Positions 1-64,000 of a stretch of DNA of 64,000 nucleotides are shown one piece after another (the first letter of the stretch is position 1; each line of letters starts with the position of its first letter). The stretch covers positions 20,585,476-20,649,475 of the forward strand of contig CM119267.1 in the NCBI GenBank assembly GCA_051294375.1, written 5' to 3'. The translations under genes were made by a program, and so were the position numbers. The notes beneath the pieces were generated by a model. The model was given only the letters and a program-made list of their open reading frames with translations. It was not told where the DNA came from and searched no databases. The stretch comes from Paraspadella gotoi. Taxonomy: Eukaryota; Animalia; Chaetognatha.

Positions 1-3000
1 AGTTGAGTCAAGGTCGAGGTTGGCGACTTTGTTGGTGACTCGTTGGTGCCGAATCGATGCGGAGATGGGGATTTATTCACTGAAATTAAATTTTCTCGAT
101 TCGGGGACGGAGTACAATCTCTCGGGGTTTTAGAACTAGTTTTATTTTTAAAAGACTTCGTCGGAGAAGGCTCGATCATTTCAATGTGTTCATTATTCGT
201 CGTAGATTCATTCGACGACATAATTTCTTCCGATGTCGACGTTCGCGGTGTAGCACCACCAAGCGTGGTCCAAGAAGTCTGAAGCCGACAGAGGCCCACG
301 TCGGTGTCGTCGACGAAAAGTAGAATAATGCGTCTTTTGTGGGAGACGACGGTGGAAGGGTCCAATGTCGAACGCATCGACGGACGGTTTTCCAGAGATG
401 GAGGAAGCGGAGAGGATGAGATCGTATTCGAGGTCGACTTTGTAGACGGTAAAACTGGAAACGTAGTAGTTGCTAATAGGGGTCGTTTAGCGGGGAGTCC
501 GCCGAGCGCTTTTGCTCCAATTAGTCTCGTAGTCCCTTTTCCAGCCCAGGAAACCCGGCGACGAGGCGTCTTTTCTCTTCTCTTCGGAGTGGATGAGATG
601 CTAGATCGAGATGTGAACGATTCTTCCGACGATGCTTTTTCGAAGCCGCTGGTTTTATTTTCGTTGGCCTCTTCTTCGCCGTGAGCAGGAGCAACTTCCG
701 AAGAACTCGAAACCAAAAACGGCTTCTTTCGTTTCGCCGTTTCAACCCCGTTGTTAATATTGAGAGAATATTTTCGTTTTTTCCTAGAATTCTCTGAAAG
801 GAGGGAGGAGTCATTTGGTCGAATTTCTCCCGTCGCGGTTCCCGGGTTCTCGATGATGGCAACGTCGTCGTTGGACGCCATAACTGTCGCCGCTTCGATG
901 TTTTCCTGTTCGTCTTTCTTAGAAGTCAATTTCTCCGCGCTTCGACCAACATCTTTCTCGACTACACTGGATTCGCTCATGTCAAACGCCTCGTCCACCA
1001 ACTCTTCGTCGTCCTCCGAAATTGAACTCGTGTCGGAGACCTCTAGATCATCATTGGCGTCGCTGATCGAACGTCCTCGTCGCCGCACCGAGATGATTTG
1101 CACGTCGTCATCCGCGTCGATGACGATGACGGGCTGTTCGACAGTAGTTGCACACAATTCCTCGGTTTGTAGACACGGATCGGGATTCTCGATTGTTTTT
1201 GGAAAAACGCCGGACGATCCTTCGACGTCCACGCTATCGGCGCTGCGATTTAGCTCCTCGTTCTCATCCTCTTCTTCGCTTATTGTTCGACTCATCTCGT
1301 CCGTTTTTTTCCGTAAAAGCTCCAACTTTTGGCGTAGGATCGAAAGTTGATTTCCGGGAATTTCAGGACCAGCTTCCGTCGTTCGCTCTTCTTCTGTTGG
1401 CGAGGCATCGTCGTCTTGCACGAGAACAACGTCGCTATCGTCCAGGCAGACGTCCGGCGATCCTCCTAAAATAGGACCTGAAGGGCACCGCGACGAAGGT
1501 GACTCTGAGCCGCAGTCTCGATCGAGGGGGTCCGATCTTTCATCGTAAATACCTCCCAACGTTTCAAAGTCTTCCGTCTCCTTTCGCCGCCGCTTTCTCC
1601 GTGAGGGAGACTTGGAGCCCACCGAGTCATCGGAACAGCTAGAATGACTAATTTGAATCCCGCTGACGGAGGGAAAGTTTGACCAACGGTTTGTGACAAG
1701 CTTTACGGTCGGCAAGCAATTCCTCCCATGCTGCCCGGAGAACTGTCTTTTTGCTCGAGGTGATGCCATCGGAGATTTTGTCAATGAAGCCTTTGGAGAT
1801 TTTATTAATGATGACGTTGGTGATGAAGACAATGACTTTGGCAAAGATGCAGTTGGTGATTTTATCAAAGATACTGTTGGTAATTTTGTTAAAGATGGCG
1901 TCGGTGATTTTATCAGTGGTATCGATGAATTTCTTCGAGTTGTGTCGGGTGAAAAAGTTGTGTGCGATGACTTCGGAGATCTAGTCGACGATGAGGTCAG
2001 TGATTTTGAAGATTTATCGGGCGTGGATGAATTCTTTTCACTCGCGAAAGATTTCGATTTTACCAGTGACGGAAATACCGAAGGGGATTTCGCCTCTAAT
2101 GTGAGCGGAGCAGATGACTCGACTGAGGTTTTAGCTTTTAGAGAGATCGCGTAAGCTTTATTAGAACACTTGCTCGAAGATATTGCTGGAGATGTTGGGG
2201 GGATTTTTCTCGGGGATTTGCCAGGAGATTTTCTCGGAGAAAATGTTTTGGGTGGGGATTTGTTTTGAGCAGAGACGGGAGGGATCGTAGGAGAGACGGG
2301 GTGGACCGTAAAATGAGTCTTTGAGGAAGAATGAGACGGGGAGAGGAGAGTTAGAGGCGGGAACCTGGAAGAGGGAATCGGAGATTTGCAGGTTAATCGG
2401 AGGCTCGGTGGAGATTTTGTCGGGGAAGAGGAAGGAGAGGGACTCGTATTCGGAAAGGACAAGGCGGGTGACGAGGTTGCCTTCTTTCTCGGCGCTTTAG
2501 ACGCGTTCATCCCCTCAACCACGAGTCCAGCGACATTGGCCTCCAACACCTCCGCATCTTCGTCCAACGAACTAACGCTTCCTTTTCTCCTTTCGATAGT
2601 TTCGTTGATGACGTTGTCCGCCGAGATGGACACCACGCCGGGCACGGACGTTTCAAGCGACGCCGCCGCCGATTTATCCATTTTCCCCGCCGATCCGTCG
2701 TCCACTTCAACCGGACTTTGGAACGTGGGCGACAGAAGATCGTCTAGGTTTCCGCCCAGAATCTCCTCCGCCCTAACTTCCTCCAAGAAAAAGTTTTCTT
2801 GTCGCTCGAGGCAGCGGACGAGAGATTCGTTGGATGGCGTCGTAGCGGCGATCAACGGCTTAAGCGGAATCGTCTTCGGGGAAAGCAGCGTCGTCGGCAC
2901 TGGTGGTAAAGGGAGGAACGAAGGCGACGACGACAAGGACTTCGTCTTAGGGGAGAGCTGCGCTTCTAAATCTATCCTAGGGGACAACTGGTTCTTCTCT

Positions 3001-6000
3001 CCATAATCCTTGTTCACAGCATCTTCGCCGGATTTTTCGAAGTCAGACACAGCGAAGAAGGGTTCGCTCAACCCCACGATATCGATATCCGAACAGTCTT
3101 TCATTGACACGACGTCGGATTCTTTGGAAGCGACGGCGTCAATACTTTCTTCCGCGACGATGACGACGTCCGAGTCTTTCGTTACTTCATCCAACTCAAC
3201 AACTATAGGCTCAACGTTGGTCATATTCTTGGCCTCCTTCAATTCTCGATTCGAAGAGATTGGCGAAGCGATTTTTTTCTCAACGACGCCATCTTTATTG
3301 CCTTCAGAATCGAGCGATATTACTTGCGGTTCCTCGACTTTTCCCTTTAATTTATCGCAGCTCGTCTCAGTCGGCGCGTCCGTCTCAACCTGCGGGATCT
3401 CTGAGGGAAAAATGCCCGAATTAGTGACGCTTACAACTTCCGCATCTGACGCCTCGACAAAATCGTTCGATTTCGCATTAACCGATTCTTTGAATCCGTA
3501 GCGGTTTGATTCGGTTGTCGTTTCGACAGGTGGAGGAATAGAGCTGTTCGCCTCATCGGAGCTAAAGCCGCTCTCTTCGACTGGTTCAGCATGGTTGGCG
3601 GTAACGCCGACGGGAGGTGCACTCTCAACAGATGAGTCCGCTGCTGAAGATTCTGGATTAACTGGAGTCTCAATGGGAAGATCAATAGCATCAGCAGTTC
3701 CGCCGTCCTCGGTTCCATCGCAACCGTCTCTGGTATCGTCGTCGCCGCCTTCGAATCCGACTCCCGAATCCGCGCCAAATCCTTCGGTTCGATCGCCGTT
3801 CTGTTCGCCCCCTTCGCCCTCACCCTCTCCTCCTCCGCCACCGCCGCCGTCTTCTCCACCACCGGGTGGCGGAGAGTCCTCCTTTTTATGATGAGGATCG
3901 GGTTCCGGACTCCACTCTTCCTCTTCTTCCTCCTCCTCATCGGGAAAATCCTCGTCGCCTTCGTAGTCGTGATCCAACTTGATGTCACGAACGAGTTTTC
4001 GTCGTCGCGTGGATTTTTGTCGTCGGGATCTCGGATTTTCCGCGGCAGTCTCATTTACCTCCCCATTCTCCATTTCTTTCCCGTTGTCCGCTACCGGAAA
4101 AGGCGAAGGGGGTTGGGAACATTCGGTGGAGACTGAGGTTAAGGATTCGTTGAGGGCGGGTTGGACGGATTCTTTGGCAGACTTTCTGCCCGCCTTTTTT
4201 TCTTTCGGCTTTTTATCCGCCTTTGGCTTTCGACCTTTCTTTCGTTTGACGTCCTCTTCTTCGCTGTCCGACGCGAAAACGGACAGATCCAGTTCCATTC
4301 GCTTACCTGAAGAGAAAGGAAGAAGGAAATGATTTTAAACAAACGGACGAAGAACAATATATAAAAGCAAACGTAAGCCATTCATATTGTCGTTTCCTAT
4401 CGGACTTTCAGTCCACGCTTCTTACCGACGGCCATGTTGATTAGATGCCGATTCTTCTTATCCTCTTTCTGAAACTTGGACTTGATCTCTTCTCTCGATC
4501 TCGTTCGAAAAAGTTGGGCGATGAGCGTAAAGTCAGTTCCCACCATTCGAAGCGCCTTGTAAAATTTGACCGTTTCCCTCTCGCTCCACATCTGAAAAAA
4601 AAAGTGAATTGCGGAGAAATGTTTGTTTGCAGAGTAGAAGCAAAACTTATAAAATTTTTAACCTTGCTTCGCGGCTTCTTTGACTTGAAAGATTGATAGT
4701 TGGTGGTGGAGTAATTATTTTCCACCAGTGTTCCAGCTTCCAAAACCCTATCGGACCCGGGCTGCTCGATTGTGAGGCTCGAATCGTCGATCACGATGCG
4801 TCCATCCTCCGTTACCTATGAGACGCGATCGTTCGCTCGTTTAGCGCGACTTCACCAAAAATTCGCCTTAAACAATAAACGTCTAAATTTTCGTTTCTAC
4901 TACCTTGACTTGTGGCACAGGCATAGCATCCTCCACGGGAGCCGAGACAGATTTGGTTTCCGGCGAACTTTTCGACGGCGCCGACCCGACCTCCGGCGAA
5001 TTACTTCGAGAAGACTGGGCTTCTTTTTCCGAAGAAGGAAGTTTGCCTAAGTTGAGTGCGAAACGTGATAAAATACGAATTCGGCATTGACGGGCGGAAA
5101 GGGAAAAAAATAGGCTCACCCTGCCAGTTCATAGGTTCGGTGTCGGGGTTCCAATATATCAAATCCCTCATGGTCTTCGGCTTCACTCCTAAAAATAAAG
5201 ATTTTTAAAAAATAAAAAGTTATAACAAAATCATTCTGTATTGAAGTTCCAATTTTTATCAACGAGAACTCTCGCAAAAAACACGAGCTTTTGTTAAGAG
5301 GCATATAAGGGCAAGCATTCCTGGCTTTTACCTTCCCCGAGGGAGTTCTTCTTCACTTTCCTGGGCGCCTTTCCAGTCTTGGCTTTCTTGGACGGAGGTG
5401 CTAAGTCTTCGTCATCTCTCAAAGACTGGGATGGCGACCGAGACCCATCTCCAAAGTCCTCATTTTCCAAGGGAGAGTCTGCATTTAGGGGCGGGGTTCC
5501 AGTCGCAGCAATGGCAGCGGAAGGCTCAATTGAAGACGGTTGATGCCATGAAGATGAACCGCTTGTTGCAGATTTAACAAAAACATTTTTTTGATCCTCT
5601 TCACCTCCAAGAGGTTCCCTGTGCGAAGACAGTTCCGCCATAGGATCGGTCACGTCTGTTATCAAAATATCCTTGGCTCTTCCCGCATCTGATTTGACAG
5701 AAATGGACTCGAGCGAAACGATCTTCCCACGTGAACCATCAGGCGGGCGAGAGGATGCCGACTTTTCGGACGTTTCGCCAGCGCACACTTCAGTCTTTTG
5801 GGAAGAGATCTTTTCCTCGGGTTTTGACGACGAAAGTGAGGACTTTCTGAACGACAAAGTGGGTCTTCTCAATCCCGCTCCAGGTCTCCTCAATCCGGCG
5901 CCGGGCATTCGAAAAGGAGCGGCGGACCCCGAGGACTTGGGCCTCGATGGAGAATCCACAACATCCTCGCCGCGATTTGAACCTTCAACGCTCCTGGCGG

Positions 6001-7601
6001 GAGAGACCAAAGCGGCTCTCGTCGCTGATTCGTTTTCACTATCGCCCGAAGCGACGGCGATCCCGCTCTCGCCCTCTTTGTTCGCGACGGCTTCAGGTAC
6101 TTCATCGTTTGAAGACGAGGGTGCTTGGGCGTCAGATATGGAGGCCGTTCCAGAGGCCGTTGAATCTCGCGTCGCGATTTTGGGTTTAATGTTAGCGCGA
6201 CGACGAAAGACGGACGCCGAGCCGCTGCCAGACGATGCAGCCAGGGAAGCTGACTTCTTAAAACGAGAAGTAGAGAGATTGAGCTTAAATGGAGCAGAGG
6301 TAGTCGGTGTCGTAGTGGATGGCGTAGGGTCAGCAGGGTCCAAAGACTTATCAATTAAATTTTCTTCTTTCGTTTTAGAGTCGATTGGTGCTGACAGGGA
6401 AGCTTCTGGTGTCGATGATTTTTGACGATCATAAGTTTCCGAGTTAACTTCAGATTTATGTAAAAGTTTATGATCCTCATTTTTGGAAACAGTCGGTTGT
6501 AAAACATCTTCCACGGTTTTCAATGATTCGGTGGGTGGGATGTCGGAAAGCTTTAACAGAGGTTTTGCGTGAATCGGCTTTTCGTCGCCAGTTTTGTTTG
6601 AAGAAGTCGACGATAAAGAATCTTTGTCTGCAAATTTCGTATCGAGGCTGACTGGAGAAGAAGCAAATAGAGAAGCGGATTTTTTAAAGCGAGACTTGGA
6701 GAGGGTAAGTTTCGAGCGAGCAGGTGTCGTGGGCGTTTTGGCAACCGTGTTACTATTTGTTGACGCCGAGGAAGACGTTTGGTCAGAATCTGACAGCTTG
6801 AGAATTTTGTTGTCCACCGGTTTTTTAGAATCAGTAGGGACCGCCTCATTAGCAACATTTTTAGCGGAAGTGAATGGAGATAAATCCTTGTTTGTTTTTG
6901 AAAGATCATTTTCGCCTGTCGATTCCGTCTTCGAATTATCCAAACCCGAATCGGCATACACCGTCTCTTTGGGCACGGGAGATGCTTTTGAGGTTGACGC
7001 AGATGGCGTGGAGTCAGAAGCGGGAGCGCGCGCGAACAATTTGGGTTTAACGTTGGAGCGGCGCCTGAAGACGGAAGCGGAGCCGGTGTCCGACAGAGCG
7101 CCGAGAGAAGCTGACTTTTTGAAGCGAGACTTGGAAAGAGTGAGCTTTTGAAAAACTGGAGGAGTCGTCGCTGGTCCGGAAACTGCGGCCCCATCGCTCT
7201 GAGCCGAATCTGTCTTTTCGGAAACGAATGATTTGGAAGTGACCAACGAGGGTGTCTTGGTCATTGTCGTCTCTGAACTTGTGACGCGAACGTCGGCATA
7301 ATTGGTTTCGCCCACAGGGTTATTAGTTTTGGACTCATCGGAATCCTTGGATTCCGCAGCGGGAGTCTCATCAGGCAATGTTTGTTCGCGGCGATCACTT
7401 TCGGTGAGGAAACCAACCGGCTCGGAAGAGAGAGAGAGTTGCTGCGGTTACAGAAAGATTGGATGAGGCGGCGGGCGTGCTATCAGATGCGGCGGGTGAA
7501 GGCGATTCTACGGAGGCCGGCTTGAGCTTGCCCCGCACAGACAAATTCGGCCTCGTTAAATTTGGCTTAATGTTTAAACGGCGACGAAACACGGACGACA
7601 T
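1..7601 (-). CDS. BDP1: Transcription factor TFIIIB B'' subunit (BDP1), multi-exon, 3' end beyond window edge
   Basis: Exons approx. 7601-5332, 5188-5120, 5046-4904, 4815-4663, 4591-4426 and 4306-<1, with GT-AG introns. Motifs: N-terminal SVFRRRLNIKPNL; KTMRDLIYWNP; VPQVKV..DGRIVIDDSSL; SANT/Myb domain WSERETVKFYKALRMVGTDFTLIAQLFRTRSREEIKSKFQKEDKKN. The last exon reads in one S/P/E-rich frame wherever spot-checked. There is a frame break at a (CT)6 tract near 7430. Confidence 0.9.
1765..1915 (-). repeat. Degenerate 24-bp coding tandem repeat (KSPxxSLx octapeptide) in BDP1
   Basis: Translates as SPTPSLTK, LPTVSLIK, SPTASLPK, SPTSSLIK, SPKASLTK. Confidence 0.7.
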
Positions 7602-8062
7602 TTTTTTTTCTCGGGTCCCTTGAGACGAGCCGCGAACAATTCCTTAATTATAATTTCATCTAGATCAATTTGTATTCAAAGGAAAATCGGTGAGAAATTC
7701 AAATAATGCAAGGTAAATGTTTATTGCAATCAAAATATAATAAGAAAAGAAAAACGGTAAACATAATCTTAATGTACGTATTTACAGATCTGGATCGTAT
7801 ATCATATATGGTATCAGTGCAATCACGGGTTTATAACTTTAGCCAGCTAAAATTATTAAAAACATTTTTTTTTGTTTACATCGAAATCACGAGGAAAAAA
7901 CAAAATACTAATGCGTTTAAGATTTCTGTAGTATATAACTGGTCATTTAATATTTATCTAAAAGCGAAAAATATACAAAGCATTTCGATAATGTGATAAA
8001 CTATTTCGACCCTTAAAAAAACAAAACAAAAAAACTCAGAACAACAAAAAATTCTTGGACGT

Positions 8063-11000
8063 TTAGTGTGACGATTTTGACGTCTCTCCAGTTTTTTTAA
8101 CGCCGGCTGGGACCCCACCGCCGGGAGCTGCTCCACCGTCACTATTGCCGTTCTTCAACTCGGGCAATTCCGCGAAAGCTTTGAAACTTTTGCAGCCTTT
8201 CGGGGCCGCCACTGCGTCGAGATACATCTCTAACCGAGGTCGAGGATGTCCGTTTAAAGTTCGAACAGAAGTTCTTAAATATGAATTGACGACGGCGGAG
8301 ATGCTAAAGTTACGAATCAACGCGTATTCAATAAATTTCGGCCCTGCAGGGGAAAAACGAAAAGCAATTAACGTATTGACAAAATAATGAAAGCTAAATA
8401 AAAAAGAATACCTTCAACGGTGAACTTGTCTCGTCTAACTTCCACTCCATCAATAAGCATCATCATCACTTTTTCCTGAAAAGATTGGAGCAAAAAACCA
8501 AGTTAAATTCATAATTTAACTTTATTAAAGAGAAACGTCCATTTTTTTTCGGGTAGTTTTAAGTATACCGCAGTGGTGAAAACAACAACCTTTTTGTCCA
8601 TTTTTTTCGTTTTTGGCGGCGAGGGTTTGCTTTCGTACGTGCGAAGATTCTTGACTCGGAACTCGAACGATAACAGCGCGGTCTTCTTCATGCTACTTAC
8701 AAACGGGGTTGGCACTAAATAGGGAATGATAAGAAAAAAGTATTGTAGTTACAACTAATAATTTTAAGGGTATAGAAAAAAATCGCTCCGAGCCAAAACA
8801 TCAACGATAAAAATGATCGGGTTGAAAAACAAAAAAAATTAAAAAACAGTTGCACTCACTTGCCACCCTAGTCATTTTAACCTTCGTCGACCAAGAGCCT
8901 TTCATCTTAGGCAACTTGGTGAGAAGGAGTCGCAGATGGAGATCGAAATATTTTTTGCGGCGCTGAGTAAGTTGCTCGGCGTTGGTGGCGGAGCGATAAT
9001 CGACGGAAGAGGCGAAGCTGTCGCCCAACGAAGTGCCGAAGGCGTAGAAAAATCGGTTGGCCATTTCGAGCTTGTCGTACTTTTGAGTTCTTTTGAGTAA
9101 AAAAGTTTTTCAAAAATTTTCAGTTATTTTTCACGATTCCGATTATTATTATCATATTTCAAGTCGTCTAAATTAAAAGAAGACATTTTCCCCACTCACT
9201 CTACGTCCTGCGAAGTCATGTTCTCAGTGGCATATTTTTCCGCGGCGCGCCTCGAAGCCACGGGAGCCATCAGATCCGGCTCGTCGACCGGCGTTTGTTC
9301 CGGTCCGTCAGGAGCTGGAAAAAAACAATTTAATGTCGAAATGCGTCCAAACCAAAGGAGTAATAATTCCAAAACTTTCCCCTTTCTAAAACTTTACCTT
9401 CCTCGAATGTGACCTTGAAGGAGATATAGGGATCGGTCTTGACTCTGTTCTCGATGAAGGAGCGGAACGCCTTGCTGATTTCCGCTTTGCTCACAGTCGA
9501 TCTTTCGAAAAGCGTCACCGCGTTTTTCCAAGAGAGTTCCGAATCAAGTCTCGGGGGGAAAATTGGGAAATACGAATCACGCGTCGCAAAAAAAAAAAAG
9601 AACAAAAAAAAGGAGAAATAATTGGGAGCCTCACTTCATCGGGGCCTTTTCTTGAATCGAGATGAACCCGCTGTGAATTTCTCTGAATGACTTCATCATC
9701 CTGATATGAAGAAGGGAGAGCGTTAATTAAAGAGAATCGCGACTTGAAAAAAAAATGTCTCTAACCCGGCGACGAGTTCCTCTATGGACGAAGACATCCT
9801 CAAGGAGTCGCCGACAAAGAGGGGCGTCGAGGAGGAATCAAGTGGAGTCACGATCGCCGTCGGTTTCGCCTGAGAGACGGGATTTTTTAATGAGGGAGCC
9901 CAGTTGCCCTTTTCATTCGTTTCGATTTCTTACGAACCTGCGAGGATTCTCCTCCCTCGGGTGATTTGGACGCGTCCTCGATCCCCGCCTCCACTTCTTC
10001 TCGCAAACGTTGAATGAGAGTCATCTTCCTGGAAAAATTAAGGGTTTTTTTTGTTTTCTATTGCGATGGCGAGGCGGATCGATGGGAAAAACTTACTTTT
10101 TTGTTTTCTCGTGCGTGACCATCGTAAGAAGATTCCTGTCTAACTTTGGAAACTGTTGTAACCAATCGCTGAACCGAGGCTGAATCTGATCTTTAGTGGT
10201 CTCCTGGAAAACGCATTATTGATTGAAAGGGACTTGGCAAATAACAAAAACGCATCCTCAAAATGAACTCACGAGCTTTCCGAGATATTTTCCAACTTTT
10301 CTCATGACATTGATGACCAGTTGCAAAGGTCGGTTATTTTCGACAGTTCCTTTTCGATGATTAAACTCTTGCAAAGGTTTACCCTGTAAATGTTTAGCGT
10401 AAGGGAGGACTCGTTTATATTATTTGCATCAACAGATCAGGAGATTACAAATTTATAGGAGAGGAAATCGCTAACGCGCTAACCTGAAAGTCCATGACCT
10501 TGAGTTCAGCAAACTCTTTCGATGGAATCTGATTGTTGATCAGCATTGAGATGGATGCGGGAGCGACCCCCTCCGACTTGACGAGTTCGATCTCTTTTCC
10601 CGACTTTGGCGCCAAGACGAACCCAGTCAATGCGGAATTCTTCAGGAATCCCAGGAAACTGAGGAAAGAGGACGAAGGTATCACAATAAGTTCGTTTATC
10701 TTCTGAAAGCCTCAACGCTCTTGAGCGATTCCCGTCCTATCGACTTCCTTTCAGCCAGAACTCAACTACTCACGGGTAGTACTTTCCACCCTTCATCTCG
10801 AGCGGTCTGTCGTACAAATTCCCGACGTTGATGAACTGTGTCATCCAGAAAGAAAAATTGCGGAAGAAAAACTCGAACTTCATTGGATCGGGCATGTTGG
10901 AAGGTGTAAACGAGCCAAGCGATGTGCCGAACTGTAAAAAGGAAAAGGAAAATGTTTTTTACAATATTAGATGTGCGAATCCTAAATTCGCCTCCCGCAT

Positions 11001-11963
11001 AGCTTAGTGAAACTCAGCTGTCCAAGCCAATGGGCGAGTTCCGGGTTCAATACCCTCACGGTCATGCTGGTTAAGTGTTATGGTGTCGGCATAAACACAC
11101 CAGTGATATGGGGTGGTTACTGCAGGTCCAAAGCTCTGAGAGCCAGCTATCGGGAGATGCCTCACACCCCGGACATCACACATCTTTCCCCGTTGCCATA
11201 CTTCATTTTTCATAGAAACATAAACTACCTTTCTGGTGATTAAAAAACAATTTTGAACTTCTGGGGAGTTGACAATTTCCGACCCATTTCTTTTTCGCCA
11301 GACCCACGAGCCACTAAGATATAAAACATATCTTAAAAGCTGCTTGTCATAACGCTATGGATTTTTATTTTATACAGTCATGTGCAAAAAAATCGTGCCA
11401 CTTTATTTCAGAATTTTAAAATAACTATATATATACTTGAATTTTTAAAAAAAGTAAAGTAAGTAAGTGAATTAAAATTTATTGAAAAATGATAAGTTTG
11501 GCATAAATTTTATTAAAATCGGGCAATCCGTTTAAGAGCAGTGATTTTTTTTAAATGAAAAAAAATTACACTGGACATCCGGAGGGATAGCCGGATAACT
11601 GGATTACCCCTGATCCCTAAATAATAATCTTAAGGTTATTGAAACATTGGACCTCTCTTTCATCGTATATTTTGAAGCTTTTAGATAAAAGTCGATTTTC
11701 CATTTGATTTTAAAACACTCAAGTTTAAAAAATCATATCTCCTAAACCACTTGACCGATTGTAATAAAATTTAGAAACATTGATTCCTTTTTTTAAAAAA
11801 ATTAATTTTCTTATATAATTTTTAAAAATATCTTTATTGAGTGTCTGGAATTTAAAGTTATAAAATGGCGCGTTTTTTTTGCACAGGATATAAGTTTTTG
11901 TATAGGTTTTGTCATGGGCAATCATTATCACCTGGTCTCCAATCCGTGCAGAAACGACAATTC
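8063..11963 (-). CDS. Uncharacterised multi-exon protein; 5' end unresolved
   Basis: About 13 short GT-AG exons join into an open frame, e.g. VRHIAWLVYTFQH...GWKVLP / KINELIVIPSSSFLSFLGFLK... / LDSELSWKNAVTLFERS... / GPKFIEYALIRNFSISAVV...KSSH*. No family recognised. A probable upstream exon (NCRFCTDWRP) lies at about 11963-11932. Confidence 0.6.
10990..11213 (+). mobile_element. tRNA-derived SINE (family C) carrying a twister-like domain
   Basis: A-box-like TAGCTTAGTGA (11000-11010) and B-box-like GGTTCAATACC (11044-11054). The twister fold follows at 11066-11147. The 3' part GAGATGCC...CATCACA...GTTGCCATA is shared with family B, and the element ends in a TTCAT-repeat tail. Confidence 0.75.
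11066..11147 (+). ncRNA. P5-type twister ribozyme fold, probably inactivated
   Basis: P5 GCUGGUU/AGCCAGC; P2 GUGU/ACAC; L1 UAUGG and UAA; P3 AGUGAU/GUUACU; P4 CAGG/UCUG; L4 UCCAAAGC; T1 CCA/UGG. The general-base G position is U and T2 has a mismatch (AC vs GC). Confidence 0.75.
11375..11890. mobile_element. Degenerate Tc1/mariner-type MITE
   Basis: Left end TA-CAGTCATGTGCAAAAAAATCGTGCCACTTTAT; right end ATAAAATGGCGCGTTTTTTTTGCACAGGATA-TA. Imperfect TIRs, TA flanks and an AT-rich non-coding interior. Confidence 0.6.
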
Positions 11964-12603
11964 TGAGGAGGTGAAAACAGAATTGAGTTGCGAAATAGAT
12001 AAAACAGGAACTCGGAACATTTGATCCAAATCAGGAAGGTTCGGCGGTTGTGCGGCGGCGTGCAAAAGACGGATCTTCAAAAAAGAAACCTTAAATGTAG
12101 CGACTGAGGCGGAACAGGTGACAAACTAGCAGAAGTCCGGTATAAATATTGTTAATGTGTTTATTAAAGATCGTGAAAATAAAAAGAATCTTATAGTTAA
12201 ACGCATGGAAGCTATTTTATAATTATTCCAAATACTAAAAAATGTAAAAACAGATCTTTTGGTAAATTTTTATTTTTTTTTATCAGATTCTGATAAAGCT
12301 TGAAAAGTTAGATGAAGGTTATTATTATAACTTTTTGATATTTTAATGATTTGTCTATGAAAATTAACAAAAACTATCAAATTTATTGAATGATGATGAC
12401 TTTTTAAGTTTTTTTTCAAATTTTAACCCATTTATGATTAAAAAATTTAAAATTTGTAATACTAACCTTTATCAGAATCTATTTTTAAAAGGACAAAAGA
12501 CTTTTATTGCAGACTGTTTCATGTTGTAAAAAAATGTTAAATTCTGGCCCGCCTTAGTAGCCACGTTTCATCACAATCCACGGAAAAAAAATCCAAAGTA
12601 AAC

Positions 12604-15600
12604 TCATTCCGAAACCCATCGACCCACCTTGATGCACATAGGATGAACAGAGGCGTTTTGTTCCGTTACCGGGCTGTACATGTTCAGCGGAGTTTGCGCC
12701 ACGGGCAGTCCCTTCGGACGAAAGCTGGACGATCCCGTCTGTTCCGTCGACGGCCACTTGCCTAAAACCGCGCTGGTCCCGAGCCCGATTCTCGCAATGC
12801 GCAAGGCGTTCTCGTTGAGTCGACGTTTTTCCTCTTTCCTCCTTGCCTCCTCCTCCTCCTCCATCCTTTTGTTTTCCTCCGCCTTCCGTCGATTTTCCGC
12901 CTCCAATCGTTTTCGCTCCTCCTCCGCCCGCTTCTTCAACAACTCCGCTTTCAACTTTTCCGCTTCCCTCCACTTTTCCTCCTCTTCCCTCTTTTGCTTG
13001 TCCACCAACTTTTTGTGGATGTTGGCTTTGAGGGATTCGAGTCTGACCTCCTTTTCTTTCCGCGTCTCGGCCTGGTCCGACTTTCCCGAGAACTTCTTGG
13101 ATCGAGGGGCGAGGTCGTCCTCGGGGCCGTTGTCCATCTCGTCGCTGCTGATCGGCACAATCCCCGTATCGGAGGGACTCTTGGATGTTTGTTCGAGGAG
13201 GGCAGGATTAAGCGACGGCGGGAAGGACCCAGGATTAGGATTAAACTTAGATGGTGCAACGTGCGTGCTGCAGTTGACGGCCAATTGAGGCGGAACTGCA
13301 GAAAACGAGTTTTGAGACAGAAAATAAAGAGCTGGCGAAAACACAAAATCTCAAACAAAACGCGACGAGACGACTTACGATAGCCAGAGGGGACGGGCAA
13401 TGCGTGGGGGAGGGGAAGCGTCTGAGGATGAAGAACTGGATACTGATGGCTCGATGTCGAGACGGGAAACATTGGCGGCGGGACGGAGACTGAGGTTTTC
13501 GTAACGGGGTTCGGCCGAGGGAGGGACTTATTGCAAAGATCCTTAACGAAAGGATAAACGACTGAGAAATACTTTTATCTAATTATTATTATCTCAGTAG
13601 TTCGGTTACCAAGTAATTAAACATCCTCAGAACGCCGTGTGTTTCGTGCCGCGCCATCTTCAGCTTTCGTACATTGTCTTTTTGGTCGTTAACAACGCGC
13701 ATGAAATCGTTTGTCTTCATTTTGTTGATGAGCGTGAAAAAGTGGACACCCATCTGATTCCGACGTAAAAGAATAAAAGTAAATAATTAGTTAATAAGTG
13801 TTATTCATATTTCCAATAGTCAAAAAGTGACCTGGCCATGTTGTATATTCTTTTCCCATTCGTGAAGGACGATGTTATTGAGCCTCAGGGACATACTTCC
13901 GTCTTTGCTCGAAGTCGCTAATTTGTGATCCAGCGATTTCAAGACTTTTATTATTTGAGTCGTGGCCGTCTGAGCAAACCACAATCATTTTGTTGGAGAC
14001 GGAATCGTGAAGAGGATCCACAACAATCCTCCTCTAACAATTTCTTCGAGAGACTGGTAAATTAAGGACCATACATTTCTATTTAAACTAAACCTGTGGA
14101 GAAACGGACTCTTTCTCGGCCATCTGTTTGACGGCTTCGACGACTTTGGCAATAATGAAGTCATCGTCGGTAGGCGTGGACGACGACAAAGACGCCGCCA
14201 ACTGCTTGGGCGACGCGCGACGCTTTTTATTGCCCCGAGAGTCATCCTCGCCATCGGAAATGACCATGTCTTCTTGGTCAAGAACTGGAGCCTCTGCGAC
14301 GACGCGCGTAGCTTCGGGAGCTGGATCGAGGGTGAGTAAGGAATGACTAACTCGAATGACCGCAGCGAGGGCAACAAGACCCATAAGTCGATCAGACTTA
14401 CCAGCGTATTCTTGTACAAGCGCGTCTAAGCGAGACTCGGCGACGACAGGCACGGGTTTCGGCGACGCTTCTGTCGATATAAAAAAATGGGCAATTTCGA
14501 AATCATTTCGCTGAATCAGTCACTGTACGCGGCCTAAAGGATAGAAAATTAATGAGTGACCTCGCAATTTTTTTGCTGGGGGCTCGACTTCAAATCCGGG
14601 TCCTTGGTAAGCCTGCGATAAAAAAAAAAAAAATTTAGTAAAAAGTTACAAATTCCTATGACTTTAGTTTTGATGTTAACCTTCAGCAAGCAAAACCGCT
14701 CCAAATGCCCCGACTCTTTGCAATGCGCGCAAACTGGAAGTTCCGACTCGGAAAGTAAACGATCCGCACAGATCAAATCGTATCTGGGGAATGAAGTATT
14801 AAGTTTAAAGTATTAAGTTTTAACGACGTGAAGTATAATCTTTGAACCATATTCTCTTCTATTCTTTTCTAACCTGAAAGCGCCATCGCACGCGCTCGCC
14901 TCGTCCTTGAAGAGTAATATCCTTTTGCCGATTTTAATGCCAGACATAATCTCGATCGTATCCACGAAGAGGTAATCGGAATTCCATATGTTCTTCACCA
15001 AGTTCTTGTAGCCGAGTTGCTCCGCCTGAGAAACACGCGTCATTAAAGTAAAGAACGGATTAAGAACAGCCATAGAAATCCAGTCACTAACCTCTACTGG
15101 AGTTGAGCCCTCCTGGACGATCCATTCGGTCTTCCCTCCGAAAAAAGAGAAAACGTACTTTCCGCGGTCTTTGTCCATCTCGCTTCGGAAATCGATCTCT
15201 TCGCGGTCCATGGCGTCGCGGATGATCTCACGGTACGAGTTGGTAGGGTTAGGAGTTACCTTCACCGACAACATGATTTCTGCAAAGAGGATGGAAAGAG
15301 AGACGTTTTAAGAGAGAGCACAGGTATACAATATCAAGGTATTTATGAGAATTATTCAACTAATTACCTTTTTGCGTTACAATCATTTACAAATATGAGT
15401 GCAAATTTGTTGCAACGATGTACACACCCGCAAATCTTTTGGTTTCGTCATCGGCTCGAGTATTCACTGGTCTTCCCTTAACCGCAGCAGCGCTCAGAGC
15501 CTCCACGCTTTGAAGCGGCTTCACCACTGATTCTGAATTTGAGACAGTTTTATCTAATGCTCGATCGTTATTAGTCAAGTCCTTTAAGGATTAAATACCT

Positions 15601-17734
15601 TTTCGCTCCCTGGAAACCGAACTAGGACTTGCTTGTCTTTCGTTCGCGGGCGATCTCGAGTTGCTCTGCGATGATCCTTTTTTTTTGCGAGTTTCCTCGC
15701 GTTTCGATTGTCGCTGATCCGGGAAAGACTTCTGAAGCGGCGGCGGCACCGGCACTGGTTGCATTGATTGCATCGGCGTCACCGGTTGCTGCCGCTCTTT
15801 AATTTGGCCTAAAAACTGAGTGAACAAATCGCGCGAATCCTTCGGAGGTTGAGTACCGGAGAGAGGAAAGGTTTTGGAGGATGATTCGGAAGAGTTTGGG
15901 CGGGTAGAGGGGAGTCCGAGACGGTCGGCTTGCGGCGCACGATTGTCTGGCTTTTCGTCCGAAATGGCGTCTTCAGTTTTGGGGGCGTCGGAAGGGCCGG
16001 GCACGGCATATGGCAATGAATGCGAGAAAAAGTCGGGCAATTCCATCTTTTCTTTTTTCAAAGGATCGGCGAGAAGCTTCTCTGTTTTTTGTCTGAAAAT
16101 AGATGGAAATATGCAATTTCACTTCCAGAAATTATTACACAATCCACCAATCAAGGCACTAACTTTTTTGAAATTGAATCCAAGAGCTGGTTAAAAGAAG
16201 CAATTTGATCCGGCGGAAGGCTCTTCAGCTTTTCCAATAACTCCATTTGAGTAGAATTGTTTTCTACCAAAGAAAACGGTTCATTCGTTAAAAAAGTGAG
16301 AAAAAAAGAACTAAATCGGTTCTCATTTTTACCCGATGGAGCCCCAGCATTAAGCGCCGTATCGCTTCCCTCTTGTCCAACGTAAGCGTTTCCCCTGAAA
16401 TCAAGAAAAACCGTAAAGACGCAAATTTAGGTCTTCTAAAATCCACCGGGTCCTAACCTGGAAACGTCCGACTTTTCCAACCTCCCTCGAACGGCCCCTT
16501 CCTCTCTTTTCTCCACCGAGTCCGCCCTCCTCTTCTCCCTCCGCCCGAAATCCTGCTCGATGACCACGATTCTTTTGCGGTAGAGCTCTTCGTCGTGCGG
16601 AACCTCTCTCTCCTTGGCTTCTCGCTTGCTCCTCTCGTACTCCTCTTTTCTCCACCGCTGCTTTTGCAGGGAAGGATCGCGATCCATCATCTCTTCTTCC
16701 TCCAGCAGCCTCCTCTCCTCCCCCAGCTTTCTCCTCTCCGCCTCGTAACCGTCGACGAACGACGAAGGCTTGTTGTAATAGTCCCGCACGACCATCGCCT
16801 GCTGACGCAGACGCTGGACGTCGGCGGCCGGGTTGGTTGAGGTCCCGGCGCCAGCGGCGTGGAAGGGTGGCGGAGAAGGGCGTTGGTATTTTTGAAGTTT
16901 ATTGCCCGAGGAAACGACGTTGGGGGCGGGTCTCGAGGAATTCTGAAAAGAGGGAAGAGTAATTTCAAGGTATTGCTTCGCGTTAATTGGTGATCATATG
17001 ATTGAATAAGTACATAAAATTTTTGTTCAATAAACGTTTCATAATACCTTACTAGTTAATTTTTTTATAATTATCATTTGAATAATAAGGGGGATAGACA
17101 GACCAACCAAAAAGTAACAATTTGTATTCGAGAACACGCACTTGCTACCCACCTTTCTAGAATAATCCGGGTCTCCTTCCAGTATTTTCAGAGCGGCTTC
17201 GGCTTCCGAACCCATTTCTCTGGGACGAGGTTTTTCGTTGAGATAGATACGGCGCTCTTGCTGCGGACTTGGCCTATCTTGGTTATGACCGCGCCGATCA
17301 TTGCTCGGTCCGCGTCGTTCCTGATGCGGACTGCGCCGATAGTAGGGCGGCGACAGGGACCTAAACGACCATCAAACTTTAAGCAATAGGTCTAATGATC
17401 GGAACAGTATTGAAAGAGACCTTTCTTCATTGAAAGAGACCTTTCTTTGGTTTTGGATTTCCTGACGTAACGGTCGGATCTCATCTTCGATATTCCAACG
17501 TCCCTCGATCGTGAACGAGACCGCGAATGTCGCGAACGCCCACGAGATCGACTCCGAGATCTACTGCGGGATCGGCTTGACGAGGCGCTGCGACTTCCCG
17601 AGGATCGGGAGTCGCTTCTGTCGAGAAGATAAGGTATGTATGTATTAACGTAATTTATGTATCGTTAGACTTAAGATTTTGATTTATGTTACTACTAAAA
17701 AATGTTACCTTTTCCTTCGATAATTTCTCTTCAT
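12604..17734 (-). CDS. RS-rich, CCHC zinc-knuckle-containing putative RNA-binding protein (multi-exon; start tentative)
   Basis: N-terminal RS tract SRSRSRSRSRSRGRSRHSRSRSRSRD (about 17620-17500). Zinc knuckle CAHCKESGHLERFC (about 14730-14690). Possible degenerate RRM segments and a C-terminal charged coiled coil (13010-12820). GT-AG introns. Confidence 0.65.
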
Positions 17735-18270
17735 TGTTGCATTATCATAATGCCCATAAATAAAGGAAAAACAGACTGAAGTCTAAAATCGTTAACCTTG
17801 AAAGTTTATCTGTGAAGCTGCCAATAAATAAAATTGGAATTATCGGTACATAATAATATATTAGAAATTTGCAACGATCAACGAAAGCTTGCGATATTGA
17901 TCCTTGAAATTGATCCTTGAAATTGAGCTTTCTCCGCATAAAAACGTTAGAAAATTGATTACGTCTTCTCATGTAATGCAAAAGCAACAGAGCTTTTGTT
18001 AATAAGCTTCGATAAACTAAAATTTCGACGACACAAAAAAACAAAGAACAAAATGATCTAAAAATCAGCCGGTGATTATTTACAGGGGTCGAACGAATAA
18101 GTCTACTTGTACTCCCATCGTAGAAAAGACTAGTTTTTATTCAAAACGGTCGAAACTGTAAAATGGATCTCGCAACGATCGCTCGAATAAGTCAAAGCGA
18201 GGTGCTCTTCATTTTTGGGAAGAAGTTCCAGAATCGAACTAACGCGCGTTCGACGTCGATGATTAACGTT

Positions 18271-20333
18271 TCATTGTTCCTCCTTTTTGTCTTTTTTCTT
18301 CTCTTCTCCGTCCTTTTTCGACTCGGACTGATTGGCTGTCAACGATTCCACGGCTTGTCTGATTGCTTCACTATGAGGGTCGACTCCTACAAAAATAAGA
18401 ATACGTAATAAAACGGAGTTGACATCATGATTAAGGGCTTTCTTTTTTTTTACCCGGCAAGCTGGTGAGAACGTCGTGCAAAAAGTCAGGGTCGGTCATG
18501 ACGTCCGAATAATCGTCGTCCTTCGAGGCTGACGCCGATGCTTAAAGGAAAAAGGAGACGATTTAAAAAAAAAAAAAAAAAGGGAAAAAATCGGTCTCAC
18601 TCATTTGGCGAACCTTCGGCGGGTTTGTCGTCGTCGCCCTCGTCGCCGCTCCCAGGCTGCAGCGACATCTGCATAGCGTAGGCGATCTGCTCGTCTTCGG
18701 TCATCGACGCGAAATCGGGAATCCCAGAGGAGTAATCATCTGTTCGAGGTCATGGTCAAAATTTAGAAAAAGAAAAAGAAACTACGTGTTTTTTAAGAAA
18801 AACAAATTGAATCCTCCCTCACCGGCGGGATGTTCGTACGAACCGGAAGTGGGCGCGGCGACGCTGACGGCGGACGCGTGAGACGGAGGTGCAACATCTT
18901 CGCCATCGTCGACGGCGATTGACATTTCAAGGGCCTTCGCCAACAGCGCCTCGTCATCGTCGCCTAGTAAAAAAAAGGAAGGAAGAAAGTAACTTGGAGC
19001 CGTAAGATTTTGGAAGGAAGTAAGGTACCTTCTTCGTTGTCTTCGGGAATAGTGATCTCCTTTGGAGCGGTGGCCTCTTGATGCCGCTTAGCCTCTTCCT
19101 CTTGACGTTGTCGTTGCTCCTCCATGGACACTCGCAGCGCCAGCGCCAGTTCAGGATCCGCTGGATCGAAAAAAACGTTCCATCGATTTTAATCTCTGTG
19201 GTTTCATAGGAAAGATAAAAGAGAGAAGAAAACGACAGGGGGGAAACAAACCGGAAGGATCAACACCGAAATCGAAGTCACCACCGAATCCGCCGCCGCC
19301 TTCCATTCCGCCCATTCCGGCATTGTCTTCGCCTAGGAGATTTTTGAGATAGATAAACATTAAATTTATTGCAAATTTTTTTACTACAAAGAATGAAACC
19401 TTGAATGACAGCGGAAGTGACGAGAGCGTCGCTGAGCACAGGACCAGGAGGAACGGTTACCAAGTGACTTTGCTGTCCATCCTTGCCGTTGAGGGTTGTG
19501 ATGAAAACGTTTAGTTTTTCCGTGTTGGCCGTTTCCTCGCCGAAGTTCACGATATCCACATTAACCTGGAAATAAAGCCGAACATATGTGCTTTTTCAAG
19601 GTCGGCTTTCCCTTTAAATTAAGACCGACTGACCGACCAATGACTGACTGACTGACCTTTTCCTTCTTGAGCCGCTTGGCCAGTTTGACAAGGTCCTTCT
19701 CGTCCTCAATAATAGGCGATCCGACAAAGCAGATGATTCGCATTTTGTGGTTTTTGCCCTGACGATGCTTCAGCGCCAAGTGCGCCACGCGGACTCCCGA
19801 CGAAAACGAGACCGTGCCGCGGGGCTCCACCTGTTAACATTTTTACAAACAGCGAAAAATAAAAGTCACCACAAGCAAAGTCAGGTACCCTCTCATTAGG
19901 CCTTTCAAAATTCAGACCTGATGTAGCTTGGACATGATTCTTCCAGTCTCCGCGGTGAGAGTGTTGAGAACCTCGATCCTCTTGCCCGCCATCGTCAAGA
20001 GGCCGACGTTGTTCTCGGGGTTGGAGCGGGTCTTCGAATGACACACCAGATTGACCGCGTCCTAGAAGGAAAAGAAAGATGGATCAGTCGAACAAAAAAC
20101 AGAATTTTTTTTTTGTACAAGAAGCTGATAGAAACTTTCAGGGTCAGTACAAAATAACAATATCATTATCCTGGATACCCCCATCCATCCATCCAAAAAA
20201 AAAAAACAAACAAACAAAAATCCATAGATTTTCAGGTGCTCACCTGCTGCGCCTGCATTCTGGTCGGGATGAAGTCTCCGTTCCTCATGAAGTCCGAGTT
20301 GTCGACGCAGATCATAGTCGATTCCAGCACCAT
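18271..20333 (-). CDS. PSMD4: 26S proteasome regulatory subunit Rpn10/S5a
   Basis: [30 protein letters not shown]; VWA domain [21 protein letters not shown]; [19 protein letters not shown] and [15 protein letters not shown] UIMs; C-terminus [25 protein letters not shown]...KKEEQ*. Confidence 0.97.
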
Positions 20334-20572
20334 CTTGGAGCAGTCGGTGGCCGACTCAAGTTGTAATAATCAACACAAGAAAATCAGTACAATTTTTTAT
20401 TAACTGACGTCTTGGAAAATCGACGACGATTTTCAGATTGTATTGTTGTATTGTATTGTATTGTTTTTCAAAAGAGTGGACGTGGTAACTTAAATAACTG
20501 CACAATAAAAAAGTGTTAATAAAATTTGAAATTAAAATTAACGAGTTAATTAAATTAAATGCCATCGGCTGG

Positions 20573-23500
20573 CTATGAAGTCACAGAATTGGTTTTTAAA
20601 CTTGTTCCGTTAGGATGTTGCGTCTTTTCAGAGTTTTGTGCGTGACGCCGAGATTGTGGCTGCTGTTGTTGTTGATGCGGCTGCTGCTGCTGCTGCTGTG
20701 GTTGGGCTCTATTTCCCCGTGACATCGCGGAGACTTGTCTTGCAAGCGCATCGTGATCTGAAATGAGCGACATTTTTTTTTCCTTTTGTTTTCTTAGGAT
20801 TTTTTCAACTCATTGTTCCCACCGATTGTGCTGTGCAGCATAAGGCCCAAAACGCCGGCTCGGTTGGCCATCGCCAATCGGATCGTTCGCTCCTCCTCGT
20901 ACAGTTCCTCGAGCTCCATCAAATCGCGCACCTTAAAAAAGAAAACTAAATTGAAATTAAGATCACGAAAATAACATGACTGAGCCACTCACTCTCTCCA
21001 TATCGATCTCGGCTCGTCGAAGGCGTTCCCAGTTGATGTGATTAGGACATTTCTTCTTCGGCGCCCGACAAAGACTCGGAGTTTCCTCGAACAGTTCTTT
21101 GGTCAGCGGACAACCACATATCTCGTCAGGCTCAACCTTTTTGTCCTTAAAGTGTTCGGGGCAGATGACTCGCAATCTGAGAGTTGACAGAGGAAATAAA
21201 AAAAAAAATAATTAAGGATATCGTTTCAATCATAGGAAAGGTTTAATCAAATCTTGGGAACGCCATTCGTACCGCTTGCAGTAGGTGTTCGACTCTTTGT
21301 TGAAAGCGTCGCAAAAGAAAGACTGTTCCGTCGATGTTCGTGCGAACAAAGAGCCGAAGGAGGTTTGACTCTCGAAACGGAGAAGCAGCGCTCCATGTGG
21401 GCGGGCGCGACGGGCGTTCGTCTCGTGACCGCACGTCACGCAATAGATGGTCATCTCAGTCTCGTCATCGTCGTCGATCGCGTCCATGGTCGCCTTGTAA
21501 CCTTAGCCTTTTCCACGATGGCGTCCAAGGCTTGATGCTTCTCGTCCAAATCTCCGAGGCGCTTCGAAGTCTCCATCAGCTTTTGCCGAACCTTTTCCAG
21601 CTTCTTCATGTCCAGCTGTCCGCCGTGCAACTGAGGCGTTTCAAAAAGACAACATCATCGAACTGTTCCTACTGACGACTTTCTGGCAACATATATGTAG
21701 ACCTTACCTCGACGCCTGCCATTGCTGGATGCGCTGCGGCAACGAGCTGAAAGCGGTGGTGGCAAGTTTAAGACCACAGTCGTCCGAGCAATACTTAGAT
21801 TTAGGTCGGGCCGTCCGCGTGCAGCCTGGACCGTAGCACTGAGTAAAGGTATCCTCTTTGTCCTCTTGACTGGTTTCTGTGTGCAAGCGGTTTACAATGG
21901 GCTACCTTTAAAAGTTTTATAAATCAAACTATCCAAAACCTACCGAGAAAGTCAACTCCAGAATCGAAAATCATGGAATTAGCGAAAAGATCGTTTCCGG
22001 TGGCAGAGCGCGAGCCTATATCAAAATCGCATGAAAAGGAAGAGTAACCAGATTACAATATTTACCAACTCTCTCTCACCTCTGCCTCTTTTAGTTTTCC
22101 GAATCTTTTTTTCACGGTTCCGCGACTTTTGTCCCTCGGGTACGAACGATGATGGAGGCGCGTGGACGTTTTTCAGCTTGAGGGTCTTTCGCTTGGGCTC
22201 CTGACATTACGTATTGACATGTTAAGCTAAGATAGTAATCATAATCATCATCTAGTCGCGACTTCTCACTCTCTTTTCTCACCTGGTTATCGCTATCGAA
22301 ATCCTCGTAAGAATCCGTTTTTTTCGGCCTGGACTTCGGGACAGATTTTTTCTCTGGTCTAAACAAAATTTTTTAAAAAAATTTCGGGAAATTATCGAAC
22401 GATTTGAAAATTTTGGAATGGTTAAGATGAAACCAACCTGAAGTCCGGGTCGTAGTTGTACGATTTAGTGGATTTCACATTTCTGTCATCACGGTCCTCG
22501 TCGCTGAAAATGGGGTCGCTCTCCAAATCCTCGTTGTCCTCTTCATCGTCGTAAATGTCTTCGTCATTATCGTCATCGTCGTCATCGTCGTCGCTCCCCC
22601 GATATTTCTAAAAAAAAACAAAAAAAAAACCATATATATATATAATAATATCTATTTTAATATGTGCTGAGAGTAGAAAGAAAATTAGTCTCACTTTCTT
22701 GGCGGATTTTGTGTGCGAGTGTCGAGATCGTTTGCCGAAATTGTGGCACTGTCGCCGACGACACTTTTGGCGCCGCTTGAAGGGACCTGAAAATGACCCG
22801 ACCTATGTTTTTCTTAATAAAAAAAAAAAACAAAAAACCCAAAACGAAGCGAGGATCTTAGTTTTCTCACCCCCGAATTTCGGCATGTCTTTGCAATAAT
22901 CGCACTGACCGCAATCTTCGGTTTGAAAGCAAGCTTCGCATTGACCGCATCTAATAAGGGTTAAATTTAACGAGACCGGTTACGAAGGATGAAATTGTGG
23001 CGGTATATTCACACCGCCTCACACCCAACATCCCATCCACACCACCAACTGTCCTAACGACTTCCCTCTGCGTTGGCAAAGCGAGACCGTCCTTGGGTAA
23101 CCGCCAAAACCAACAGTGAGATGCCCCATCCCAATGGGCATCACAGGCAACCCGGCTGTTGCCATAAAAAACAAAAAAGGAGAAACGTTCCACCAAAACT
23201 AAATTCTACAACCTTTTAGCATTTTTAATTTTTTTGTTTTTTTCCTTGGGGGCGGAGGTTAGGCTTGTCTTGTAGAGAATGGTCAATCCCGAGTCTTTCG
23301 CTCTGCAAACCTAATTTAAGCCAATTTTAATAACTTTTTATAATAGTCGTTGCTCATTTTTGAGCGATTACTGATTACCTACCTGACAATACCATCGCTT
23401 AATGGAGCGCGAAATTTCCTCGGAAACGCCAATGCAATCCCCGTGAAACCACTCGTTGCATTGATCGCACCCTGAAATTAAAACAGGCCATAGAGTTACA

Positions 23501-24255
23501 CTTTTCTATTTTTATATTACTTTTATGAAATTGGTACAACCAATATAAAAATTATCCATTCATTTAATAAATAAGCTATCTTGCCCCTGACTTTGGACAG
23601 GCTTTGGTGGTTTAAGGCCTCCATCACTCTTACAAGATAATTACATAGCAGGTCCCTGCAAGCTTTCAATCAAAACTCTCTCACAGTCCCGTTTATTTAC
23701 TCCCAGAGTACCTGGCTTCCCTATCAATGAAGTGGAAAATATTTCAAAGAATGTTTCAATTGTATGAAAAGACCACTCCCTTAAGTATTTACAAACGCGT
23801 CGTACCTATCATAAAGCGATTGATGTCAGGTTTGCGGCAGATGCAATACTCGAGTTTGCCGCCGACGAATGTCGACCTCCGCTCCGCGATCTCGGCGTCC
23901 GCCTCGGCGGTAGGCGAGGGCGTGTTATTCCGCTCCTCGGCGCATTCCGCTTCGCCGGCTTCGATACGAGCGTCGGAAAATTCGTCGCTACGATGACGCA
24001 AATACGTATCAATGACGATGGAGTAGAGGGAGATAAATAAATGGGGATACGATGATCGCGCTATTCTTCTCTATAGAGGATGTTCTCTTCAAGCATCGCC
24101 AGGCAAAAGCGAATTAAAGGAAACTCTCTATCTGCTCACCTGACACTCCCATCGACTCCTCCTGACTTGGCGTGGGAGCCGATCCTCCGCTCCAGCTCGG
24201 AGGCGGACATCGCTTCGTTAAGGTCGATGACGATACTGCTTCGAGGAGACTCCAT
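20573..24255 (-). CDS. CXXC1: CXXC finger protein 1 (CFP1, COMPASS subunit); several apparent frameshifts at 21310-21770
   Basis: PHD finger [29 protein letters not shown]; CXXC finger [40 protein letters not shown]; QCYGPGC...[12 protein letters not shown]; [14 protein letters not shown]; [21 protein letters not shown]. Confidence 0.93.
22996..23166 (+). mobile_element. Family B short element, internally deleted copy (antisense in a CXXC1 intron)
   Basis: Shares the head TGTGGCGGTATATTCACACCGCCTCAC, the middle and the 3' end ...GGCAACCCGGCTGTTGCCATA with the reverse complement of 62157-62411. It lacks about 38 nt covering twister T2/P3/P4. Confidence 0.85.
23523..23772 (-). mobile_element. 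Family A ~250-bp interspersed element, copy 1 (sense in the CXXC1 intron splitting the PHD finger)
   Basis: Highly similar to 33210-33459 and 59654-59902. Confidence 0.9.
23577..23639 (-). ncRNA. P5-type twister ribozyme (family A copy 1)
   Basis: UAUCUUGU AA GAGU GAUGG AGGCCU UAA ACC AC CAAA G CCUG UCCAAAGU CAGG G GCAAGAUA. 8-bp P5, T1 UGG/CCA, T2 AC/GU, conserved GA and UAA. Predicted cleavage between 23614 and 23613. Confidence 0.78.
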
Positions 24256-25337
24256 CCCGTCGTAGCGAGAAAATAAGTACGGATATCAAGTTACGAAAAC
24301 ATTAAATTCCACAATCATGTTCCGGTTTTACAAGTATCTGTAAGGGTAATAATAATAATTATAATTAACGTGCAGAAAAAAAATTTAAGTTTGATTCTAC
24401 CAAATTTATCTGGATAATTCTATCATCTTATCTTTTTCTATTACTAGTTCACCAGGTCTTCATTTAAAAAAAAATGCTGCGAAACTCGAGAGTTTTAACG
24501 AAGGGGGTATTAAATGAGTGAAAAAAAAATTGCTAAGAATAATTTTCAAGGATTTGTTTTTCGATGTTACTGATACATAATGAAAGTGAAAATAATGAAA
24601 TCACAGACGGTAAAGTGGTGCATAAAAATTTGCACGCGAGGAAAAGCAGAACTCTTTTTCTAGTTGAAAAAAATGAAAACAAATTCTAATTGTAAAGAAA
24701 TAACTTGGTTTTTGAGCAATGTTGTTCGATACTCTTATTACGAAAACCTCAAGTGACAAACTACGACTATCGTTAATTTTTTTTCTTCCGTGGTAACTTA
24801 CATAAATGCAGTTCAAAATAACTCTTCAAAGGGTGAACAGGATTGAGGAACCGTTACGACTAGAAATTCATATAAAAAATAGCTACGATTGTACGACAAT
24901 GTGCGTCACAATTGCAAAACAGAACCGTAAACCTAAAATCTGTAGAAGAAATTTGATTGAGAAAGATTCTCCGTTTTTTGTTCTTGTTCTTGTTTAACGG
25001 CCGACGTTAGTGACATTTGCGCGAACCTCGATAAAAATGTAGTAATCGCCTTAAAACTGTTGTTCTGATCTCTTTCTTTTTGTTTAGGTCACAAACACAA
25101 GTGGCAAGGCCCAAAAAATCTCGAACTAGATCTACGCTAAAAAGTAAACGCGGCGCAAATCGATTACAACGAGAAAAGGTAAGACTTGGAGCTTTACTCT
25201 ATCTACAATGCAAAACTCTGGAAACATTTGTCCGTTAATTCTACTAGTTTAAATACTCCTCCGGCGTTGTCCGCGATCTCAGCAGTCAATCTCGTTTTTT
25301 CATCGTAATTTAAACTTTGTTCTTTTTCGTTCAATTT

Positions 25338-28300
25338 TCAATCCGAGTTTCTTTCCGCCATTTTGTTCCCCATCATTTTGACGAACATGACGGCGCCGGT
25401 GAATTGCGCCCACCAGTATTCCTCCTCCCCGGAGAGTCGCTTTTCGTAAAAAGATGAGACGTACTGAAGCGTCGACAACAGAGATGGCGGGTTCGCTGAA
25501 ACGAGAGAGTCGCGAGTATAAGAATTGGGAATTTAATTGAAAAGCTACGATTTACTCACCTTTAATTAGGACATAGATCAGAACTGGAACGATGTCGTCG
25601 GCTCCCGGAGCCGAACCTTGACTGGCCATCTGTCAAGAGAAAAGGAAGGGAGGTCGTTATAAATTTATTGCGTTCGGATAACATTAACGAACCCGGCAAA
25701 CTTACTTTGAGCAAGTTTTGGATAACGTGGCAACATCTGACGACACATTGAACTTTGTCACGCGGGGTTTTGTAAGCGTTGATGGTAATTATTTCCATCT
25801 GCGCCGAAGGCCAAGGACATTCCGAGTGGAAGGCCTAAAGGTTGTAACATTATTTTACTTTTAAACTTTACAAAACTCGAAAATGTTTGCCCGTTTAGAA
25901 AACACTTTAAACCTTAGGAATGGCAAGCTCCTGACTGTTAGGCGATATATCCTTAGAAAGGCGGTCGATGTGATCACGCATGGCGTCGTCGCGATTGACG
26001 TCTGCGTCGCCGTTGGGATAAAGCGCCGCCGAGTAGATTCGCCCCATTAGGTTGCGTTCCACGGAAAGGCGCGCCTCCTCGAGCTGGGCCTCGCTCGTCA
26101 CTTGCCTTAATTACATTATTGTTCAATTAAAAAAATAAATCAACGTAATAACTAATTTATTAACATATTTAATCGACCACCTACCAAGTGTTGTCTCGGT
26201 CCATTTCGGCGTAGAGAAAGGCCAGCATCTGCTCGACGTACGACACCTTCTCGTCCATGACGGAGAGGCGCTGGAACTCGTTGATGAATTTAAGGAGAGG
26301 TCGGTCAAAGCGCTCGAGAAACTGGCGGACGCAGAGAGCGATGAAGTGCTTCCCGATCGTCTGCTTGTCGCACTGGACTCGCTCTCCTGAAGCGAATTTA
26401 TGTTTTTATATTTTCTATTCTTCAAAATCCGATACAACGATTAACAACATTGAGTGATTAAAACGTTGACTAACCCAAGTGCCTAAGGTGCGCCAACGTA
26501 GACAATTGGTTTTGCTGCGTTTGCACCAAGTAGGCAACGTAAATGGCGCGTTGATGGTAGTCTTCTTGGATACTGTAAAAGGCGTAAAATGAATGAAAAA
26601 CCATGAAAACATTTGTATAAGAAAACTCTTTCCAAACCTCTGAACGAGTTTGACGCAGGCGGAGTTGTCGAACCGCCTCACGCATCTCAGAGTTTCGTTC
26701 AGTTGGGCCACGAGATCCTTGTCCCCGAGGTTGATGGCTTCCGCGAGTTGTACCTGAGATTTTTATATCAATAAAATTCGGTAAAGAAATCGAAAGAGCT
26801 ATCAAAAATGATTTCGAACTTACTTTTAGATAAGTAATCAAATAACTCTCCTGTACTTCGTCTGTTTTGCCCGACCCTCCGGGCATGCCACTGGAAAAAG
26901 TCATCAAACTGGGAAGGGTGTGGTAGTCTGCCGATGCCAAAACCATCCTGGGATTTAAATATTGAATTTTTAAAGGTTTTAACTAATGATACTTGTTTTT
27001 AATTCTCTCATTTTGCAACAATGACGCAACATGCAATCTGATACACTTAGGCCTTTCACGTATAAACGCGTGAAGAAGCCTACCTCAATTTTCTTTTCGC
27101 GTCGGCAAAAGCGGGACACCCTTCGACGTTGTAAGGATCATAGTAGACCGTGGATTCGTCGTCCAAAGACTGACGAGCATGGGTCGCAGAATCCTGAGGA
27201 AAGATGAAAATTATTCTTCACCTCTTAGACGACAATTTAACAAACAAACAAAGCAATCTCCTACCGAAGTGTCCACCAATGTGTGGAAGCGCTCCCTTTT
27301 GTTGGGGGATCGATACTTTTCGAGAATGGAGTCGGATGTCTCGTCAGCCGCTTCCTCAGTAGAGGAAGACGATTTGATGAAACTGGAACCGTTTTCGCCG
27401 TGGACTGTAAAGGAAACCAAGGAGCGTCGAATAATAAGGATAAAACGAATCAAAAAAGAAAACGACATTAAAAAGTAAACAAACCAGTTGCTTCGTCGCT
27501 GCCCCCAAGAGCATTATCCTCAACTCGCTCGTCATTTCTCGTGACGCTCCGCTTCTGCAGGGGCTTTATCCCCTTGAAGCTCGGAATCTTAAAGTTGGGA
27601 ATTTTTTTGAGAAACGCGGGTTTGCCTAATAAGACGTAAAAATAAACAGAATTAAGACCAACCCTTTGGTTCGTAAAAATAAGATAAAAGGCAGTTTTTT
27701 CTCACCAAAAGGTCCGTCGCTATCTCCGGCGCGGAATGGCGATCCACCCTCGTTAAAGGAGTAGCTCTTAGGAATAGCGCCGCCGACGACGCCGCCCGCG
27801 TGCGAGGCGACGACAACGGTGGTAGCACCAGTTGAACCCGGGGCACCGGTGTCGCCCAGCGAAACCAGCATTTTCGGACTCGAACTGAGACGATCGGCGA
27901 TTCTAGCAGCGGCGGCCGCTGCATCGCGTTTTGGTCCATTGACGGAGGAGTCCGCATCGTCGGTGGGGGAAAATAAAAGGGAAGCGATGTTGGAGGACTC
28001 CGAGCGACTCTTTGATGCGGTCGAAAGAACCACAGTGGAAGAGGAGCTAACATAAAAAAAAAAACCAAACTGAAAAAAAAAAACTGAAAAAAATGGGAAA
28101 ATGATCTGGATTAAACTCACCTCGCGCCGACTCCAGGGTCTGCTTCTGAAAGGCTCTCCTCTCCGCGAGGTGTCGCAGAAGCTGGTCGTTCTGCCGGTTT
28201 CGTGTAAAACAACATTGAAGAAAAAATCGGAAAAAAATCTTTACAGGAAAAGAGACTCACCGTTGCCGGAAAAACCATTTTGAATCGCATCCGCCTCCAA

Positions 28301-31300
28301 ATCGCTGGAACTCAATGGATCGAAGACCGAGAGGGCATCGTCGAGCCTAAAGGTGCTTCGTCTCGAAGAAACCGCCAAATCGACGCCGAGATTGAGCGAT
28401 GTCGCGATTCCGTCGACGAGGACGGCGAGTTGATTCTGCGACGTAGCGGACGACGACGTCCCTGTTCCCGCGCTGTGGCCTGAGAGGGATTTGGTGAGTC
28501 GGGTTAGGATAAGAAACCATATCCTCCAGGGTTTCCTCAGTTACTTACCCGATAAGCTGGAAGACGTGGAACCCGTGGGTGAGACCAACGACGATTGAGC
28601 GGCCGTCGACGGGGGTGCCGGAGCAGACGTCGCCGAATCATTCGAATCCAGGGAATCTTTGGGCGAGGCTGTGGTTTTAAAGCATAACAGAAAAAGATAC
28701 AACGGAAATCGTTAAACCGTGGCCCGATGTATAGCACACCTTGAAAAGGATCGCGGAGAGCGACCGACGAAGGATCTGGAGTAGACGCCGTCTTGTGACC
28801 CTTTGATCTCCGACGGAATTGAGCCGTTTCTCCTTTGTTGTTCACCATTCTTAAAGAAAGAAAAGAATAGAAAAATCCAAATAGGCTCTCTGCAAAATGT
28901 TGCGAACAGCGTATGACCGTAATTAATGTTTCTAACAGAGGGATATCTCTGTTGTGATGATGGTTACCCTGATTATACATGACAAATCAATCTGCTACAT
29001 GTTTACCGGTTGATGTCCGAAGAGAAAGGGTCGAACGCTCTTAGCACCGAATCGTTTCTGGGTTCAGCGGTGGGAGCATCGCGCGACCGACCGCCGTGGG
29101 GATGGTGATGATGGTAGTGGTGGGCTACGATGGGCGTGGATAAAAGAATTAAAATAAAGATCCGTGACCCCCCCCCCCGATCAAAAGCGAACAATCGCGA
29201 CTCACTCTTTGATTTTCGCGAGGTCGGGGTCGACGTATGCCCCTCTTCCACCGTCGAAGAGACGGAGAGGGAGGGAAGCGGCTGCCCGGCCGAGAAGAAT
29301 CCCGCGCCGCTCGAAGTGTTGCTGCCGGGCGAATAACCCGTTCCGGCGCCGGAAGTTGAGGACGAGGCCGGCCCGGCGAACGCCCGAGAAGCGCCGGCGG
29401 ATCCGGCGTCGCCGAGAGAACTAGAGGTCGGGGCGTCGCCGGCGACGCCGGTGTCCTCGGAACCGGGAGAGTCGTCGTTGTCCTGGCATTTGGGATTTGG
29501 CATTACGTATTACATAACAAACTCTCGCAGCAAATATCGACTCATTTTCTCACCTGGCCAAGCGTTCTCTGCATTCCGCCAGTTAACTCTTCTTGACTGA
29601 GGCTTCTCCCGCTTCGGCCAGAGATGGAGCCTTCGTCGAGCTCCTTTAATTCGTTGAGCCGCTCCTGCGTCTCGACTTCGCCGCGTCCGTATTCAGAGTC
29701 GGACGCAAGGACGTCCGTGCTCCACGCTTCTGAGCATGCGTCAACACGGTCTAAACCTGATAAAAAAAAAAAACGATTTTCACTAATATACCAGCTAACA
29801 AGACCAAAGAAATAAACATGGAAGCGCTTCTTACCAGATCCCACTTCAAGCAGCCCATGTGGCAGCACCTCCTCCACTATTTCCTCTAACCTCTCCAACT
29901 GGCTGCTCTCGGGAGGCTCAGAAAAATCACTGGCAACCACGTCCGTACTCCAAGAATCTGTGTCAAATACAAACGAATACAAAGTAATAAATACTTATAT
30001 GCGTTAAAAATTATTATCTAAAGGCATTCAGCCACACATTCCACAAACCGGAAATGACTGATTTAGTCTCGTTTTCGTCCAGCAGCGTCCTAATCTCGAA
30101 CTTGTAGAAGGATTCGGAAATGTCCTGCTTCTGCTTCTTAAAGGTTCCGGGAATGTCTTGTCGACCTTCGGGAATGGGAGCCTCTGAGCCTTCGACCTGA
30201 AGGAGAGAAAGAATCTACGGACTACAGTTGTAAAAGTTTCGGCAAGGGGAAAAATATTATCAGTTTCCCTTACCTGCGACAAGGGCGTGTCCCGGCCGGA
30301 AACGTTGGGCGTTCCGCGGCCGCTAACGTTGGCGCTAATCATATCGCTCAGGTTGTCGTTATCATTGCAGTTGGCCTCAAGATCGATGGAAGAGGCAACG
30401 CTCTGATTGGATGCTCCCGCTTCGGATATCGCTTCCAGATTGTATTCGGAAGGACAACCCCCTGTTTGGATGAAGAAGTGGAGAAGCGAAAAAAAAAAGC
30501 TGAAATGGATTAAAAACGGTGAATTGGAAAATGATAACTTTAAGGTAAAATTTAAAAAAAAAGCATTGACAAGTTTCACAGTACTACGCTTCTTTCCTCA
30601 CCCGCGTCGATAGAGTCGTGATCTCCGTGGGAGAAGGAAAAGCGCGTCCTCTTTTCGACGGACTCGACGGTGGAGGAGGCCATCGACGCCGTCTCGTCGA
30701 CCCCGCCCATTGATTCCCCGGCGATGTTCAGAGGTTGAGGTAAAACTGTGGTGTGAGAGCCGGAATGATGATTATGAATAAGATTAACAAAGATCTCTCA
30801 TATCTCACCTGAGCGCGTTGTAGCGGTGACTGTAGCGTTGGAGTCTCGATTGCGGTAGGCTTTGGTCGGCTCGCTTCGCTGTCGTTGGTGATTGGAATGT
30901 AGCGTCAAGACTTTCGTCTCGGAGAGCATGCCTTTAAATAAGGTAAGAGCACGAGTACAAATAACGATGGGATCGTAAAACGTCATCGCAATCACGGAGT
31001 ATAATCATTATTAGAAAAATTGGAGAAAACTGATGATGATGATGATGGAATAGAAATATATTAGTCTTGAGATGATCTTCTTCACAGAATTGTCTCCATC
31101 ATACATGGCAAACATTATTTCGCTTCGAGCACATTTTTTTTTCAAATATAATAAATATCGAGCGGGCTGAAGCAAAAGAATCTCAGTGAAGAGGCTCACC
31201 GGGAACGTCGCTTCTGCTCCCGCTTCCGATCGGGATTGTCAGCACCTCGGAATCCATCCTTTCGTTTTGATTTGTTGTGTTTGTGCCTGAAATGGAGAGG

Positions 31301-34300
31301 AACAGTGATTTAAAATTATTTTTAGGAGGGGGGGGGGAAATAATCTTCAACCAACCGTCCCCGGAGACGGCGGAGCCATCATCCGCGGCGTTGTGCTGAT
31401 GCTGCAGACTTCCTGGACTCGACTGGACAGCGCCGAGTTTCGATCTCGACTTCTTTCCTCCAGACGACGACGCCGGTTTTCGCGGCGTCACGAGCGGAGA
31501 GGAGGAGGGCGAGTGGCCGGGCGTCGAGTTCGTTCCGTGAAGAAAATGAGAGCCTTGCAAGATTGAAGTCAAAAGTCACGATTTCTTTCTTGACAGCTTT
31601 ACTTTTTTCTTCCCCCCCCCCGCTTACCTGTAGACGGCGCGAGGGCGGATGCGACTTGAAGATGATCCGGCAGCGTTTCTGGAAGTCCAGATATTAAGCT
31701 CTCTACGTGGATTCGTTCCTATAGAAAGGAGAAAAAATATTTATTAAGTCACTAATATCAGGAAAAGAAAAGAAAATTTCAAGCCAAACCGGCGAGGCGT
31801 CGGGAAAGGCGGAGGAGATGGAGCGAAAAAAATGCAGCAGAATTCCGAGTTCTTGCGCGGTCATGAGCACCGCGGATCGGGTCGACCCGGCGTCGCCTGT
31901 TGGATAAACGGTAAAATAAAGCCGACTTATCGATTCTCTGGTCCCCCCCAATACTACTAACCTTGCGCTGCGCTTCCCCTTCCTGCTTCGAACGGCGCCG
32001 CGGGTGCCTGCCCATCGACAACATTGGAATCCAAAAGGCCCTCGATCATCAGGCTCAGAGAATTCGCCTGACGGAAAAGGTAAGTCGGTATAAATAGAAG
32101 CAAGCGCATCCAACAAGGACTCGAATAAAGAAACTCACTTGAAACTTGGAGTAAAGATCTCTGACTTTGGGATCGATGTCCTCTCGTTTCGAGACGACGA
32201 GAACTTGTAAAATTTGAGCCACTTGCATCAGGTTGTGTCTGTAAACATTTTTTCTCGTTTAAAAAAGTTTTAAAAAGNNNNNNNNNNAAGTACTGAAGAG
32301 AGAAAATTGGGATACGTCATTTTTCCTACCTGGAAATGTAGGAGATGGAGATGTTGTCGGTGATGCCGAGGGGTTCCGGGTCGCAGATAGCAGGGCAGAT
32401 AAAAAGCGAAAACACGAGATCCGCGCAGACTGCCAACGCCTCCGACTTGAAGTAAGAAGAATTTACGAAGAACAATAATGGTAATTTACTCTGCTGAACT
32501 TATTTAAAACTTACCTGATTCGTACCCCCGCCTTTTTTCAATATTACGGCGTAGAGATGGTTTACCAATATGCGTATGCTCTGAAAAAAAAAAAAAAATT
32601 ATAAGCATTGATCAATTGAAATATAATTCAATACTACGAACATAGTAAAATAATTTTTTTTTTATACCTGCGGAAAGCAATACATGTTGCTCTTGATGCA
32701 CTGGATGAATCTGTTGGCAAAGAGAAAAAGTTTGTTGGTCGTGAATTCTCTATACTTGGCGACGCGGCCGGCGTGATCGGCGGCGTCGGGCCGGCCGAAC
32801 CGCCGAAGGCGCTCTTGTGGGGGGAAACGGACGAACGCCTTGTCCGGGTCGATGTCGTAAAACCTTGAAATAAAAATGATAGGCGAAAGTAAAAATTTTT
32901 AAAGAAACAAATTTTTTTTGCATCATTTTCGCTCAAGAGAAAACGGAGATTGAAACCAAAATTCTTTAAAAGGGAAGCAGCTTCAAGAAATCTAACCATT
33001 CATCGTCCATAAGTATCCTCATGATTGGTTCGTAAAGAGAGGCGGTAAGGAAGAGTTTGGCGGCGTAAAGCGATTCCGAAAAGAGCTTGAAGGTGATGTG
33101 GAAGGCGGTGCTGCTCTTTCGAATCAATCGTCGAGGGTCAGAGGACGCAGGGACCTGTTTCATTTAAACGAAATAAGAATTAGAGTCTGGATGAGAGTCG
33201 TCATTAGGTAATGAAATTGGTACAACCAGTATAAAAATTATCCATTCATTTAATAAATAAACTATCTTGCCCCCGACTTTGGACAGGTTTTGGTGGTTTA
33301 AGGCCTCCATCGCTCTTACAAGATAATGACATAGTATGTCGCTGCAGGCTTTCAATCAAGACTCTCTCACAGTCTCTTTTATTCACTCCCAGAGTACCTG
33401 GCTTCCCTATCAATGAAGTGGTATAATGTTTCAAAGAATGTTTTAATTGTATGAAAAGATTAGGTTTCGTACCTGCAGCCGAATAATTTCCGATAATAGG
33501 CAGAGCATCAGGTTTTCGTCCTCGGCCAGCAAGCAGCTGTTGTAAAGTGACGTGACGATGACCCTCGCGACGGATAAAAGCCCGCCGGAGATGGTCCCGG
33601 GCGGCAACGCGCTCTCGCCCTGAGAGGAACACGAATATGGTAATTGTGCATGACTTTGACATTCATTATTCAAAAAATTATTTGTGTCACCTTGACCAAA
33701 GCCAGCGCCAACGCTTTGGGGCTGTGACGAAATCTCTCTAATGCTTCGCCGTAACGGCTAACGTCAGCGTGACCCAACGATCGGTAAGCGTCTACGAACT
33801 TGACGGCTTCGATCGTATTTGATCTGAGGTAAATTTAATTAAATAATATTTACCCAATTTAAAAAAAAAAACATCTCATTTGCTAAAAAAGAAAAGAACT
33901 TACCTTTGCACGCAAGAAGCGGGTGACGTTGAAGAGTGCATAGTTTCGGAATTCTGTCGCTGATGGGCGCAGACCCAAACCTAGAGAAAAGGCACACTCG
34001 TTAAAAAAGCAAAGACCCTAACCTCTCATAAAAAAAGAGAAGACGTAATTTTCATAAGTCTGACCTGTTGCGCCAAGCCCTGAGACTGCCGCGAGACCTC
34101 CTCATGAAGTTGAACCAACTGACGTTTGGTGTTTTGCACGTAGAGCGTCTCTCGTTTGAGGTGCGCCGAAAGTTTGAGGAGGTCTTCGACGAGGGAGGAA
34201 GAGGAGGATCCGGCGGACGACGACGCCGAGGAGGAGACGGGATGGCCGAGGGCGGATGGAGGGTTGGGAGGAGGAAACGTCGGGCCCGGAGGACCGGGCG

Positions 34301-34331
34301 CAGGCGGCCCCGTGCCCGAGAAGGGCTGCAT
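25338..34331 (-). CDS. GAPVD1: GTPase-activating protein and VPS9 domain-containing protein 1 (RME-6/Gapex-5)
   Basis: N-terminal [16 protein letters not shown]; RasGAP-like [40 protein letters not shown]; [25 protein letters not shown]; [10 protein letters not shown]; VPS9 domain [18 protein letters not shown]...[29 protein letters not shown]...[10 protein letters not shown]. More than 25 exons. Confidence 0.95.
32278..32287. other. Assembly gap (10 N) in a GAPVD1 intron
   Basis: Run of n characters. Confidence 0.99.
33210..33459 (-). mobile_element. Family A element, copy 2 (sense in a GAPVD1 intron), with apparent target-site duplication
   Basis: Similar to copies 1 and 3. Flanked by the direct repeat TTAGGT (33204-33209 and 33460-33465). 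Confidence 0.9.
33263..33325 (-). ncRNA. P5-type twister ribozyme (family A copy 2, more mutated)
   Basis: Same fold as copy 1. P4 is CCUG/CGGG (compatible G-U), the P2 strand is GAGC, and the G before P4 is changed to A. Confidence 0.68.
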
Positions 34332-34769
34332 AGTTTGTGTTTTTTTTTTAAATATGTATCAACGCTAAATATTACTCTCAGTTATGTTTTTCGCTTCCAC
34401 TCTCGATCGAGTTTTCCAATTTCTCATTTTCGATCACCACCCGCGAAAAAAGACTTCCGGACAGACACAAACCATGTTTAGTTTTTTAGCTGTGTATAAG
34501 TGATGGCAAAAAATGTTTTATAAGAAACAATGTTAACGATTTTTGTACGTATTTTAGTCAGAAACGAGAATGCAACGCAAAATTTTATTTCAATACAGTT
34601 CACTTAAAAGTCATCATAGTCCATACTCCATAGTATGAAACGTAAACAGATGACGGTTTAACGTATAGTTTTCTGAAAAGTACGAAATAGCATTAGAATA
34701 ATGGGGCGGAAAAAATCACAGATTAGAAGACAAAAACATTTAATCAGCTGCTAGCTTTGAAGTAGATTA

Positions 34770-36971
34770 TTATTCATTGTGACTGGCATTTTGACACGAA
34801 TCAAAGGCTCTTTCATGCTGGGTCTTCTCTTGAAGCAAGTCTAGAGCCTCGTCAAAATCAAGTTGGGACTTGGGATCCGGCTGACTCTGGACGCCCGTCG
34901 CCTGGACACGAGAAACGCAGGGACCGCTTGGCAACGAGTGCTTTGATATGCCCGGTTCAGCTTCAGACGCGGACGAATCGGTTGGGCAAATCATGGATTT
35001 TCTGATTGGTCGTCTTGGCGAAATGAAGGAAAGCAGCTTTCCCACGCAACCCGGTTTTTTCTTCGGTTCGGGAAGCTCGTCTTCGTCTTCCCTGATCAGC
35101 GGCGTTGACGACCGCTTTAACGGGGAAGATCGTTTGGGCGAACCCTTGCTGCGGATTGCGTAAAAGCTGCTCACTCCGGCCATGTCCATCTGGCTGACAG
35201 TCTCGAAGCTCCCGTCCTTGGAGTCCTCGTCTTCCGCACCCTCGCGGAACCCTTCGACGAAGGACAGCTCCGACAAACGACGACCTTCGTGCGAAGTCTC
35301 CACTGTCGAAACGTCCGTCAGCGACTCTAGCCGACGTTGCTCGGAAGATTCTTGAGGCTTTGCGATCGATTCGAGACGCGACATTTCGTCCTCGTCATCC
35401 TCTATAGAAACGTCTCCGAAATGAGCTGAAGAACCGATGGAAGGAGAATCGTCGAAAGGCACAAGGATCAAAGGTTTCGTCATTGAAGCGCGCTGACGAC
35501 GGGAATCGCTCGAAAACGAGGATGGCTGAGGGTTTTCCGTGGCAGCCCTTAACATGACCTTGGACATTAATTCTTTTCGAGTTTCGACGGCGTCTTCGTC
35601 CTCTGTGAAGAGAGAGAGGGTCGAGGAGTCCTTACGGACTCGCGAGTTAGACGTGAGAAAAGTGTCCGTGGAAGAAACGACGGAGGAGTCTTTGCTTTTG
35701 CGAGCTGCCGAGTTGTCAGAACTCATTTCCGAAAGTTCGTCGTATTCGGTTAAACCCATAGAAACGTTTTCCACGGTGGTGACTGAAGTTGGATGCGAGG
35801 TAGCGATCGGTTCGGGGAGTGGCTCCGTGGAGCTATTATTAGACTGCGAGAGATGACCATTCGCCACTACCCGATCTGAATCTTCGGTAACCGATGTTGC
35901 AGCCGTGATTGCGATCGGGTCCGGGAATGCATTCGTTAGGTTATTTTCAGGTTGCGCGGGATGAATATCTAACGCATTATTGTCCGAACTTTTGGAAGCA
36001 TTCTGGACAGAAACTACTGCGGATGAAGACTCCTTCCTCGATGCTCCCACTGGAGCAGGTTGGGAATGGATTGTTTCGTTTTCTTTCTGGATTAACGCAG
36101 TTTCTCGTCGACTATTCTCTATCGAAGACCTTATATCTCCACCCGCTCGCTCCCGAATTCTCCTGACCTTTTCCAACACGTGCTTCCCCAGCTGTAGGGC
36201 CAACTCCCTCTCCGTTGAATACGGTTTCAACTCGACGTAACTCCTCGGGCACCAGACAAACGGTTCGAGGCGGCGCTGGCCGCCGGTGTCCATGCTTGAG
36301 AGCTGCAAGGCGACGCCCACTTTTTTCCAGGCGTCGAGCAGCTTGAAGGCGACGCTCTTGGTCGTCGGATCCGCGCGGAAGTCTCTCTCTTCGTTGAGAA
36401 CGCAGCGGTGGACGAGGTAGCGGTTGAAAAAAGCCTTCGAGTCGTAGAACCCGCGCCCTCGCTCCAAAAAAACCGGAAAGAGACGGTTGGGCAGACGGGT
36501 CCTCATCAACTCGACCGTGATCGTCCTCCTCATCTCGATCTCAGTAAAGACGAAAACGAACTCGGCCGTGTGCGACTCGATTGAGTCGAGACGGACGACG
36601 AGGCGCGTTCGTCGGACCTGGGCGAACATAACGAAATCTTCCTCCAGGTCCTCGCTGCACGCCGTGGTGAACTCCGAAGCGGCGGAAGCGGAAAAGTCCG
36701 CCGGCGTCTCACGGTTTGTCGACTCGGGAGGAAGATTCGCAAATTCGTCGAGAAACGTCTTGAGAGCATTCTTGGCGGCGCCTTTGAAAATGGCGTGGGC
36801 AAAGTGGCGCCCGTCGAATACGGGGACTTGCACGCCCTCGAGGTTTTCGAAGTCCAGGCGCATGAGGTTGTGAGGAAGGTCGAGAATTTGGACATAGCCG
36901 CTTGGATCCGTCGCGGCGCCGGTGAGCCGACTGAGCAAACGGTGAAAGTAGCCTCGGCGTCTGGTGTCCAT
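34770..36971 (-). CDS. Intronless 733-aa protein of unknown function
   Basis: Uninterrupted ATG-TAA ORF. Globular-looking N-terminal ~280 aa, followed by an S/E/D-rich disordered C-terminus. Confidence 0.8.
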   Translation of the reverse strand: MDTRRRGYFHRLLSRLTGAATDPSGYVQILDLPHNLMRLDFENLEGVQVPVFDGRHFAHAIFKGAAKNALKTFLDEFANLPPESTNRETPADFSASAASEFTTACSEDLEEDFVMFAQVRRTRLVVRLDSIESHTAEFVFVFTEIEMRRTITVELMRTRLPNRLFPVFLERGRGFYDSKAFFNRYLVHRCVLNEERDFRADPTTKSVAFKLLDAWKKVGVALQLSSMDTGGQRRLEPFVWCPRSYVELKPYSTERELALQLGKHVLEKVRRIRERAGGDIRSSIENSRRETALIQKENETIHSQPAPVGASRKESSSAVVSVQNASKSSDNNALDIHPAQPENNLTNAFPDPIAITAATSVTEDSDRVVANGHLSQSNNSSTEPLPEPIATSHPTSVTTVENVSMGLTEYDELSEMSSDNSAARKSKDSSVVSSTDTFLTSNSRVRKDSSTLSLFTEDEDAVETRKELMSKVMLRAATENPQPSSFSSDSRRQRASMTKPLILVPFDDSPSIGSSAHFGDVSIEDDEDEMSRLESIAKPQESSEQRRLESLTDVSTVETSHEGRRLSELSFVEGFREGAEDEDSKDGSFETVSQMDMAGVSSFYAIRSKGSPKRSSPLKRSSTPLIREDEDELPEPKKKPGCVGKLLSFISPRRPIRKSMICPTDSSASEAEPGISKHSLPSGPCVSRVQATGVQSQPDPKSQLDFDEALDLLQEKTQHERAFDSCQNASHNE

Positions 36972-37310
36972 TGCTGGACGATCGAAAGAGTCGAGTAAAA
37001 CGGAATGTATTGCGCGGTTTGACGCAAAATATTCAAACTTAAACGATGGTTAATTTACATAACTGACAAGTTTAAATTTGAGAATCTGGGTAAATATTGG
37101 GTCACGAAGGAAAAAATGGTATCCTATCTAAAATAATTCTAAAGAATAAACAAAAAAAATGTAAATCCACTTTAAAACGAGCCATTGCAGTTTGTGATCC
37201 AGCTTAGTAGTAAGGCTCAAAACGATCTTCATCCATGAGCGGATGTTTTACAATATTTCCTTTATAAAAAAAAAATTAACCTTTCAAAAAATGCTGAAAA
37301 ACTAAAAAAT

Positions 37311-37331
37311 TGTGGCGGTATATTCACACCG
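37311..37331 (+). repeat. Isolated family B terminal hairpin motif
   Basis: TGTGGCGGTATATTCACACCG is identical to the family B head; the downstream sequence is unrelated. Confidence 0.7.
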
Positions 37332-37627
37332 TCTTCTACAAAATTAGGCTATTTCGTCAATATCTCGAAGGGCATTAAAAATACTTAAACGAAACCAGTT
37401 TTAATCATTAAAGCGTAAAAAACTGTATGGGGGTGTGTGTTTCATATTATAAAGGGCATTCCTGGAGATTAATACGCTTCAGAGGTCTATGGGAAAACGA
37501 ACCGTAAAAATTAACAGAAAAAGAAACAAAAAGGATAATTTTTCGAGGGTAAAAAATTAAAGGAATTCAGATATTATGCAATGAAAAATGGTCGAGCGTA
37601 ATAGTTAAAGGCATAAAAAAATGCCTA

Positions 37628-37741
37628 AATTTTATTTTCACCGACCACGGTTTTGGCGTCTAAATAAAAACTACCTTAACCTTAACTACTCTTAATCCTA
37701 ACCCCTCCCTTTCCCTGGTTGGCGAAAGTAAAAGTAACCCC
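37628..37741. repeat. Short inverted-repeat element with AACCCT/AACCTT-like core (Helentron/DINE-like)
   Basis: ATTTTATTTTCACCGACCACGG...GGCGTCT...(CCTTAA-like)n...CTGGTTGGCGAAAGTAAAAGTAACCCC; similar to 53675-53838. Confidence 0.6.
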
Positions 37742-39580
37742 AAAAAATTTACTGTTTAATATTATGATATTCAGTTAAATTTTATAAAATATTTGATTTT
37801 TATATATTTATATAATATATTTATATAAAAATATTAATAAAAAACGCAAAATGTCAAAGCACTTCTTTGAGAAACTACCTGTCTGCCTTCAGTTGTTACT
37901 GTCTTGTTTTTTTTTTTATAAAAAAATAAATTTTATTTTTCCATCTGCTTTCTCTTCATTTTCCCATAAGCCTCCCGAGTGTATTAAAATCCAGGATCGC
38001 CATTATAAAGTAATTACCACGTTAAAAAATCCTCACGACGATGTCGATTGTGATAAACAACAAATTAAAATGGAACGAGGACGACGACGACGACGCAATG
38101 AGATCTGCGACTCGAATCTTTGTTAGTTTGTTCTTTTGGTTTCAGCAGCGAGAAATTGAAAGACGGGTAAGGACGCCTCGTGGAGAGAGGAACACCATTT
38201 GGTTTTTGTAGATCGATGCGGTGAGTTTAGCTAACTTCTTTTTGGACAATAGTTTATGATTGACTTCAAAGCACATTACTAAAATAAAACATTAATTAGC
38301 CACAGATTAATCTGGTTAAATTAATTTTTGTCCTTTATATTTCTTTCGTGACTCAAGCAAAGGTAATGAAGCTCAAGGATTTAAAAAAAAAATTATGACT
38401 GGAGTTTTCATTGTATTTTATTAATTTTTTTGTGTACTCTAGCTGCAATCGAAATCGTTCCCAAAAACAAACAACAGAGACTTCTATCTGGAAAAGGCTA
38501 TGTCTCTCTATGTCTCAACAACGATAGACATCATTTGTCAAAAACAGTGTTTATCTGGGGAATAAAAAGAAATACAAAAAAGAAAAAAAAAGATCATTAA
38601 CTAATAAACAAACGATCCTGAAATAGACTAGAAAAGTAGAAAGAGATCGGTTTTTTAAAGCTGAACCCCTATAGTATATAAAACCTGTGTTTAAAAATAT
38701 ACAAAAATCGCGAATTATAATAACTATTTTGCGACTAAAACGTTGTCAAAGGGTATCCAATTTAATTCCAGTAAGCTAGTAACGATACAACTGTCATCTG
38801 AGCTCATAAAATAAGTCACATCGAAAAAGTTGTAACACTGGAATTATTGAACTCCCTCCCCGAAAAAAAAGAAAACCACGCAAGCCATTCAAAGCAAAAA
38901 AAATTGACAAATGCACGCATTTTTTAAAATAAACACATGATTTGTACACACACGAAAAAAAATCGTGGTCTTATTTAAATCATTAGAATATTTTGTTTAA
39001 ATTTTCTGTGGAAGGTTATCGGCTCACGTATTTGATAAGGAGGCAGGGAGATCGGGGATGAAGGGTGCGAGAAAATGAGGACATGGGTTGGGGGGGGTGA
39101 AGGAGAAAAGAGGAGTGGAAGGCGTTTCGGAGGGTGAGAGCGGGAACTGCGAAATGCATGAAATTTACTATTAACGTAATATCTATTATTTGTTAATTAA
39201 AAAGTAATCAACGAGAATAAAACGCGACGGAAGCCAGAATCATGTTTGTTTGTTTTTTATTTTCCGCTAAGCTCATTTCCGACAAACGCGAACGGCGCTT
39301 CACGTGAGAAATAAACGGCACCGAGACGGAAACGTTTTTCATCTCGTAACATTTTCATTGACGTGGACACTGGACAAGGGTCGAGGTCAATCTGGTTTCA
39401 TCTTTTATATTACGGTTATTTTTAACTCTCCCCAAGAGACAAAATTTTCACCGCGACAAGGTTGGCATAAAACTTCAAATGCAAATTCTGACCGATCTTT
39501 TCCACCAACTCAATTTCTTCATCTAAAACCACGCAAGCGGAGGAGGAGAAAAAATCCGGAAGGGGGGGGCGTGGACTCTC

Positions 39581-42500
39581 TCAAACCAGTTCAGGGACAT
39601 TGAGGTCGATCGCCGACGGAAACTCGGGAATAATTTCATCCACGATGCTCTTTTTCCTCAGCGCCGTTTTGGTTTTGATGGCGCCGGGCATTTTAGAAGC
39701 TGGCGGTGCCTCTCGTAGGGGAGATGGCGTCTTCTCCATCCCCCGCGGAGAAAACAGTTGGGGCGCTGCCGAGGAGAGCGGCGCCGCCTCCGGGGAGCGT
39801 GCGAGAAGAGGCGGGGGAGTGACGGCGGCGCCGTTGCGCTGTTTTTTCTGCTGCTGCTTCGACTGAGGGGGAGGGACGAAGAGTTTGAGCGGGGGCCTCT
39901 TCGTCGGAGAGGGAGACTTGGAGGGCGACTTGAGGACCTCGCCCGCCGTTGGGGCCGTAGCGGACTGCGAGGATTCCACGGCTGCGTTGGCGGCGGCGTC
40001 CGTCTCGCCGGTCGTGGCGGCGGCGGCGGCGGCCCCGTCGTCCTTGACGGTCTCTTGGTGCAGCACGATGAAATGGAGAATATCGCTCAGGCTGACGATG
40101 CCGGCGACGCGACCCTGAGAATCGACGACGACGAGGCGATGGACGTTGCACCGGACGATACGCTCCATCACCTGGAATCGGTAGGAGGGAGAAATAATAA
40201 GAATGCTCTTTGAATATTAGTAGGCTATGAAATTAAAATAACGATTTCGATCTCACAAAGGAAAAGAAATCATTAGCCAGCCTTTCACCTTCTGAAGGGA
40301 CTCTTCCTTCCGGCAAGTGTAGGGCCCTCCGACGCCCTTCACGTTGCCGAACTGCAGGGCCTGGCGGACGGTGATGTCCAGGTTGTTGTAGCTTTGGTTG
40401 GAGGCGAGTTTGATGGTGTCGTACTTGGCGTAAATGTCGATAAGCTTTTCCGTCTCCCGATCGATGACGGGAAGCGAGGAGACACGATACTTGCAAAACT
40501 TGTTGAGGGCGTTGATGAGAGGCGTCTCTGGGTTCACCGTGACGATGTCGTTGAAAGTGCCGACGCCTGATGAACGAACTCGATGTTTAATTGATTTAAT
40601 TAATTAATTAATTCCTTGCCATAATTAAATTAATTATGGCAAGGAAAAATAATAGAGACTTAACCTTATCCTTTTCGTCAAAACCTATATGAGTTGAGAA
40701 AAAACCAACTTTACCCAATTCCTCGATGGACTTGAACACAAAGGCCGGTCGAGGCAGTTCGTGGTTGAATTGGAAGAGGAAGCGGAGGAGGCGCTTGTGG
40801 GTAATAATCTGAATCACGTTTCCGCTCCACGCGTCCATCACGGCGAGTCGATGAATCTACGAATTAGAAATTGAAAGCAAGGAATCAAATTATATTGTAT
40901 GGATTATCTCAAATTACTAAATCGAGATTCCTGAATCGTATTTGGATAATATATCCTAGTTGTATTGTCCCTTGCCAAATAAATTGTATCGTCGTTCAAC
41001 CCGACCTCGGTTACGTATAAATGATTACCAGAACAAAAAGAGAAAGAAAACCGCAATTAAAAACTCATTTGCTCGACGTAAATCACTTTCGCGTTTGGTA
41101 TATGTTAATTGAGCGGAGGCTCGAATTTAAAACGATCATAATTTTTTTTAATTAGTGCAAGGTTGTTTACAAAATCCAAATCTTTCCGTCGAGTTTTTAC
41201 TTTTCGAATAGTTGACTTTAAAAACCTCTTGTTTGTTGTAGACCTAAAATTACTTTTTTTTGAAAGTATTAAGTCGCCCCCCAATCATAAAAAAAAATAA
41301 TAAAAGTGCATACCTTTGATTCGTGCAGCTTCTTGACGGCTTCGTAGAGGGAAGCGTCGGGTCCGATGTAAACGAGTTTGTTGGCGGCGATGCGCTCGTT
41401 GTGGTTTTTGAGGACGTCGCGCCAGGTGGATATCAGGTGACACTTGATGTCGTCCTTGGAGGACAACGGACTGACCGGGGAACGGAGGCAAAAGTCACGA
41501 TTTTTAACGCCCTTCCACTTTGTCAAATAATTACGCAAGAGTCACCAAATTATCTTATTGACGATTCTTCTCCCGATCCCCACCTCCCCTCCCACCCTAA
41601 ACAACCTTCTATAATATTTTTGAAGAATGGTGATGAAGTCAGAAATGGTAAGCATTCCGACGAAGTCTTGCTTGGCCGAGTCCCACAACGGCGCCGCCCG
41701 CACGTTGTGTTCCATGAGGGCGAAGAAGGCCTTCTGGACTTTGAGACGAGTATCGAAGACGACGAGCTTGTTGTTGTAGCCGTCGGGGATGACGTCGTGA
41801 CATCTGTGCGACTTCATGAATTTGACGAACACCTTGGGCGGCGATGACGATAGCGGGGAGGGGGGGGGAGGGGGAGCGAGAAATAAGAGAGATGGATCGA
41901 TGGATCGTTCAATTGAGTAACGAAGCATTTTGCAGTCATTCATCTCCCCCGGAAAAAAAAAAAATTGGCAAAGTTCTACTCGACTTTTTATCGATCAATC
42001 AACCAATCCCTTGACTTTTTTTTTGCACGAATTTCCGTTCTTCGGGGAAAAAAATTAAATTGGAAAAAGGCCAAGCTAATCGAGCGAGCAGGGGGCCCCA
42101 ATTTTTTTCGCCGCATCGCCTCACAGCCCGGTCCCCACCTGATTATCGGCGACGTTCTCTAACTCGAATCTCTCCGAGAATCCGTGGAGGCTGAGGCGTG
42201 AACTGCGATCCCTGGCCAGTAGCGCCCTCGGGTCAGCGAAGAGTTCTCTCAGATGCGGGGACTTTTGCGACCTTTGAGATCCGCCGCCGCTGCCGAACAT
42301 GCCGCCGTGGTAGGTGGTGTAATGGGAGGAGAACGGTCCGCCCGCTGGCTGACCGACGCCGGGAGTTGCGGGTGGGCTACGGCTGGAGTCGGTCAGAGCG
42401 CCACCAGCGCCGCCTCTGGGCGTCGTGCTGCCGCTGTGGCGTCCTCCTAGGATTTAACAAAGGTTTAAAATTGTAAACCGGGTAATATGTAAACAGATTA

Positions 42501-43194
42501 ACACCATCGTTATAAGACCGGTTCCAAACCGGTTTTACAATCATCATTTGAAAACAAAGTTCAAAGAGGGCATAAATTGCATAAATTAATAATTTCGTGA
42601 CTTTTTTTCTATGCGAACGGCATTTCTCCTAGAAGCTAGAATGACTCAGATTAATGACAGACACATAACCAAAAGTAGTGAACGTGATCAAAGCAAAAAC
42701 AACAAGTAGACCTGACCTTCTCCCGCCGACGGTCCTCCTTTGGGCCTCTTGGTTTTCCCCGCCGCGTCCGACTTGGACCGGGGTCGAAAATTCTTTGGGA
42801 AAATGTCGAACACGGATTTTTTGGCCGCCGAAGATGACGCCGACGCTTCTGCAGCGGAGGGAGACGTCCCGTGTACGGTCTGCACCACCCCGGGCGATTG
42901 CCCGGGTTGCAACGCCTGACCTTCGCCCGATTTATACCGCGTCCTCGTCATGGATGCGGATATCTTGCCCAAAACTCCGGCGCGCGAATCCGATCCGGCG
43001 CGAGGCCTAAAAAAGTCCGCCGCTCCTCCTCCGCCGGACGACGACGCTTCCGTCGTCCCAGCCCGTCTAACGCGACCCGCGTCATTTGTTTTAACCGGGC
43101 TGCCAATGCCGCCGCCGCCGCTGCCGGGTTGGGCTGCGGACGAAGCGTATGAAGCCCCGGTCTCTTCGACCTTGCCCGTTCCAGCCTCGGCCAT
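39581..43194 (-). CDS. PRKAG: AMP-activated protein kinase gamma subunit (long N-terminal form)
   Basis: CBS repeats: [16 protein letters not shown]...[49 protein letters not shown]; [14 protein letters not shown]; [11 protein letters not shown]; RVSSLPVID...IDIYAKYD; [24 protein letters not shown]-terminal FRPRSKSD motif. Confidence 0.95.
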
Positions 43195-43541
43195 CTTTTC
43201 TCGCGGGATCGCGGGCAGAAGCTAAAAAACGGGTTTCAAGGTAGATAGCCGCTTTGCGTTGGTAACGTGGGTCTTTCGCGCGCAAATGGGGGCGATATCG
43301 GTCAGGCGGCGGCGTTTAAAGAAGTTGACGATGTCGAGGCGGACCCGTTTCCGAGCGACGAGTAAGCGGAAGTTGCAACGCCAAATAATGGACGCTTTGC
43401 ATTATGTTCTTTATTTAGAGTTTTGAACTGGGGGTTTTCCCAATTTTTTTAAAAAGAAATCTAATGTTTTTATTTCGTCTTTTCTCGCTGACTTGCGAAG
43501 AAAAAAAAACGCGATTCAAGTTTTTCGAGTTTTCTCTGACG

Positions 43542-43606
43542 CTCTCTCTCTCTCTCTCTCTCTTTTTCAAGTGCCGCCGCCGCCGCCGCCGCCTCCGCCG
43601 CCGCTG
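43542..43606. repeat. (CT)n and (CCG)n microsatellites upstream of AMPK gamma
   Basis: Direct reading. Confidence 0.85.
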
Positions 43607-44063
43607 CTGCCTTCGTCACCGCCGCCGGGATCGAGGAGACCCGATGGAGGGTTTAGCATTTTCTCACCCAGACCCTTCGCTATAAAAATAAACCTGTTGA
43701 AAGATATACAAACAAAGGGAGTTTTAGGTCGATGACCCGCTAAGATCTTTTTTCCCCTTTTTTGTGGGAATTAGTAAAAAGTAAAAGTCATAAATTTAAA
43801 GATGATCCGTTGTAAAGAGAACAAAAAATTGTAAATGAAGGCAAGTAATCGAGATCTAAAATTAGCAGTTTTCAGTAAAGGAGAGTGCAAAAACATTGAT
43901 TGTATCAATTACATAACAATCAATAAAAATAGACCGGTAAAGAAACTGGCCAGCAGTTCAATAAAATAAGTATTAGAATACGAATTAAGATAAGCCTCGC
44001 ACCAAGTTATAACTGTGCATAGTCCATACGTACAATTTAGTGCAAAAACCTTACTTTGGGTGA

Positions 44064-46211
44064 TTAAACAAAGAAAATCAAGTACGAATACATCGTTATT
44101 TCCGCGCCACTTTTGTGAGGATTAGGATTTTTTCCCAGAAAAAATCCTCGATAATCGATTTTAAGTTTATTCCCTTTTTTGGCATCGGTAACGTCAATGA
44201 CCCAGGGATCGACCTGGCGCCCATTGCACCACCCTCCGCGTCCGTACAACCAGGTCCCGTATTCGTTGGGAGTCGTGCCCGCGGGTACGGTCACGGCGCA
44301 ACCCAACTCTGTACCAGCGGCGGAAAAGGTTTCGTTAAATACTTTATCGTTGACGAAAAAAGCGTGGGACGAAACGCAAAACTCGGCGCAATTGTTGTCG
44401 TCTTGACCGTGACCCGTGATGACGGAGACTATTTCCACCTTAGCGACTTTATCCGGGACTTTGAAATAAAGCGGCTTGTAATCGTCGTTATATTTGGCGT
44501 CGAACATGCCCCCGCGAAAGAGAGGAAACGCCGCAGTCGGTCGCGCTACGTTTGTCGCTTCGTTTTTGGTGAAGAGAAACCTGAGTGAAGGTTTCCACGG
44601 CTTGGCCCACCAAGCCGTCTTCATGTTTATCTGGCAGAATCCGTCGCGTGATTGCAGCAGAGGCAAGAGAGAGGAAACGTCCGTCACCCAACGACCGATC
44701 CGACGGCGAAAGGGAGAAATCCACCGACCCAACTCCGACCCGCAGAGGTCGCTTTTTTCGTCGCAGCAAACGTAAAGTTGAACAGTGTGGTCCCAAGGGG
44801 GACAGTCCTTGTCGAAATCTCCGGGGCACGAAAGCGACATATCGAGGTAAGCCGAGGTGAGGTTTCGCATGACGTCGACGGGGGGCATCGCCACTCGGGC
44901 TTCGACGCCACGATGACCTTGCATGATCGTAAAGTTGAAAGCCTCGACGACGAATGAACTTTGAGCGGTACTGGATGATTTCGTTAAAATTCTCTTCACC
45001 CTGTCCCGAGTCTTTCGCTCGAAATCGAACCAGGTGGACTGCCAAGCGAAAAATCTCAGCGAAGGATACAAATATGTTCCGCATTCTCTTAGCTTTCCTT
45101 CGTGATTCACGCCGAAACACAGTCGCAAGCCGGGAGAATGTTGAAACCTGACGGTGAGATTGGCGGATCGGATTATGCGTTCGTCGTGAAGAATTGACGA
45201 AGAGGGAATGTTAATTTTCAAGGCGCATTCCTCCTCGCCGGCGCAGTTCATGTCGTGCAAGGTCTCGCCGGGTTGGCTCATAATCACCGCGGCGACGGCG
45301 CCTGCCGTTTGAGCGTTGTAGATCTTCTTCGCGAAGCTGCAGTCGCCGGTGATAAGGACGGCGACCTTTCCGCTTATTTTTTCGAGTGGACCACATCCGT
45401 TGGAGGCGAGGTATTTGGTGGGCAACATGGAGTCCTTGAATTGGGCGGCGGACGGCAACCAATCGTAGTGAGCGTCGAGTCTACTGATGACCCAAGGGAA
45501 TCTGGATATACTGTCTGTCAACAAGACCTGATCCAATCCGCACTCGTGCTTGTCGCACTGCCATTGATAAAAGACGCTTGAGATCCAGTTTCCGGTATGT
45601 GCAACTGAGGTCGTCGCGAAAAGACATTGACGGTCGACGAAGCCTTTGGCGGCGGCGAATCCGGATCTCAGGGCATAGTCCTCGGCGTATCGAAGCTGCG
45701 TCCTCATCCACAAGACTTCCCCGAGCGCCGCCTCGTCCGAGGCCGAAAAGAAAATGAAAAGAGCGTTCGAAGGTGAAGAAGTGACGAAGTCGCGGAGAGA
45801 AGAATCGTCTGTCCACATTGCCAGGGACGAACTGCTCCGGTTGTTGTAAACCACGAATAACAGGGAAACATTTTGAAAGATCGAGTCATGAGGATAGTTG
45901 ATTTGGCCGGAGAGAGTGAAGAGGGTAAACGGTAAACTTGAATCGCCCGGTAAGGCTCCGTTCGAAGATACGACACCGTGGTTACCTAATTCAGTCGTCC
46001 TTAATCCGTTACTCTTCAACTGTGTGTTTCGATTCGCCACCAAATATTTGCGCGAAAAAGTATTGGCATAACTTTTCGGAACTCCGTGGAAGAAATCCGG
46101 AATGTCATTGACGGAAATGTCTGGGCGACGCCGATCCAACGCAGAGACCAGACAACTGCCAAATAGCACAAGCAAAAATCCAAATAGGGAGTTTTTCTTG
46201 AAAACGCTCAT
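44064..46211 (-). CDS. Secreted protein with a protease-associated (PA) domain and peptide-N-glycosidase F-type C-terminal domains, intronless
   Basis: Signal peptide MSVFKKNSLFGFLLVLFGSCLVSA. PA domain GCGPLEKISGKVAVLITGDCSFAKKIYNAQTAGAVAAVI. PNGase-F-like motifs CPPWDHTV, ELGRWISPF, WVTDVS, VITGHG, CAEFC and GTWLYGRGGWCNG. Confidence 0.88.
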   Translation of the reverse strand: MSVFKKNSLFGFLLVLFGSCLVSALDRRRPDISVNDIPDFFHGVPKSYANTFSRKYLVANRNTQLKSNGLRTTELGNHGVVSSNGALPGDSSLPFTLFTLSGQINYPHDSIFQNVSLLFVVYNNRSSSSLAMWTDDSSLRDFVTSSPSNALFIFFSASDEAALGEVLWMRTQLRYAEDYALRSGFAAAKGFVDRQCLFATTSVAHTGNWISSVFYQWQCDKHECGLDQVLLTDSISRFPWVISRLDAHYDWLPSAAQFKDSMLPTKYLASNGCGPLEKISGKVAVLITGDCSFAKKIYNAQTAGAVAAVIMSQPGETLHDMNCAGEEECALKINIPSSSILHDERIIRSANLTVRFQHSPGLRLCFGVNHEGKLRECGTYLYPSLRFFAWQSTWFDFERKTRDRVKRILTKSSSTAQSSFVVEAFNFTIMQGHRGVEARVAMPPVDVMRNLTSAYLDMSLSCPGDFDKDCPPWDHTVQLYVCCDEKSDLCGSELGRWISPFRRRIGRWVTDVSSLLPLLQSRDGFCQINMKTAWWAKPWKPSLRFLFTKNEATNVARPTAAFPLFRGGMFDAKYNDDYKPLYFKVPDKVAKVEIVSVITGHGQDDNNCAEFCVSSHAFFVNDKVFNETFSAAGTELGCAVTVPAGTTPNEYGTWLYGRGGWCNGRQVDPWVIDVTDAKKGNKLKIDYRGFFLGKNPNPHKSGAEITMYSYLIFFV

Positions 46212-47148
46212 TTTTACCTAAAAAAAATTAATTTAAGCTTTGATATGCATTAATAAAATAAGAAATAGATTTATATTATCAAATAATATAAAAATCAATA
46301 ACTTTTTTCAATATCTTTTTACTTTAACTGAACTACAACAGTAAAAACTGCTATTGTCGTTCGTTGGAACCCTAAAAATGTATTTTTTACAAAGCAAATG
46401 TTGAAATTTTCGTCAAAAAAAAAATCGCTTCGATTCACTCAATGTGAGAGAAAAGTTTTAAAAAATGCATAACTTTGATGGAAAAATTTTCTCGTTTTGT
46501 TGGCACGCGTTCTTTACACACTAATAATTATGTCTTTTGAGATAATTACGTACGATTTTAGGCACCAGTTCGATGAGTACGATGGGAGAGTCAAAATTTT
46601 TTTTTTGTCGACAAAGAGTTCATTTAAACAACTCGTCAAGTGCACCGAAAAAGGAAATCATTTGTAGGAAAAAAAATTTTCGTTCTTGAACTTTAAGCGA
46701 ATCTGAAATTAAATAGTTGGTCCCAAAGGTCGGTTTAGAAATTTGACACGAAATGTTTTCGTACATTAGCACTGAAATCAGCGATTGACCCTAAAAAAAT
46801 AAAATAAAACGGGCGAATAACAGAGGAATTAAACCTAAATATTGCAAAATCAAACGAAATCCATAGCCTAGAATAGCAGTAACATAACCAGAATCTGAGA
46901 TGAGTCAGCTAATCGTAACCGGTCTTTCAAAACATTTAGTAAATATATTAGAATTTTAACTCTTAAAATTACGAAACAACATTCCAGAATACTAATTTAT
47001 AAATATATTAGTAAAACAATGCAATGGATAATTTCCAGTAAAACTAAAAAATAGTCACAATACTGAGATCTTGAATCTTAAAAAAATTCTGTAAACACAA
47101 AGGATATAAAAGTAAATAGAGATAAAAATGCAAATTATGGCTTCTCAG

Positions 47149-47448
47149 TCATGGTTTAAGGGCATCCTGAAGGAATTTGGCAATGTCAGCTTTCCTGTCA
47201 ACTCGAGGAAGATCAAAGTTTTGATTGCAATAAGAACCGGTAAGAAATCCCAGGCCAAAATGGAACAAAACTTGCGCTTTTGCCGGAAGTTTGGCGGGTA
47301 ATTTTATCCTGAGTGACAGCAAAATGTTATTATCACGACAGTACTGTTTGTAGACACAAAATGACTGTCAAGAAGACTGTTTTACATACCGGTAGGCTCT
47401 TAAAGCGGATTTAGTCAGAAATACCAACAGATTAGTATTAGGTGCCAT
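47149..47448 (-). CDS. STMP1: 72-aa short transmembrane mitochondrial protein 1 (STMP1/C7orf73)-like microprotein, two exons
   Basis: Exons 47448-47390 and 47308-47149 with a phase-2 GTATGT...CTCAG intron give MAPNTNLLVFLTKSALRAYRIKLPAKLPAKAQVLFHFGLGFLTGSYCNQNFDLPRVDRKADIAKFLQDALKP*. The motif GxxxGxYxxQN(Y/F)DxP is as in STMP1. Confidence 0.8.
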
Positions 47449-47698
47449 TCTGTAAATAAGTACAAGAAGTGGGAATAAAAGCGAAATAATCCAACAACTG
47501 CATGATTTACAAGGCCACTGTGTTAAAACAATCATTTAAAACGTAAACCGTCCAAGCCCTGTAGCTATAAATATAAAATAAACTACATTTTGATCTAGAT
47601 TGATTTTTGATCTCATAAATGTTAAAGTAATACACTTAATACACTTGACGCAAAAACAAACATCATTAATCAAGAATAAGAAAATAGCTTAATTCGAA

Positions 47699-48729
47699 TC
47701 AGCCACACAATCTTTTAAATACTATTTCAACAATATCATCTACATTTGCCATGGCTCCACTGCCTTTATCACCGCAAACGAGGAGCTTGTCAATTGGGGG
47801 AATTTCTTCATATCCTAACACCTAAGTGGACCAAAATAAATAAGACTTTTTTCGTAACAAACTTCATAGAAACCAAGTAAAAAGAATTAATGCGGTTAAC
47901 CTTTAGCCTGTCAATTTGTTCGGAGGTCAAAGGGTGATCCCACATGGCCGTGTTCATTGCGGGAGCGAATATAAGTGGCTTCTGTACAAATAAAGTACAT
48001 ATTATTTTTCCCAGAGTACGGGAAATAAATTTTCGAGCACACACACAGATGCACACCTTTGCCCAACTTCTAACGACGCTTGTCAGAAGATTGTCGGCAA
48101 TTCCGTGAGCGAACTTGGCCAAAGTGTTGGCATCGAGGGGCGCGACCAACAACAAATCCGCCCATCTATCGATTTTAAAGGGTGTAGAAACCGTGGGCTT
48201 AGAACCACCCGAGGGATCGGCGCTTATTTCTATCGTGATCTACCTCGCCAACTCGAGGGATAGACGGGAATCGGCCTCGTTTTTTCCATCCGTTACGACT
48301 TCGACGACCGACGTCTTAACTAAGAATGTGCTTAGAGATTAGAACGCGGGGGAAAAGGCGGCCAATAAGAAAGCCTCACCTTCGTTAGAGTCAAAAAAAT
48401 GTAGTGCGCTAGTGGTAGGCAACACCCGGATGCGCAGTCGAATCTTGCGAGACTCCGATTTCTTCAGCAGCTGGCTGACAAGAAGGGGCGTTTTGATTGA
48501 CGCTACGCTGCCTGATTAGGAGAATTGAGGCCTATAAAACGTTCTGCAAAGCGATGTGAGAAGTCTATAAATTTAAAATGTGACACTCATGGTAACTACT
48601 ACTATGTATCTTTTAACTTTTTAATGAACTATGAATCTTTTGAATTTAAAAAAAAATGGTCAAATGAGAAATAAATTATCGTCTTGATGACACACCTGTA
48701 CAACCTAAAAGAATATTACAATTATCCAT
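47699..48729 (-). CDS. PPCDC: Phosphopantothenoylcysteine decarboxylase (HFCD flavoprotein), catalytic His replaced by Ser
   Basis: NILLGCTGSVASIK; RWADLLLVAPLDANTLAKFAHGIADNLLT; KPLIFAPAMNTAMWDHP; KLLVCGDKGSGAMA. Six exons. Confidence 0.92.
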
Positions 48730-50711
48730 GATACGTGGGCAACCGCAAATGAAAGATTTTAACTGAAAGTGTCGGAGATTGATCGTTTTTCAGGTGAAGA
48801 CAGATGACTCTTAATAGTTTCTTGTACCTCAAAAGTTTTCATCATTCTCATTACGCAGAAAAAAAATTTTCCTAACAAGAAGATGCATTTAGTAAATATA
48901 ATCCTTCGGGCAAGCATTATACGACGAACAAGCAAAAAGTAATCCAAATAAAATTAGCAAATAATTTTTTTTTAAGTTGGCTTAAACAAAGAAATTGCAG
49001 TTACATTCAACATTCAGTAACCCTCCCACAAAAATAGAAAGCGCATGAGTAATTATATTCAACGGCTTTTTATAATTTCTATGTCATTGTTAGGGGTTCA
49101 ATCATATAAACTCTTTAAATTTTGTATTATGGCCGCTTTTGTTGATTTTTAATAATAAAGGCACCCTAAACAATGTCACAATAAATATAAAAATGCTAGT
49201 GATTGTCAGGTAATTAATGCGTGATTGTGTTTTTCTTATAGCCATTTAAAAAATGCATTCGCAGGTTACACTAGTTACACAGCGACATTTAGTCACCTAA
49301 ACGATTTGTTTCTATTTTTAAAAAATAATATTAATAAATAATCAAACGCCATTAGATAAATTAATTTTGGTCAGCACTTACAGTTAGCGTTTTACAAGCG
49401 TTTTGAAAAATAACAAAAATAAACGAAAAAAACTGGCAAGAAATTACGAAATTTTGAATTGAATTTTTAGATGGGGAAAAAAAAACGAATAGAAAGCAAG
49501 AATTGGTTCAAAATTCTGTTTCACAGCTAAGAAACGTCCTAAATTCAAGCTATAACATAATTATGAAATCTTTTATCCGTACTTTAAGCAAATATATGAT
49601 TAACTAAAATATAGTACTATTTGTAATTAACAAGTATTTGGCTTAGACTACGGTGGGAGAGACGACAGCAGAAAGCTCTGTACGTAATGAGGTGACGTCT
49701 TTAAAATCACCAAGCGCGAATGTTAGGATATAAAATTATAAATCCAAGTTAAATTACGCTAATCACGGACGGACAAACTATGTAGTAAGCCTATTTGTAA
49801 AAATCTATTGAGGACTGCTTTCCAAACTTCCTTTTTATTTATTATACTAAATATATATTATATAATATAATGAAACAATAATTGTTAATTGACCAAGTGT
49901 TTGGATTCACCAACATGTATGACCTCAAAAGTTCTTGGTCCGTTGAATTTCTGTTTCAAAGTTTTCTCGGAATTCCAGATGTCATTCAAAAAGTTTGATT
50001 GGTTCGCAAACATAAAAGTTAAAAATAAACTCGGCTATTAAACCCAACCACAATGATACGCGTCAATAAGGCGATATATTTCTTTTGCGAAAAAAATTTT
50101 TTGACGAACTGTAACAAAATTGATACGCGTTCTTCGCCTCCTTTAAATTATCGTATAAAAACTATCTCGGTCATGGATTCCTGATGATCATAGAAAAAGA
50201 ATAAAGAAAAGGCAGAGAGAGAACTATTTTTACGAGATACAACCACAAAGACGCTGATTTATCACGAAATTTCGCGACATTCGAGTTATGCTGTAGCCGA
50301 ACTGTCACAATGATGGACGCAATAATCTCACGTTCGCTATTTTTTTCTAATCTAAAACATTTAGCGGTAGCTCTGGTGCCAAAATCAACTCATTCGAATT
50401 GCCAAATAATGGCAAAAAAAAAAAAGAAAATAAAATTAAAATTATGTCCAAAATACGACCGTTAAACATTGACGCTAATTTCCTCGAAATGCATACGCTT
50501 TGAAATCACAGTAATTTGGGGGTATTTTTTGTTTTTCAGTTTGAATAAAACAATGCTACGCTATAAAAGTAAAAAATATAGTATATTTTTCATACACAAT
50601 AAATATCGTAGCAACGACGATACGAAGAGCATCTAATTATGGTCACACAACGAGCTCATCCTGCAAGGGAGCGAAAGAAAAAAACTACATGGTGAAGAAG
50701 GAAATGTCAGT

Positions 50712-53374
50712 CTATGGAATGGTGAAAGAGAGAGACTTCTTTCTTGACAACCCAGCGCCTTCCTGACTGGCCTCGGATTCTGTTGATAAAATAAGTACTG
50801 TATAAAATACTATTATCAAGATAGTCTTAAAACGGAGACCGACCTTCTCCGTTGACCGCAGGCGATAACGCTCCCTCCGAATCCCCGGCGCTCGATTTCT
50901 TTTGGTTTTTCGCCTGAGTTTATCAAAAATAACATTGAGTAGAAAAGAATTTCGGTCAGACGAAACGCAAGACGACATACCGCTTCTCTCTTGGCCGCTA
51001 TGAGACGCTTTCTAGCCTCCTCTCGCGCCTTATTTCGAGCTTCTGCCGCCGCGGAAATGGGCGTTGCCGTTATCTTCTTTGCGGGGGGTCTGGAGTCAAG
51101 ATGAAAATAAAATTACTTTCAATTTCTGGCATCTTGACTTGTACAACATTGAATATTAAAAATCTCCAACGAAAACGAGCTAAGTATGGCAATCTCCCTT
51201 CCAATGCCTACCGCCCTTTCCTTCCATTACCCCTTTTCCTTATGTCCTCACCCTTTGCGCCGAGGAGTGGCGGGAGGCGACTTTCCACTTTCAGATTGTT
51301 TCGATTTTATAGGAGTAACCCAATCGTTGGATTTTAAAGTCAGGAGATCTGACAGTAATTGTGAGGTACAGTTATTAGTTCGAACGTCACGACATTAGCC
51401 AATCAATAAAAATAGCAAACCCAATCCAAGGTGTTATTTATCATAGAAATTGGAGAATATTTAAACTATATATACATTGTTACTGGTTTTAACTACAAAG
51501 ATAACCCTTGATAACGCCATAAAATGAATTTTACCTTTAGAATACATCAAGTCCACTGTTGAAATATTAAAATTACTCTTTTATGTAATATTTGTAAAAT
51601 TAATAAGCTAAAAACATACCCCTCCTCGATTCACCTTGATAAGTTGCGTCCAATTCGTCGACTTGAATCATAATTAAATCCCAAAATCCTTGCAAATCTT
51701 CGTCGGTAGTGACGAAAGCTTCGCCATCATCCTGGTCGAGGTTTTTCCGACAAAGTCCCTGTCGAGGAGGATCTTCGTTTCTTAGAATGCGCTCCTTCAC
51801 TAACTCGAAAAATGGAAAGAAGGGATGGCTTACCTTGAACTGTTTGAACTTTTTCGAGGTCAGCAAACTGGCTTTTCCGATAAAAGCGCGCACCTTTCCG
51901 GCCGCTTCTTCGTTCAAGTCGTCACCGGCTAAATGCGCGTCCATCTCTGCGCACAAGCTCTGGAAAATAAAAAAAAATGAGGTGAAATGAACAATGGAAT
52001 GGTGAAACCTAACTGAGCGATATTTAGAAATAACGAGCTTTAAAATCCGACTATCAATTTGTAGATTCCTTTCTTGTTCTATGTTCATTGTTCTCTTCAT
52101 TATTAAGTGTTCGATTTAGCGTTAATTTCCTCATGTCACATAAAAGTTTAGTATCGCCCCTTCGTCAAGACGTATCGTCTACTTAATGCTTACCTGAATT
52201 CTATTTTCTTCGTTCAACGTTTTCTCCAAGAAATAATGACCGTCCTTTTTAATTAACGTCGAGGGTGTCGTCGTGCCATTTACACCGTTGGCGGCGATCT
52301 TCACTTTCGGCTGTTTCTGGTCCCGCAGTCGATCGTCGGGCGGATTGTGGCACATGTTGTTCAAATTGTGATCGATATTCGCCGACCCGTTGGAAACTAT
52401 CAACTCAACGGCGCCGCTGTCGGCGATCACGGCCGAGGCGTGGAACACGTTGGTCTTTTTCAAAGGCGACGAGGACGCTTCCGCCCTGTCTCGATGGGGC
52501 GCTGTCTCCGAAAGGGTAATTGGATTGTCGTTGGCCGTAGCCAGTTTGTGACTAGACGTGATTTCGGTGCTCGGCGCGCTGGGCGGCTCTGCCGACCAAG
52601 TTTCCATGGCGGCGGCGGTTTCGGCGTCCGGCGCTCCGACGTCTACGACGAGGATATTTGCCGAAGGCGCCGTGTGGATATTCGGTGGCAGTGAAGCCTG
52701 TGGAGGTGGAGGGGATGGCAGCGTGGTGGGTGGAGATTGGGCTGGTTCGGGTGGTGGCGGTGGCGAAGTTGGAGGAGACTGCTCGGGTAGTGGGGGTGGC
52801 AGTGAAGTGGGAGGCGACTGCTTCGGTGGAGACGCCGCCGAAGGTTGTGCCGTTTGTGGTGAAGCCGGAGGCGAAGATGCGGAATCGATGGGCGGAAACT
52901 CCGCCGTCAACTGCGCCGGGGGATAGCTCGACTGAGGAGCGTCCTGCGGCGGCAGCGGCGGCGAGGGTGCGGTGGGTGCTGCGACTGGCCCTTCGAAGCT
53001 GGCGACGTCGATGTGCGATTCGGCGAATCCGTTTTTGAGGAAGGCGTCTCCGCCGTCTCCCGATTGACTCGGTACCGATTTTTCGCTCTCGCTTTCTGGA
53101 CTGTCCAGAATGTCGTCGCTGGTTAAGGCCTGCGTGTCGAGAGAGAAAAAAATTAGATTAACTTCTCGTAACATTTGATATTACTCAATAAAACGACATT
53201 CTTTTCGAAATTTATTAACGATTATTATAGGGGGATAGAAAATACATAGTAAATAAAAAAAAAACGAGCTCGAGAACTCGGGCTTCACTCGAGACAAAGA
53301 CAATAATTCGACGAAAACACAAATTCGTGTCGCTAGACAAATATTAAAAATCCGTTAATTAGGTTTAATGCGAC

Positions 53375-53418
<44 letters not shown>

Positions 53419-54613
53419 CATGCCGTTGTTTACCAATGAACCGCAGACCTCGCCCTTTGGTAATAGAGCGAAGGTCCCTCAGATTCGGAAGGATTACGAC
53501 AAAGCGGACCTCGAAATCACCCTTAAGTCATAAGATTATTTATTTCGTTTTGGCCCTGTCGTAGTGGGTGGGCTTTCTTGATTCGAGTCTTGAATAAGGA
53601 CGAAGAAAGTTCAGAAAAACAACTTTGAGGAAACAAACGACACGAGGATATACTTAAAAGATTCAATAGGCGGCAAAATTTTACTTTCGTCAACCGGGGT
53701 TTTGGCGTCTTTTGAAAAACTACTTAAAAATAATTACAAAAAAATTATAAAAAACCCTCTTAACCCTACCTACCCCTAAGCCCCAGCCTTAACCTTTAAC
53801 CCCCTCTCACCCCGGTCAGCGAAAGTCAAATTAACCCCGATAGGCTACCAAAAAAATATGCAGGAAGAAATTAAAAGAAAATCTCGTACACAAGTAACAT
53901 TCAATGATAAACCTTCTTCGGTGGCGGCATGGGGCTGAGGATTTCCGGTTCTGCCAGCGGCGCCAACTTAGGGGGCGCCTTAGTTATGGGAGCCTCTTCC
54001 TGCAAGGTCGCCGTTCCATTGGCGTCTGAAACGAGGTGGAGCGAGTTGTCAAAAAAATTCGAGCACATATTCAACGAGTTAGTGATTGACTTACCACCGT
54101 TGTACGCAATAATCTCAGGCGACGGTGTCGGCGCAATAATTCTGCGGGGAAATAAAATGTTTTTCAATTGCGCGTTTAACCGGATCTTCTTTTATTTCTC
54201 GGATCGAAAAGGCGAATTATTTTTAATCGAAATTAGAGCAAAACGTTCGGAGGCCGAGAGATTCAGTCTTTTGTTGTCAATTTTAATCAAAGAGATTTTT
54301 GATCGATTTTAAAAGGAAAAAAAATAAACTAGAAAAATATTGTCCGATTCAAACCAGGATTGAGCTCGGAGAGACAGAGAAAGCGAGGGTGAATAAGCGA
54401 ACAATTTAAAGGAGAAGGTTAACCGGTTTTAATTTTTTGGGGGTCGAGATAAAAAAAAGCAATACACTGATAGAGAGCTATTTATGTCTCTTCTTCCCTT
54501 TTACTCCTCCTCCTCCTGGCTCACCTGATCTCGTTGTAAGACTTCAGAGCTACGGGTGGGGCCGATGATTCGGCCTCCTTGTCCCGACGAAACCCGGAAC
54601 AGGTGTTGCCCAT
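50712..54613 (-). CDS. GKAP/DLGAP (SAPAP/vulcan)-family protein
   Basis: GKAP domain DGHYFLEK...AGKVRAFIGKASLLTSKKFKQFKGLC...DLQGFWDLIMIQVDEL...LKSNDW; AREEARKRLIAAKR; Pro-rich exon. The first coding exon MGNTCSGF... (54613-54525) joins the next exon in phase 2. Confidence 0.85.
53375..53418. repeat. (GA)n microsatellite, intronic
   Basis: Direct reading. Confidence 0.95.
53675..53838. repeat. Short inverted-repeat element with AACCCT-like core (Helentron/DINE-like), intronic
   Basis: TTTTACTTTCGTCAACCGGGG (53679-53699) is an imperfect inverted repeat of CCCCGGTCAGCGAAAGTCAAA (53810-53830). The core consists of TAACCC-like units. Confidence 0.65.
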
Positions 54614-57302
54614 TTTTAACGACGGAAACGATTAGCCGGAGAAAATTTGATTTCTCCTTTGTTGTTTTCGCCTTCACCAGCAGAGCAAATTTCCCAGAAG
54701 GTCGACTTATTCCGATCTTATCTCTGCACGCGAAGCTGCATCTTTCTCGAGGCAAGTGAAGTCATCCAAGATTGGTTTTAGGTAAGTTCGAAGATCGATG
54801 CTCGCTGCAGCAGGAGGCCCAAAGGATCGAGAAAAAATTTGGCGAATGTTGTTCAAAAGGCTGAATTTCGAAGGCTCTTCCCTTTTTCCCCCCACCTTTT
54901 TTCTAATTCTTTTGTTAAATAAATCACGATGAGATCGTTCCTGGCTTCGAGTCTGGTTTATCTCCAGGGAATTTTCGTACCTTGCTTCAAAACAATTCTC
55001 TTGTTTTTACCTCGTTAGTCGTTGTTGAGAGAGAGAAAGATGGGCGGGGCCCTCGGTTTTTGGGGCGTTGAACGGAGCTCGGTCGTCAAAGTCGTCGATC
55101 GTCGTGGCGACGGCGTCACGGACGCATCGCCGTCGTCCCCGCCGTGAAAACGCGCTCTCTCTCTCTCTCAAAATCTGGTTTCCTCTCTCACTCTCCCTTG
55201 CGACGAACGAGGGAGAGAGAGAGAGAGATCCGAAGTATTTAAAAGCTTATGATAAACCGCTTTATCACAAACCCTGCAGAAATAAAGAACAACAATCGAA
55301 TAAAAAAAAATTGAGACGCGGGGGAAAGAAAAACAAACCCAATAAGATTTTTCGGCGATGACGTGGACCGGCAGAGAATACGAAAATAATAAGGTTAAAG
55401 CGAATTGGCTCGCACAAACGTCTCTCCCCGCAAATCTACCGCTCATTTTCGCTTCATTTCCGTCCGCTGTTTGCATTCTTTCCCACGCCGTTAAATATCC
55501 CAACTTTCGATCAGAACAAAACAAAAGAAATTTCGGTGAGAATAATGAAAAGGAATTCTTAATGTTTATCGGTCCTTTAATTTTTTTTATATTTTAACCC
55601 TCTTGCAAAAAATTATTTGCACTTTTTTCTTTTGATTTTACGTCGCATGCTGGGTCGAGAAAGTAAAATTCAACGTTTTTATTCAAAAAGCCCCCCGCTG
55701 GTTTTAGTACTTCGCAAATCTTTTTACATGGATGGACATTGGACATTATTTTCCCCTCGCTCGCTCGATCGAGTATCCAAAAGGGTTTGTTTACTTTCGG
55801 ACTGAACGGCCTTTCGACCGGGCGACTACTACTAGGGGAGGATCCGAGAGAACGACCACAACCGCGTGTCTCCCCCCCCAACCTCCACCCCAGGACGAGT
55901 ACATTCCAGGGCTGGGACTGGCAGGGAAATTCAAAACGGGGAAATGATCGATTTTCGGGTTGTCGGCCAACGGGAAAAGGGTGGATGACGCCGATAAGCA
56001 GAAACACAGAGAAAGAAAGGGCGAAAGAGAACGAGGAGAATCGCAGGTGAGGTGTAGAGCTTTGGCGAATTCAAAAACGTCTATTCTGGCTCCGACTTTT
56101 ATAACGCCTCAGGTTGCCAAAATAGAGAAGCAGCAGGATGAACGAGCTGGGCGTTCCAACAATGCTTCGGAGCATTTATTATTTCCGCGACACTGTAAAG
56201 AGAAAAAGAGTCTATAGAAATCGAAAAAAAGAAAGTTAAAAGACAGCAATCTCGAAGATTTAAGTAATCGATCGCGAAATAAAAGTGGAAAATACAGAGT
56301 TGAGAGCGACAGGCCACGATAACTATCGCGCCGATCTCGATGAAATGTCTCTATTTTAAAGCAGAGCGACCCAATCATCCTTGGGAGCTCGGGCCCGCCG
56401 AGATTCGCTATCGTGACCAAAAATGAGTTATGGTCTGCTCTTGAAAAAGCTTGTGATAGGTTAAATGACAAAAAGTGCGAGCCTAAACCGTTGTTTACGT
56501 ATTACTTTTCGCAAAAGCGAACAAACTTTTAATTAACTTTCTATCACTGACCGCTAAAATAATAATGCGCGTAATCAAAGTCTAAACAAAATTTTTAAAT
56601 ACTGAAAAAGTAATGAAAGAGTATCAAAACATATAGTTCATAATAATGCATATTGCATAGGCTCTCATTATTGCTTAAGTTTCCGTATGTACCGTCAAGA
56701 AAAATATATAAATGTAAAAGCTTTTACATTAAAAAAAATAATCGAAATTCTTAACAGTTTATAGAAGTTACTAAGTTGGCGTGAAATGCTGAAGAGAAAA
56801 AAAATAATATAGATCAGATTTCGTTATTGCAGCAATAATGTATATTGTATATACATACATATGATGAAGGCTGAACGATGGTGGGTAGGTGCGATTAAAA
56901 AAAGTTCACTATTCGAGCAAAAGGGGAAGCGGGGAAGAGGCATGAGGGGAAAAAACTGGTCATCGACGAGTGACGTCGGAATAAAATAATAACGCTTCGA
57001 AAAAAAAACTATTCAAAATATATTATCATCGAGTGAAAAAAAAACCACAGCAACCATAACGCAGCAATGGTGTGTGTAAGGCTCTTTTATTTTCTCAATT
57101 ACCATCGTCCCATCGAAAAAATCTATATGTCGAGGAAGAACTCGGAGGGGGGGGGGAAGCCGAGCGAAGGCAGTCGCCACAAATGAATTCCCCTCCCCTC
57201 TTCCTCTCTCTCGCGGGAGCGACGAGTAACAGAACCAAAAAGGGGTAAAGGGGGAGGGGTGGGGGTGGAGGAGGGACGAGAGTGCGGCACAGGTGGTTAC
57301 GA

Positions 57303-60300
57303 TTAGAAATTAATGGCGGATTCGTTGGATTCCGTAAGGTTGGAGTGAGCGGCGACCGACGCCAGCGCGTGTTCGGAAGAACGACTGTCTGGAGTGCTAG
57401 AGGGCGCGACGATGGGCGGAGACGAAAATCTCATGTGCATGTCCGAGTAAGTGGAGACTGAGGAAGATGGGGAGGTTACGCTCGCGACACCGTGGGGCGA
57501 GACGGAAGCGGGAGACGAAAACTATAAAAAAAAGGGATATTTTTTTTCTTCTTTTGGGGGCATAAAAGCGAACCCATTCTTGAATCTTCACACAGCAATC
57601 AATGTGCAACGATAAAAACGATTTTGATTTAGCTTTCGAAGAGAAACAAACAAAAACGAAAACCGTCGGCTGAATGTTAATTACTACTACTGTTTTTGTT
57701 TGTGTTATTAATAAAAAAAATTGTTAAGAAAAGTTGCCTCTTTTAACTCCACCCAACCAATCGAAGGGGGGGGGACCTACGCACGTTGAGCGCGGACGTG
57801 TTTGTCGGCGACTGCGTCGGCGTCCGACGATCCGATGAGTCCGTATGAAAATGCCTCAAGTCCGTATGAGCGCCGGTGGGAGACATTAGGTGCTGCTCAA
57901 CGTTGAGCGTCGTGTGTTGTTGTTGATGTTGTTGTTGTTGTGAATGGTGAGCGTAAAAGGAATCATGTTTGACGGAAGGGCTGGGCATTTTGGACGGGGA
58001 GGGAGTCTTCGCAGGACTTTCTGAACGGTCGTGGCCGGTTAAATCTGAAATTGTAAAATGGGGGACAAGGATTCGAAATCGTCAAAAACTACGTACAAGT
58101 GCATTGCTCACTGGACTAACAAATTTACTTTTCAAACATTTTCCCTTTATATTTCTAAACTGATTTGTTAAGTTATTGTTATTGTATCAATAATTGCTGG
58201 GATCATTTCTCACTCGAAGTATATTCGGCCATTTCCCGTTCGTATCTCTCCTTGTCCGCCACGGCCAGGACTTCGTAAGGTTGCTTTTCCTCCGGGGTCA
58301 GAACCGACCATTGAGCGCCCAGAATCTGGAAAGTAAATGGCAGAAGTAGTGAGGTGGAGACGAAAAAAGGAAGATGATAAAGTGGCTCACCTTGGCAATG
58401 TCTCCGACCGAACGAGTAGGATCCTTCTCCTTAATTTTGTTCCTGTTCTCGGCGCAGAAAAAGAAGAAAGGCGTCAGACTTCGCTTGGGTTGATTCGGAT
58501 CTTTTTTTATCTTTTTCCTTTTCGGGGTGACGCCGTCGGGCTATTGTTTAGAAAATGAGGGTGGTGTGAGGAAGGGAAGATTAAAATAACACAGGCTATT
58601 ATAAAATTCGATTGTGCTTACGCGTAAAGAAAGGGCAAAAAAGGACTATAAAACTATTTCGTCGCAACAGATTCAATAAACCGTAACAAAACAAAAAAAC
58701 AAAACGGCTCAAAATCTCGACGAACCGTGGAAGGCGGCTTCATCTGGAGGTCGTAACGCGTTTTGTCTTGTTCCGCCATCTCCTCGAATCTCTTTCGTTC
58801 CCCCAGCGTCATCGTTTTCCACCGGGCAGAGCATTTCCTAGACAAAGGGGAGTGGGCTTTCATCTCGTTAACTGCGACGTCAAGCGCAATTCTGGACAAC
58901 TGTCGAAAATGGTTACTCGGTAAAATCACCGAGGTGCTTCTCTTCCCCCCCATTCCCATTTAGGGAAACCACCGACTGTTGTTCTTGCACAAACAAAAAC
59001 CACCCAAAAACTCTCGCTGTTCTGACGACGCAGCAACTTTCAGATAAGAGAGACGCTCCCTTCTTCTGACCTTGAGAACTCGGAGAATTCGACCTTCTGG
59101 TCGGGATGTTTTCTTCGGTGGACGTCGTGACATATCTGAGGGGGAGAAAATTCGGGGTTATAATTCCTATTTTTTGCTTAGTTAATGATTGTATTATTGT
59201 ATTATTTGAGGAGGGTAATTTTTTTTTGGCATTCAAAAAACCACGTGACGTAGACCCAGACAAATGGAGACGCAGTAAAGGGAAGTAAATGTGCAACGAG
59301 GAAGAACCAAGACCTGCACGAAAAATGCGTAGGAGGTGCGCGGTTGCGGAATTTGAGCTTGTCTCATCGCGTTGTCGGCATCGCTTTTTCTAGAGTATTT
59401 CTTCGTTTTCTTTCTCTTCGTTCCTGACTCTGAGGAGAAAAAAGGTGTTATTTTAATGAACATGCGGTGAAGAGGTTGAAAAGAGCTTGTAAAAACCGAA
59501 AAAGAGACCCGCCTAACTCACCATCGTCGGAACTTTGTATGTGGGTAAGGACGATGTGACGTTTCAACTCCTCTTGGCTGACGGCTTGATAAGGACACTC
59601 TGTGGAGAAGTGATTAATATCATGCTTATTTAAAATGTTTTACCATCTTATGAAATGAAATTGGTAAAACAATATAAAAATTATCCATTCAATTATTAAA
59701 TAAGCTATCTTGCACCTGACTTTGGACAGGCTTTGGTGGTTTAAGGCCTCCATCACTCTTACAAGATAATGACATAGCAGGTCCCTGCAAGCTTTCAATC
59801 AAGACTCTCTCACAGTCTCGTTTATTCACTCCAAGAGTACCTGGCTTCCCTATCAATGAGGTGGTATAATGTTTCAAAGAATGTTTCAATAGTAAGAAAA
59901 GAATTTTTGAATTTTTTTAGTTATTTATATGCGTGAGTCATTGGCGAAATCAAATCAGCTGTGGCTGAGTTAGGTTCAGACTGACAGTCTGTAAGAGCAT
60001 AAAAATCTTAAAAGCATAAGGATCATAGCAATCGCATAAAAAAATCATGACAAACTTTGAAACTCAAACCAAAAATCATATTTGATACAGGAAAACTAAG
60101 TTTAATATATAATTAATTGGTTTAATATATATATTTGAATATTGCTTTTTGCCCCTTTTTATTTCCAATATTATTTTTTCCTATTATTTTTATTTATCTT
60201 TTTAAATTTTATTTTATTTTTTATTCCCTTTTTCCAAATACGTTTATTCATTTTATTTTTATATTAATTTTATCTTAATTTTTTCTCATACTAATTTTTT

Positions 60301-61036
60301 AACCTGATTTAAGCGTTAATTTTTCTCGCACTACCCTATATAAATTGTAAACAAATCACATCATCAGTTTTCAAGGACCTTGATGATGAGAATATATATT
60401 TTAATTATCAGCTTCATACAATTACAAATAATATACAAAAAGGCGATCTATAATTTGTAACGCCGAAAAGGATGACGACGACGCCATTTATTGGGACCAT
60501 CATTTCATAATTAGCGCAAGCGATTGCGACGATAAAATCCTCCCTTAACCGCATTTTCCATGTAATCCCTTGGCCGATAGGACTGAACCGATACCTGTGC
60601 AGGAGGTGAGAGGGCGAGCAACTGGGCTGGATCCGGACGGATGCTCTGAGGATAGATTCGAGTAGGCAAACATCTGCTGGCCATCGACCCGGGAGTTGAT
60701 TTGGTAGAATTGTTGATGCTGCTGTTGTTGTTGATGATGCTGTTGGGGCAGTTGATGAGGTTGAACGTAAGAGGCACAGTTTTCTTGTTTAGACACGACG
60801 TGATTGTAAACGAGAGGATTGGATCCGTTTTCGTTTTTAACGATCTCGGCCGTAGAAACGTTTACGGAATTTTCCGTGTCTATGTAGTTGTTGTTGTGAC
60901 CGGACCCGGATTCGGTTTTGGGAACCTGAAAACCATGCTGTTGCTGGAGCTCTTGCATGCGTTGCAATTGCTGCAGCATTTCTTCCTCATTCTTTATGAA
61001 AGCCACTTCTTCCTTTGGCTGATGTTCTTCCATCAT
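57303..61036 (-). CDS. Tandem HMG-box protein (HMGB/DSP1-like) with a Q-rich N-terminus and a C2H2-like finger
   Basis: Box A: [64 protein letters not shown]. Box B: [30 protein letters not shown]...[24 protein letters not shown]...[12 protein letters not shown]. Confidence 0.9.
59654..59902 (-). mobile_element. Family A element, copy 3 (sense in intron 1 of the HMG gene)
   Basis: Similar to copies 1 and 2. Ends on the minus strand in a TTTCA-repeat tail. Confidence 0.9.
59706..59768 (-). ncRNA. P5-type twister ribozyme (family A copy 3)
   Basis: Core identical to copy 1; the linker before P5' is U. Predicted cleavage between 59743 and 59742. Confidence 0.78.
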
Positions 61037-62156
61037 GAGTGTTATAAATAGTTTTAACGAGAACCTAGTTTTTGATACAAGAAAGATGTACACACGTTAA
61101 AAATATAAAAAAATATGGCATCAATAAATATAAGAATTACATAAATCATACTCGATTTCTTTTCCCGCGTAGTTTTATTTTTAACTAAAATGACTAACTT
61201 TCGTATGGATTGGCAAAAGTACATACAATTAACTGCGAAACAAGTGCATTGTGAATTAAAAAGCACTGTTAATTGATAAAATTTACAAAAAATGTAGCCA
61301 ATCTCTTATAAATGGGCCGCAGGAAAAGCGCAAGAAACACTTTTTATATTCACTGAATATTTCCTGAAAACGGTTAAAAGTGCAAGAGGAATTGGACACG
61401 TAGTAGAAAAATTTGTTCGTCCATTACGCACTTAACAACCGAATTGTGGACGAAATAATCTACGAATGTATACAGAAGGCTTCATATTATAAAATGTGGT
61501 ACCCCTTTTTTGTGACCAGAATCTGTTCCTACCAAACTACCTGATCGAATTTCATGAAATTTTACATTTAGTCTTAATGACGATATAAATGGAACTATCG
61601 AGGCGAATTTTAATATTCAACAAGAGATACAGGGACCTGGGGGGTGGACCCCTGGGGGGCCAAAAAAACCTAAATATTTTGTTTCATTTTTTAAAATTTT
61701 TTTAGTGGCATCAGGTGCATTTACGTTTTAAACATATAAAAAAACATTTTAAAACTAAAATTGAAAAATTTTCAATAATTAAGAATGCATGGTTCATCAT
61801 TTTACTTCTAATTTTCCTAAATTATTCCAAAACTGACTTGAACTGCTGATGTTCATGAAGCTGAAAATTAAGGTAAACTAATATTTCTGTGGTAATTAAT
61901 ACGTTTTTGTGGAAAAGTAAACGTCTATGCAACTGTTCAAAACAAAAATAATGAAAAAATTTCAAAAAAAATTTTGACCATTTATTGCCCCTAAGGGTGA
62001 CCCCTCCGGGGCCCCATATCTCGGCTCAGGTGTCAAATATTGAAATTCGCCTCGATAGTTCTATTTATATTCACATAGGGATCGTTCATACTAAATTTCA
62101 ATAAATTAGGTCCAGCAGTTTCCTCGGAACGTGTTCTGGTCAAAAAAAAGGGGTAC

Positions 62157-62411
62157 TATGGCAACAGCCGGGTTGCCTGTGATGCCCATTGGGATGGGGC
62201 ATCTCACTGTTGGCTTTGGGGGCTTCCGACCCTCAGTGATGCCTCCAGTCACTGGCGCGGTTACCCTAGGACGGTCTCGCTTTGCCAACGCAGAGGGAAG
62301 TCGTTAGGACTGTGGATGGAACACTACGCCTGGGATGGTGTGTTCCCCCTCTGAGCCAATGGATTTGGCTGACAGATGGTGGACGTGAGGCGGTGTGAAT
62401 ATACCGCCACA
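62157..62411 (-). mobile_element. Family B short element, longest copy, with GTAC duplication
   Basis: Inserted in the MITE right arm with GTAC on both sides (62153-62156 and 62412-62415). 5' hairpin GGCGGT-ATATTCAC-ACCGCC. Two 3' hairpins, GATGCCC/GGGCATC and GGCAAC/GTTGCC. Confidence 0.9.
62209..62289 (-). ncRNA. P5-type twister ribozyme with intact catalytic core (family B)
   Basis: GUUGGC AAA GCGA GACCG UCCUAGGG UAA CCGC GC C AGUGA CUGGAGGCA UCACU G AGGG UCGGAAGC CCCC AAA GCCAAC. P5 6 bp, P3 5 bp, T1 CCG/CGG, T2 GC/GC. Predicted cleavage between 62263 and 62262. Confidence 0.88.
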
Positions 62412-63028
62412 GTACCACATTTTATAATATGAAGCCTTCTGTACGTATTAGTAATTTGATCATTTTAATACTTTTTGACGTGGATCTAACAATAAGCCGA
62501 AACGGGATGAATGGAATGATTGATAAACTCTAAAAGCCCGACAAGCGTCGGGAAAAATATTAGAACAACTAAAGGTCTATTAATCTCTTAACTAAAGGTT
62601 TAAACAAAAAAAAATTTCATGGCCTATTTCATGAAAGCTAAAGCTAATAAATATGTGCTCAGCACTTACATTTTTTGATTTGTTTTAGCAATAAATTTTC
62701 AGTACCGCACCAATAGAAATTTTTTTTTAAGGTCCCGTCTATTCTACACAAAACTAGAAGATTCAGACTGAAGTACGGACACATGTCCGCGTAATTAGTA
62801 AAAAAACCTAGATAACCAAAAATAAACACAATCGGAAAAAACAAAAAAAAATTGACAAGGGAAGAATGGCGCGATTTCTGCCTCCGGAATGTGAGTAGGA
62901 TACGAGCCTCAGAACCGCGGACACGACGGGTACGAATTTCTAACCAAGAGCCATCGCCTTCTTATCTGAGCAGCGCCCTCCTCCACCAAGCCCCCTCCGA
63001 GACGTTGGAGGGGAGAGAAAGAAGAGAG

Positions 63029-63937
63029 TCACTGCCCCGAAGAGCCGGGCGGGGGAGGTTGATCGGTGGACGTGGGGCTCCGAAGATCGGGGACGTCGCC
63101 GCCGCGGTTGATGAGGAATCCGTTGAGCTCCACAACGGAGGCTCTGTCGTCGTCGTCGTGGGAATTAGATCTTTTCCAAGAGACGAGATTTGAAGAGGAG
63201 AAAGAAAAAAGAAAAGGGAGGAAGATACAGATTACAGAAGCTGATAAGAATATCTGAATATGAAGAGACAACAAACCTGCCAACGTTGAAGGAATGGGGA
63301 ACGTTTAGAGTTGGGTTTAAGGCATTCGGTGTGAGCCACTCTTGGGGGAGCATTCTCTCGACGAACGGCATACAAGTGGACAGGTAGGCGAGACGGTTCA
63401 CCCAGGAGGGGATCTCTTTTCCGACCTGCGAGTTAAAAGATAAAACACATTTCGCGTTTTTCTTCTATTTTAGTTTGCATCATTTTATTTACGGGCATAA
63501 TTTTACTCTCGCGGATCCGTTTTAGGGTGATTTCTGGTTAAGGTTACGTAGGGTTAGGAGGGTTTAGGGATAGGGTAATTAGGTAATAATTTTTAAAATT
63601 TATTTTACCCATTTACGTATAAAAGCGGCCTAAAAAAGGCGAGTGAAAAGTTTTTCCTCAAAGAATAACAAACTTACGAGAATTTCGCTAAACCCTGAGG
63701 AGAAGTGGTTGCAGTTTTTTCTCATCAGATGATATTTATCTCCGGTGTATTCTTTTCCTGACGCGCGGATGAAGTGAAAGAGTTAGTAAAGCGGGAGTTG
63801 GTTAACACGGCTAAATCCGGATCGTTGATAACCCGGATGAAAGACCCTACCTAAAAACTCGATGACCTGCTCGACCTCATGAGACGTAAAGTCGGTTGTG
63901 CCCAGAACGATGGTTTCCTTGAACTTGAAATGCTCCC
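63029..63937 (-). CDS. DESI2: Deubiquitinase/desumoylase DESI2 (PPPDE1), 3' exons only
   Basis: [16 protein letters not shown]; [13 protein letters not shown] (catalytic Cys); [35 protein letters not shown]. Confidence 0.93.
63492..63657. repeat. Related inverted-repeat/GGGTTA-core element, reverse orientation, in a DESI2 intron
   Basis: AATTTTACTCTCGC ... GGTTAAGGTTA/GGGTTAGG core ... GCGAGTGAAAAGTT. Confidence 0.5.
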
Positions 63938-64000
63938 CTGAAAAGAAAACATTATGCATTTTAATTTGAAGAAGTTTAAACTTTCCAAAGGTAATTGGCT

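What the first reader, a model, noticed from the sequence alone, without database searches (positions are those of the whole stretch)
10990..62411. Three distinct short-repeat families share a P5-type twister ribozyme module (6 copies in 64 kb)
Seen in the sequence: families A (23523-23772, 33210-33459, 59654-59902), B (22996-23166, 62157-62411) and C (10990-11213) have unrelated 5' heads. Each contains the same ordered elements: P5 - AA(A) - P2 - GAnnn - tiny P1 - UAA - P2' - T2 - C - (P3) - G - P4 - UCnnAAG(C/U) - P4' - P5'. Pairing covaries between families: T1 is UGG/CCA in A and C versus CCG/CGG in B, T2 is AC/GU in A versus GC/GC in B, and the P5 and P4 stems differ in sequence yet pair. 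Established: this order is the P5 circular permutation of twister, which cleaves at U^A with the L1 G as general base; twister is known from non-LTR retroelements. Inference: this is a modular 'swappable head + twister + ~50-nt tail' class of non-autonomous retroelements, with the cut site about 90-110 nt from the 3' end. A and C also share a TTTCA/TTCAT tail, suggesting a common partner LINE. I cannot tell whether these families are already catalogued.
Basis: partly seen in the sequence, partly recalled or inferred. Interest (0 to 1): 0.92.

Follow-up and report, generated by a model that had tools for sequence, protein, structure and literature searches.

The report
Jumping repeats with pair-up twister ribozymes
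Three short repeat families with different front ends in this animal's DNA, two of them very abundant, carry the same twister-type self-cutting RNA fold, which is predicted to cut mainly when two copies pair up and which likely comes from Naiad-type jumping genes; cutting itself is untested.

Summary
Mostly confirmed, with corrections. A P5-order twister fold with covarying pseudoknots lies in A1, A3 and B2 (3 strict descriptor hits; 0.02 expected per shuffled window). A2 has one extra mismatch, B1 lacks half the core, and the single C copy has U at the general-base G. Contigs of 4 public runs show A and B as very abundant, dispersed, 3'-anchored repeats with intact majority cores. B and C, not A and C, share the tail; C has a tRNA-like Pol III head. 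The same palindrome-armed P5 twister lies near the 3' end of 4 of 12 published Naiad consensus ends that I read, three with family A's bulged P2. This scan noted the Naiad twister before on other DNA. Best reading: non-autonomous, probably Naiad-mobilised 'twister retrozymes' (A may be plain Naiad 3' ends). No partner element, tandem source or cleavage was shown. New variant of a known kind.

The parts
23525..23789 (-). Family A copy A1, in a sense-strand intron of a CXXC1-like gene; extends 17 nt further 5' than A2 and A3
   Evidence: (shared sequence to 23789)
23576..23640 (-). A1 P5-type twister fold (P5 to P5'); general-base G 23625; predicted cut U23614^A23613; A23628 probably bulged in P2
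   Evidence: 23628 is one of only two positions between 23576 and 23640 that vary in 8% or more of contig depth
23615..23620 (-). A1 self-complementary P1 (AGGCCU); identical in A2 (33301-33306) and A3 (59744-59749)
33210..33458 (-). Family A copy A2, in a sense-strand intron of a GAPVD1-like gene, flanked by a 7-bp direct repeat (33203-33209 and 33459-33465)
   Evidence: gene name recalled, VPS9 domain downstream
33262..33326 (-). A2 twister fold, one extra P2 mismatch; predicted cut U33300^A33299
59655..59902 (-). Family A copy A3, upstream of an acceptor site of an HMG-box gene, same strand; no target duplication found
59705..59769 (-). A3 twister fold; predicted cut U59743^A59742
62157..62411 (-). 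Family B copy B2, full length (255 nt), inserted with a 4-bp duplication (GTAC) into one arm of an inverted-repeat element
62209..62289 (-). B2 twister fold with P3; general-base G 62276; self-complementary P1 62264-62271 (UCCUAGGG); predicted cut U62263^A62262
22996..23166 (+). Family B copy B1, antisense in an intron of the CXXC1-like gene; lacks T2, P3, P4, L4 and part of the head; its P1 has a copy-specific change that breaks the palindrome
   Evidence: 96-99.5% of contig depth at 23094 has the palindromic letter
37311..37334 (+). Isolated fragment of the family B head (23 of 24 letters match)
10990..11213 (+). Family C element, antisense in an intron: tRNA-like head + twister fold + B-like tail
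11000..11054 (+). Pol III A box (11000-11010) and B box (11044-11054) of C; the only B box in the window
   Evidence: 0.03 such pairs per shuffled window; box consensus recalled; Rfam and ARAGORN call no tRNA
11066..11147 (+). C twister fold with P3; U at the general-base position 11079; self-complementary P1 11084-11091 (UGUCGGCA); predicted cut U11092^A11093
11154..11200 (+). 3' tail shared by C and B (hairpin, then GTTGCCATA)
   Evidence: 0 of 2000 shuffles reach the score
61461..62453 (.). Inverted-repeat (MITE-like) element that received B2; its other arm shows the empty site

Best explanation
A, B and C are short non-coding repeats with unrelated heads that each carry a P5-order twister fold with a self-complementary P1 about 90-120 bases before the 3' end; they are likely non-autonomous retroposons copied by a Naiad-type Penelope-like element, and the ribozyme is predicted to cut well only as a pair. 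Shown: the fold and its covariation; the palindromic P1; the abundance, dispersal and sharp 3' ends of A and B; target duplications at A2 and B2; the B-C shared tail; the Pol III boxes of C; the same twister design in published Naiad 3' ends. Inferred mechanism: a lone copy cannot form a stable P1 hairpin, so lone transcripts (including host pre-mRNAs that contain a copy) would cut poorly. Two copies in a tandem or abundant transcript would pair through the palindrome, swap halves and form two active sites, releasing unit-length RNA that could be ligated. The Naiad reverse transcriptase/endonuclease would start at the tail and copy through the uncut or re-joined site, which gives dispersed single copies with an intact internal ribozyme. 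New heads (a tRNA-like Pol III promoter in C) would be recruited in front of the same 3' module. Family A may instead be 5'-truncated ends of the Naiad itself.
For: Descriptor hits 3 strict + C relaxed against 0.02-0.04 by chance. T1, T2, P5 covary between families. P1 is self-complementary over its whole length in A (6 of 6 pairs), B2 (8 of 8) and C (8 of 8); hairpin +5.6, +2.7, +2.9 against duplex -9.1, -10.0, -9.5 kcal/mol; a 4-nt loop is self-complementary by chance in 14% of cases, 0.3% for three if independent. The Rfam P5 consensus has a longer P1 hairpin; 25,916 contigs of run X4 laid on B1+A1, summed depth about 9,000 (B) and 30,000 (A) times the unique spacer in X1 (no copy number by the tool's own note); 423 contigs in X4 leave A's 3' end and 157 in X6 leave B's 3' end into unrelated flanks; majority cores intact; A's depth falls from 3' to 5' with no step at the predicted cut. 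Hammerheads of Penelope-like elements have a 1-2 bp helix with a palindromic loop and need dimers (PMC4209133 passages; PMC6765202 section 11). Animal retrozymes are proposed to be non-autonomous derivatives of Penelope-like elements, with dispersed monomers (bioRxiv 10.64898/2026.07.22.740005). [quoted passage not shown] In its File S5, 4 of 12 3' ends that I read by eye (Naiad-1_Movir, Mgal, Bpla, Mphi) hold a P5 twister with palindromic P1; the three mytilid ones have family A's three-letter P2 strand and CCACC junction, two also its P4 letters. Imperfect P1, P2 and P4 are tolerated by natural twisters (PMC11662667 section 32).
Against: No cleavage data. No reverse-transcriptase or GIY-YIG match among the 164 open frames given to Pfam (149 of the 234 frames of 75-149 aa plus 15 longer ones), no genome was held, so no Naiad is shown in this animal. 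No abundant head-to-tail joint among the 15 of 385 joints shown: no tandem source seen. Naiad twisters have an insertion after UAA that A, B and C lack, and 8 of 12 Naiad ends read have no twister; outside the core no similarity to Naiad tails was evident by eye. P1 is reported dispensable in type-P1 twisters, so monomers may cut without pairing. B and C are related, so the three palindromes are not fully independent. An invariant majority core may reflect recent amplification from one source, not selection. Rfam gathering score not reached. Whole-element folding of A is not significant (z -1.67).
Confidence: 0.55

Rival explanations
1. Family A is not a separate non-autonomous family but the abundant 5'-truncated 3' end of an autonomous Naiad; only B and C are derived short elements. 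(Differs from the best explanation for A only.)
For: A depth rises 5' to 3', several 5' ends occur, and 101 contigs in X4 continue beyond 23789 with partly shared letters (agreement 0.59). Naiad 3' ends are reported as short, very abundant 'unknown' repeats (PMC8557442 section 7). A's core is the closest to mytilid Naiad twisters.
Against: A2 and A3 start within 1 base of each other and depth drops near 23772, as for a defined unit; the 5' extension was seen for 30 letters only and no coding sequence was reached.
Confidence: 0.4
2. One reading: LINE-dependent SINE-like elements with a monomer-active twister.
For: C has a tRNA-like head and a short repeat-like end; A2 has a 7-bp duplication; twisters are known in RTE LINEs (PMC8501958; PMC7761336 passage); P1 defects are tolerated.
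Against: RTE twisters lie at the 5' end and the insertion starts at the cut; here copies span the cut with no depth step. The palindromic P1 is unexplained. The A-C tail match is not significant. All three A copies lie on the sense strand of host genes, two inside short introns, which fits a poorly active monomer better (n = 3, weak).
Confidence: 0.2
3. The fold is an inherited but catalytically unused structure, kept as part of the signal that the reverse transcriptase recognises or simply carried along.
For: C has lost the general-base G and one T2 pair; copies are inserted uncut; Rfam score below threshold.
Against: G, UAA, both pseudoknots and the palindrome are kept through compensatory changes between A and B and in the majority of contigs; 94% of natural twister candidates tested were active (PMC11662667 abstract; type-P1).
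Confidence: 0.15
4. Family B is the solo LTR of an LTR-type retrozyme.
For: B starts with TG, has short imperfect inverted ends and a 4-bp duplication at B2, as plant LTR retrozymes do.
Against: B ends in CATA, shares that end with tRNA-headed C, and contigs leave both ends into unrelated flanks with no common internal sequence among the loose ends shown (24 of 2,063).
Confidence: 0.05

Closest known systems
Type-P5 twister ribozyme (Rfam RF02684; Roth et al. 2014, not read, recalled; permutations described in PMC10085705 passages)
   Same: Order of elements, G-A before T1', UAA cut site, L4 loop, both pseudoknots, P4, optional P3, open P5.
   Different: P1 is a 6-8 nt palindrome that cannot form a stable hairpin; P2 has a bulge (A) or an A.C pair (B); below the Rfam gathering score; in animal repeats; activity untested.
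Naiad Penelope-like elements (Craig et al. 2021, PMC8557442), with the twister noted by earlier findings of this scan
   Same: P5 twister with palindromic P1 near the 3' end (4 of 12 consensus ends read); family A's P2/T2/P4 detail; 3'-anchored, 5'-variable, very abundant copies.
   Different: No EN-RT frame, about 250 nt instead of 3.4-4.4 kb; no insertion after UAA; B and C have their own heads; no (TA)n target, partial tandem or inverted copy in the window. The paper itself reports no twister.
Metazoan non-LTR retrozymes and minimal hammerheads of Penelope-like elements (PMC7229834, PMC4209133, bioRxiv 10.64898/2026.07.22.740005)
   Same: Non-coding units of 150-400 nt with one internal small ribozyme whose weak helix ends in a palindrome; dispersed monomers; likely dependence on a Penelope-like element.
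   Different: Twister, not type I hammerhead; no tandem array or circular RNA shown here.
Schistosoma SINE-like hammerhead elements (as reviewed in PMC6765202 section 11)
   Same: Pol III-type head plus internal self-cleaving ribozyme (family C).
   Different: Twister instead of hammerhead; C is single and not tandem in the window; its one copy lacks the general base.
T-variant twisters of Perere-3 / RTE LINEs (PMC8501958)
   Same: Twister in a non-LTR retroelement, weak P1.
   Different: Those lie at the 5' end, the insertion begins at the cut and flanking sequence completes P1; here the ribozyme is internal, near the 3' end and in the P5 order.

Membership tests
Twister ribozyme, type P5 | Order P5-P2'-GA-T1'-P1-UAA-P2-T2-(P3)-P4-L4-P4'-P5' | tested here: met
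   A1, A2, A3, B2, C; B1 lacks the second half
Twister ribozyme, type P5 | Pseudoknots T1 and T2 pair, with covariation | tested here: met
   T1 3/3 pairs in all five; T2 2/2 in A and B2, 1/2 in C; letters differ between A and B. No R-scape test.
Twister ribozyme, type P5 | General-base G and cleavage-site UAA | tested here: met
   Met in A1-A3, B1, B2 and in the contig majority of A and B; not met in the single C copy (U for G)
Twister ribozyme, type P5 | Stable P1 hairpin | tested here: not met
   Hairpin +2.7 to +5.6 kcal/mol; forms only as a two-copy duplex by calculation
Twister ribozyme, type P5 | Rfam RF02684 gathering score 37.6 bits | tested here: not met
   25.8 bits for A1 and A3; none for A2, B, C
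Twister ribozyme, type P5 | Site-specific self-cleavage | not testable with these tools
   Only contigs were available; they cannot show RNA ends
Non-LTR retrozyme (metazoan) | Type I hammerhead in each unit | tested here: not met
   No hammerhead family among the Rfam matches; the ribozyme is a twister fold
Non-LTR retrozyme (metazoan) | Tandem units of 150-400 nt | tested here: inconclusive
   Unit size fits; all window copies are single; no abundant head-to-tail joint among 15 of 385 joints shown
Non-LTR retrozyme (metazoan) | Expressed as linear and circular monomer RNA | not testable with these tools
   Run X9 holds a spliced host joint and 1,695 contigs on the stretch, which shows no independent transcript
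Naiad Penelope-like element or its dependant | N-terminal GIY-YIG + RT reading frame | tested here: not met
   None in the elements; none among 164 frames scanned in the window; genome not held
Naiad Penelope-like element or its dependant | 3'-anchored copies with 5' truncation and high copy number | tested here: met
   Family A; B has a defined 5' end; C not tested
Naiad Penelope-like element or its dependant | 3' end homologous to a Naiad of the same genome | not testable with these tools
   Only design and core similarity to Naiads of other species
Naiad Penelope-like element or its dependant | Partial tandems, inverted 5' copy, (TA)n targets | tested here: not met
   Not seen at the 6 window copies; many Naiad families have no listed target preference
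tRNA-derived SINE (family C) | Internal Pol III A and B boxes at tRNA spacing | tested here: met
   11000 and 11044, 0.03 expected; no cloverleaf call
tRNA-derived SINE (family C) | Multi-copy, with target duplication and LINE-derived tail | tested here: inconclusive
RTE/Perere-3 T-variant twister | Twister at the 5' end, insertion starting at the cut | tested here: not met
   Internal, 88-121 nt from the 3' end; no depth step at the cut in A or B

The most novel reading that the evidence does not exclude
A twister-based parallel to the hammerhead retrozyme world: Naiad elements use a dimer-gated P5 twister, and short parasites with interchangeable heads, including a tRNA-headed Pol III SINE, have captured that 3' module and spread to thousands of copies. 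The palindrome acts as a switch that keeps single copies in host introns uncut and lets paired copies cut and circularise: the first natural twister that needs a partner, and a SINE mobilised by a Penelope-like element.
Probability: 0.35. Interest if true: 0.88.

Novelty: new variant of a known kind. Interest (0 to 1): 0.72.

Why it matters
It would extend twister ribozymes from the 5' ends of RTE LINEs to the 3' module of very abundant short animal repeats that Rfam misses, and show that the weak-helix-plus-palindrome switch known from hammerheads arose again in an unrelated ribozyme. The 65-80 nt cores without the Naiad insertion are a simple substrate for testing a dimer-dependent twister and for the open question of what ribozymes do in Penelope-like retrotransposition, including in Naiads, which were reported to lack hammerheads. 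I found neither a dimeric twister nor a twister in Penelope-like or SINE-like elements in the listings of 9 paper searches; subscription papers and Dfam/Repbase were not searched.

Tried and rejected
Exact-pattern scans found no relatives: metagenome contigs 0 for a B/C core pattern and 0 for an A core pattern; viral contigs 0 and 0. Earlier findings by sequence: 0 look-alikes for B2 and A3; none on this genome. No RNA holder on record was listed; no raw reads, so no RNA ends. Only B1+A1 were laid against contigs; B2, A3 and C were not, which leaves C's copy number and majority sequence open. ARAGORN found no tRNA. Minimum-energy folds do not recover the pseudoknotted core; z -1.67 for A sense, -0.49 antisense, -3.09 for B2 sense, -1.79 antisense. 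A circular fold or end-to-start junction of A or B gave no gain. Joints between B and A ends were rejected as evidence of linkage: unique spacers between two repeats give such contigs. The B1 row was misregistered by one base and is replaced. A protein tree placed the host on a long branch among animals with no named relative (quick tree, 40 of 120 homologues). Most motif look-ups in the Naiad supplement hit coding sequence by chance. Lünse et al. 2017 is not held; PMC5408937 was not read. No covariance model was built: five cores with a large P3 difference were too few. Supplements of the bioRxiv retrozyme preprint were not seen and may list related families.

Full report
Setting. The window is animal DNA with short introns: Pfam finds Myb-like, CpG-binding, VPS9, CBS, N-glycanase, flavoprotein, GKAP and HMG-box pieces, all on the minus strand. 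The best relatives of the 717-aa protein are 44% identical animal proteins and a quick tree does not place the host.

The observation. I wrote a descriptor for the P5 order (G-A, T1', P1, UAA, P2, T2, C, P4, L4; twister anatomy recalled, consistent with the Rfam consensus). It gave 3 hits on both strands of the window, A1, A3 and B2, and C when the G was relaxed; 100 dinucleotide shuffles gave 0.02 and 0.04 hits on average. T1 is UGG/CCA in A and C and CCG/CGG in B; T2 is AC/GU in A and GC/GC in B; P5 pairs fully with different letters in each family. The fold is therefore real. Three statements need correction. B1 lacks 38 nt with T2, P3, P4 and L4. The C copy has U at the general base and a T2 mismatch, and A2 an extra P2 mismatch. 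The significant shared tail is between B and C (0 of 2000 shuffles), not A and C (245 of 2000); the heads are unrelated. Rfam gives only 25.8 bits for A1 and A3 against 37.6 and partial twister-P1 matches for B2 and C.

What the repeats are. Contigs of four runs of the same organism were laid on B1 and A1. Summed depth in X1 is about 9,000 times the unique spacer at B (332,221 against 37.7) and 30,000 times at A (1,152,343); this is no copy number, since short contigs overlap. More directly, 274 and 149 contigs of X4 leave A's 3' end, and 80 and 77 of X6 leave B's 3' end, into unrelated sequence (agreement about 0.4). So both families are dispersed and sharply 3'-anchored. A's depth falls from 3' to 5', several 5' ends occur, and 101 contigs continue past 23789 with partly shared letters. 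B has a defined 5' end. The segment missing in B1 is present in the majority, with a 7-bp P3, and B1's changes in P1 and P5 are its own (96-99.5% of depth has the other letter). Between 23576 and 23640 only two positions of A vary in 8% or more: 23584 (U.G to U-A in P5) and 23628. There is no depth step at the predicted cut, and no abundant head-to-tail joint among the 15 of 385 joints shown. B2 sits in one arm of an inverted-repeat element with a 4-bp duplication, the other arm showing the empty site; A2 has a 7-bp direct repeat; A1, A3, B1 and C have none. A1 and A2 lie in sense introns that would be about 60-70 nt without them, B1 and C in antisense introns, A3 upstream of an acceptor on the gene's strand. 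C begins with Pol III A and B boxes 44 nt apart, the only B box in the window (0.03 pairs expected).

The P1 palindrome. The 'tiny P1' is AGGCCU in A, UCCUAGGG in B and UGUCGGCA in C. Each pairs with a second copy of itself over its whole length. Calculated hairpins cost +2.7 to +5.6 kcal/mol; the duplexes give -9.1 to -10.0. The loop letters differ between families and are self-complementary each time (14% by chance for one, 0.3% for three if independent; B and C are related). This is the design of metazoan type I hammerheads: a 1-2 bp helix III with a palindromic loop, poor as monomer, active when two copies fold together (PMC4209133, passages; PMC6765202, passages and section 11). Against it, P1 defects hardly lower cleavage in natural type-P1 twisters (PMC11662667, sections 31-32), so monomers may still cut.

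The likely partner. Earlier notes of this scan on other genomes pointed to P5 twisters with palindromic P1 in Naiad Penelope-like elements; I had noted the palindrome before, the Naiad link came from them. I checked it in File S5 of Craig et al. 2021 (PMC8557442; passages, sections 6-7, supplement parts 1, 11, 21, 22, 26). Of 12 consensus 3' ends read by eye, out of 54, four hold the full P5 twister with a palindromic P1: Naiad-1_Movir, Mgal, Bpla and Mphi; eight do not. The three mytilid cores have a three-letter P2 strand followed by ACC-type T2 and C (CCACC), which pairs if the second letter of P2' is bulged; family A has the same pattern, and its bulged letter is the variable 23628. Mgal and Bpla share A's P4 letters. 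The Naiad versions carry an extra near-palindrome after UAA that A, B and C lack. The paper reports no canonical hammerhead in Naiads, strong 5' truncation and abundant short 3' ends. A 2026 preprint derives animal hammerhead retrozymes from Penelope-like terminal repeats and describes dispersed monomers; it does not mention twister (abstract, first part and passages). The RTE-linked twisters are at 5' ends and start the insertion (PMC8501958, abstract and introduction; PMC7761336 passage), which does not fit. No Naiad is shown in this animal: no RT or GIY-YIG match among 164 frames scanned, and pattern scans of public contigs were empty.

Mechanism. Shown: fold, palindrome, abundance, ends, duplications, B-C tail, Pol III boxes. 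Inferred: single copies cut poorly; paired copies swap halves through the palindrome and cut at U^A; the Naiad enzyme primes at the tail and copies through the uncut or re-joined site, leaving dispersed monomers with an internal ribozyme; heads are exchanged in front of the 3' module. Odds: fold real 0.95; A and B cores able to cleave in some form 0.75; pairing needed or strongly helpful 0.5; Naiad-type partner 0.6. A may be truncated Naiad ends (0.4).

Verdict. It works like a PLE-dependent retrozyme but fails membership (no hammerhead, no tandem shown), and it is not an Rfam-grade P5 twister (P1, score). I found no report of it in 9 paper searches (listings only), Dfam and Repbase unsearched. 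New variant of a known kind; interest 0.72.

Noticed in passing
PMC8557442 File S5, parts 21 and 26; outside the window: Five of the 12 Naiad 3' ends read (Pmar, 1_Pfla, 2_Pfla and, by table order, Tgra and 2_Skow) lack the twister but share another motif at the same place: CGGGTG, a palindrome that differs in each, CAGG, then GCTTAC and CACC. It could be a second, undescribed pair-up RNA motif.
   Followed up: no
window 37311-37334 (+): Only the first 24 letters of the family B head, without the rest of the element.
   Followed up: partly
window 61461-62453: MITE-like inverted-repeat element of about 740 bp without B2; it dates B2 as the later insertion.
   Followed up: partly
window 10933-11228, 23473-23805, 33155-33472: Host introns would be about 60-70 nt without the repeats; single insertions enlarge them four- to five-fold.
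   Followed up: partly
window 23525-23772 (-): The 5' and 3' arms of family A pair into a long stem around the ribozyme in the predicted fold (z -1.67, not significant); Naiad_Bpla shows similar flank pairing by eye. A also has TTTCAT near both ends.
   Followed up: partly
window 23308-23381: Run X9, listed as RNA by guess, has a contig that skips a 72-nt CT..AC intron of the CXXC1-like gene, so it does hold spliced RNA.
   Followed up: no
window 44064-46217 (-): Intronless 717-aa frame with PA and N-glycanase (PNGase F) domains in a region of intron-rich genes.
   Followed up: partly
window 37601-37679 and 53650-53728: Two 79-nt stretches 71% alike, possibly another old repeat.
   Followed up: no
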